Shown here in pieces: positions 1 through 64,000 of a DNA stretch of 64,000 nt. Position 1 is the first letter of the stretch; the number at the start of each line of letters is the position of its first letter. A model generated the notes under the pieces. That model did no database searches. It saw only the letters and a program-made list of their open reading frames with translations, and was not told the origin of the DNA. The position numbers and the translations under genes were made by a program. The stretch is taken from assembly GCA_964035545.1 (NCBI GenBank), contig OZ037771.1, positions 5,675,190 to 5,739,189 on the forward strand, read 5' to 3'. Source of the DNA: Bugula neritina (Eukaryota; Animalia; Bryozoa).

Positions 1-2
1 AG

Positions 3-3000
3 AGTGTTTTCCGTGACGAAACCTTCATAAAATCAGCAAAAGCTAAAGAGAGCAAGCGAAAGTTCGATGTAGTTACTCTTGATGAAGAGATAGACCAATC
101 ACCAACCAGTTTACAGATCACGCCACAAATTACCTCACAAGCAAAAGAATCAGATACCTCACTGATATACCAACCGAAGTCAGACCAATCACAAACATCT
201 TCACAAGCAGATCGATCAGTAATATTATAAGATATACATTCTCACGCAAGTTTATAGTCACTATACCTGTGCGCAATCCCTGATAGAAAGGGTTTTTGTT
301 AAAGCGGCTATGACTTATTTAAATGAGGCACAGGAGCAACTATGACTGAATGCTCTTCCTAACATCACCAATGACCTTTGTCAGGGCTCGAACCCATGAC
401 CTTTGTGTTTACTAAGCAAACGCTCCAACCCCTAGACCATGGCTGCTCCCGATATACATTGCAATATGTAAATTATTAGACTTGGTATAAATATGTAAAC
501 TTGGCTGCATGAAATGGTAAATATAATATTATACTTTATAGAATATGGCTACTAGACAATTGTAATGTGATAAAAGGAAAGGAAGCTTCATGTTTCATTT
601 ATCTTTTGTATTACACAAAGTATTTAATTTTACCTGCTTCATTGAGAATTATAATACAAACTGTTGTACTTGATGAAAGTAATGTAGTGGCACACAAGGT
701 AAATCATATGAATGTTCTACATTTTCCTAGAAATAAACAAAGTATTTTCAATTTCAGCTTCCCAGTATTTCCATTTTCTTGCCACCAAGTCCTGAACAAA
801 AAGACAAAGACATAGAAGTCATTTCTCAGTCACCTGAACCCATTCAAGAACTGGAAGTAAGTTATAGAAGCTATCATAACTTCATCTTAACTCTTTAGTC
901 GACCAAACCTGCTCTGACCAGTTTCAGCCTGGTTGTCCTTATTCATTTACTGGCTTTTCATGGATCGAGCTCAGATTGAATTCAGCGAAATTTCATGAGA
1001 TTTCATGAGTAAAAACAAGAAGGATCCTTTCGCTGCACTTTTGTTTAAAATTGAATTATTGGTTTCTTAGCAACCAAGCTGCTCCACTGCCTTGCCACCA
1101 GAAGTAATTCAATCAAATGTGAACGAGGAGGAACAGCCATTTCAGTCAGAAGTTGAGACACTGTGTGTGAGTATTTAGGTATCAATTTAGAGACAAGTAA
1201 CTGTAACCTGATCCCAGGAATAGTGAGTTAACATTTTTCTATCCAACTCAAATACTGTTACAGTTTTCAACTATTATATTGCGGTTACTTGTATAGAGTT
1301 CCAGTTAGTACATTCCAATTAAAAACAATATACAAATATAGAAAAGTATTACATGAGTAAAATATACAAGATCCAATATCAGAGTAGTTAAAACGAGGTC
1401 CTTAATTCTAGCCAAGCCGGTTGTAACTAACTGAGGGAAAGCATTGTCCTCTCATATCTTTTAGCCACGAGTTGACCCCTATCTTAATTGGAGGTTCGAA
1501 ATAGTTTAACATGACAGGCGACGTGGACCTTTGCACGACAAGCGGGAAGGGGGAGGGGGAATACAAGGAAAACGCCATGACTAGATATGTGTGTTAGTAG
1601 TATAGAGAAGGGGAAACAACGGGTCCCCTTCGAATATTCATGAACCGTTACAACACATGTACACAATGTAGAGCTATAATTTCCTGTTGATTTTTGCTTA
1701 AGTCAAGATTTGGCTTTTTATATAGCTAGAGTCTACATCTAGGGAAGGAGATTCATGTGAAACTACACAAGCGAGTTCAACTCAACATCAAGGCAGCATT
1801 CCACTTGTAAGTAGAGAGAGCACTAAGCACTAATATAATACTGGGTTGAAATTTAAAAAAAACCAGATATTGTTATGACTTTTCATCAATTAAGCTTATA
1901 TTTAAATTGAAGGATCATGAGAGAGTAAGCAGCTCTAGTTGCTCATGTATGAACAGTAACTTCACTTATTCCAACAACTTCATTACCTGGTACCAGAATT
2001 CTCATGCTGGGCATTAGATATAATGAATATAATGAACTTTATTATATAGTAATTACACTCAAAACTTTAGTTAATTATTTTTATTATATTTCTGTTATAT
2101 GCAGAATTAGTTTTGCTATGTTCATTTTTACTTATGGCCGATTTAAAGTGCCCTGTAGATGGTAGTTATGTTTGCATTAACATAGTGTGCGTAGTGCCTA
2201 CAGGCAACGAAACCCTATTTTTCCTACATAAAGTTTGCAGACTCCACTTAAGATCTTTTTATAAAAGAAATAATTGAAGTTGTTCAGAAAATAAACTGTT
2301 AATTTGTTTTGTCTAGCTTCCAGGCATTGACTCCTTTTTGTTACCTGATTCATTAGAACAAAGATGTGATGAGGAGGAACAGGAAGTAACTCTCTCTTCT
2401 GACACTATTCAACAGCAGGATGAAACACAGTTTGTGAGTAGATATGCAGTAAATAGAGTAAAACACTGACTTCCAGCCCTGTAGTGTAATAGGCAGCTAG
2501 CTTGCAAGTTAGATGGCTGTGGCTTGGGTTTGATTCCTGTTGAGGGCAGAAACTTTTACAAACTATTCAGCCATGGGTGTTGTGTGGCACTACTCTTATG
2601 GAGTTGAGGATTGAGTGAAGCTCAAAAATTGATCGGGTTAAAGTAGTTTTGGAGAACTGACAAAAATCTGGTTTTTGACATATCTTTCAAGCCCCCTACT
2701 TCCCCTCCACTGCTAGTGTAATGAGCTGAACAGTGGCTTGGAAGTTACAAATTTTAGTTGTTCATAAGCAGCTTCAAGTTGGGGATGACCAAGTGTAATA
2801 GTTTGTGGCTTCAAGTTTGACCCCCAAACTTTGAGCTTAAAAACCCCCATTACTAATTAACCTCATTCATCCCCCATAATTTTTTTTAAAAGTTTAATGT
2901 TTGATTTCTGGCGGGAGCAATTAATGTACAGTGGCTTTTTGTTTCATATAATTAAAAATTAAAATATGTTGCTGTATTTCAGAGTGTTTCTGCTAATGAA

Positions 3001-3093
3001 AACCCAACCAGCTTATCTGAATCTGGAATAGATGAATTACCATTCCAAATTGAAGATCCTGGACCAATAGATTGTGAGACAGAACTGCAGTAA
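3..3093 (+). CDS. 3' part of an unidentified gene encoding an acidic, Ser/Gln/Pro-rich (probably disordered) C-terminus; 5' end lies outside the window
   Basis: Five AG/GT-bounded phase-0 exons read openly: 3-218 (SVFRDETFIKSAKAKESKRKFDVVTLDEEID...), 758-856 (LPSISIFLPPSPEQKDKDIEVISQSPEPIQELE), 1071-1166, 2317-2433 and 2983-3093 (…DCETELQ*). All exon lengths are multiples of 3, and AATAAA motifs follow near 3486 and 3580. No family recognised. Confidence 0.7.
272..450 (-). mobile_element. tRNA-derived SINE (family 1)
   Basis: The reverse complement starts GGGAGCAGCCATGGTCTAGGGGTTGG (A box), then GGTTCGAGCCC (B box), then TTGGTGATGTTAGGAAGAGCAT. Homologous copies recur at least 5 more times in the window. 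Confidence 0.8.
2473..2640 (+). mobile_element. Degenerate tRNA-headed SINE-like element (family 2)
   Basis: GCCCTGTAGTGTAA…CTAGCTTGCAAG…GGGTTTGATTCC gives A- and B-box-like motifs. A similar head (TCCCTATAGTGTAGTGGTTAAC…CTAGCTTGCAG) occurs near 56957. Confidence 0.4.
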
Positions 3094-4414
3094 TGTGAAG
3101 AACTTATAAGGTAGTTCTGCTCCTTTCAAACTTTGCCCATGATGGCTTTCTATTTACTATTTTCTTTCATTATTTGGGCCCAATGTGACAGCTCAAATAA
3201 ACACCACCCATAATAATTCTAAACTAGGCTTTAATTTTTGCATATTATTGAAGCTGATGCTGCAGTTGGATAAATTTATGCTAATTATTTTACATATATA
3301 AAAACTGTTGGTTAATAGTTTGTAGACCTCCGTGAACAAACCGTGGGTCCTTCAGAGTTCTCAACTTATCTGCCAAACAATGACATTTTCTGTGGGCTAC
3401 ACTTTTCATATATTCTTTTCATTTAACTTTTTGATAATCAACTTAATAATCAAAACTATTCTTTCAAGTTCCACTTCCCCTTGTTAATAAACTTAAATAA
3501 TGTATAAATTAAACTATAAGTATAAAAAATATCTTCCTGTTTTCTACTTTAAATACAATTTGTTAACTTATCAGGGTTCAATAAATGCAGGCCATTATTA
3601 TGTTCCTTTCAATATGACAATTATAATTCTTTTTTTTGACTTGTAAGCTTGCAATGTTTGAAATTATATTTACATACTAAAATAAAGTTTAGCATAGCTA
3701 AATAAAGCAGAGGGTGTTAAACCAAGTGCAGATAACCTCTTCCAAAGGTATAGGAGATGAAAGATATGCTTAGTGTCAGTATATTTATGCAGATAGGTCA
3801 GTGTATGTATGGAAAAGCAGTTGATAGCAGCAACCCCCTTTCACTGATTCTGTTACCATCAACTCAGAACTAAAACCATTCATTATTATAATGTTGAGAG
3901 GATTGACAAACTGAGCTGAATCAAACTGGTAAAACTCAGCTGGGTGTTTCACATTCCACTGCTTTACATGGACTACAAACTTACTTTGCATAGCATATAG
4001 AATTGCAGCAAGTAGGCATACACATGTAATATATCTTGTAGTAGGACTGACTTTAATTATTGTTTGCTGCTGGTATGATAAGGCTGTGCCAGACTTGAGT
4101 AAATAATAGAATCAAACAACAGAACTTTAACACCGTACAGCATTACACTATCTACGGGCTTTCCAATAAAAATACTATGCTGTGTAACTAACAGAATACT
4201 GAAATTCTATACATTTCAACACAATATTTTATTTTCCAACTATATACATAAAAACATAATGCATTGCATTATTTACATAACATCCTATCTAAAATATAGT
4301 GACAGAGACATAAAATTTTACATATAGTACATTTAGTTGTGGCACGAACCAGTAGTTCTTACAGTTATGAATTACATATAAAATACTAAACCTGAAATAA
4401 AATAATGTTACTGG

Positions 4415-7400
4415 TCATGTTTTCTCAATGGGAGAAAAGCCATTAAAAGTCCAAAGTTTCTCAAAGTCTACACCGAGCCCACTAATCTTTGGGAAGAATA
4501 TGTTAGGAAAGGAGTCAAGAAGAGATGTGACTTGATTGGTGTCTACCAAAAGACCTCCGAGCTTTAAATACGATACAATACTGTCCACACTGGCACCAAA
4601 TGGGTGGATATTCAGGAAACAAACCACTAAACCTGCAGTACATAAACATTGAAAAGTTTAGCATGGTGAATATATGGATAACCTAAGAGTATAGATAGCC
4701 TGATCATAATATATATTCATATGACTCTTAAATAAAGAAACTACACATATACAAACAACACACAATATACTAAAATGTTTAATGTAGTGCAGTGCAGCAT
4801 ACACCCAGCATTACAATACATTCTATAGAAATATGATAGGCAGAGTGTAACATAAATTATATTATATAGCATGTTATGTTGAGTAGAGTGCAGTATATGA
4901 TATATTCTATAGCATGTTAAGTTGAGTAGAGTGCAGTATATGAAATATTCTATAGCATGTTATGTTGAGTAAAGTGTAGTATATGATATATTATATAGCA
5001 TATGTTATGTTGATTAGAGTGTAGTATATGAAATATTCTATAGCATGTTATGTTGAGTAGAGTGCAGTATATGAAATATTCTATAGCATGTTATGTTGAG
5101 TAGAGTGTAGTATATGATATTTCAGTAGAGTGAAGCACAAACCTAGCAGCTTTCCTTCCTCCTCCTTCACTGTCACATCAGGAGCTGCAACCAGTGGCTC
5201 AGCTTTCACTACAGAAGTTGTCTCCTCCTCCCCTGCCACAATTCCAATTTCCTCTTTTTCGGTCTTCTGATCGACAGCTTCATGCTCTCCATTTTCTTCA
5301 GTTTTTGTATTTTCTTCGTCAGCAGCTGTCTCAGTGGCTCTCGATTCCGACAGCAACTTTGAGTACTTTGCGGAGAAATAGACAGCAAATTAACAAATCA
5401 CCAACAGCTTTAGGTTTGACGATTTTGCTTAGAACATCAAATGCTTGATCAACTCGGTCACAGGACAGAACAAAGAGGCCAGAGTGAGATAGGCAAAGGA
5501 TTTTATAATTGATAAAATTATCTAAAAAGGGCAGGTTTAAATAAACCTTATGCTATTTGCACACCCCTGAATACATTATTACTGATCATAGGTATAGTGT
5601 AAAAGTTAAAACTAACTAGATTTGTCTTCTCTAGTGTCAGGGTAAAATGCAATGCAGAAATACAACCAGCAAAATTATGAAACCAGAAATATCGTATGTG
5701 AAGTCAAGTAACAGCTTCAGTAAACATGATTGTAAAGGGGATATAATATTAGTAAAAGTATTGATTGGAAACACAACTACAACCTATGAGAAAATTGTGT
5801 AGAGTATTAAGAATGGTAATATAACAAAGAGAGTACCTTTTGCTGTACGGCCGTCACTTCATTCCTTGTGGACATCAGTTGCTAAGAGTGACAGTATAAA
5901 TACCACATTATCAAAATATACACTACACATCACAATAAACAATACAGTATCATAGCACAGATTCAAATATTACAGTTTACACCACAGCACTACAATACAT
6001 ACTAGAGTAACATTGTATAAAGTACAGTACACACTATAACTACAGTGCCAATGTACACATTACACTACCTTACACTACATTACGATTTAGTCTATCACAT
6101 TTTAAACTTTAGTATCAGTACACACAATAGTATCACAGTGCATACTACATTAACGAAGTAGAAACTACACCTTCTAATAAACCTTAGAGTAATCACCAAC
6201 ACATACATAATAACCCTATAACTATATATCCACCCATTAAAGATGTTAAACTTGGATTATAGAGCACTTGCACAGGTTATGTATTCTACTATACATGGAC
6301 AAGGCGGACCAAAATTTACACATATATTTAACCAGTATTTCTTACGGATTTTTTTACTAAATGAACATGCTGCTACCTTGACACTGGCAGCCTAGGTGCT
6401 TGCTGCTGCCACAGTCTGCTCGACACCAACCTGCTGCATTCCTTTCAGAGTCTGCTGCAACATAGCAATTTGTTTGCTCTTCTGCGCCTTCTCCGTCTGC
6501 GCCTCCATCTTGTTCATGTCTAACTCGTTCTTGTATGCCTCTAGTTGGCACTTGAGTGAGTCGTTCTCATCACTTAACTTATTCATGTTGCTAGCAGCTG
6601 AAAGTAGAAAGCAGGCAGGTGTCAGCTTTGGTAACACAAGGTATCAACATGTTAAATATGTGTCAGCTACATGGTATCAACATCATGTTAGGTAGGGTTC
6701 AGTAGCCTGTGAACTGTAGAAATATACTAGGGCTGCCAGCCTACCTTCAACTGTTAGCCTCAGTTTCTTTGCCGCAGGCACTGTGCCCTCACTGTCTGAT
6801 AAATCCATTTCATCTTCTTTTCGCTCAGCAAGCAGTTCATCGTCATGTTTCTGCTTCAACTCCTAAGATAGCAAGACATAGTAACAAGATGCGTAAACAG
6901 GTTCTACATAAACCTCAGATAGGGTGCCGCTCTTTCAAATTTATTTGAAAATTACTACTTTACTTACCTTTAACTAACCTGCCTTCCACTAATACTAGCA
7001 AATTAATAATTAGCAGTATAATGTAATGAAGTAATCTGCAACTAGAGCATTCTCTCTGATATACTGAAGTATTCAAAAAGATCAGAATGATAACACTTCT
7101 TCTTCATTTAATAATTTCACTATGCTAACATGCCACTTGCAAGTAGGCGAGAAAGATGACAAGTAAGCACCTGCAACACCTGTCAATATGACACACCAGT
7201 CAATATGACACGTCAGTCAGGTAGGCCAACAGATCTCACCTGACATTGCGAAGTCCAGAGTTCTAAATTCTTACGCTGCGGTTTGGAGAAATGATCCCAG
7301 ACCTTCTGCTGACGAGCTTTGCTGAAGACATTTTGTATCTGCTCCACTTTTGAGAAACATTTAGAGACATACATTACCAGTGTGACAGGAGAGTTACAAA

Positions 7401-10400
7401 TATCCTATTGGCTGAGGGTACGTTAGGGGCGACCACCCTAGTCCACTGGCATACTAAAGTCTGAGCGCAATAACTTTTGTTACTCACCAAACTTACCACT
7501 AAGACAATAATATAGTCACTATGTTATCAAAGTTTCTTGATAAAAGACTAACAAAAACTATGTTATTCTACCTTTAATTTGTTTTCTTTTTCAAACATAT
7601 TATATGAAATAAAAGCTTATAATTAAAATTGAATGTATAAATAATTTGACATAAGCTGGAGGTAAAAACACAGTTTGATACAATACTGTGATATCTACAG
7701 ATACTGAGACTTTTGAATTTAATTAGTATTCCCAATAGTATCACTTACAACATGTAGAGACTGACTAGCGTTAACTTTCAACACGCCGTGGTGTACCTAC
7801 CATCCGACATACAGTATAACCAGCTGCTAGGATTTAGATACATCCTACATGTAGTGGCTTCACTGAGAGCTACTTACTTTGAGACACTAAGCCGGTTACT
7901 TTAATCTTATACTGTGCCTTGTAGTTCTCCAACTCCTGCTCAAACTCTTCTTTCTCAACTACAGAAGAATAGAAAGCCGAGTGAATCACTTGAAACCTAA
8001 ACTGATATAATTTAAAAAACAAGAAACTTTTCTTTATTAAATAGCATTGATATTCTGTGAATAATTATAAATGTCGATATTTCAGGTTGAGTATACCAGA
8101 TCCATAATATGACTTTTAGTTGCAAGACGAATTAATAAAGAGTATTCAGTATCACCTGTCAACCTTCTCACAGAGCTCTGAACACAATGAATCATTGTGT
8201 AAAATCTGTTGGCATTCCTAGAGTTCACCTGTCCCTTATCTAACCACTCCATTAAAATCCCGGCTGCCTCCGCAAAGCCTCGAGATGCTACAAGAATTCA
8301 AAACCAAAACTAACTTCCACGTACTGAATGAACAACAGAAGCCTGTTATTTCCTTGAATGTATAACATGTTCAAGAGCAACAAACATACATTTTAATTTT
8401 TCGGTGACTCCGCTAGCCTCACTCTCCGAGTAGCGGGCTACTTGTGGAGGACTAGGGGGTCTATTCATGTCTTCAATCATCCTTCTGTGATGTCTCTGCT
8501 CTCGCTCTATAGTTCTCTGCATGCATTCCCACTCATACTGGTCATCTCGAGCTGTGGCATAGTCACAGTGAATACGCCCTGTGTTGGGCTTATCGTCTTT
8601 CTCACCAATTTTCATCCTCCAACCTGCAGGTCAAAGTGTAGTAAAACATACATATATAAAACAACAAAGACATACATGCAGCTGTCTCTCTAAAAGCCAT
8701 GAGCTCTAGAGTAACAAAAGGCAAACTTTACGGACTCTTGAGTCACATTTCAAAACTTAATTACAATAGAGAGTGGGAGCATGAAGCTAAAAGTAAATCA
8801 CAACAGTAGATGGATTAGATCGAGCGAGTATAAACTGTAGGTAGAAGGACATATTGAGCGGAATGTAGGAGGCGCCGAGGTACATTTGTATGTTATGTTC
8901 TTACATATAATTAATAGTCATATATATGATTACTATATGTATATATTGATATGTTTTGTATATATGTGGTGAGTTGAAACTTACTGAACGTTACAGTTTA
9001 CTAGTACAACATGTAACCTTAATGAAACCTATGTACCGTGTACTAAAGTCATGCATGTAAACAGCAAGTATAAAAATACCGCCGGACTTTATTAGGACAA
9101 ATCATGGTTAGAATAATATAATTACTCTTATATCAACTTCATGTAGGCATATTCATGTACAAAGCAAATGACTATAGAAGTTGATAGTGAGGAGTGAAGA
9201 TAGAGTCAAGTAATACAGAAGTGGTGCTACTTGTTCATCATTTCTTACCTGAATAAAATATAGCTTTGTCAACAGAGTCGTAGTCTATGAATCTGATATG
9301 TGCAAAATGCTTCTTCCCCAGTCGAATCGTTTCAAAATCTACAGGCATTAGAAGTTTATACATTGCAGTAACACTTTAATGGAATTGAAGGCAAAAAACT
9401 GCAGCATATTTGAAATTAGGGCTGCAACAGACACAAAGAGTCCACCTTACATTTGAAACTAACTAAGATGGTAATTAGGAAGTCCTACAGCCAATCTAGC
9501 AATCTGATAAACAAAGTATACACACATATAACTATAGTACTAGCCGCCAAAAAAACATATTTTAATCTCAATTTCACAGCATAATATACTGATGAGCTAT
9601 AAATAACTACTACAGATCTACAGCAATCCAAGTGATGTTAATAGCAGTCAGCTTATAAAAACTAAATATACTAAAACATACTGCCACAGGTCTGCATCAG
9701 TTCTCCAATCATCTCCTCTGTTACGGTCTCAGGAAGACCGCCTATGAACAGAGTTTTACAACCAGGAGGCTTTTCCCTGGTGGACCGAGGAGCGGCGTGC
9801 GGAGGAGGTGGGACAAGGACAAAACCACTGAAGTGTAATATTTCTTTGCCATCTACTTCCTGTGGAGGAGCTGCCAGGTATGGGTCTTCCATCATGAAAT
9901 CATACTGTAAGTTATAATAACACATAACTTGAAACGGCAGGTCATGGCAAGTTGTTCTGTTGTAACCTTGAGATGATATATGTGCCGGCCACTTGCTTGA
10001 GAAAGAGAAGGAATATTAGCGACCAAATTAGTGCCCGACAGATCCTAGTATTTAGTAATCTTCCGTATAACAAGATGGATGTACAAAACAAAAACAGTTA
10101 AGGGGAAAATGGCAAATTTAAGTATAGTCTAACCTCTCCACCAATATATCCAGTCATAGGCATACTCATTCCCGGTTGCATATCTCCAGTCATTAGCCCA
10201 CCCATGCCGGATACGTTTCTAGACCCATTCATCATCTGGGAAACCCGGTTTAGCTGTCCAGCCCCACCCATCATTTGTCCAGCTCCACCAATCATAGGCC
10301 CTGCTCCACCCATCATCTGCCCGGCTCCACCAATCATAGGCCCTGTTCCGCCCATCATCTGTCCAGCTCCAGCCATCATTGACCCAGCTCCACCCAATTG

Positions 10401-11134
10401 CTGTACTCTCCCACTACCCAGCTGTGGGTTATTGCCATTTCCAGACATAGTAGCCCTTAGAGGACCAAGCTGGGGCCCAATACCACTCATATGCTGCAAA
10501 TTTGTTGGTGCAGCAACTACATTAGTAGTATTATAGGCATCTATCTCCGATGTACCTAAATACATTCCACAAAGATCAGCTTGGCATTAGTACTAGCATT
10601 ACATTGTATCATCTCCAATAAGCAGAGATGAAATCAAATTAGTTGATGGAATGCATTGGGACAGGTATAGACCAGTGCTACATACTCTAGTAAACCGGAA
10701 GCAAAACGAGATGCCAGTGCAAATACTTTTATTGTCGGTAAATTAATGGAATCTCAAGATACAAGTACTAGGTGGCAGTACACCTAGTAATTTTACAAGA
10801 CTGGCAGCATAGTTATTGCAGTCTGTTAGCAAATGAGATTGAAGGGTTTTTTTTATCAAACAGTCTGACAAGCTAATAGATTATAATCTAAAATGACCAA
10901 AACGACGAAAAACTAAAAACAAATGAAATTATATATTTTGGAGTGAACATGAACACTGAAATAAATCATACTTAATTTATTTATTTTTTAGAACACGGTA
11001 TGATATATCCCAGTTCTAAAACTTAAAAACTAATGGTTATCACACGTACCAGTTTCTTGAAGGTCCATGTCATCTGAAGATGTTACAATCGGAGGTCTAC
11101 CCTTGTTACGGTTAAAATGCAATGGTCCGTCCAT
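4415..11134 (-). CDS. ENOX1: Ecto-NOX disulfide-thiol exchanger family protein (ENOX1/ENOX2 homolog; RRM plus coiled coil), ~714 aa, 13 coding exons
   Basis: Exons (+ coordinates): 11050-11134, 10134-10555, 9682-9904, 9249-9338, 8390-8623, 8156-8287, 7878-7958, 7240-7346, 6745-6862, 6431-6597, 5837-5881, 5143-5365, 4415-4632. Phases are consistent and the total is 2145 nt. Diagnostic motifs: STREKPPGCKTLFIGGLPE (RRM), ARDDQYEWECMQR, WDHFSKPQRKN, ENDSLKCQLEAYKNE, FLNIHPFGAS…GLGVDFEKLW. Confidence 0.93.
4862..5131. repeat. ~43-bp intronic minisatellite (~6 copies) in the last ENOX intron
   Basis: The unit TATAGCATGTTATGTTGAGTAGAGTGCAGTATATGA(T/A)ATATTC repeats in tandem up to ~10 bp from the donor at 5141-5142. 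Confidence 0.9.
10255..10400 (-). repeat. Coding tandem repeat (GQMMGGA/GPMIGGA, 21-bp units) in the ENOX N-terminus
   Basis: Translation AGAGQMMGGTGPMIGGAGQMMGGAGPMIGGAGQMMGGAGQL, with alternating heptads. Confidence 0.9.
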
Positions 11135-11576
11135 AATGATAACCTAAAACCAGAAATTGAATCAACATTTTAGCTTGAAGACTTTGACATTTCTATTAGC
11201 AATATTATATTAGAAAATCTAAAAAAAAATTACTTTAATAGTTTTATTTACTTGTTCAACATGGTCATACTAAACATTTCAATTTATTTTCCAATTATAC
11301 AATGATGATTTGTGATTAGGGACTGAAAATAAACATTATAAAGTATGATTGATAACACTGATCATAGTTATCATAATAATTGCTTGAATTTGTGATATGT
11401 TGCTAAGTAAAGAATATCCGCTAACAGGCTTATATTTTCATAACTCACTTCACTTTTTAAGTCAGAGAATGAACTGAAATAAAACAATGCTTAACATTTA
11501 TATATAAGTATTACATAAGATAATGGTTGTGTGTATTCACATACGATAACAATAAAAACAATCAAATTGAAAATAA

Positions 11577-11643
11577 ACACAATATTCTCATTCTGTTGGT
11601 TGTATTATATTATAATACAACCAACAGAATGAGAATATTGTGT
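11577..11643. repeat. Perfect 33-bp inverted repeat with a 1-nt centre (67-bp hairpin)
   Basis: ACACAATATTCTCATTCTGTTGGTTGTATTATA-T-TATAATACAACCAACAGAATGAGAATATTGTGT; the arms are exact reverse complements. Confidence 0.95.
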
Positions 11644-12599
11644 CTGTCACAGTCAAGCAATAGATAAGTTTCTAAATTAAAAAGGAACTTTCTATAAGCA
11701 GACGGCTAGCTTGATATTTAGTTAATAGATATGTTTTGATTGGCTGATGAGGGAGCAAATCACATCAGCTCCCTTTATATTATTACTATTGCCGCGAAAA
11801 CAATCGCATTTAGTTTCACTACTAGAAAAATATGTAAAAATGAAAATGACGCTTATATAGATTTATCAACAATGTAATTTGAGTGGAGTGACTTCATTCA
11901 TAAAGATTCACCAAGCTTAAGCCATGAAACTGAAACTGTAAATGTTGGTGCAATTTAATGTGCGAGTTGAAGCGCACATGTGCACCGACAGTCAAAGACA
12001 TCAACATTAACTTGTGCGTTTAGAATTATTAAGCCAATCATGGCGCTAACTTATTAGCTAATCACAAAATAAATAAAAATTGAATGTCAAGTCAGCCGAC
12101 TGCATATACAACAACCTAAAATGAAAATAAAAATGGGTTACAGAATAAAAGCAATATCATTATTACAAAATGAATATCATAATCAATGAGTGAAACTTAA
12201 TGGTTGGTGTTATAAGTTATTAGTCTAATGACCGTAAACTGTTGAGTGTAACCAGTGTAATGATTTAGACTATAAGTATAATAATTATAATACTTATTAC
12301 TTAGTATACCAATAGGATTATAACTTATTGATGGCTTATACCTATGAATACCTTGAAAACATAGAACACTTGGAAAAACTCAAGGTTAATAGAAGTGCCT
12401 CTTTTGTTTTACAGTGTAGACTAAAAAAAGTTAGGTGGTAATTGGGTTGATAATTGTTTTTTTATATATGGACCCTCTGATGTCTCTAATGGTTCATGGT
12501 AAGAAACTACCATAGTATACTTGTGAGTTAGCATACATAAATGTGGTTATTGCCATATTTTGGCGATCTCGTGTGATTTCATCGTATGTCATTGTCAAT

Positions 12600-13490
12600 A
12601 TTGAGTGTTGTTCTTTCTTCTTGCAAAATTTTCATGAGGAAATAGTCGGTGAGCTCTGCATCTCTGTTTGAGAGGCTGAAGGCCAAGCTGAGAGCATGCT
12701 TCGGTGACACCTTTTCATCCTTTTAATCCAGCAATAAACCTCACTGCCCTGTGCTGGTAACATTTCCAGAGACTCAATGTCTTGCTAATGTTGGATCCTA
12801 CACGGCATCTGCGTACTCGAGAATAAGACGACACAGACTAGTGTAAGCCAGTAGCTTACCTTCTCTGGAGGCCTCATGTAGAACGTGTTTAATTGCTCCC
12901 GGAACTTTTGGGGCCATATCCTTTTTAAGTGTAATATGTTGATCAAATTTAAAGTTTGACTGCATTACGACCCCCAGTTATGTTATTTTGTCCACTCAAT
13001 CCATCTCTATCTTTCCTAGCTTGTACAGGTCTGTAATTTTGATTGCCAATCGCTATGATTTTTCATTTACTTTCGCTGAAAGGCATTTTCCAATCAACTG
13101 ACCATTTGTGCATGGCATTGATGTTGTCTTGAAATCTTGCAGCATTTTCCTTTGTGCCAACAGCCTGATACAGTAGTGTATCATCAACATAAAGGCTTAC
13201 ACTGCAGTTTAATTTTAGTGGGAGATCATGAATGTATATTAAAAATAGTGTTGGACCTAGAAATGTACTTTGTAGAACCCCTGAGGTCACTTCTAATTCT
13301 AAAAAAAAAATTGTTTTTTTTATCAACTACTTTTTGTTATTTATGCCTCAAAAAATATTGAATCCAGTTTAGCAGTTGTGGATGTATTTCTGGTATTACT
13401 ATTAGTTTTAATTTTTGCATTAGTAAAGCATGAGGTACCTTGCCAAAAGCCTTCTTAAAATCAAGTACCACAACATGTGTCGTTTTCATT
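12600..13490 (-). mobile_element. Degenerate, 5'-truncated non-LTR retrotransposon (CR1/L2-type reverse transcriptase relic)
   Basis: Frameshifted RT motifs: VLDFKKAFGKVPHALLMQKL, VTSGVLQSTFLGPTLFLIYIHDLP, YVDD (the YADD box), and downstream KLLAYTSLCRLILEYA. Confidence 0.88.
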
Positions 13491-14379
13491 GTTTCTTTAT
13501 TTATCGCCGGTTCGAATTCATGGCAAAAACTCAAACTGAAACCGGGAGTGAGAATCAGAATGAGCGTGAGTATCACTATCACTATCAGTACGAAACATTC
13601 AATATTAAATTTAATATAAAATAAAAATTTAAAACTAAAAATTAAATACAAATTAAAATAATAATAGTAATGCAATACTAATAGTGATACCAATACTATT
13701 AGTAAAACTAATACTTATAGTAATAGTAATACTAATTGTAATACTGAGTAATACATATACTCATAGTAATACTAATACTAATAGTAAATGTAATACTGAA
13801 CTGAAAAAATACATTTTCACAAAAACAAAAATTAAAATCTTACATTTACAATGCTGAATGCACGATAACAATTGTGCACTTTTTTCATATATAGATGTTA
13901 AACTGTGGCGTCATTTTTATTCATTTGAAAACAACAATAAAATTAAAAAGCTAGCCTATCAGTATCACTCTATCACTAGGCAATGCCATTATCATTATGA
14001 TTATGATTATAATTTTAATTTGTACTAATTAGTACAGGAACCGGAAATAAGAAATTTGTATTTTTAATTACAAGATTGTTATGTTGGACTCGTGATAATA
14101 TCATGATATTATTCAAAAATTCCAAACACTGAACTAGAAAAGGAATAATATCTTTTCCAGTTCATTAGATCCAAATGTAGAGTTATTTTCTTAAAAAGGC
14201 TGACAACTAAACTGATTTATCATAGCTCAATGCTGTTCGTGATTGACATAAAACTTATAATCTATGGATCCTAGGCTGTTATCAAATAGCAAATAATATA
14301 TAGCCTGTTAAACTTACCAAATAACCAGCAAACCTACAAATACAATAATGTTACAAGTCGTAATCAATGTTGATAAAAT

Positions 14380-14470
14380 ACGTACCTAGTTAGGCTCGCA
14401 AGCTGCTGCCAGCTCCCGCCATAGCGCGGGCTCTTTCAATGTAATAAACGGGGCTCCGAGAGCTACCTCG
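14380..14470. promoter_or_regulatory. GC/CpG-rich core of a putative bidirectional ENOX/RB1 promoter with E2F-like and CDE/CHR-like elements
   Basis: A short CpG-rich patch between the divergent genes. It holds CTCCCGCCA (TGGCGGGAG on the - strand, E2F-like) at 14413-14421 and CGCGG-gctc-TTTCAA at 14425-14439. A minus-strand donor (AG|GTACGT) lies at ~14385, and ETS-like CGGAA motifs lie near 14042 and 14683. Confidence 0.45.
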
Positions 14471-15200
14471 ACTAAAATTAAAAACCTATGTTAGAAACAT
14501 TGAAAGTTGCTAGTATTACTTTATTGGTATTACAAAGTGAAAGTCTAATTAGAAATTAGATTTAGTGCATGATCATCTCAATTTCTCCACTACTGCAAAT
14601 ATCGTTAGAGGATAGCTATGGAGTATAGCCACTAGAGGCTTCCCTATGGTGTTACTATTAGACATACCATTACCAGTTGCTGCGGAAGTCCTACCTGAAA
14701 TAATAATATTTTATAAACCAAAAAAATAAAATAATTAAATACTAAAACTAAAACTAAAAGTAAATACAATTACTGAATTAGTATTACTAATAATAATACT
14801 TGAAGTTAGTCTTGTACTTATACTTATAGATAATAGTTATACTATAAGTTAGAGTATAAGTATAATATTACTGTGTTAGTATAAGTATTACTATTACTAT
14901 TAATATTATAACATTATAAATCATTATGATTATATTTTTATTTACTTTTACTTTTAGTTTTACAGTTTGAATTACTATTACTGAGTATTAGTATTAATAT
15001 TAGTGAGTATTACAATAACTATAAGAATAACTATAACAATTAATATTATTAGCGATTTAGTTTTATAAATAGTGTAACTGTAAATGATAATCATAATGAT
15101 GATGATTACAGATTGTGATAGTGATACTCATACTACTACTAGTTAACATCTAATAACCCGGTTAACGTACTTATTTTTATTTATTGTGATAACCTAGCTG

Positions 15201-18200
15201 ATGAATATGGATAATTTAAAGGCTCTTTATCAACAAACTACAAGCAGGATCAAGCTTAGCAAAGCCATCAACCAAAAAGCATGGCAATCATACAAGCAAG
15301 TGTATGATCTCAATGAAAACCTTCTCTCTGTAAGTTACCTTCCTTCTATTTCTGTGAAAATCGTTCAATGCAGTTCAAGCATTTTCATCTCACTTCTGTA
15401 CTTGTGATCTAGGAAAGTCCGATGGAGTGGTTTGTCGTGCACATTTACTTAGCTTTGTTAGAGCAAGTGATCTCAAGTAAGCAAGTCACTAAGATGAATA
15501 CCTCTGTCACTGTCTCCCTTCTCCTTAACATCAGTAAGATGCAGTAAGTCTAGTCACTCTAGCACTCAAATTTGTGTGCTATGAATACGTTCCTTTCCTT
15601 TACATTGCATATGAATTAACCTATACACTTGCTTCAGCTGCAAAGAATTTATAACAAAGCTGAAGTATACGATGGAACAGAAGTTATCCTCTCCTCTCAC
15701 TGAAGATATAGTTAATGAATTGGTGCGGAATTACATACTCACAGCGGCGCTCCATGACAAGTTTTCAAAGTAAGATGACTCAGCATGTTTCTCTCTGCTG
15801 TAAACATTTTTATTGTTGCAACAATATTTATTAACAAAGCTAAGGAGCAGCCATGGCCTAGTGGTTAGAGTGTAAGCCTGGTGTGACATAGGTCTTGGGT
15901 TCTAGTCCAGGCCGTTGGTGATGTCAGAAAAATCATCTGAATATAAGCGTCTGTGCTTCAGTAAAAGGGGCATGGTATTTCGACTACTTCAAACTCTCAT
16001 AATCAGGGATTTTCACAGGGATGGACACTACAAACTACTGCGAGTGTATTTATTATTAAAGCTAGGAAGAATGAGAAAGTTACTAGGTTATAAGTTTTTT
16101 AAGGCCACAGTTTGAGCAACAGCTGTACATACAATTTTCTTTTCTCTGCAGAGTGGCAGCATGTGTAATGAATATATCGTGCTGCCTGCTTTCAAGTTTT
16201 TGTTTTCTCAAACTTTAGAGTATTTGCTGATATCTTTGTGGAGGAACCCTCCATGTCACATGATCTATCACATGACCAGACTAGGCCAAACTACCACCAG
16301 CTTTTGCTGGAGAAAAAGAAACAGATTTGGTTGCTCTATTTACTAGCAAAAGGTATGAGTTCTAATGGTAATGTATGCCAGTGATGTGTTTTAGGCAAGT
16401 AACACTAGTCTACCAATAAGTGTTCAGCCTAGTGTCTAGCTTAGACTATGGTATATATGTTTATGTTATAGAGGAAACTTCCTTTGACACGTCTGAACTC
16501 ATCACCTCCTTCTATGTGCTCATCTGCTGTTTCATACCAGCCATCAAGTCTACTCCTGCTTTTCTTCTGAAGTCTCCATGGGGTAAGGGTTAGCTTTACA
16601 TACAGCCATAAATGTTTAATTCTTTTCATTCAGAATGAGTTTTAGAAAGGTAATTATTCTGTTATTTTTACTTCTGTTTTCTTATATTTTTACGCACCAA
16701 ACCACTATCACTATGCGTTGCTTCTTTGCCTCAACTGTTGAATATGAATTGTATGGCTAATAGAGTCAAGGTTTCTGTATTTATATAAGCTGTATTACTA
16801 ATGTATTTAAGGTTTATGTGTAATATAAATAATAGTTATTTGAGTGGTAGATTCAAAGTTTATGCATATTGTATGCTTTGGGTATTGTAAAGTATTTATT
16901 TAACTTGTGATGTTGCTTTATTTTGGATTTTTTAATTACATTTTTTGTTTGTGTTGGCCCAACTGATGTCAATGTATTATACAGTTTACAGTATTTCTGC
17001 TCTTATCAATACTTGAATTTGTCTGTAGACAGTTAGATTACAACCATCAGGGTGTTTTAGGTAGTCTGTGTGATAATCTCAGTAATGACCAGACGCAGGT
17101 TCATCTCGCTCTCATGAAAAAGCTCTGCTCAGACTACAAGGTAGACTTAGGTGAAGTCTTGGGACCAATCTTCCAGTCTAACCAATGGGTATGTCTATAG
17201 AGCAGGCTGTTTGCACCATTTTTCACAGGTCACGCCCCTTTTCAGCTGCTTGCTTTAAAATCCTATAAGCATTAGTTTTATAAGCAGTCTGGTATTGGTG
17301 CTATAATTAATATTTTCAGCTGGGTTTATATTAAATATACTTATACTACTGGGTCATTCCACGTCAACTCAACCGATGGCCCACGCCTTTGCGTCTCAGA
17401 TTTTGTTCATATTTACACCAAATGGACCTACACATGTCCTGAGTACTATTCTTGAATATTTCTGGCTTGAAACAAAAACTTTTTGAGAAATGACTATTTT
17501 CATGAACAAAGGTTGGGAAAAATTTTGAGGAAAATTTGCAATTTTTACTTTTAGACCAATTTGTAAACGTCCATATCTCAATCATTTTTTTAGACTGAGC
17601 TTTAAAATTTGGTGTGTGATTTGATAAAACCTATCAGTTTGCACTGGTAGTAACACATATTGCAGAAAACTTTGTGTGCATATATGCTAAGCCATTGAAT
17701 ATTGGCAAATTTTTGTGAATTTTGAAAAATTTCGAATATTTGCCACATCACAAAAGGCGTTAATTTTTATTTTACTTCCATAAATTTTTATCCATAAATA
17801 GTTGATTATGGTGACTTTATACTCCTTAATTTGTGTAATTTTGAAAATAATATTTTTCGAGATATAGACACCCAAAGTGAAGAAAATGTGAAAATTCGCC
17901 CAACTTCACAAGAATGTAACCCGATGTTTGAATATGTTAATATTTTTTAAACAAGAATTTTCTGTAACGTCATTTAGTTTATTTTGTAGATTCATAAATT
18001 TAAACGCCCTTATATTGTCCAAACTTAAAGTAAATCGCACGGAAAAATGGTATGTGTATGAAAATCGGCAAAATGCAATTTTTCAATATAATATGTTGGG
18101 ATCATACATTTTTTATCATTCATATTGTTCAAAATATCAGGTAGATACATATATGTTTCCTATATATGTCAAATCTACTGAAGATTACAATAAAATCTGA

Positions 18201-21200
18201 TTTGTGTGTAATAGCGTAAGAAAAATTCTGCCGATATGCATTATATGATATTCCCATTAAGTTTCAGGTAGCAATTGTTATTTCTGTGAGTGAATGGTGT
18301 GAAACAGCTGAGATTTTGCTGGAATCAAGTACATTAAGTAGCTGAAGCAAGGTTGGCTTAAAAAACATGCCTAAATATAACACCCTGGCCCTGAACACAA
18401 TGGGCCTAATTAATTGAATGACGATGGTGTTTAATACATGCCGGAAATAATTGTGTCTTTTAAAACAGATGTGCCTAAATATAGCAGAATGGCCCTGACC
18501 TCGCCCTAATATGGTCAGTACTGGTTAAAGAATCAAGTAATTGGCCTCATGCCATGTCTAATGTTCATCCTGAAAAAATTTACAACTCTTTTTTTCATAA
18601 CTGGAAACAATGGTCTTCCAACTTTAATATCTGGTTCAGGCAGAATTCCTTTTGCAGTCTTCTGGCTTGCTGTGCAAGGTAATTGTTGGGTTTTTACATA
18701 AGCTGGAAAAGCTTTTCCCTAATACATGATAGCTTTTCACATATCATCTCAGCTATATTATGCTTTTCCATTTTCATTATAGCTAATACACAAAAGCTAG
18801 CATTTTTACGACTATAAAGACCCGGCAGTTTTTTTCTTATCCATACTTGCATTTCACACTTGTACTGGCAACTTGTAACTCACGAGATAACCTTTTTTTA
18901 CGGTGCTATTTCTTCAGTCTGCTACTATAATAAATATTTATTTCTCTAACTTAAAACACAACGATAATTGTTTACTCCAAATTCTATAGATGTCTTATCA
19001 ATGGTCCAGCTTTCTGGTGCCAATGTCAATAACTGGACCTTCTTTTGTCCCAAAGAAACTTTCACCTTATTCAAGGAACATATTAATATGTTCAAATCTT
19101 TATGATTAATAGGCTTTATACAGGCATTTGCTGCTTCTGGGTGGAGTTCCTCTCCCTCTATACTTGCAACTGTGGCAACCTTCTTAGCAATGACCTCCTC
19201 CACTTGATTCTGTTTTTTCCCCATAGTTCACTTTACTGGAAGGGCTAATTTTTGGGGCTCTCCTGGTATAATTCTACTCTTTTGAACTGTAGAAACTGAG
19301 AGAAACTGCGCAATATTAATTGCTTTAAAAAAAGCTGAGCTCTCAGAATACTCTCAGGAAACTAAAAGTGATGCATTTCTTGAAGTTGAGAAGGAAGCAC
19401 AGACACTAAACACTGGAATGACAGAATTGGAAGCTTCTCCCGTGAAAGTTGCAAAATTAGCCCATCCAGTAAAGTGAGCTATAGGAAAAGAAAACAAAAG
19501 AAAGTGCAGGAGGTCATTACTGAAAAGGTAGAAACAGTCTTGGGTATAGATGAAGAAGAACTCCACCCAGAAGCAACAAATGTCTGTATGAAGCGTAGTA
19601 ATCATAAAGATTTGAAAAAATTAGTATGATCCTTGAATAAGGACACGGAAGTTTTCTTATGACTAGAGAGGGTCTAGTTATTGACATTATCTAGAAAAGC
19701 TAGACCATCGATAGAACAGCCATAGAATTTGGAGCAAACAATTACCTGGCCCAGCAAGCCAGAAAACTGCAAAGAAAATTCTGTTTGAACTAGATGGTAA
19801 AGTTGGAAAACCATTCTCTCCACATTCAAAAGAAAAATTTGTAGATTTTTTCAGGATGATGAATATTATTCTTAGCCTGGGCAAATTACTAACCTGATTA
19901 GGGTGAGGTTAGGACCATTCTGCTATGTTTAGACAGGTCTATTTCTAAAGCCACAATTGTTTTCAGCATGCATTAACCCCCTTGTTGACCTAATTCGGAC
20001 TATTGTATTCAGGACCCTGGTGTTATATTTGGGTATGCTTTTTAAAGCCTTCCTTGCCTCAGGTACTTAATGTACTTGATTCCAGCAAAATTTCAGCTGT
20101 CTCACACCATTCACTCACAGAAATAACAATTGCTACCTGAAACTTAATGAGAATATCATATAATGCATATCGGCAGAATTTTTCTTACGCTATTACACAC
20201 AAATCAGATTTTATTATAATCTTCAGTAGATTTGACATATATAGGAGACATATATGTATCTACTTGATATTTTGAACAATATGAATAATAAAAATTGTAT
20301 GATCCCAACATATTGTATTGAAAAATTGCATTTTGCCGATTTTCGTACACATACCATTTTTCCATGCAATTTACTTTAAGTTTGGACAATATAAGGACGT
20401 TTAAATTTATGAATCTACAAAATACACTAAATGACGTTACAGAAAATGCTTGTTTGAAAGATTTTACTGTATTCAAACATCAGGTTACATCCTTGTGAAG
20501 TTGGGCAAATTTTCACATTTTCTTCACTTTGGGTGTCTATATCTCGGAAAATATTATTTTCAAAATTACACAAATTAAGGAGTATAAAGTTACTATAATC
20601 AACTATCCATGGATAAAAATTCATGAGAGTAAAATAAAAATTGACGTCTTTTGTGATGTGGCAAATATTCGATTTTTTTCAAAATTCACAAAAATTTGCC
20701 AATATTCAATGGCTTAGCATATATGCACACAAAGTTTTCTGCAGTACGTGTTATTACTAGTGCAAATTGATAGGTGTTATCAAATCACACACCAAATTTT
20801 AAGGCTCAGTCTAGAAAAATAATGGAGATATGGACGTTTACAAATTTGTCTAAAAGTAAAAATCGCAAATTTTCCTCAAAATTTTTCCCAACCTTTGTTC
20901 ATGGAAATAGTCATTTCTCAAAAAGTTTTTGTGTCAGGCCAGAAATATTCAAGAATAGTACTCAAGACATGTGTAGGTCCATTTGGTGTAAATATGAACA
21001 AAATCTGAGACGCAAAGGCGTGGGACTTTCTGAAATTTGGTTGATTTGACGCGGAATGACCCTACTAGATTTGTCTTCGCTTTTCGAAAATCTGTTTCAA
21101 TGACATCCATAAAGTGTATTGCTTTGTCAAGATATGCTTTTTCAAGTAAGGTTGTCTTGTGGCACCTGTAGAGGGTTTTGTATTTACTGTTTAGTACTTG

Positions 21201-24200
21201 CTGGCTGAAGTTCACATGCTATATTGGTTCTACTCAGATCCATTATATCATGTGAATGTTTGTGTAGCGGTCTTTAATGGAGAAGTATGAAGGTGTGTCG
21301 TTTCACACGATGACCAAGAAGTGGGCGAATCTGGTCAGACCTCTCACTATTGACGGACTTGACTTTATAGAGGCAGCTCCCCTTGTCATACCCAGTAACG
21401 CTACCAGGTAATACCAGCTCTATCATGTTAGATGTATGGAGTAATGCTACCAGGTAATACTAGCTCTATCATGCTAGATGTATGGAGTAACGCTACCAGC
21501 TAATTCCAGCTCTATCATGCTAGATGCATGGAGTAATGTTACCAGGTAAAACCAGCCCTATCATGTTAACTTATCAAATAGTCCTCCAGGTAATGTCAGC
21601 TCTATCATGCTAGCTTATTGGGTAGTACTATCAGATGTATGTACAGCACACACTCCTATATAATATATGTATACATTACAGTCTGCCTCGTTTCCCCAAT
21701 TTTGCAGTGCGGTTGGGACGACTGTCTTACCACCCACACCCATACAGTTCAGACTAAACACTATTCAGCATCTAAAGAACATCCTCTCGGGGTTCACTGA
21801 TTCACCAAGCCCCACTCTCATGCAATATTTTCAAGTAAGGTTTTTGTATGATTAGTTTTTACTCAACTTTTTAATTTTGATTCTAGCACACTTTCTTTTT
21901 ATAAATTGCAGATTTAAGATAATATTCAGGGTGTGTGCTTGTTGTTAGGGTTTTCAAAATATCTGTTTGTATGACACAACATGAATAGTTTTAACAAAAA
22001 AGATGATATCAAACATAGACAGTGCTATACACTGTTTAGTCTTTTCTACATCTTTTTTGGAAATTTGATTTACCTGAAACATTAACAACTATAAGATGTT
22101 ATGTTGAACATGTTATTTTTATCGTTGTTATTAGCTTAAATTTGGTTAACTTACTGTAATTGGCAGCCAGAGTGAATTGGAAGTGATATAAACCTACTAC
22201 ATCTGCTTATCTCTTCCACTGTTACAGTGCGTACTGTATTTAGTCTGTTGTGAACACAATGGCTATCTCTCCTCTTGCAGTGCTGTGGGGAAAACCCTCA
22301 TGACAGCATAAGTACGAGGTTGAGTGAGTTGAAAGAGCGATACACTAGCTCTCCTCTCTGCCATTATTCATCAACCTCTAGTCACCCCGGCAGCGCTAGT
22401 CACTCCGGCAGCTCCAGTTCACAGGGTATCCTGCTGCATAGGTTTAGTCTGATAACTAGGCTCTACTACAAATCACTCCAGAATTTACTGCAGCAGGTAA
22501 ATTTATCTCTATTTGAAATACTTCAAAGTGGTTATGAATTAAAATGAATAAACTTAGTATTGCTTTTTTCGAATCCAGAATTACCTAAGTGAAACACTGT
22601 GAAAACTGTTTTAGTAACCCAATTTATTATGCAGGTATATGCATTCCTTATCGCTCTGTTATTGCTCTGATAGCATATCAAGTAATAGAGTAACATGTTC
22701 TCTAACAGTATTTGATTATTTGCTGTGCCTAAAATATGTTTCAGCTGTTTGATATGTTTGACCAATATTGATTAGTTATCATATATCTCTATATTGCTAC
22801 ATGATTGATTTTTGCTAGTTACCGCTATTTTTAGTTATTCAAGTTTTTTTTATATATATATTTTTAAGCACTTAGAATTGAGTTGAATGCAATAGTATGT
22901 AATATAGTGTGTAATGGTTTATATTATTCCCACACTACACAATACCAATGCAATGTTGGAGTTATCTTCTTTCTCAAGCATGTAACATTGTACTAGGAGG
23001 AAGAGCGTCTCTCTAGAACAGATTTCTCTGCTCTTCTGTACATCGACACCTTCCACAGAAGTTTGATTCTCTGCTCTGCTCTTGTTGTCAACCACGCCTA
23101 CGATGAACAGGTCTCTGCCAATGAAGTGCTCCAACATTCCCTCGCTCTCTTTGACCTTCAGGTACGTGACTTGTCGGAGATCTGCTGCCGAGCTTTTCTC
23201 TTGGCTGCCACTGAGTGTCTGCTCACCTCTGCTCTGATCATTCTCCTAATTTGTTATTCTGTGCTCAATAGACAGTTCTAAATACTCGTACTAATAATAG
23301 AAAAACTGAAGTTGTCTCCACATTATATAGTTTTGTGCTTGTCTGCTAAAATACTGATCACATCTATATGTGTTTATCCCAAATGTAAATATGCTTTATG
23401 ACAGAACTAACTCTTTCGTGATAGGCAATGCTTTGTTCAGATGCCTAAAAGCGTATCAATGACTCAAATACTCAATCCGATGAGTAGAAATAAATGCTCA
23501 GCTAATATTTTTTTGTGATAAAATTATTGGCTTTTATTAGCTACTTATACACATAATATTTTTACTATCTATTTATAAAATTATATATGCATACTGTTGT
23601 AATTTATATTGTGCTATACACCAAAGTAAAATGAATTGCGACTTAAATTTCCCAAATAATTTATTCCGTCCAGTTTAAAATTATACTTGAGCGGAAATTG
23701 GTTTCGAATGAAGACTTCTTTGAGTGTTTCTTAATTAGCCCACAACCTCTCTGATAAATATATTTTGTCAGTTTGTTTAATACCAATTACAAGTTACTGC
23801 AACTTATTTTTTGTGTTATTCAGGCTTACCATATGTGTAAAGTGATTGAATGTTTCATCAAAGCTGAACCTGACCTTAGCGGGGCTTCCATACATCACCT
23901 GAAGCTGTGTGAGGACCACATACTAGACAACTTAGCTTGGAAACTGGTAAGCTACAAGAACTATGTGGATAACAAGTTACTTTTTTTCAATGTTCACTTT
24001 TTTACTCTCTAACTATTGGATCACTCATGCCTTGTACAAGTATTTGTCTTATCTGTACGTCTTATTTCAATGTAAACTGTTTAACTGTACTTATCCCTAC
24101 TCACCAGGACTCCCCTTTGTATGATGTGTTAAACTTCACCGGTACTGGTGGCCCAGGATCCTTGCCAGTTCTCAGTGATTCGCCGACGTGTAACGTGGGT

Positions 24201-27200
24201 GCTGCTCAATTTCTCACGCCAATTAGAAGAACTCGGGATCGTGCTGTCACCGAGAATGGACAAGCATCAAACTCTCGGTCTCTCACCGTGTTCGTTACTA
24301 AAGTGTGTCGGTTGGCCTATCATCGGTTACAGCTTCTGTCTTCAGCCCTTTCTCTACCAAGTGACTTGGTGAGTGTACAGCACAGTATACGTATTCTTGA
24401 AATTGTTTCAAATATGCTGTTTAGTTAGAAGGTGGAATGAAAGCTTAATGTTTATGGTTAGAATTTTAACACAGAGTGTCTCTTTCAACTGTTGAAATAC
24501 TAGTAAACATAATTATTTTATAAGTTTTAACTTGAGGTGCAAGCATGTAGAGTCTAGTTGATTTGTAGAACATTTATGAGTCACTCAGACTTGGTTGTAT
24601 GATTGATACAGTTTATATTAAGTAGTATCTAGCACTCTGCTCTGACAGTATAGCAATATATACTACATAGTGCTAAAGTGCTATTGCTATACTATGCAGT
24701 TACTAAGTACTCATGTATTCATATCTGCAGGTTTCTAAGATATGGACGTGTTTAGAACATTTGATTAAAGTGAAATGTGAGCTGCTGAGAGACAGGCACT
24801 TGGACCAGGCTATCATGTGCTGCTTGTATGCCATTTGTAAAGTAGTCAACAGAGAGGTCAAGTTTAAGGCTATTGTCGGAGCTTACGACACCCTACCTCA
24901 TCAGCCCAGTTCATCGGTAAGTCTCTCAGTCTATGTCCAACTGTGTCATTTATATAAAAACAACACCTGCAAGTTTATGGTTGCTATCCCTGTGAGAAAT
25001 CCCTGATGGAAGGGGCTTTTTAATGCAGGCTAAGGACTTATTCACATGTGGCGCAGGAGCAATTATGACTGGATGCTCTTCCTAACATCACCAATGGCCT
25101 TTACTGGGGATTAAAACCATGAACTTGGGATTGATAAGCTAGCGCTTGAATCCTTAGACTCCGCTGTATAACATAAATAGATATGTGTATACTGAGCAAT
25201 ACTTCTACTGATAATATATTATATTAGGAATTACGTGTGAATAGCGATAGCTAATTTGCAAAAGAGAGTAACTCCAAGTGTGATGTAATACTACTGAATT
25301 GTTTTAAAATGTGATGGCAGCTGCACAATACATGTAACTCCTAATGTTATGTCATGTGACACTAGTGATATACTTTACATTGTAATAGTTGATATGTTTC
25401 ACATCGCAATAGTAGGTGTACAAAAGAGCGTAACTCCTAATTTGACATTTATATATTATTTTCCTAGTTGATGGTAAGTTTAAAAGAAAGTGTAACTCTT
25501 GTAAAATGTAATACTATTGGTATACCTAAAATGTGGTGGTAGGTGTACAAGAGAATGTAACTTCTATTTGACTCACACACACACAAAGGCACATATATTC
25601 TTATCATGATGGTAGGTGTACAAGAAAGTAAAGATGTCCGAGCCCTCCAAAACAGACTCCATCATCCCTTTCTACAACAAGATCTTTATGCAGTCTATGA
25701 AATCATATCTACTTCAGTTCTCTCCTGACAGATGCCCCCCTCCCCTTTCTCCTGCTCCCAGGGCTGGATACAGTCCTATGAAGTCTCCCAGAAAGTAAGC
25801 CTTGCTGCAATATGTAGTCCTTTCTATTGGCTAATTTTTTATGGACAGAGGGTAGAGTGTACCGTCATTTACTTGAGTCAGTTTTTAAGAACCTAGTCTA
25901 TTGTGCGCCTTCTCACTAATGTAACAGTTGGACTATATGGAGTGATTAACTGTACACAGTAATTAGGTTAATGATAGTTCATTGTTCATCAGAATTTTGT
26001 TTTCTGTCTTGTTTTCAGGCTCGTAAAAATGCCCTTTAAATAGAATCCACTCTTGCATCATAATTTGGCTTATTTTTTGAATTGAATTTTTCTTTTGAGG
26101 TAAAAGCTGGATAAACCTGCAGTTGTGTTGAAACTATTGAAGAATATATAAATTCGGTTTTCCTTGCATTCAGAATATATCTTCACTAATAATTCCTTAT
26201 AACCCTAGTTATGCCTCTCTCTCTCTCTCTCCCTCTCCCTCTCCCTCTCCCTCTCCCTCTCCCTCTCCCTCTCCCTCTCCCTCTCTCTCTCTCTCTCTTG
26301 CTTGGTTTGCACCATAAATTGCTTATGACTGGTTTGTACAGTCAACTCCTCACATAATAGACATACTTTTTTTTAAACAGGATTGGCAAACAGATTTTCT
26401 TGTCCCCTATGAAAGCAGACGAGGCTATGAAATTGTCCATGACGCCGAGATCTTCTCAGTTGTATTGTTTTGGTGATTTAGAGGTGAGTTCTGTTCTAAT
26501 GAACATCTAGAGGTAATTTGTTCTATTCTAATGTAGGTCTAAAAGTAAGTTATGTTCTATTAGAGGTCTAGAAGTGAGTCTTTTGAATATAGTTATGTTG
26601 TATATTTTGCAAAGCCATGTTATTTTTATCTTACAGTCAGCCATGAATCAGTGCTGTAACTCTACAAAGTACACATAAACATTAAATGACATTCTGTTGC
26701 AGGGTCCCAGGCAGCTGGAAAACATAAACAACAGCATCAGACAGTTTTGTTCACCTTCAACAGCAACCAAACGACTTACATTTGAAGAACCAGATGCAAG
26801 TCATCAGAGGTGATGTGCTATAAAAATGTCCTCTATTAGTTTATAGTAATAATAGTAAATATATATTAAAATAGTGTTTGTTTCTTCATTCTATTTCCAG
26901 TTAGTTTTAGTTTTAGTGTTAGGCACTGACTGTACATAAATGGCAATTTTAAAAAGGATGTGAGACCTTGCACTGCGAATTTGTTGCTTGTGTTTAGGCT
27001 GTCAAGTATATGTGACTACCCAGCATTTCTTAATTGTATCGAGTCTTTCGGGTAAAAAGTTTATATATGTTGACTTGCAATTCACTTAGAATTAACTCAG
27101 TCAATTGAGTTCATTGACTGACTTGACTCATTTTTGTCCAGTTTTACTTGGTTTGTCGTTAACTTGACCTGAATCACTGTGACTTAAATATGTTAGAACC

Positions 27201-28729
27201 ACAGAGATGAAATCCGTTTGTGCATCTTTGAATCATTTTAGATTTTAGCAAATTGTAATTGGAGTAGTGTAAGCGTAGGGCCACATGACGCGTTTTACAT
27301 GCGCGTGATGTGCGAGTAAACCCGTTTAGACTTGCCCCACACAATGCATGTGTTGCGAGTGCAGAAATTTATTAGCTAATGATGTTAGCGTTGAACTTTA
27401 CTGCTCGCCTACAGACTTTTGTTTTTAAAACTACGTCATCGGCAAAGTAACTTTAAATATTATGAAAGCGGAAATGCAAACTATATAAAACTGTTTTAAT
27501 TCAGTTTGCTAAAAGCTAAAACGTGAATTAAAAAAAGTGTGCTCGCTAAAAGATGATAAGTCAATTAGATCAAACAAGCACAAGCTTACCGCGCTTCTCA
27601 CTCAGCATGTTAAACGCATGAAAATCCCGCACACGATGTCCCATTTTTGGGCTAAACGGGTTTTCCGCACGTCACGCGCTTGTAAAACGCGTCGTGTGGC
27701 CCTACGCTAAGGATTATGTAAACATCTATGACATTGGTTCTATTGAAACTAAAGAGCTATAACTACAAATATTAGCGTCAAAAATCTGCCCTCCTAACAT
27801 CTAAAAATAATTTTCTCCAACATTGATTATAACTATTTTATGTGCAATTTATAATTCGATTTGAATGCATTGTACAAGTTATATTTTTAGGTTTATCATT
27901 TTTTAAGTTGGCAATTTTGCTACCTTAGTTTAGATTGTATGATCAAATATCTATATTTATTCTCATGCACAACACAATTCTGTTTATTTATATGTATCTA
28001 TATATATAAATGTCAGTATAATAACATGATAATTCTCTTCTGATCGTCAATGTTTTCCAACCCATTAGTTTCACAGTGATCATTTGGCCTGTTCATGCAA
28101 ACTCAGAATAACACTCGCAATGGTGCAATATAAAATATAGAACTCTTTAGTTAGATGTAGTCTGAGATAACTCCATGTGCATGAAGTTATTATTAATTTG
28201 ATGGCAATCAATCAAATCAGATTTTGTTTTATTTAAAAACACATCCTTTGTCAAGTATTGTAGATATAATTCTATACCAACATCTCAAAAAGTAACATAT
28301 CCCAGTCTCCTGTACAGCTCACTATAGTCTGTGCAACTCTTTGACAATTTCTTACATAAGATTTTGACTATAAATACAAGCTATACATGCTGCAGTCACT
28401 TTTCATAAACAAATTTCCGCTACCATCCGCATTGTTAGATAGAACTTGATTTCATTTTATGTTTGAAACATTTCTAAAATAAATAAACATATCTAATGTC
28501 TTTATACACCTTATCATAGCAAACCGTTATGCGAGTTTAAAAATGAAAACATAATTTAATTCGGAAAAGTAACCCAATTGTCTAAAATCTATCTATTTGG
28601 ATATTTATCCAAACTTTGAAATGAACATGAATATAAGTCTGTAATATTCTTCCCTACTGACTAAAATTTTGTTCTGACAGGGACACCAGGGAGCGTTCAG
28701 TTTCAACGAGCAAGAAGATAAAATTCTAA
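15201..28729 (+). CDS. RB1: Retinoblastoma-associated pocket protein, RB1-type, ~814 aa, 17 coding exons
   Basis: Exons: 15201-15329, 15413-15543, 15638-15769, 16219-16352, 16472-16582, 17037(or 17061)-17188, 21268-21407, 21708-21834, 22281-22496, 22997-23161, 23824-23946, 24108-24368, 24731-24916, 25616-25794, 26381-26483, 26703-26809, 28681-28729; phases are consistent. Pocket motifs: PTPIQ..NTIQHL, EEERLS..FHRSL, KVIECFIKAE..LAW, DRHLDQAIMCCLYAICKV, DSIIPFYN, MTPRS and a C-terminal KRLTF. The short spacer and undivided B pocket indicate RB1 rather than p107/p130. Confidence 0.93.
15844..15970 (+). mobile_element. tRNA-derived SINE (family 1)
   Basis: GGAGCAGCCATGGCCTAGTGGTTAG…GGTTCTAGTCC…TTGGTGATGTCAG matches the copy at 272-450. 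Confidence 0.75.
17351..21062. mobile_element. Non-autonomous fold-back DNA transposon, Sola2-like, in RB1 intron 6
   Basis: Termini GGGTCATTCC…GGAATGACCC with a 4-bp TSD, TACT (17347-17350 and 21063-21066). The arms are inverted homologs over ~1.6 kb. Each arm holds a decayed transposase-like segment (KVQLLTLAPESWTIDKTSIEFGVNNY…AQQAR…GILPEP..KVGRPL…NFFQDE). A 4-bp TSD, 5'-GRG ends and long TIRs fit Sola2 as recalled. Confidence 0.85.
18688..18964. mobile_element. 277-bp secondary insertion in the left arm of the fold-back transposon
   Basis: It is absent from the right arm, is flanked by the direct repeat TAATTGTT (18680-18687 and 18965-18972), and splits the transposase relic at the NNY|LAQQAR position. 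Confidence 0.65.
21394..21613 (+). repeat. 46-bp minisatellite spanning an RB1 exon/intron boundary
   Basis: The unit AGTAACGCTACCAG|GTAATACCAGCTCTATCATGTTAGATGTATGG starts at 21394, 21440, 21486 and 21532, with a partial copy after that. Confidence 0.9.
24997..25165 (-). mobile_element. tRNA-derived SINE (family 1)
   Basis: AATCCCTGATGGAAGGGG…GGAGCAATTATGACTGGATGCTCTTCCTAACATCACCAATG aligns by eye with 272-450. Confidence 0.8.
26215..26298. repeat. Polypyrimidine microsatellite (CT)n/(CTCTCC)n
   Basis: Directly visible in the sequence. Confidence 0.95.
27273..27707. mobile_element. MITE, PIF/Harbinger (Tourist-like), 435 bp, in the last RB1 intron
   Basis: ~57-bp imperfect TIRs (GCGTAGGGCCACATGACGCGTTTTACA… / …TGTAAAACGCGTCGTGTGGCCCTACGC) with a TAA TSD on both sides. 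Confidence 0.85.
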
Positions 28730-29898
28730 TCATAGCCTTGATGTCTAAGCTTTCTATAGAGCTCACTTAAATAGTGACATCATCACACGGGGAAAACTTA
28801 TTCTTTTAATATTATAATTATGATAAATCGGAACTTTAGTTAAAAATTAGCTTATATATCTTCTCTATATAATAACTGTAAAACGTTAATTATAAGAATG
28901 ACATTATATATTTAAAAATGGTTTAATGATAATATTTGTGTCTATTCCTAGACATTAGGCACTTCAAAAGGTCAGCGCTGTTTACTGTAGTAGTTCCATA
29001 TGTTGTCACTAAAATATTCTTGTTTTGTGTTACTTGGTTAGGGTGTGTGTATTTGATAATCTGATAATTTAGTAGTGAAACTGGGTGGAGTCACACACAC
29101 CAGAAATATCTTCTTGAGTACTGGCTAAATGCCAAGTTCTGATTTGACTATATATGTAATGTGATACCCAGCTTTGTTCTCAAACATAGATATTGTTGCG
29201 GTGTTTAAGGTACAGTAGCATCAATTGTCACTTTACTTATTGTATTGTAAACTTCTTTTTAGCAAATTTCTAAATTCTGTGTTTATTGATTTAAAATTAA
29301 GTCATTAATAAATCAGTAATACTTAAGTTTTATTTTAATAGTTTTACATTATTGAATTCTAATTTTTATCAAATTATTTGTGTTGCAGTTGTTGAAATTG
29401 TGGTATTTTATAAAATGTATTTATTGACAAAATCAATATTTATAATGCTTCTTTATTAATAATAAATATTTATGGTAGTTCTTTTGACAGAACTTTTCTT
29501 TTGGTTTTTGCTCTCCGCACTAAAGTGTGTTCATCTCATTTTTCATATGCAGTTATAGTCCTTATAGTTCATTTATATTTCTTTATATATATTAGTCTAT
29601 TGACACAAGTTTATGGTAAAGCCTCAGGTTCTACATTAACTAGGCCGGAGTATTGTAAGGGTTACAACAAGACCTGCTTAAATGACTTATTGGTGGGGAA
29701 ACGGGCAACAACCAGCTACAATTACTTGCACACAAGTCACATCGTTATACCATTTTATATTTTTCAAAATAATAAGCAGTACAAGTGACTGGTCTGCAAA
29801 GTTAATGTCTGCCTTAATTCATCTGCAGGACTATAACTACATTCATGTCAAATGTGGTACATTTTATACTTGTTTGATTTTATTTTAGAGTTGTAAGT

Positions 29899-32800
29899 AT
29901 GTATTACTGCATTCTAATCAGTTTGTTAGCTGCTGCTTCTGGAAGTTTCTTGTGTCCAAATGGAGACTACACATCTGCCGCTGTTCCCACTAGTGGTAAG
30001 TATATTTAGTAGTTGGTGGGAATTCAATAGGATTAATAGACTTATTTAGCCAAATCTATGCACAATTTTTGATTTGAGCATCACATGGAATCAGTTAAAC
30101 TAATAAAGGCTATATTAGTATTCCTAGTTGCTTTTCCAAGACATATACTTTATAATAATGAAATGCTATTTCTATAGTAGTAAATGCTGAGGTATTGCAC
30201 ATATGATATTTCAAATAACTTGTCTTGTGCAGTCCACAAGTTAAAAATTGGAGATATAAAAGTAGTGGCTGGTATGGGAGACTCAATTACTTCGGGGCTT
30301 GGAGCTAACTCTACCAATATGGCTGACATGGCAACCCAGTACAGAGGTCATTCCTTCAGGTAAGATGTCTGTTCTGTCACACACACCACCATTTGTGTCC
30401 ACCAACTGCTGTCTGCTAATCTGAGTCATGATATTTTGTAGTGTTGGAGGTGACTTATCTTATAAGGACCAACTCACTACATTTCCCAGTAAGTGTTTCT
30501 ACATTTCTTAGGTTTGATATTTATATATATTAAAAGTGAGAGTTATCAACTCTTAGTGATAATTTTGGTACTGTTTCCTTCAATACGGATATATACAAAC
30601 GATCTTTCAGCTTTTCATAAGTTGGGTACTGTTTAGAATCTGAGTTGGATTAACTTGGTATTATACAGTACCTGGGCTGGTATAACTTGGTACTATACAA
30701 CATCTGGGCTAGTATAACTTGGTACTGTACAATATATGGGTTTGTATAACTAGGTACTACACAGTACCTGGGTTGGTATAATATGGCACTGTAGGGGTGT
30801 CACCAAAGGGTTACACCTTCTTCTATACAATCTCTTAGAAACTTCTAGCTATAATGTTCTGACTAAGTTAACCCAGTATACTGATTTCCAGCAGATGCTT
30901 GTCATTCTTGTTTTTTCAACAATTGAACATTTCAATACGCACATAAACGCAGTCCTTGACGTCAAATGTTCATCATACAAGTGCCAAATATTTTTAAATT
31001 GGTTAAAAACGTGTATTTTAACTAGAAAAGCTATGAAGGTATTTCCAGTTTATCCTAGTTTGATTTGTGCTTTCAGATATACTGAAACTATTCAATCCTA
31101 ATATTTATGGGTTTTCCACTGGCACTGGGGATGAAAATACACCAAACTCTAAGTTCAATGTTGCCCAGTTTCATGTTTTCTCTAGGTGAGTTCTGTTTAC
31201 TTCTTCTCAACCTTTTCTACTAGACTATCTAAATATAAGATGCATTGGTTGAAGTGCTAATGAGAAGTTGTCTGTTCTAGTGTGATGCCTTCTCAAGCTG
31301 ATGATCTGGTCAAGAAAATGAAAGCTGACTCTAACATCAACTTTGAGAATGATTGGAAAGTTGTGACCATCTTCTGCGGTGGTGCTGACGTCTGCAAAGC
31401 ATGTGGCAATACAGTAAGTATATCCTGTTTTATCTTGCAGTACTCTTATATTACTCTTGTATTAGTCTTGTATTACTCTTATATTACTATTATATTACCC
31501 TTGTATTATTATTGTATTACTCTTGTATTACTCTTATATTACTCTTGCATTACCCTTGTATTACTATCGTATTACTCTTTTATTACTCTTGTATTACTCT
31601 GATACTACTCTTGTATTACTATTGTATTACTCTTGTTTTACTCTTATAGTACTCTTGTATTACTCTTATATTACTCTTGTATTACTATTGTATTACTCTT
31701 GTTTTACTCTTATAGTACTCTTGTATTACTCTTATATTACTCGTATATATTACTCTTGTATTACTCTTATATTACTCTTGTATTATTCTTGTATTACTAT
31801 TATATTAATCATATATTATCATTATCTTACTGTTATATTACTCTTGTATTACCTTTATATTACTCTTGTATTATTCTTATATTGTTCTTGTATTGCTCTT
31901 GTATTGCTCCTGTATTGCTCTTATATTACTCTTGTATTACTCTTACATTACTCTTGTGTTACTCTTGTATTACTATTGTATTACTCTTGTATTACTCTTG
32001 TATTACTATTGTATTCCTCTTATATTACTCTTGTATTACTCTTGCGTTACTCTTATATTGCCTAAACTAATACTCTAGGTGAGAATAATTATGTTATGAA
32101 ATTAAGAGTGATTCTGAATATTTAGACATGATGCTGTTGATTTAATTTAAAATAATGCTGTATTCTATCTTACTGGCAAATACTCACAGAGATATGAGCC
32201 AGTTTCCATATCTAATCATTCAAGCGAGATGCTATCCTAATCTGTTACTTTAAGGTTGTCATTTGACATTAAAGATTAGTTATTAACATAACAATTATCC
32301 AACATTATATAATATCACTAATAAAAATAGATAACTGTTATTTCATTTATCCAGACGCAGTTTCCTGCTTCCATGTACAAAGAAAATATTGAAGCAGCTT
32401 TGGACATTCTTTACCAGAAGCTGCCCAGAACTCTGGTGAACTTTGTACAGATCTTTGATGTCAACAAGATAAGAGAGATGATGGTTTCTGATGATAGATG
32501 TGCTCATGCTTTGGGGCAAGTTTTTTCTAATAGCCGATTCATAGTAATAATCAGTATTTACCTACATATTAACGTATGTGAGCTCGCGTACGTTAGTAAA
32601 AGCTTTCAAACCATATTGTCAGCATTTAGCCCTTCTTTAAAAACCTTTGTAACCAGGGGTTCTAACAGGGGTGGAGAGTTTAAACTAATCTGTGAATTTT
32701 TTCAACATGATGGCAGTGCACAGCATGGTAAAATTGTATCATTACTTGATGGTGATGAAATTGCGAGAGCTAAATGAAATTGCAGCGATGGAGAAATTGA

Positions 32801-34669
32801 GAAAGGCTTGTGCTCTAAATTTTATTTGTAGTAAAATAATTAATTTTTGTGTGAGAATGTCAACCTGTCCCCCAAAACGAAATTTATAGAAAAAAAAGAG
32901 CTTAGGCTGTCTTAATTTCCCCACTACTGCATCTAAATAGAGAACTAGTAGGACTATAATTATACCCTTCTGGTCCCTGTAGCGTTGCGGGTTGTTCTTG
33001 TCCACTTGAGTCGGACGGATCAGAGATGACAACTATGTCTCAGGAATACACTCAGGCTATTGAAGATTTGATTTCCACTGGGAAATACGATTCAAGAGAT
33101 GACTTTACTGTGGTGATTCAGCCCTTCCTTCACGACATGTCTATGCCTCTACTTCCGGTAAGAATATATCTATATGTCTGTATCTTTTATGTTGTATTTG
33201 TATTTTATTGCAACTTTTTACCATTTTGGATAGATAACACTTTTTAACATCATTATATAGACAAACTGAATGCATTAGGAGGATGCTTATCATGAAAACA
33301 GAGCAACCTGTTATTATCATATCTTTATAGCCCTTTCCCTTATTATTGCTACTTGTACTGTTGTATCCCTCAGGTTTCAATAGCATGTTTTTTTGAATGC
33401 ATAATGTAAGATTACCATCAATGAGAAAAAGGGTTACCAGTTATAAAACTATTTATGCGGCAGTATCTTGTAAATTATGTATGTGTACACATATATATTA
33501 TTTATACTCGTATATCTATGTATAATTTCATATTATATACACTGTATACGTACACATGTATATTTAAATACTTTTATATACATTTGCATTTGTATATGCA
33601 CACTTTTATATATGTACACATTTGTTCCTTCACGTGGAATATTTGCAACATGGATATTGGCAACATTAAATGTGAAGCACATATTGAGTTTATTTGTATA
33701 AATATTTTGATAAGCTTGAAAAACTATTGCATTGCAAAATTGTTAGTTGGATATTTTACTACAAAACTCATGGCCAGTGGGTTATTACATTCATAAAATT
33801 TATATAAATACGTAGATCATGGAGTTTACAATTAAAATGATGTACTCTAAATTCCGTTCATGAAAACTAACTTTAACTTTAGTTGCCAGTTGCATATTAG
33901 ACTATCTTTTGGTAAAGCCATAATTTTTGTTAAATTTTGTAGTCTGGAAAGTATGATCTGTCTTACTTTGCTCCTGACTGCTTCCATCTCAGCTCTAAAG
34001 GACATGGTACTGCTGGCATCTCTCTCTGGGATAACATGGTAGAGCTGATATACTTCAATTTCTTTTAATTTAGTTGCTACTGTAGAATAATAGATGGTTG
34101 TGACAATTGTAGTGCTAACTTTACCAGACAATATTAAGATAATAAAATATAATTGTAACACTTATAGCGGTTACAGCTATTTTATTATTAAACAGATAAC
34201 TGCGTGGTTGAAGTATGCAGCACCTGTCATGAAGTGCTGCTGTGTGATGTGTACATGTAGCTTGAGATATTGACGTAATGATGGAAGTTTTTTAATATTG
34301 GTAATTCAATTTACTCCTTGTAATTCTTCGTATAAATTTATATCAAGCACCAATTGCTTCAGTTTTAAACACCAGTTCCATATTTGTATTTTCTTTTCTC
34401 ATGCTAATTCAAAATTATGAATTAGTGCTGTTAACAAGCTCAATCATTTAGTGAATAATTTTGTAGATGCAACCGTTATCTGCCAAACAGACAGACATTA
34501 GTCATAGCGGCACTCCTATTTGTCCAACGGTGAGTTGAAATTTTTATATACCCCAATAATCAGACTTCAATCTACACTGCTAGTCTTACTTTTTAAAATT
34601 ACTATAATTATTTTCTAACATTTTCAGACTGAATATATACCTACAAGGAAGAATGGTGCCAACATGTGA
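29899..34669 (+). CDS. Phospholipase B1-like single-domain GDSL/SGNH lipase, copy A (~349 aa, secreted; triad intact, oxyanion residues substituted)
   Basis: Exons 29899-29995, 30233-30359, 30442-30488, 31077-31185, 31281-31413, 32355-32515, 32983-33157, 33943-34038, 34467-34529, 34628-34669 (1050 nt). Signal peptide [15 protein letters not shown]. Motifs [63 protein letters not shown]. Confidence 0.92.
30645..30792. repeat. ~31-bp degenerate intronic minisatellite
   Basis: Units like GTATAACTTGGTACTATACAACATCTGGGCT occur 4-5 times. Confidence 0.8.
31425..32065. repeat. 11-bp satellite (TATTACTCTTG)n filling much of intron 5 of copy A
   Basis: Dozens of degenerate units; these generate the spurious Leu/Tyr-rich ORFs in all three forward frames. 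Confidence 0.95.
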
Positions 34670-37600
34670 AATCTTGTTGAAAGATGATTGGCTAGGGAGA
34701 CGATATTTATGTTTATTCACTTGTAACACTACAATATTTCTTGTTTGAAATACAATATTTCAAATTACCTGTATACAAAATGCTTAGACAAAAATTGTAA
34801 TGAGTCCATATTAAATATTATTTTGAAATAAAGATTGCTATTTTCTTTAAAACTCCTTATTTGTCTTGTTATCAAAACAGTCCTTAGCCTGCTTAACACC
34901 CTTTTTCATCGGGAGCTCTATAAACTCACAAGAATTTTCACTCTTCATTAAAATCACACTGAGCAAGCAATAGGTATGATATAGCACAATACGTGGGTTG
35001 GGACTAAAGCAGCACATGCATACTCACATTGAATTCTGTTGAGTTTGAAGAGAAACATTTCTATTAAAAGATACTATAATGTTTTTGAAATTATAGCACA
35101 GAACTTGTATAGTGCATGGATCTACATTCCATAAGCAGTTTGTACAGGCTACACTGTGCAACAATTCGGAATAATCAATATAGTATAGCTGTTCAAAAGC
35201 AGCAAAGTAAAATTTTCCCGGTCATTACAATTTTAGGATGACGCACAAGACATATACATTTTAAGTTAAATTATTGCCATTACAACCCATTTTTACAGTT
35301 TTGAAAATTGAATTACTCTAAAATCTAAACAATCCTATTAAACCGGTTTAAACAATTAATCTAATGTTGATTGGGTTGAATGATAGCCTGTTTAAGTTCA
35401 GATTCAGCTGCAAAGCATGTGTAGCAGCTGTTTATAGAGTAGGTGTGAGTCTTAGAATAAAGGTGTGGCATGGAAAGTGGGCTGACCAATAATTGCAACA
35501 GCTAGAAAGTTCAGGTATGATCAAGAATTGTAGCATCTAAAGTTACCTGACCAATGTATGGTAGTAGCATGGGAAGTGGTGTGACCAATCATTGATGAAA
35601 CATAGAAGATGGGCTGATAAGAATTTGTACCATGGTGTGACCAACAGTTGTAGCAAATTGTTTTGAAACCAGGGTTTCACATTAATTACTAGTCGAGTTT
35701 AAGTAAAACTATTTGAAAAGAATTATAATAATAACTATCAAGAAGACCTCTTATACTACTGCAAAAATTCAAACTCTAATAACATTAATTTTTCATCTTT
35801 TAATAACATTTGACTCAAGTTATATTATTATTTATTTTGTAATTTCATGCAATCTTATAAATACTATTTAGTAACAAATAGCAATCTATTTACTGCAATT
35901 GCTTAAGGTTTATTAATTGCACCTACTGATATTTACAACTAAGAAACATAGTGTTTTACAGATACGCCTTGTTTTGAAATGTGCTGTAATTGCAATTGTG
36001 AAACCATCCCTACATGCACTTGCATGGGAAAAACACCCACAATTAGCGCTGTAGGTATAATTATATGTTTTATTTTGTACACAGATCCAATATGTTTGTA
36101 TTTCCTTAATGTTATTCCAAACAGACCATAAACTGGGCAATTCTGTTGACCGATCTAAAGTTAGTTTGTTTTATTGCAAATATCACGCATATTTATTTAT
36201 TTTCTAACTATCACTATTATAAGCCAAGATTGAGAAATATTAAATATACATGAACACAGTGCACACAGAAAATTATCCTTTGAATTAAACTGCAATTTTT
36301 GATAGATGTATAGAAAATTTTATTGCATGTTTGTAATGAACTTGAATGGCTGTTTGAACCTAAGTCCATAACTTATGATTCTATAACATCTGCATTAACT
36401 GCATGTATCTTACAGCAATATTTATGATTGCATAAGTTTCATCAAAGAGAATAAGCTGCAAGAAGCTGTTTTACACCAGTCAAAGGCCGCAGTGTATGTA
36501 CAAAGCTATGGCCTATAATTACTACTTTTGACCTTCAATAGCATTTTGTTAGGTCATATATTAGACACTGGCTCATTGGCTAACTTCAGGATTACTGATC
36601 CAATCAATGCAGATGGAGAGTATAAGCTAGCCGCAATACGAGTATATAAGTGTGCGTATAACTGTATGTTTTACTGACATCACTTGAAACTACTTGAAAT
36701 TAACAGTAATTTGAAAGAAGTGTATTAGGAGTGAAACTTGGAGCCTTAGAAAAGTATAGTAAGAGTAATTTTACAAAAAATATATTTGTGTTTTTTTATT
36801 TGACTTTTGCTGCTTAATAATTGTTAGCCATTTTCAGATCACTAGGTCTTACATATAAGTAACTATTGGTTTTTGATGTAATGAAGCTATTTAAGTGCAA
36901 TTAAGATTACATAGTATTGAGAGTTTTATTCTCTTTCGTTAGGCTTTTTGCTGAATAGTAAAAATAAAGTCCAGCTTTGCAATTTGTCATCAATTTTAAA
37001 AACTGTTTTATTATTTTATGCCAAGGAGTTAAAATAGAGGCAAATAACATTTTCGTATTATTAGCATGTGTCTTCTTGAAAACTTTTGCCCCGTTGTATT
37101 ATGTTATGAATTTAAGTATAAAAGCTGTTCCAATAATTAATTTTCACACTCCATAAAGGTCTGATTACACAAATGTAATTTCTTTTAAATTTAAATAAAT
37201 TATATTTTTATAATTTTAATACTATAGAGGATATTATTTCTAAATTTGATTATTTCCCAAAAAGTTGAAATACTAGTAAATTATGTGACATACTCTTTCA
37301 ACTGGCCAACAGTGACCAACAGCATGCACTTGTCAAAAATTACTACTAATTTTTGTTTTAACTTAAGGCTTTCTTACAAAATAAGCTTTAGTACTATATA
37401 TTGTAATTACTGTACTATTTTCTCAATTAGAGTAATCAGTAACTCGTAAAACTCTTCCCACTCACTGTGTTGTTACTTTTTTAACCTCATAAATACTAAA
37501 AGTGATACAAATATTGTATGAAAACTACCAGTAAAATGATTTCAATTCATCTCACAGGAGTTTCATGCCATTCTTCTAAATATACTCCAGCTCAGAGTTT

Positions 37601-37732
37601 GAAATAACTTTTATTGAAAGGAGTCTCTATATCTAAAACTATTAAAGCAAGTTTGATATGCATGTTGTATAAACATGCATACTGTATTGTTTCAGTAGGC
37701 TAGTTGTGATACTTAAACATTTAATAATGTAG

Positions 37733-40700
37733 ATGCTGACTATTGGCTGGATTATGCTTGGCATGGCAGTGCTTGCTGCCGCTGAAAACACTTTGTGTCC
37801 AGATGGAGACTATACGTCTGCAACTGTCCCTACTAGTGGTAAGGAAAAATATTTAAAAATACTTTATGTAAAGGTATAACTTGCAGCAAAATAATATAAG
37901 CATAGCTAATTATATGTTGCTATAATATTATGGTTTCATTTAATATCTAAGCAACTGCAAAGTGTAGGTAAGTTACCAAACACATTAATGAATGAAAGCT
38001 AGATGTTCCAATAATTACCATATTCAACTAAAAATGTTTTCCTACTTACAAAGACACAAAATCTAAAATTTGAAATCTTTATATATTTTAATCTTCCAGT
38101 AAACTAATTTATTTGAATACCTAACTAAAAGAATAGTTTTAAAAATGAGCCTTGTTTACTTTGTTTTAGTTCATAAGTTGAAAGTTGGAGATATAAAGGT
38201 GGTGGCAGGAATGGGTGACTCTGGTACAGCAGCTAATGGAGCTGAATCTACTGAGCTATTTGATATCATGACTCAATATAGAGGCAGATCTTTCAGGTAT
38301 GTTTTTAAATGCCACATTCTCACTGAAAAAAAATTCATTTAGTTTTATTCATGTATTTTCTAAGCACTATAATTATACTGACTATTGCACTGCTGTACAG
38401 CTTTAGCTATGGTTTAAAGGATGTATCCTCTGATTTTGTAGCGCTGGGGGTGCTTCTTCCTACAAGGATGGCCTAAAAACTCTGCCGAGTGAGTATTTAA
38501 TTATTGCTCTCATTAACCAAAATCTTTAAATATTCATTTATTTTCATTCAGTCAAATATTATTCCCCATTAATAATTTATTAATATTGCAAAAAGTTTAA
38601 TTACAATTGAAATGGCTGCTTTTGAGTCATTGTAATTATTTTTACTATATTATATTATATGCCCTTAGCAGTAGCTGAATATACAACTTGAGGCTATGTA
38701 ATACCAACATAAGACTTTATAATGCAGACATGAATATTTGTATTATTTATTAAATATTATAAGTAAGGTAATCAAAACATTTTAAGCAGTTATTTAGTAT
38801 GGTTGAGCTTCTATTACTTACCAAGTTAATCATTGGTATAGCTAAACATAATTCGAACATAAATTTTGGTACTTGTAAAGGTGTCATTTTATTCCAACAA
38901 TTTTCAGTAAAACTAGAAAATAGTACAAGTTTGGATGAGATAGATTATTTAACACTGGGTACTTTTTTGGCAAAACTGTAAACAAACTGTCACTCACAAA
39001 TATCAAAGAACTGGATAAGGTTACAAAAAGTGTTGATCATTACTATCGATACTATATACAGTATACATAATCTTACTACAATTGTAGCACAATCAGCATA
39101 TGATAAAAAAAATTTGTTTGATGTTAATGTTTTTGTGATTTATAGATATTCTCAGACTGTTTAACCCTCGTCTCCGTGGATACTCAACTGGGGTGGGTGA
39201 TGAGAACTCTCCCACAGCCAACCTGAACGTTGCGCAGTTTGGTGCTCTTTCTAGGTAGAGTCTCTCGAACAATGTTTCCCCTTCAAAAAGTTAATGTGAA
39301 TTTAGGCAAAAACATTGAATTAGGCATTAATTGGTTTTTATTTATCAAATGTTATATTAGGCACAAACAGAGCAAGTCCTGCAACAATGTAAATCAAGTA
39401 AAGCGATTTTTGGCCGACTAAAATTTTCATAAAGCTATTACCATTTTCAGTAAATTGTGAAAATATGAAACTAAATATTAAGGTAATTAGAAATATCAGA
39501 GGGCGTTTTTATAAGGTCACCCTTGATTTGTATGCATATATTTCATAAGATGATATATAAGTTAAACAGTATAATTCTATTTCAACAAAATATTTTTATT
39601 ACAAATTTTTCTATAAACTTGCCTACTAAAACATATCAAAATAGCTAAATGGAAAAAAAGCATTAAGCATGAAGCTAAAACTATTTCTACCATATTATGT
39701 TCAAGTCAAATGAAACTTCAAGCTGAACTTCTTATCAAGAGAATGAAAGCTGATCCTAAAATAAATATTGACGAAGATTGGAAGATGGTAACCTTGCTCA
39801 CTGGGGGTAATGACATCTGTCGTGCCTGTGGAAATGTGGTAAGTGCTGAATTTCATTCAAACTATATTTTCCAATATTGTCAGCTCTCTCACGCACACAA
39901 GTTTATATTCTCTGTAAGAAAGCTCTGCTAGAAAAGCTAAAGATTTATTCATATATGTGGCACAAGAGCAATCATGGCTAAATGCTCTTTCTTTGTTGGA
40001 GCTCGAACCCATGACTTGGTGTTTGCAAAGCCAAACACTCTAACACCTAGACCAAGGCCGCTATTTTACAGTTTTCAACTTTTAATATCTTGTTTTGCAT
40101 TCAACATTTATTTATTTATCCTTTCTGTTATAAATAACTCATTTCCCTTTTAACTGAAAAGGAACTATTTTTTTAAAAGAGAAAACAAATATTGCTTAAA
40201 TTATCATTGTTTTCGTAGTCTCTCTATCCAGCCTCTATGTTCCGGGCTAACATTGAAGCAGCCCTCGATGTCCTGCAAGAAGGGTCACCTAGAACCATAG
40301 TTAATTTGCTGGAGGTATTCGACATCACAAGTCTGATGAAGGTTATGCCTTTTCAACCACGCTGCCAGGAAGCTATGAAGTCAGTACCTTAGTACCTGAT
40401 AATTCATATTCTAAAATTCAATAATTGTGTGCAATATATAAAGTTTGTGAGTATATGAGTATATTTGCAATTTATTCTCTTCAGAATTAAACTCTGCCCA
40501 TGTCCACCTGGCTCAGATGGCTCAGAGTTGTCTGCTCTATCCAAGGAATATCAAAGAGCTCTGGTAAATCTTATCAACACCGGGAAGTACAACAGGAAAC
40601 CAGATTTCACAGTCGTAATACAACCCTTTCTTGGCAATGTTCCAACCACTGAAGTAAGAATTTATTTTCATTTAATAACACTTTTTTCAAATTGAAATTC

Positions 40701-41520
40701 AATAGCCTTGAGCAAAAACTCACAACATTTTTCATGTATTATGACATTTCGTGAATTTTTAGACTGGTGAACCTGATATGTCTTTTTTCACCCCTGACTG
40801 CTTCCACCTGAGTACCAAAGGACACAGTGCTGCTGGAGTTTCCCTCTGGAATACTATGGTTAGTTTAGTATCTTCAGCATGCTTTCATACTGCAAATCAT
40901 AGCAACAGCAAGTAGTAATATGCAGAGCATAGCAATAAATCGTAGTTATTATATATGTGTGTGTGTGCGTGCGTGCATATATATTATCATATTACAATAT
41001 TATATTATTACAATGTATTACAGCTCCGACGTAAGTCTAAGAAACACAGAGCTTTTAATCATCCGGAACAGCCCATGTGTCCAACAGTAAGTTGTGCTGC
41101 TAACTTTTTAGTATCAAATAGTTTACCAAACTAATTAGTTTAATGTTCCATAAAACGATTAAGACTAGATTCGACCTGTGAAAAGCCTTTATATTTTTAA
41201 AACAATAAATTATAATATCTTATATATTAACATATGTATATCCTATGCACTATACAACAAACTATATCTAATAGTAGCACATTTGTATTCTATAGTACAC
41301 TATAAAATCCTATATATTACTATGTTTGTAATACACTATATAATAATATTCTACGTAATATTAACATTTATATATTAACATGATTATATTAACTATATAA
41401 CAGTATCTTATATATTAGCATGTTTGCGTTGTATACACTATATATAACTATAATCTCCAACTTATTAGAATGTGTGTGTTTCAGACAAGGTATATTCCAA
41501 CACAAGTGAACTATTCATAA
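37733..41520 (+). CDS. Phospholipase B1-like single-domain GDSL/SGNH lipase, copy B (~348 aa, secreted; canonical active site)
   Basis: Exons 37733-37838, 38170-38296, 38442-38488, 39146-39254, 39706-39838, 40219-40379, 40485-40653, 40763-40858, 41024-41086, 41485-41520 (1047 nt). Blocks: GDSGT (Ser), NVAQFGA (Gly), TGGND (Asn), PDCFH (Asp/His). Confidence 0.93.
39948..40063 (-). mobile_element. tRNA-derived SINE (family 1), internally deleted
   Basis: GAGCTCGAACCCATGAC…CTCTAACACCTAGACCAAGGCCGCT matches the head of 272-450. Confidence 0.7.
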
Positions 41521-42435
41521 CCTCTGCTTCACACTCTCTACGGAATAGTGACAGTGTCTCAAGTAGCATGTTGTACTGATGCAAGACTTTTAGTGAGTTT
41601 GCTGTAAAGAACTAAATTTATCATAATAAAATCTAAGAAATATATGAAACTTTTGTTTACATTTGAAGGATGATTTTATACTCTAATTTAAAGGTTTGGC
41701 AGAGATTATAAATGATTGCGACATAATTCCATTTTACTTTTTAAAGAAACTGTGTGCAAATTTGTTTTTAATTTCGCCAACTATTACAATTTTATATACT
41801 AGCTCATACTATAATATGTAATTCTTTGGCATTCATATTGAAGTAAAAGTTATGTTGATTATCTTTTACAGTTGAACTTAAGTTAAGGTTGCATAACTAA
41901 TGGTTTTTTGGGGATTAAATTGGTGTTTTTACAAATTAATTATCTCAGCATTGTATGAATAAACAAAATAGGTGTTCACTTGAGACCTATGAAAACATAA
42001 AAAAATAAAACACTAGTCGTTGTAGAAGACTAATTATTTTGATATGTACAAGAAAACAAAGTTACATTCCTACACATGCACATAAGAATATCACTAAACC
42101 TACACTCAACATCATGTGTGCAGAAGACACCATGTGCTAATACAAAAAGGATCATGTTATGCAGATACAATTCATGTATACAAATTTTATAAGCATTAGT
42201 GATATTTGTTAATGCATTCCAGAAAATATTTGCAAAGAAATAAAATTACCAGTGCTTGAAATAATATATAAAACATGCATTTTCTCACAACTGCATGCTG
42301 CTACAGTTTTGTACATTACATACTGACTCTATGTTGTATTATACATGTGATTGAGATAGGTTACTTACTGTCTAGCCTTTTCTGTACATAAAATCAAAAC
42401 TTGTGAGTTGTGACTAGTCAACAGATGTACATGTT

Positions 42436-42604
42436 TGTAAAGGTTTTTTTGGTTAAATTGGATTGAGGACTTATTCAGATGAAGCACAAACGCAATTGTA
42501 ACTAGATATTCTTCCTAACATCACCAGTGCCCTTTGTGAGGGTATGAAATCATGATTTTGTGATTGTTAAGCAAACCCTGTAACCCCTAGACCACGGCTG
42601 CTCT
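42436..42604 (-). mobile_element. tRNA-derived SINE (family 1)
   Basis: CTTCCTAACATCACCAGTG…AACCCCTAGACCACGGCTGCTC matches 272-450. Confidence 0.75.
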
Positions 42605-42989
42605 TGCAAATATTTACACATAACAAAGGATAGTTATGGGTGTACCAGAGTTTGCATAAAATTAAATGTATACTTGATTCAATGTTTTTCAATAACTTTG
42701 GCTTGGCCACAAACATCGTTAAGGAACAAAATTAATTTTTATTGAATTTTCATTATTATTGTTTTTATAATGTTGGTAATGTACAGAAAGAATTTCAATT
42801 TGTGATTTTGTTGCAGTATATTTTGTATTTTCATTAAATTCATTGTTGATAATAGATACAATAATTCAACTAATTGATAATGATGAAAAATACAATTACT
42901 TGTGTCTAGTATCCAAATGAGCCAGTAGTTTTAGTTGTTTAAAGTTACCAGAATGTGTTTTATATTGTTCTGCATCTGGCAGGTGGTTC

Positions 42990-45900
42990 TCAACTTGAAA
43001 ACTGTGAGAAAAACAACAGCAACAAGGACGACCATACAATAAAGACATATTGTGAGCTCTTCAAGTTGATGCCAGCACTGGTTGTGGTTGGTTTTGGAGT
43101 TGTAGTTATAAGATCCACCATATTAATACCATCCAAGCCTGTGCACGCATAGCTAATTCGAGTTGGTACATATTCAGTCTAAAACATACATAAAAACACC
43201 AGATATAGAGAAATAAAATATAAGTTAGTTAATTACATCAGCTCTATCTTTAAACTATTTACAAAAATAGCTAATGAATGTAAAGAGTTTACAGAATTGT
43301 TTTGTTTAGAAAACAAATTATTATAGTTTGTGAAAATGCAAGTACTGCTCTTAGATCATTTTTGCATTTAGGTTTTGAAATTGGCATGATTCTGTTATAT
43401 TAACTACTTAAAACTACTATTTTTATGGTATATAGCTACTAATCAAGCTTTTGAAAACAAAGAGTTGCATTACTAGTTTTATATGACCTGAAGTTTTTAA
43501 TTTGTAAATCTGATCAAATTCTACTTAACTTTAGCACATTGAAGTTACAAAATATTATTTATGATTCATTGGAAAACCGCTAAAGAACTGTGATATACAT
43601 ATATATATATATATATCTTTCTGCACCTCATACAATATTAGTTTTTAAAGTGTCTTACAGTATTAAGAATTTCGTACTGGTTAACAAAACCGTGAGCAAA
43701 AATGTCAAAGGTCAAAGTATTTTTTTATACTTACAACTGGACATCTAGGAAAGTCTCTAAAGTCAATTTCCTTTGACTGCATACAGGAAGGCATCAACTG
43801 CAATATAATTCAAAATCTTTGTCATACTAAAACAGCCCGCGTAAAAATTACTCTTGATTGTAAGCCAGGCTTTTAAACTGGTTTTTTAATACAGTAAAAG
43901 AGGGATTACATAACTGAATTCCCTTCCTAACATGACTAATAGTTTTAACTAAAATTACAACTTCTGACCTTGTGTTTTGACTGAGCCAGTTCTCAAGCCA
44001 CTAGACCACAGAAAGGTAAGACTAGCATAAATAGTATTTGAAGCAATACTCGTAGACTTGAAATATTTTATTATTATTTTATAACAGCTAGTACCATATT
44101 TAGATTTTTGCATAGTTACAAAAGCAAATATTTAGTATTTGATATACCAAGCTGTTCCAGAGTGCAACGCCAAACTCAAACTGCCCTCTCATTCCCAAGT
44201 TGAAACAGTCAGCTGAAAAATATCGTGCATCCGCTACTCCGTCCTGAAAGCACAAAAACAATAGTTGCTAAATTAGAACACCAATTCTCAGTACTAAATA
44301 AAGCAACGCAATACAAAAACAATCATAATGTTTCAGCTTTCTTTTAATTTTTGTTTTCACAAAAATGTTGTTTTTAAATTTGGACTGTTATATTATTTCA
44401 TTATTTAGGCAGTAATGATATTACAATAACATTGAGGTATTCCATTATATAGTGGGTCTTTGAAACATTGCCTTGCTTGTTATTCTTTGTTGCTGCAACA
44501 TTTAAATTAATCATCAAGCAAAATTATTTTTGTTCAGAAACACAGACTATACGCATGCTGATTATTGAGAAAAAAAATTAAACTACCAAACTAGAAGTAT
44601 TAGAAGTCAAAGTTGAAATGCCCACTTGTTTAAATACTTCAAATAAATAATGTAAGTCAGCAATAATAACTCTATAGTCTGTGCAATAGATGACATGAAA
44701 GTATATATTATATTATATTATATTTTATATCATATATCATATACTTTCGCTCTTATAGAAACTTTACACAAGCAGTAGACAATTTACACTACATTCCTTT
44801 TTGATTTCTCTATTTGATTATAGGTAAAGCAAAAAAACTCAAAAGTTAAAAAGCTGACTGTAGCTGAAATACTTAGCTTCACGAATTGTATTAGTAACTT
44901 GTAATTTGCTAAAATATAATACTAGTATATTTCAAAATAAAAGCTGTATTAACTTGTAACAGATACCGAGTTAAGGGGTGCCTTGAACTTGTTGAGAAAT
45001 TTATGAATCTTTACAGTAAAGTTTTGTTTAACATCATAAGCTTCAGAATAGACAAGGCTTTTAATGGCATTTCTGTATTCGTCGATCAAAGCTGGCTTTG
45101 CAGGTTTTTTACATATGCAACCATTAGACCTGTAAATAAATAAGAACTAAATTTACTTTTAGATGAAGTATATTTTTTTAAAATATTTGTCTAAAAACTG
45201 CTTTTCCATTCAAATAATCCTTGTCTCAATATACCCTGTAACACATGCACATTTATAGCTGCAACTACTTTATATAGAAGTAAGCTTATATTAGGTAGGA
45301 CAAGACTACAATAAAGCCAAGCAGCAAGTTAAACTTTATCCAGGTTGACGTAGCACCATACAAAGTGGTTGCAAAAGCTAAACCTAAAGAAATCTTTTAG
45401 TAACAAATTTGTACAAAAATGAAATGATTTCTTCCTTGATATCTCGTAGATGTGCACATCTATATAAACGCTTTTTTGTAGAAACAAAATCATATTATGC
45501 TAACAAAACAATGATAGAGTCAAGTAACAAATAGATTTGATCTAGAATAGAGCAAATTGGTATTGTAGATACATGAATGGTTAGTGAAATCTGTGTTGAT
45601 ATAGCTAGATGATAAATTCCCTAAACTCAAACTACTAGAAATGTGAGTGGTGATATAACTTACTTGAGTTTACTTATACAGTGAGGGTTGCTCTTCATTT
45701 GATTCATCATATCATAAGCATCAAATGGTTCTATCAAGTTCACCATTGTCATTGGCAAGTTCTTAAGGAGCAGATCAAGGGCTGCCTTAATGTTGGCCTT
45801 GTATTTTGGTGCGGAATATTTATGCTATAATTATAAAATACAATCTGAAACTGAAAAGTTTAGGCAGTTTAGATATTTATAAAATATATGTTTTAAAAGC

Positions 45901-47690
45901 AGCACAGGCTTTAGCAATAGTTATTAAAGTTTATTATTATAGCAGCACTTTTACTCTATAGATAGTCATTAGTCCTGTAGCCTTACGAAATTCTTTTTTC
46001 AAAATTTTGGCAAAAAGTAGTTTTGCTAAATGTCCATACTTACGCTAGTTTGCAACTTTTTTACTAGTACAAGCTTTTCATCTCATAGTTTTACCTAAAA
46101 CCCAGTTAGCTACTGGAGACAACCCAGTAGTCATTTTAAATATTCTTATATAGCTTTCAACTTAGCATAAAATGTCTTGTTTGGCTAAATAAGAAATATC
46201 AAATAGCATTTCTCTTTTTTAAATAAAATATATTCATCAGCAATTTATGATTGTCAGGCAGAGGCATAAAACATATTTTCCAGCTTAAAGCTGTATAATC
46301 AAGTTATTGTTTGAAATTGTGCGACTGCGTTCAATATTTTAATTAAATCATTATAAGCTACATCTACTTTATTATCTCAGAACTGTACTCCACCTTAATA
46401 GTTACTTATTTCGATTATATCAATAATTTATACTAATGTAAGCAATGAATCAGTGTATTACAGGAAGCTTAATCTAATACTATTTATGTTAAACATTATT
46501 TAGCATGATGATTTTAAATCAGGATGCGTGTATATACTGCAAATTAAGTCATTCGTTTAGTATGGAAAACAGCTTGCAAAAATTATCAGGTGTAAAAAGT
46601 ACTCTGCTAAAGTTGCTTCTTTTGAGCTGTCTGCTTATTAAAGGTATACATAATAATAATACAGCTAACCACAGATACCAAAACTTTCCAGGGTATTAAT
46701 GATTGTGTGTATTCTAAAAAGCCAGACAAGAGTATGTCATTAAATTTTGTTGAGAGCTCATAAGTCTATCTAGATACAAACAGTTGCAGGTTTTAAGCGG
46801 CAGGTTAAAGCAGTAAATTAAAGTAGATTAAACTTACCTGATCTGTGCAAGAATTGCAGAGGTCATATGTGCCCACCAGAATTGTGACCAACTTCCAATC
46901 TTTTGCAAAGTCTATTTTTGGATTCTTTTTTATCAAATCAATAATTTTTTTAGCTTGTCCTACCATGTCACTACAAATATTAAACAAAAATGCTAAGATA
47001 TTGAATAACATCGGCACTGTGTGGACTTTTTAGATAACAGATGTCAACACTGTTATACAATTTCAGTTTTCAAGCACTTATAATTCTCTTTAATATTTGC
47101 AGAACTGCTGTTACTATTATTTTTGCAATTAGAAACTTCAAGTAAATACATAGTGTTGCAATTATTATAGCCACAACAATTTTTTTAGCATTGCCAAGCA
47201 AAACACTACATACAATTCAATGACAACACAAAGTTATATAATAGCCAATAAAAAAGTTTCCTTGTCTCATTAACCTCAAATAACTTAGGAATATTTTCGA
47301 ATGTGGTGTGCCAACACTGACTAGTATTTGTCTGACCTTAAAGCAGATAAAAGTAGTAATATTCTGTTGTGAGAATCATAACTGTTATGCACATCATGTT
47401 TGATAAATAAGCAAAATTGTTTTGAAGTCAGTTTAGATACATCATTATTATGTCGGTAGTTGGTCAACAAAGTTGTTTTTATTTACTGCAGACCTGCATT
47501 AAATATGCTAAAATCAAAATATAATTAGATGTGCTTGTGCACTTTATAGCGTAAAATTGAGTTTCACAGTTTGCTAATTTATTATACGATAGCTCGTGAA
47601 ATATTACGGTATTTACAGTGTATATACATAATTGAATCTATTATTCATACAACATGAAATACACACACAAAAATTTACCACATATATACC

Positions 47691-47727
<37 letters not shown>

Positions 47728-49069
47728 CCACATATATACCACATATATACCACATATATACCACATAATATAGCAATTATTATTTATTACCTGGAAACAG
47801 AATATCTTTCAGCCACATTCAAGTTGGCTTTAGATTTACTGGGGTCAGATGAGATAGCTACACTGAACCCTTGCAAGGAAGGGTTAAATAGACTCAATAA
47901 ATCTGCAATAATTAATTATATTATTACTTCAACTTCAAAGGGACACTTCAGTATGTTATGTCGTCAATTTTATTTATTAATCATAAACTAATTAAGTTTT
48001 ATGAAACTTTGAACAATTGCTCCGGTTGCAATTTATTCCACAAGTGCTATTTTTCATAAACAAAAGAGTATAACTTTACTAATTCTAGCTACAGCTTGTA
48101 GCATAAAATTAATGAAGAAAATAATTTTTAGAAAACAAGGTTAAACATCGAATAAATACTAGTACTTACTGGGTAAATTCATAGTTCCTTGGTGGTAAGT
48201 GGAATGGCCCCCACCACTATAACAAGCAAATCATTGATAATTAAGTTACGAGATGAAATTTTATTCACTTTAAAAAGTCCATATCGATTATTAAGAACTA
48301 AGTTATACAGCAGCTCACCTGAACGAATAGGCTTTAAACTCCTTTGCCATATCTTCTAGCTCTATTGCACCGGCTCCATTGGCAGCAGTAAAAGAATCAC
48401 CCATGGCAGCCACTACTTTGATGTCTCCAACCTTCAATCTATGAACTGAAATACAGACATGTTATAGTTCTTAGTTAAAACTATGTTAAAAATAAAGGCG
48501 CTGAAAACAATCTTTTTTATGGTGACAATAATGCTAGCTTACAACTCGTATAATATACATGTTTGTTGAAAATTAAATCTATGCGCTTGTGCTAAATCTG
48601 TATCTGATAATATTATTATCAAACTGTAACACTTCAAGCAGCTAAAGACATGAAACTATATACAAATTCAAAAGATTTACAGAATTAAATGCTTTTTATA
48701 TTTTGTCTTTTACTTACAACACCAAGGAAAAATTTATGTAATTGTTGTCTCATAAACGGATATGTGGAACTGCTGATGAATTTTGCATTTAAATTTTTGC
48801 AACTTCGTTTATTGAAGAATAACAACACAGGTACGTGTGATTTGAATAACTTTTTTATTGCTAAGTGTTTGTGTACTATAAATAGTTTCAGTACATTAGT
48901 TAACAGTTTGGGATTATGTTATAAGAAAAGTTTAGAGTTTATACTAACCACTAATGGGGGTTTTGTCTTGGACAAAAGTTCCTGGACAAATAATGTTTCT
49001 GCTCCCAGAAACTCCCAATACCATTATTTGGATACATACGAGTAACGTGAATGTCCATGAATACTCCAT
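42990..49069 (-). CDS. Phospholipase B1-like single-domain GDSL/SGNH protein, copy C (~403 aa; catalytic His replaced by Asn; putative GPI anchor)
   Basis: Exons 48949-49069, 48319-48445, 48170-48216, 47791-47902, 46838-46970, 45664-45824, 44967-45129, 44148-44243, 43735-43797, 42990-43178 (1212 nt). Signal peptide MEYSWTFTLLVCIQIMVLGVSG. Motifs GDSFT, NVAERYS, VGTYD, SADCFN. C-terminus TTTPKPTTTSAGINLKSSQYVFIVWSSLLLLFFSQFSS*. Confidence 0.92.
43880..44010 (-). mobile_element. Degenerate tRNA-derived SINE (family 1)
   Basis: Remnant motifs CTTCCTAACATGAC…GCCACTAGACCAC. Confidence 0.5.
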
Positions 49070-50289
49070 ATCTAAAAGAAAACAAGGAAACAATTGAACC
49101 ATTTTAATTGATTTACATGCAAGCTAAAGCCTCACAACTGCCATATCTACAATTGCTTTGTTATACAGTAGAATTTATGAAAAAAACAGCATTAGTAATG
49201 CCAATGAACTGTTTGAAACAAACAATAAACCTATATAATTAGTAAGCTTGATATATACTCTATATAGATAGAACTTGTTACACTGATATATCCTGAAACA
49301 TAAAATTTGGAAACTATTCAGTCATAATTACATTTTAGAAAAGTAATTTTTGCTAAATGATTTAATTTTTTTTGATAAATCACCATGGTATATGTCGAAT
49401 AAATTATTTTAAATCTCCATCAGAATTTTTGAAGTATAGTGTCTATTTTTTTCCATAGTAATTTAAATAGAAAAAATGAAGTATTTAAATCTAATTTAAA
49501 ATTATTGTATTTTGAATAAGTGTGTTTTAATAACAATAGAAATAGCGTGTTTTTATAATGGTTTGAATTGCAAATTTTTTATTCATGTAGTTGAGTGAAA
49601 TAATAGCTTTTAAGCCAACTGATGCTTAGATTATCTTGTAAAGTAATTATTATAAATATTGTAAAATTGATATAGTTTTATGCAAACAACAGCATATTTA
49701 ATGCTTTTAAAAAAGTTGTTATAAAAACATATGTATATATAAAATATCCCCTGCTGTAGTAAATGTTTTACAGTTTAAATATTTTGCAAATGATTCAATT
49801 GTCAAAATAATGCCTACGGCTATGATTAAATTTTCTATCTTACCCTTGCTTTGCTAGCAGCTGTCTCAAACTGAAGAGCGTGTATTCTATACAGCAGGTT
49901 GCTGTAAGCTTACTGTGCAATAGGGCAGGTCGTCATAGAATATATAGCTATCATATCTTTAGTCCCACCTACTGAGCCTTAATTGAAGAAATGGTAATCA
50001 CATATATAGCAGTGTGCAGGAATACCGGTAAACTGCTTTAATAAAATATATATGCACATGGTGAAGTTGACAGTTTTCTTATTAACTATTACTTTATTAA
50101 TCAGTGCATTGTTTACATATTTATATTTTTATGTTGCCAGACGCATTGACTAATGTTTTATATATATATCTTTCTAGTAAAATCTAAAGCTTTCAACCTG
50201 GTTTTGAAGCATATAATTCAATGAAAAGTATAAGAAATACTAATACTAATATACTAATACTAATACTAATTACGGCTGCTATCTAACAA

Positions 50290-50920
50290 AGATCATCAGT
50301 TCAAACATTTAAATGCTTGTGAAGAAACTTGGTTAGCAAAATTCTTCATATTGGCTTTTGAATTATTTTCATTTCAGACTTAGAATAGCTTCATCTTTAT
50401 CTATCTAGGTAGCAACGTATTATAAAAGCAGATAGCCAGCAAACTGAGAAAGTAGTTCTTAGCAACAATGATTTACAATTGTAACCCCAGAACTGAAGGT
50501 ATAAAAAGCTATCATCATTCCAACACCATTCTATGTCTCAGAAGCTTGAAAAACTTACAGTACAGATATTAGGAAGCTGAAAGACTACCATATGAAGAAA
50601 TTACGAGGACAAACAACAGCGTGCACCAGAACAAAAAATACCAAGCCTATATCATTTTATTGACATTTGAAGAGACTTTGATGAGTCAGACATCTAGTTA
50701 GAATAGATAGCAAATGTATACCAAAGCAAGTCCTGTACAAGGAGCTGTAAAATAAAAGTCCCAAGATGGACAGATGAAGCGCTTTAAGAACTGTCTCGAA
50801 GATAGCATGAAGCGCTTCTATATCAGAACAGAAACCTGGGGATAGAATGTTGCCGGAAGAACCAGATGAAGATTTATGTTATATAGTATGTGCAGATTTC
50901 TAAAGATAAGATTCAGAGAC
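50290..50920 (+). mobile_element. Highly decayed RTE/BovB-type LINE 3' fragment
   Basis: Broken translation: IPKQVLYKEL…DGQMKRFKNCLEDSMKRFYI…TWG…AGRTR*R. This resembles the RTE C-terminal pattern LYxEL…GGQxKRFKDxLK…WE..A.DR..WR. Confidence 0.65.
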
Positions 50921-51679
50921 TGTGACAGCCAATAATTGTTATTGTGTCAGCAAGGATGTTGACTGGCAGGGATGCATATGCACAGCACGGATGTTGTATG
51001 CTGGTTGCACAGATGCACAGATGCAGGCCACAACTCTACCCTTTGCCTAATACCAAAAGTTTATTTCTCTCACAAAACTCAAACTTAAACAATTATTTGG
51101 ACAATAAATTTTAAGTTGCCTGCAACTATACCAAGAGGAAAAATTAAGCTATACAGACTCAAAAACTACCAGTAAAAATCTTATGAGAAAGCTCTCACAA
51201 AAAGCTTTCATCACACAATACTTTTCTTAAAGTTACAATTCAAAAAGCACCTGCAACAGAGACACATAGGAAAACTAAGAGCAAGACGTAAGGCTAGGCT
51301 AAGCTCAAAAGACACTCAAATAAATGATGACCTCTGATGCCAACACTGTGACTGTATATGCAGGTCATGACTAGATTCTGAGGTCACCAAGCAACACTAG
51401 AGTAATATACTAGTAGACGTTTCACTCTATTCAAAGATATAACAGTGAAAAGAGAGCTTTAACTTCTTATACCTACATTAGTTCTATTATTTTCATTCCC
51501 TCTAGAAATTGTAATTATAACTGGAGCCAATTTTTTACTTACTTTTTTGAAAAATACATTAAAGACACAAATATTGTGAATTGAAGTATCATTATTTGTG
51601 TAAACAAATAGAAGGAATAATGAACCTCTTTTAGCTGAAGATATTATATAACGTAACTAAGCGCAAAAAAACAAGATTA

Positions 51680-52643
51680 GGGGAAACCTGGGTGATATGG
51701 GCCACTTAAGCCCACAGCCCAAACTGACAATGTTTGATTGAAAATTAGTATTTCAACATGTGGGTGCTATCTCTACTGACATAAAAACAGAATTTGAAGC
51801 TCATAGACAGATGCTTGGCTGAGCTATAATTGAAAATTGGTGGACCATATCACCCGGAGATCTTTTGAAATTTCGGGTGATATGGGCCACCACAGACTCC
51901 GTCACATAAAGTCAGCTTTTTTGTGTTGAAAATGCATTTTGCTATATTAAAAAGTGACATAAAACAGTAGATTTAAAATAAGTGTGAAACAGCTTCTTTT
52001 AGTGCGTCCTAACTCTAAGCATTTCAAATATTTTTGGAAGAACATCTTGGCATCTAAAATACATTGCATGAGTATGAATATTTCAAGCACACATTCTACA
52101 GCAACTGGCTATAATGTTGTCTAATCAATATTTAGGGGTTTAATGCTTCATCATTGTTTGAAATACTTGAGAAATAGTATTATTTTTCTCAAACAAGTAT
52201 GTGAAAAGAAAAATTCAATTTGCTGAGTAATATGGTCCACGGTCCATATCACCCCCAAGTGGCGGTCCATATCACCCAAAAATCATGTCCCCAAAAATTT
52301 TGAATTTCTACAGACAGAGAGTGGACAAGTATTATATATACTATTTGGGTATTTATAAATACCTTCCACACATTATCTGTAGATACAGGCCCCTTACTTC
52401 AGGTAATTTTTTTCAATAAAATATGTCCACAAAAGTTGTGAAAATTTATAAGAAAATGAGCAAAAAGAGAAAATGTGTCTTTATTTTCTAAGACAAAGAG
52501 ACAAGTTTGAAATATGTAGACAGGAAGTTAGATATTCCTATTTTTAAACAATAAGACACTTTTCAACTTTCTGGTAACCGTGGATACTGCAAAACATGCA
52601 TGGTCCATATCACCCGGGTGGTTCATATCACCCAGGTTTCCCC
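51680..52643. mobile_element. MITE/non-autonomous DNA transposon, Tc1/mariner-pogo type, 964 bp
   Basis: TA|GGGGAAACCTGGGTGATATG…CATATCACCCAGGTTTCCCC|TA gives a perfect 20-bp TIR and a TA TSD. Internal copies of the GGGTGATATGG(A/G)CC motif occur in both orientations. Confidence 0.88.
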
Positions 52644-55600
52644 TATATAACATTTGTAAAACTCAAAACATAATTTGAATATTTTTTGCATTGCATAGCT
52701 AGTTTGACAAACTATATGCATTTTATAATAGCATTATAAATTGAGCTTTACTGAAACATTATATGATCACCTGCATGGTTTCTTTTAATAAAGAACTAAC
52801 TAAATTTGAATTGCATTATTATATCAACTTATGTTTCTGCCATAGTTAATAGTAATATATTATAATATAATTCACCCCTTATAATATTTTTATATCACAA
52901 AAAACTGCAATACAGAAGCTACGACATAATAAGTTTTATTGTACACTTCTATAATCTCTCATTTCCACTATAGGTCATATATTATTTTGCAAATAACAGA
53001 TACAGCTGATTTAGACAGTTCAAATAGTTAATAATTGTTGTGCATTACCATGAAATAGAGATGCTGGGAAAAGAAAAACTACCTGAGTTATAATTATAGT
53101 ATGATAGTATCAAAAGCATATAATATTTTAAGATGATAGTGGTTTCAAATTTAAAGCAGCGAGAAATTATAGACTTTAAACTTGTCTAAAAACCTTAAAG
53201 ATCAAAATCTCCAGAAGTGTTTTTAATATTATTATATAGTAGTGACCTGTAATAAGTATTTCTGTTTATAGGTAACTTGTTTACTTAGAAATGGCAACAT
53301 AAATTGCTATGATGAGGAGACTGTAAGTACAGGTCTACAAATACTGTAATACTCAGTAACACAGGGTATAATGTAAGATATCATCAAGTAACTATCAGTT
53401 TGCTGTTTACAAGAAAAACGACTGACCCAACGTCGATGTTCAGTTGCATATCATAATAATATTTATTATAGTGTATGCTATATTATAGTGCTTTATAGTC
53501 ATATTCTACAACTAAATTAGCTCTAAAAATTATCTAAATGTAGAAAAATATGCAATGTAGAGTTAGAGATCCAGATAAGGCTTAATAAATATTAAGGAGC
53601 AAGATAAATGTGTGCTGCTAAATATACTTAAACTGACAACTCCCATTAGTTTGTAATGTGCATTTTATTTTTGAAAATTAAAACCATATTATTATCATTT
53701 AACATATGACTGCACTTGTTTCAGTATAAGGCTGCTATAATTGTGCTGAAACCCATCTTAGGTATAAATGTCCACTTAAGTTACCTTTTGATCATGGAAC
53801 ATAAGTTATTATATATTATAGAGGATCATGCCATAAAACAAATTGTAAAAAATAAGTGTGAGTAAAAATAAATTTGAAAATAACATTTTGATACAACTAG
53901 TTTATTATTTTTGCTAAAAATATGTAAAAATAGCGAGTTATCTTGCCTAACTCATAAAAACATAAAAAAATAGATTCTTGTTACACTTATCCTATTAATT
54001 TGTCAAAAGTTTGCAATATTTTTTTAATTTTGGCTAGTAACTAATACAATCATTAATTTCAACAGCCACAGTGTTTGTATTTTAACTTCATTTTATAAAA
54101 TTGACTACCTACCTATAAACGTTTAATACTGTTCTACATATTTTTATAGGAATTAAACTATAGATGAACTGAACATTAGATCAAAATGACTAAACATGCA
54201 TATATCAGCATCAATTTTAAAAAATAATTTTTTGATCAAGAGGTGCTCATAATTATGTTAGATATTATTACTAGCAGAGCAGTCATTAGCTAAATGGTGT
54301 TTGTTGAGTATATATAGTAACCATTTATAACACTGTATTTTTTGTTGTATACGGATACACCTTTTATAAGCCAGCAATGTCCAAAAAATTAATTATCCTT
54401 GCAGCTTAAACTTTTTATTCTTTTCAATGCTGAAGAAGAAATATGCAAACTGAGATACCTTAAGTGCCCTAAGTCTTTTACAGTGCATACAGCGCAGTCT
54501 TACAATATAGCGGCTTAGCAAAAATATGTGTTGGGGAAGAGATTAAGTTAAATAGCAAGTTAAGTAAGTTGCTCTAATACTGCCTATTTTCCTTAATGCT
54601 TGATATTCAATTAAGTACACTGGGTTATTTCTATCTTCCTACAAAATAATTGTTTTACAGTTTCACAATGTGCTTTCTTTGTATATATTTGCAATTTTAT
54701 GTTAAGTAGGACCGTGTTATTATTTTTGTTGCAAAATGTGTGTTGTAGAAATGTAAGAAGTGAACCTAAATTAAAACAGGTGCAAATATTTAAGAAACAG
54801 GATACTACAAGTAAAAGCATGATGCTATGCACCAGCCTTGGTTACTATAATGTCATATGTTATAAAATACTGACTACATTTCATAGTGCAAAATATTCAT
54901 TACTTTCAGTACGTCGCCGTTGAGAATCTTCACCTTCATGACCAAAAACCTTAAGCTGCAAAAGCATAAACAGGGAAGCTGCTTTCGTTTCTGTTGATAT
55001 ATTTATCAATATCATGATTTTCATGTCGTTGCTGCTGGCAATATTGAGTATGTAAATGAAAAGTTGTTATCAATTAGTCTTTCACCTTTGAGTTAACCAA
55101 TCTTTTGCAATATTTGCCACCACATCTTGATGTTAAAGTAAAAAAAGGCCTCAAACTTGCATTAACCTGCATGTCCAACTACTTCTTCCTCTTCTTTCAA
55201 CTTCTAAAGTAATTTAATTGTTCTATTGCCTGAGAATTTGTTTTCAAACTTGAAACAATTTGACTTATACATACAGATTAAATTATCTAGCTGTGTTTAC
55301 AATAGCAAAGAAGACCAGTTTAAATTTTACACACAAATTATTTGTAAATTTTATTGATGGCTATGGTAGGTAAGCATGATATAACTTTAACAATGAGTTA
55401 TAATAACAAATTGCATCACTAAGAATAATTTTTTAATAATGTAACAAATTACTCTAAATCACCTATTCAGGTTCAGCAAATCTTTAGTCTGAACTAGTTA
55501 CTATGTATTCAACTAATTCCTATATAGCAAAAATGAAAGTATGTTCAAAATAGTAAATAAAAAAGTTCCAAAATATAAATCAATTGCTAATTAGTTTATT

Positions 55601-55863
55601 AGATACAGCTTCATTTATAACCATTTCAAATCTGCTATTTTACCATTTCAAATGTTTCACATTAATATTTCAATTTAACCTGCATCTAAACCGATTAATC
55701 AAGCTTACTAACAATATTCAGTAAGTGTTAATTAAAATTGTTGAATTGAAAATTGAAAGTGTAATCCCCATTGGTTTACAGTGTAGAACTGCATTCTCGT
55801 GTTGCAGTGTAGAGCTTTTTCTCTCCGAATTCCCGGAACATGAAAGTTTTAGTAACTCTGGAA

Positions 55864-58800
55864 TTATCTGCTGTTCACTCTCGTTGGAATAAATGGAGTC
55901 TAAAATAAATGCAAGTGGGATGACATTTGTAAGAAAAATTTAATCTTCAATCATACTTAAATATGATTTGCTAACAATAGATCAATGAAAATATTTAAAT
56001 TAATTTGTTGAAAAATGTACAAGATCCATAGCATAAGGATAATTTGTTATTTAGCAATTTGTGAACCTAACTGTATCTATAGCCTACCTCTAAATGCAAG
56101 CAAACAGGCATATTTAAAATCATAATATAATATATAAATATAATATAGTATAATATAATTATATAATGTAATGTAATATAATATAATCTAAACTCCCACC
56201 TACAAAAATATCTTGTCAATTATATCATGATTGACAGCATTTACTGTAGCTGTGAGATTTGTTCTCAGTGCACTGACTATCCACACAAACTTGTTGACCT
56301 ATTTATTATATAGTTAAATCTTACTGTAGGACAGTTAGGTGAAGCTCCAAAATCCACATTTGTCTGTTTACGGGAAAGAGGCTGCAGCTGAAAATAAAAA
56401 AACATTAGCTATTTCATAACAGAGAAGCTGTTTGCAGGGCATACAAAGTTCAAATTAGTACTAATGATACATATGTTGAAACCTGGCTTGCCAAACTTTA
56501 TTTTAATTTTGAATATTGTAAGAATGTTTACTGGAAGCTTAGTAAAGCAAAAAAAATACTAAACACCAAAAGATTTATATGAAAATGTTTTTGCATAGTA
56601 TTCACTAACATGAAAAGATTTTTCTGTACAACTTGGATGTCATACCATTGTGTTCCAGAGAGCTATTCCAGCAGCTGAGTTTCCTTTAGTAGAAAAATGG
56701 AAACAGTAGGGCAGAAGTATAGATCGATCAGGCTTCCCATTCTAGACATAACATGATAAAAATCATTTCTTCTAACAGAAAGCTTGTGAATAATCCTCAA
56801 CAATATGATCTTAGTAAAATAGACAATAATTTTATCTTGGCTATTTATAAAAACAAGTTTAGAGTAAGAAGTGTTGTAATTTCCCACAGAGGAAGTGGTG
56901 GGCATTGGATTTTGGGAGAACCGAATAGGAAATGTTTTTTCGATTTGCTTATAGTCTCCCTATAGTGTAGTGGTTAACATCTCTAGCTTGCAGTTTGAAG
57001 GTATGAGGTGGAGGCAGAAGTTTTTACAAAGTTTAATCTCAACTCACTGCAGTGGTGGGAATAGTCAAATTGCTAAGGAAAGGCTGGTGAACAACTGTGA
57101 AGTCACTAGTTGTGTCATACTTCCTACTGTCAATCAACTCCAGGAGAGCTTTGTAATACTGTTGTGCTATAGGTGTAGATAGAGAGCTGTTCTGGTTCTT
57201 ATCACATCGACAATAAATAAACCTAAAAAATGTCAACATGTTAAGTAAAGGAATCACTGATGAAAAATTGAATGTTATTAGAGCTCAAAGCATTATATGT
57301 CTTATATTGAAACATTTGAAGCAGTTTTAAAAAATGCTCTATATTAGTTTTAAACTCAAATCACACAAATACATTTTGAATGGTTATACTTAACTCACCT
57401 CAAGTTATAGGAACATAAATGACTTGAAGGACAAGTATTTTTAAACTTGTTAAGATCAAACACTCCTACAACGTTTACTAGAGCTCTTGGTAGGTGTTGC
57501 TGTAGATAGTCCAGGGTTGCTTTGATATTGGCTTTAAACCTCTCTGCAGAATTTAAAGGCTGGAACCAAAACAAAAAAATTGTTTCATAAAATAGAAACA
57601 AACATTCTACATGCTTTAGGTTACAATTATCTTTTAATATAAAATCTGTTGTTGAAAAATTTAATAATTTTATAGAACTTCCAACTGCAATAGTTCAAAA
57701 TCTTTTTGATAAAACAATAGTTATTTTATCTAATAATCAGTTTCAGCTACAAAATGTGTTTGTTTATATTAATTAGCTAGTTTTAGTTATTGATAAATAT
57801 TTCTAGAACCATAAGATTATTTTTAAGTATCATTTTACTCATAGCATTAATATTTCAATTAAGACTAATCATGTATAGTATGGAAATGTTTGTATTACAA
57901 TAAATATCACCAGATAAATTGTAGCTTTTTAAAAACAATTAGTTCAAAAAGTATTATATTTTAGTTGGTATTTCACTGTTTTTAGATTACCTTAAAATTT
58001 ATTTATAGTTTTGAAACAATTGAGTATTTTAGCACAGATGTTATTGAATCTAAATGTCTATACTGCAACTTAAAGCTGCTCTTTATTTTGCCAATTTTTC
58101 TTGTTGATGTAAAAAGTAATATTTTTAGGTAAATTAGTAATACAGCACTACATGTTTATATAAATCTCCGTTACCAACGGAGACTGAAACAGTACAAACA
58201 AGTTATTAACATAATGTGGCATTTCTCTTCTAAATAATATGCAATTTTACGAGTTATACTTCAAGTAATTAAAAGTTACAATGCACATTTGGAAAGCAGG
58301 TATGTTTAGCCAACAATAATACAGAAGACTTTCAACATGCATGTTGCTGCAATTATAACTCTACACATAGTAATACTTTTCACATGTACATACACTTGAT
58401 GGGTCTGAGCATGCCCGGCAAATGTCATTTCCTCCTATCTGCAGCGTAATTACTTTCCAGTCTTCTTTAAAATTTATATTCGGATCAACTTTCAATTGCC
58501 TGACTAGTTTTTGAGCTTGATGCAGCATCTCACTGCAAAGGTAGCACTAACAGTGTTTGAAGATATTTTCTTTTATCTTTACAATATAGAATAATATTAA
58601 CATTTGCAAGTAAAACTTTATACTCAAAGAAATGTGTTGCGTGAGGAATAGTGTGATGTAGCATCTTATCTTTCTGCTCATAATTTTCTATCTTCTTTAA
58701 AACAAGTTGTATTAGCTGCTGTGTGCTTTCTGAATCTTTATTCAAAGATTATGAAAAATTAAATAACTTAACACATTTTTTTAAAATATAATTTTTGAGC

Positions 58801-61800
58801 AATTATGGTAATAAACCATATGCATGGCTTTCATGGTTGAAGCTTCAAATAACTCTAAAACTAGGCAATAAGTAGTGCAGTATTACGTAATCAAAGACAC
58901 AGTTTCCTCATATATACACATTATTCAGAGTTGTCTTCTCATACATATGGTACAACACAGGAATAACAAAATTTACCAGGTGCATCTAAATGATTTTACT
59001 ATTTATTATATTGAACCAAGGTTCTCACTTGTCCTTTTTAAATTATTGATCAAAAACACTTTCATTTTATTTTATATACCTGTGCCATTGGCTTATAATA
59101 TATGATAATGTCATAATTAATATTGCCTTTATTAATCATTATTTAATAATTAAATATAGTTAATTATTAATTAATAATTATTGTGCTATAATATACTTAA
59201 TTTTTTTCATACTTAGTCTTATAAGGTAAAGAAAGCTAGGAAGTTGAGCAGAAATAACTTTTTGAAAAAGTCTTGTGAAAAGAGATTGGCAAACTGCAGC
59301 TGATAAATGTGACATCTGTCAGTTGGTAACTGCATGTTATGACAGCTGATGCAAGGTATATGTCAGTTAATAACTGTTACTTATGGCAACTAATAGAAAG
59401 CATATGTCAAAATTGGTACGGCTGTCATATGTCCCTACCTGACTGGAATAGCAAACTGTGCTATGTTTAGATTGGAAGCATCAATAGATTTGGGGTACCT
59501 GTTAACAGCATACCCATACAGATCTGGATTGAACAACCTCAGTATGTCTACAATATATTAAGCAGCTATACATGTTTGTCCATTAACTTATTTTGAGTTA
59601 TGCTAAGCTAATTGTTTTTACACAGTACAACAAATAGATTACCTTATAAGCTATAGTATATTTCTTAAAATTTAGCTAATATTTGAATTTTGAAATAGTG
59701 TAAGGCATAAAAATATTTTTTTAATTTAGCATTGAAATATGTGGGTTAGGATGCATTCAAAATAACCCCAACAGAAATTAAGTCAAATATATTATAATTA
59801 CTATTAAGAATGAAACCTCTACTAGTACCTTTGTTACAATGGGCTTTTACACATAGGTTATAATTACAGTATAAAACAAAAATACCTTTCAAGTATATGC
59901 TGCAAATGTTATATCACGTGTGTTGTTTACTTACTGGGAAATGTTGTAATGTTGTCACTGAATGAAGAATACCCTCCTGCACTACAACATAAGCAGAACA
60001 TCACAATGCGCTTAGTTATATGCAACTCCAATGTGACTGTAATATATGATATGTATATAGGTTGTAGACAATACTATCTAGCAAGTAACAATTATATAAT
60101 ACAAAATACAAAACTATTTCTAACGATAAGAGTGTAGGGGCCGTTTGTATATTATGGTGTTGATGGTATTTTATTGGTGCCGTAAGTCTTGACTGATGCC
60201 ATAAGGCAACGTGAAAACTTTAATAGTAATGTATAAAACAACATGTTAGTAAAAATATGCAAAAATATATAATAAGTCACCAAGTTATTGTCAAACAATT
60301 AAAATTTCATATTCTGTTAAAATGCAAAGATACTAGTAATTATTAAGAATAACTGTATTACCTGATTGGCTCTACTAGTTCTATAAAAACGGCTGCACTG
60401 GTCATGGCTCTAGCACTTGGCCTACCATGGCTAGGCCAAGTCTAGAACCAACACATGTGCAGCCTGCAAAGCCTTATATAGCTAGCTAGTTTACAAGATG
60501 TGTTGGCTAACATAACAGCTAAAAACAGCTGTGCTAGTTCTATGGAAAACAAATATATAGCTGAATTTTAATGACAATAGGTTTGACAAGCTAAGTATAA
60601 ATAATTTATGAATGCATTTTCAATACTTTGTTTTCTATTTATTTTTACTAACATGAGTTACAAAAGGTCCATGCTGGCCTTTACAAAAAGTGTTTACAAA
60701 ATAATTATTATCAAACAGCTTTATAGCTACGGAGGTTATAATCTATAAATATCTACGGCTGTTCAGATGCTTTAAAATTAATTAGGAGTCTAATAAATAG
60801 TTTAATATATTGTGGTTAGCTGAGGAGTGCTTTTGGTTTTTAAAGTCAAATATCTCATTAACAGAATTTGCAATCTATATTATCTCCATATTTTGCACCA
60901 TGACTTAGTGAGGAGGTTACAGTGAAAATAACATCAACATTACTAGCCTGAAGTGTAAATAATTTAGATAGGAGCAGACAATTTCATCAAACATGGGCTT
61001 AGCAGTTTATGAAATGTCTTAAAAAGAAATTGGGACTTTGTTTCAAAACATTTAAAAAATTGAAATGATTATAAGCAACTAATGTAAGTAAAAAATATTC
61101 AAACTCATAAGTAATAACATGGCTGTCATTACAATGTGCACGAGGTATTGATAACAAAAAGCTCATTTTCTTGCATGGTGCCAACAAACTTTAAATGATA
61201 TTAGGATTAAGATTTGCACTAAATACATTGCAAAAATGGTTTAATGTTTTCATCACACAAACCGAAACCACATCTTACAGCATTTTTTTATTTTAGTTTA
61301 TGTAGCTAAACAGCAACTTTCTGCAGTAAACTTATATAAAATTGTTCAATCTTATATTCACTGATATCTTATGAATTTGTGTTGGTTTTTAAACCTTTTT
61401 ACTAAATAGCTAAGCAGAGAAATAGTTCTTTTACATTTTAAAAACGCAACTTTGCTCAAAAAAATGTATATGCATGTTAATAACAAGCCTTATGCAGACC
61501 GAGCTGCCTATGTTAAGGGCCATAGTTCTAGCAGGCTCGCCATGCTGCTGGTGTCGAAAATATTAAAGGTTTTATGTATATAGAAGTAGCACAGCTGCCT
61601 CTTGATTGAGAAAGAACTCCTTTTGCTGTGATACTCTGACAATGCAAAAAAGCGAAGTCACAGCACCGCAGCTTTCAAACGTATAGGCATTAGCGTAGAG
61701 CTATTTTGTACACATCATGGTTGCATTCTTAAAATCATTTTAGCTTTTTATTTTGTATCAGTTCATGTATTTACCTGAAAGAGCGGCATATGCGATATGG

Positions 61801-62711
61801 TAAGTATACAAGTTCATCTACACATGCTATCACATCTCCGACAATAGATAAGTCTCCTATGCCAGCAACTATTTTAATATCTCCAACTTTCAGTTGATGA
61901 ACTGAAACAGTAAGCATAGAAGGAGGTATACACACACCGATAAAGTTTAAGCCAATTTTGAGTAATTTTTGTAAAGCATTTGGTGCTTAATTAAATGTAG
62001 CTTAAAAGTTTGCTAGAGGACAGGCCATGGTGTAGTAACTATAGAGAGAACAGTTAATTACCTATAAACATGAGACTGTAATGAAAACTTAAACTGTGTT
62101 TTATTTATAGCATAATAGTATCTGGTTAGATGGTTCTTTAATATAATGTAGCCTAAATTTTTTTTAGGTAATTTCCAGAATTGCAAGCAATAATGATGAA
62201 CTATATTCTTCAAAACTCATCAAAGTTTTCCAGCTTGCTTATATAACTTTGAGCATTAAAATAACAATAATTAATATGACTTATTTTTGCTCTCCTAAAA
62301 TTACAGCTAGTCCACTTGCACCAACTATTGCCAAATGCCAGAAGTATTTAGTTAGCACTGGTTGTGCTGTTATAGAAAGCTTTTCTTTGTAAGTTCTCAA
62401 TATAGTTAACATAGCTAAGCTAACTTACACTTCACTACAGACTCACTATTGCCAACCTGTCATCAGACAGCATTAACATTAGTACCAATGCGCCTTTGCT
62501 ACTTTTGTTTTAGAATGACCTATTGTCAGATATAATATAAGGTTGCATTGTTTCTCAATCAAAATAAATGGCACTCACCACTAGTTGGAACAGTTGCTGA
62601 CGTGTAGCTGCCATTGGGACACAAGACATTTCCATCTGTAGCTGCTATCAAACTTGTGACGATGTAACAGATCACAATGCAAACAACATTTTGCTTCACA
62701 GAAAAAGCCAT
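55864..62711 (-). CDS. Phospholipase B1-like single-domain GDSL/SGNH protein, copy D (~361 aa, secreted; nucleophile Ser replaced by Leu and catalytic Asp by Tyr)
   Basis: Exons 62579-62711, 61775-61901, 59935-59981, 59439-59547, 58394-58532, 57399-57559, 57048-57222, 56646-56741, 56325-56387, 55864-55899 (1086 nt). Motifs VAGIGDLSIV, NIAQFAI, IGGND, LLPYCFHFSTKG. Confidence 0.92.
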
Positions 62712-63545
62712 CAGTAGGATCTTGGGGAAATTTCTTATCAACGTCTTCAATCTCAATATTCAGTGAAGGTAGATTAATAAGATTTCACTAGATGTCACCC
62801 TTAATATTAGCATTAGATGCTCTATACCTGATACCCATCATTTTAGAAGGTCATGTTTCTTAGCTATGATTGGCTAATTGACATTTTAACTGTACAAATA
62901 TCTCTATGCAGATTAGAGCTGTAGTCAAGCTATCAGCAGTCTAGTGTAGTACTAATGTATATCATCGAGTTTCTAGAATGTTACAATTACCCTCCAGGTA
63001 GTCTCGCAAGGCTGTGACTTTTTTTTAACTTAAGCCCACCTTTCTTCTAATACAGAAAGAAGCAGCTACTCATGTAATTATATAAGACCCCTGGTGTTCA
63101 TATTATAACAGCATCATATAGTCTTTGTTTCTTGTAACAGCATTGAGTCAGGCAACTAAAATTGACAACTTATACTCTTATATATTGAGGTTTGATCTTG
63201 TTAATTTTTATTTTAATACATAACAAGTATTGCCATAGTTTGCTTGCAGGTTTATCTTAAAATGTACAATTTTTATAAAAAATAGTTTGTTTAAATACCA
63301 TGGTGTTATATACATTTAGGAGTGTTCATATTTTAATTTGTTATGCTATAAAAACCTGTACGTTCACTTTATCCAAAATCAAATTGAACCTTACAGCCAT
63401 GGTGTATATTTCATATTTAGCATGGAGCATTTCTAATCTTTATTGTTGGCACTAATTATTGCTAATAATTTATTGATATATTTCAACATAAGAGAGTTAA
63501 TTATTTAAAAGATTTCTTTTTTTTATTAGATTATTCATATTGCAG

Positions 63546-63666
63546 ATGGGTTTTCCAGCAGATCTGTTAACTACTTTGATTCTTGTTGGGCTACTAACGC
63601 CATCTGCCTGCTATAACTTCTGTAATAGTTCGAGGAAATACTTGTCACTCCACGTCCCTACAAATA
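63546..63666 (+). CDS. First coding exon of a probable fifth PLB1-like paralog (copy E), continuing beyond the window
   Basis: MGFPADLLTTLILVGLLTPSACYNFCNSSRKYLSLHVPTN|gtaagt shows a signal peptide, a Cys, SxxVPT and a phase-1 donor, the same layout as exon 1 of copies A-D. Confidence 0.7.
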
Positions 63667-64000
63667 GTAAGTTATTTGAGTCAAGCTATTAAATTTATCA
63701 GAGTTAAACATTCTTCCAGATGGTAGCATCATTTAAGCTTTATAAGTTTTTGAAAACTGCAATTTTACATTCCAATTTGCTGCTACACAAGACTATGGCA
63801 ATTATAATTGTTTTGCTACTTTCTAGGTGACTTTTGGAACAGCTTGCTTTGCTACTTTTTTCATAAATTTAACTCAAGATGCATAATAAAGTTTTTATAA
63901 TAGGTTATTAGGTTGATAATTCAAAATCAATAATAGTACCATAAATCAGTGCTATAATATTTTTTTATAATGAAATATACTTTCATAGTGAATTTCAAAT

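Follow-up and report, generated by a model that had tools for sequence, protein, structure and literature searches.

The window, a stretch of 64,000 nucleotides from the bryozoan Bugula neritina, contains part of a tandem cluster of genes for single-domain phospholipase B1 (PLB1)-type lipases of the GDSL (SGNH) family. We read this cluster, with a probability of about 0.6, as the product of a lineage-specific birth-and-death expansion in Bugula, in which the fold was kept and the active site was diversified stepwise. The catalytic positions have been changed selectively, far beyond equally conserved positions, and on sequence grounds the cluster is probably a real enzyme/pseudoenzyme expansion in which two or three of the eight genes have lost activity. 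Where the activity or inactivity, anchoring, ligands or tissue of the cluster proteins are discussed below, these are what we infer.

Gene structure and extent of the family

Four intact PLB1-like GDSL genes (A–D) of ten exons each lie in the window and are followed by exon 1 of a fifth gene, E (Table 1). Spliced models were built locally and database searches were run exon by exon. The four proteins share 35–55% pairwise identity, their intron phases are identical (1,2,1,2,0,2,0,0,0), the spliced models are free of internal stops, and AG acceptors and GT donors are used throughout, with the GC donor of intron 6 in A as the sole exception. Splicing thus bears out the original prediction of four paralogues with one 10-exon structure, the same phases and open frames, and of a fifth paralogue's exon 1 beyond D. 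The members are separate genes on both strands, each with its own start, stop and downstream AATAAA, and all copies contain the eight family cysteines. Plain secretion by signal peptides had also been proposed; the N-termini of A–D are indeed hydrophobic (Kyte–Doolittle 12-mer peak of 2.2–2.8 in a hydropathy check, which is not a signal-peptide predictor), but the C-terminus of C is a Thr-rich stalk followed by a GPI-like tail.

Table 1. Positions of the lipase genes and associated features in the window
Feature	Position	Strand	Details
Gene A	29899..34669	+	349 aa; exons 29899-29995, 30233-30359, 30442-30488, 31077-31185, 31281-31413, 32355-32515 (GC donor), 32983-33157, 33943-34038, 34467-34529, 34628-34669
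Gene B	37733..41520	+	348 aa; exons 37733-37838, 38170-38296, 38442-38488, 39146-39254, 39706-39838, 40219-40379, 40485-40653, 40763-40858, 41024-41086, 41485-41520
Gene C	42990..49069	-	403 aa; exons 49069-48949, 48445-48319, 48216-48170, 47902-47791, 46970-46838, 45824-45664, 45129-44967, 44243-44148, 43797-43735, 43178-42990
C exon 10	42990..43178	-	Thr-rich stalk and hydrophobic C-terminal GPI-like tail, from hydropathy and alignment
Gene D	55864..62711	-	361 aa; exons 62711-62579, 61901-61775, 59981-59935, 59547-59439, 58532-58394, 57559-57399, 57222-57048, 56741-56646, 56387-56325, 55899-55864
D nucleophile loop	61775..61851	-	25 codons after GD, heavily diverged; register either Ser>Leu substitution or Leu insertion before Ser
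D–E head-to-head region between start codons	62712..63545		834 bp; copied along with D exon 1 by the E/F duplication
Gene E exon 1	63546..63666	+	E is 352 aa; gene ends beyond the window at G000:C7:5746870

Family membership rests on several lines of evidence. Exon 5 of D matches the Pfam entry Lipase_GDSL (PF00657) with 25.7 bits, above the cutoff of 23.6, and exon 5 of B and C gives weak matches (E about 0.02). A local family HMM scores the full-length proteins at 422 (A), 390 (B), 293 (C) and 325 (D) bits, blocks I, II, III and V occur in order together with the family cysteines, and homology to single-domain PLB1 proteins extends over the full length. Searches of the PDB by sequence, using exon 5 and a natural homologue (P0053), returned only noise and no solved structure of the PLB1-type family, exact look-ups of eight window exon frames gave no match, the ESM Atlas yielded weak leads only, and a literature search found no paper on this lipase cluster.

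Past the window the cluster continues with F, G and H after E, making eight tandem genes up to C7:5774562, and three further copies (I, J and K) elsewhere in the genome bring the total to eleven full or near-full copies. There are in addition 3' fragments of I on two other contigs (C3 and C9), some of them with stops, and one orphan D exon 1. Ten copies (A–I and K) form a single lineage-specific clade with 100/100 support and the canonical J falls outside it. Two trees were built, a quick version with 36 rows and a careful one with 18, and the former places the Bugula expansion independently of the vertebrate PLB1 repeats. Under the expansion model, J would have stayed in place and a duplicate lineage would have given rise to tandem A–H, dispersed I and K, and several 3' fragments.

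Active-site diversity and the oxyanion hole

The SGNH block motifs of A–D read exactly as they had been given in the original prediction. Across all copies, the canonical set S/G/N/D/H is found in B, I, J and K only, such that seven of the eight clustered genes deviate at catalytic positions. The claim that B is the only standard lipase therefore holds inside the cluster and fails genome-wide, because I, J and K are canonical; E, F and H also keep the triad. Block I Ser is present in A, B, C, E, F, H, I, J and K, is replaced by Glu in G, and in D is either Leu or a shifted Ser depending on the alignment. The Asp-x-x-His of block V is found in A, B, E, F, H, I, J and K and is altered in C (His>Asn), D (Asp>Tyr) and G (His>Gln); in G, block II is also largely missing and block III reads His. 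Asn III is absent from six of the eight cluster genes, among them A, E, F and H, which keep Ser, Asp and His yet lose this oxyanion residue. In A (S/H/A/D/H) the triad is intact, with block II Gly>His (31172-31174) and block III Asn>Ala (31384-31386), and the corresponding block II/III pairs are Gly/Tyr in E (S/G/Y/D/H), Gly/His in F and Asn/Ala in H.

These changes are concentrated on the active site, with 15 of 45 catalytic positions changed against 18 of 255 equally conserved non-catalytic positions (Fisher p = 7e-6, the copies not being independent). Taken gene by gene and counted over whole active-site blocks, loss exceeds background for G only (p = 0.04). Outside Bugula, 104 of 107 sampled single-domain homologues are S/G/N/D/H, in a sample that favours conserved orthologues.

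The activity of SGNH enzymes does not survive loss of Ser or His but tolerates loss of Gly II or of the block V acid (PMC10779480). Replacement of Asn III by Ala abolished activity in the Streptomyces rimosus lipase and in Staphylococcus aureus OatA (PMC10779480; PMC9487903). A and H could accordingly be dead, and this result, together with the loss of Asn III from most of the cluster, is what would favour B as the sole working cluster enzyme, with A, E, F and H dead too and the cluster made up mainly of secreted or surface lipid-binding proteins. We consider this unlikely, since E/F and H have held Ser, Asp and His over long branches (1.2 and 0.9 changes per site, respectively, in the 18-row tree), which is hard to explain without catalysis, and since other oxyanion donors serve several active SGNH families. 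Active PatB1, SASA and OatA enzymes have replaced oxyanion donors (PMC9487903), and PatB1, SASA/CE6 and OatA offer precedents for the activity proposed in A, E, F and H, as the Ser–His dyads of CE2 and the S. rimosus lipase possibly do for D. Between them these enzymes show that activity can persist in the absence of Gly II, Asn III or Asp V; they belong to unrelated families and provide a mechanistic analogy only.

In the expansion model, B, I and K would be ordinary secreted or surface (lyso)phospholipases. Given a retained Ser–Asp–His triad and a rebuilt oxyanion hole, the likeliest reading of A, E, F and H is that they are active enzymes, hydrolysing or transferring acyl groups, with a shifted substrate range, and in A and H the polar block II side chain (His and Asn, respectively) opposite the block III Ala may stand in for the lost Asn donor.

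Predicted pseudoenzymes and the case of gene D

C (S/Y/Y/D/N) has changed at Gly II>Tyr (47804-47802), Asn III>Tyr (46867-46865) and His V>Asn (44201-44199). In both C and G the block V His is gone and the cysteines are kept, that is, catalytic residues are lost with fold residues retained, and both are likely pseudoenzymes as predicted from these residues; C looks like a surface pseudoenzyme. Its GPI-like tail is homologous, by alignment, to those of G, I and K. The idea that the tail was gained with the loss of catalysis was rejected, the anchor not being tied to lost catalysis because canonical I and K share it. C and G would then have lost the general-base His in a lineage whose inherited tail holds them at the cell surface, where they would most likely bind lipid or ester substrates without cleaving them. 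C, D and G do not group, representing three separate changes in the tree, and a single origin is not rejected (p-AU 0.09).

The nature of D depends on the register of its nucleophile loop. Block I reads GD-L-S, with Leu at 61851-61849 and Ser at 61848-61846; block II has Gly>Ala and block V Asp>Tyr (56708-56706), Asn III and His V are kept, and the protein carries three extra cysteines. Under a family HMM of 100 sequences, D reads S/A/N/Y/H, its Ser occupying the catalytic column at a posterior of about 0.8. This alignment would allow D to be a Ser–His dyad hydrolase that gained a Leu ahead of the nucleophile, tolerates Gly II>Ala and Asp V>Tyr and has a new pocket formed by its rebuilt, Cys-containing loop, leaving only C and G dead. 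The essential Asn III and His V are indeed kept, and the two changed residues are dispensable in the S. rimosus lipase. An ungapped alignment, however, puts Leu in the catalytic column, neither register is favoured in the DNA (7–11 against 7–12 of 27 bases match, compared with 16.5 for other paralogues), and an extra residue separating Asp from Ser would probably push the nucleophile out of place. We regard the dyad as possible but the less probable account of D. It bears on no other gene and fits the remainder of the expansion model, under which D would be either a pseudoenzyme that is secreted or a Ser–His dyad enzyme whose loop has been remodelled. The earlier claim that C and D are non-catalytic is consequently supported for C by the loss of His V and is uncertain for D, because Asn III and His V are kept and Ser may be. 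Two further candidates were discarded: a frameshift pair in D exon 2, owing to stops in the other frames, and co-loss of a conserved Arg in C, D and G, which depends on the D register.

That C, D and G are instead redundant duplicates decaying slowly under relaxed selection, with no stop yet and with the catalytic changes as first signs of pseudogenisation, we judge improbable. They sit on the longest branches of the 18-row tree (C, G and D), the family produces debris such as the fragments of I and the orphan D exon, G has lost exons 3–4, and changes in the D loop tend towards AT-rich hydrophobic codons. Against this, comparison of C with a related genome (L014) over orthologous exons 5–6 (97 codons) gave a dN/dS of 0.19 at a dS of 0.30, with the block III Tyr kept, and C is thus under purifying selection in these exons, the relative's His V codon lying outside the compared stretch. 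Reads laid out over D came from genomic contigs only, with no splice joints among them. D has divergent haplotypes, among which, outside the catalytic codons, the listed exon variants comprise five synonymous and two non-synonymous changes (p about 0.01–0.06), all 12 listed indels are intronic, and exon 6 differs by 6.7% against 13% in adjacent, mostly intronic DNA (p = 0.01); D is probably also under purifying selection. The deletion in G is in frame, with splice sites and all cysteines intact. The original argument against simple decay is upheld by these data for C and D. Purifying selection also acts on E (dN/dS 0.11, 188 codons) and K (dN/dS 0, 94 codons) in comparisons with related genomes.

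Homologue searches using the frames of exon 2 in D and exon 8 in C, and metagenome scans, found no orthologous exon 2 or exon 8 in a second genome, the scans returning only canonical PLB1 of other organisms. The His>Asn of C and the two substitutions of D are known from one genome, and a single base change could give each.

Comparison with known lipases and possible roles

The existence of the repeat unit as separate genes had been taken as special, a view that does not survive comparison, as the range of single-domain PLB1 extends from Capsaspora and sponges to molluscs and amphioxus; it is the widespread form and probably the ancestral one. The notion of split PLB1 repeats was dropped because this form is common outside vertebrates. 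Invertebrate and holozoan proteins annotated as 'phospholipase B1, membrane-associated-like' (Capsaspora, Amphimedon, Owenia, Haliotis, Branchiostoma) share the domain, cysteines and blocks with the Bugula genes and likewise carry a single domain per gene, being either secreted or anchored at the C-terminus, but are nearly all canonical, in contrast to the deviating Bugula cluster. Vertebrate PLB1 has four tandem repeats in one membrane-anchored chain, each homologous to one Bugula gene; A–D lack this arrangement of repeats with a C-terminal membrane anchor, and Bugula has separate genes, an independent expansion and partial, stepwise site changes. The first repeat of P0001, a four-repeat match of 1462 aa which we take to be mammalian PLB1, has none of S/G/N/D/H, so the PLB1 family already contains a case of a dead domain accompanied by live ones.

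The setting of the expansion is most likely the extracellular handling of dietary or microbial lipids in gut or body-surface epithelia. B. neritina carries a bryostatin-producing symbiont, and the cluster could in principle serve symbiosis or immunity: active copies would trim or transfer the acyl groups of lipid A or of symbiont-made bryostatin esters, to which the dead surface copies would bind. The nearest solved structure to a model of P0053, the natural homologue folded as a proxy in place of any joined Bugula protein, is that of acyloxyacyl hydrolase (AOAH), a lipid A deacylase (E 5e-10, TM about 0.44, 15–19% identity). AOAH is an animal secreted SGNH lipase whose likeness to the Bugula genes is at fold level only; the match reflects the SGNH fold common to all PLB1 proteins, and AOAH has an N-terminal saposin domain whereas the mature Bugula proteins begin directly at the PLB1 domain. 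A literature search found no paper linking a PLB1-type lipase expansion with Bugula symbiosis or immunity, and we hold such a role to be very unlikely. The specific version, a host toolkit for acylated symbiont molecules in which A, E, F and H would transfer acyl groups or remove them selectively and C and G would serve as GPI-anchored surface receptors or carriers, is slightly more improbable still.

Animal PLB1-type lipases are near invariant at the five catalytic positions, and the cluster offers a natural series of site variants on one scaffold: canonical, lacking Asn, with a polar/Ala pair in place of Gly and Asn, lacking His, and lacking both Ser and His. With several variants under purifying selection, this would allow a direct test of the steps that turn an SGNH hydrolase first into an altered enzyme and then into a binding protein, and marks the family as a candidate for the handling of extracellular lipids in a bryozoan whose chemical symbiosis is a subject of study. 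Dead paralogues in expanded lipase families are already known, which limits the surprise, and the Bugula cluster is a lineage-specific case. Arabidopsis At1g54030 is a catalytically dead plant GDSL member kept in an expanded family (PMC4757993), and insect tandem lipase families keep members with incomplete triads (PMC9143690). Dead members make up about 3–4% of these plant and insect families, compared with a broken or doubtful triad in three of the eleven Bugula copies and an altered oxyanion hole in four more.

The cluster and its surroundings

Models reconstructed from splice sites bear out the original prediction that the window holds four 10-exon genes (A to D) with common intron phases (1,2,1,2,0,2,0,0,0) and open frames, together with exon 1 of a fifth (E), all of them tandem single-domain PLB1-like lipase genes of the GDSL (SGNH) type. 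Each of A-D encodes the eight family cysteines and a hydrophobic N-terminus, a putative signal peptide as judged by hydropathy and alignment only, and in database searches, run exon by exon, exon 5 of D exceeds the Pfam Lipase_GDSL cutoff. A and B are oriented facing C and D, and the four are 35-55% identical pairwise, with synonymous sites close to saturation (dS 1.4-2.5). In the 216-Mb genome, where the window corresponds to G000:C7:5675190-5739189, the cluster extends further with E, F, G and H up to C7:5774562, and three copies (I, J and K) lie outside it. E and F arose by a recent duplication (dS 0.18), which carried exon 1 of D along as an orphan copy. This copy lies on the minus strand at ~1890-2170 of a stretch (L002) at G000:C7 ~5.750 Mb, is ~91% identical to the original with flanks included, and is without the conserved Pro following the first Cys.

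Fragments of the 3' ends of I and K are also repeated in the genome, some of them broken by stops (C3:8.972 Mb; C9:1.775, 1.787 and 1.798 Mb; C7:15.081 and 15.095 Mb), and the ~11-12 kb spacing of those on C9 suggests that they were captured within a larger repeat.

Features of the window and PLB1-like copies elsewhere in the genome; plain numbers are window positions, and site states are in the order Ser/Gly/Asn/Asp/His
Feature	Position	Strand	Description	Site state
Multi-exon gene	~5000-10600	-	RRM (weak Pfam match), Gly/Met repeat, coiled coil; presumably resembles ENOX1/2	
Decayed LINE	13066-13326	-	Reverse transcriptase fragment, E 2e-5	
Foldback element, 3.7-kb	17351-21062		986-nt arms 94% complementary, plus inner arms in decay; termini of 24 nt; frames short and degenerate, no Pfam match	
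Retinoblastoma-family gene	~22000-28000	+	RB_B domain, E 3e-18; directly upstream of A	
A	29899-34669	+	349 aa	SHADH
Minisatellite	31433-32059		A intron 5; 11 bp, 57 copies; yields spurious long Leu/Tyr-rich ORFs	
B	37733-41520	+	348 aa	SGNDH
C	49069..42990	-	403 aa	SYYDN
MITE-like element, 968-bp	51678-52645		Between C and D; 28-nt terminal inverted repeats, same motif repeated internally	
D	62711..55864	-	361 aa	LANYH or SANYH
High-copy repeat	~60130-60700		D intron 2; summed contig depth 10-100x background	
E	exon 1 from 63546	+	Head to head with D	SGYDH
F				SGHDH
G			In-frame deletion of exons 3-4	E-HDQ
H			Block II register uncertain by one residue	SNADH
I	C9:7.887 Mb		Outside cluster	SGNDH
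J	C9:10.573 Mb		Outside cluster	SGNDH
K	C7:15.095 Mb		Outside cluster; exon 1 not recovered, N gap nearby	SGNDH

Rarity of the catalytic changes

SGNH enzymes use Ser of block I as nucleophile and His of block V as base, with an oxyanion hole formed by the backbones of the Ser and of Gly in block II as well as by the side chain of the block III Asn (PMC9487903). The motifs first read for the four blocks in A-D were the same on re-reading. All five residues are present in 104 of 107 outside single-domain homologues, a set biased toward conserved orthologues, and among 120 block III motifs, collected with a profile made from the Bugula copies themselves, Asn is absent from only four (two from Bugula relatives, the other two in segments that align poorly). 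Within the clade, changes fall on 15 of 45 catalytic positions versus 18 of 255 non-catalytic positions that are equally conserved among the outside homologues (p 7e-6, the copies not being independent); a per-gene test on whole blocks is significant for G only. What stands out is how dense the changes are, affecting seven of eight clustered genes in an otherwise nearly invariant family, and that the states form a graded series. Literature searches turned up no paper on the cluster; dead members of expanded lipase families are known from plant GDSL proteins (PMC4757993) and insect lipases (PMC9143690), where they make up ~3-4% of members.

Descent and constraint

Named single-domain PLB1 proteins exist in Capsaspora, sponges, rotifers, annelids, molluscs, echinoderms and amphioxus, so that one domain per gene is a widespread and probably ancestral state; the idea that the separate genes arose by a split of vertebrate PLB1 is rejected on the same grounds. 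Ten Bugula copies (A-I and K) form one clade with support of 100/100, and J falls outside it among ordinary homologues. C, D and G require three changes on the tree; forcing them into a single group fits worse and is not rejected (p-AU 0.09). Because the block III Asn is missing in the entire C/G/H/E/F group (support 94/91), and independently in A, a stepwise path is suggested in which Asn would have been lost first and, later, His in C and G and Ser in G. C ends in a Thr-rich stalk and a hydrophobic tail that can be aligned with those of G, I and K, and the putative GPI anchor, recognised by hydropathy and alignment only, would therefore be older than the catalytic loss.

Exon-level relatives in other contigs share 79-89% nucleotide identity. 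The dN/dS comparison of C with a related genome, proposed at the outset, gave 0.19 for exons 5-6 (dS 0.30; L014, SRR4020083, overall identity 83%), and the block III Tyr of C is kept there and in a second run; against JGI contigs the values are 0.11 for E and 0 for K (Nei-Gojobori counts on partial exons throughout). D was compared over 56250-62050 with three public runs, whose contigs are all genomic, with no joint at any intron. The exon variants among those listed are five synonymous and two non-synonymous (p ~0.01-0.06), the 12 listed indels, with 40 further ones outside the listing, are all intronic, exon 2 is covered without gaps by a 9.5% divergent haplotype, and exon 6 diverges by 6.7% versus 13% in adjoining, mostly intronic DNA (p 0.01). 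Neither D's catalytic codons nor C's His codon was observed in a second genome. The region 56250-62050 is highly diverse, one run (X1) carrying two haplotypes ~6-8% apart and the others (X2, X3) lying 7-13% from the window, which is consistent with a species complex.

Predicted consequences for catalysis

In the Streptomyces rimosus lipase, activity is abolished by replacement of Ser, Asn or His with Ala, whereas the enzyme tolerates Ala in place of Gly II as well as loss of the acid position in block V (PMC10779480). C and G, which are without the required His, are by this analogy very probably catalytically dead. In A, E, F and H the Asn is gone and the triad is retained across long branches, an indication that catalysis has continued and the oxyanion hole was rebuilt, as is known from the PatB1 and SASA enzymes; A and H, on separate branches, each combine a polar block II residue (in H subject to the one-residue uncertainty in register) with Ala in block III, possibly a donor swap. 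D retains Asn and His and is changed at the two dispensable positions, and its block I reads GD-L-S, with the catalytic column occupied by Ser according to the family HMM and by Leu in an ungapped alignment; the DNA supports neither register, and the catalytic status of D is ambiguous.

A structure model of a natural homologue of the family (pLDDT 93), used as a proxy for the Bugula proteins, has AOAH as its nearest solved fold, a match that, for the model, confirms the SGNH fold and not the substrate. By analogy with intestinal PLB1, the proteins would most likely handle lipids of dietary or microbial origin outside the cell, and the surface copies may bind lipids instead of cleaving them. 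In a four-repeat PLB1 match, the first repeat has none of the five catalytic residues.
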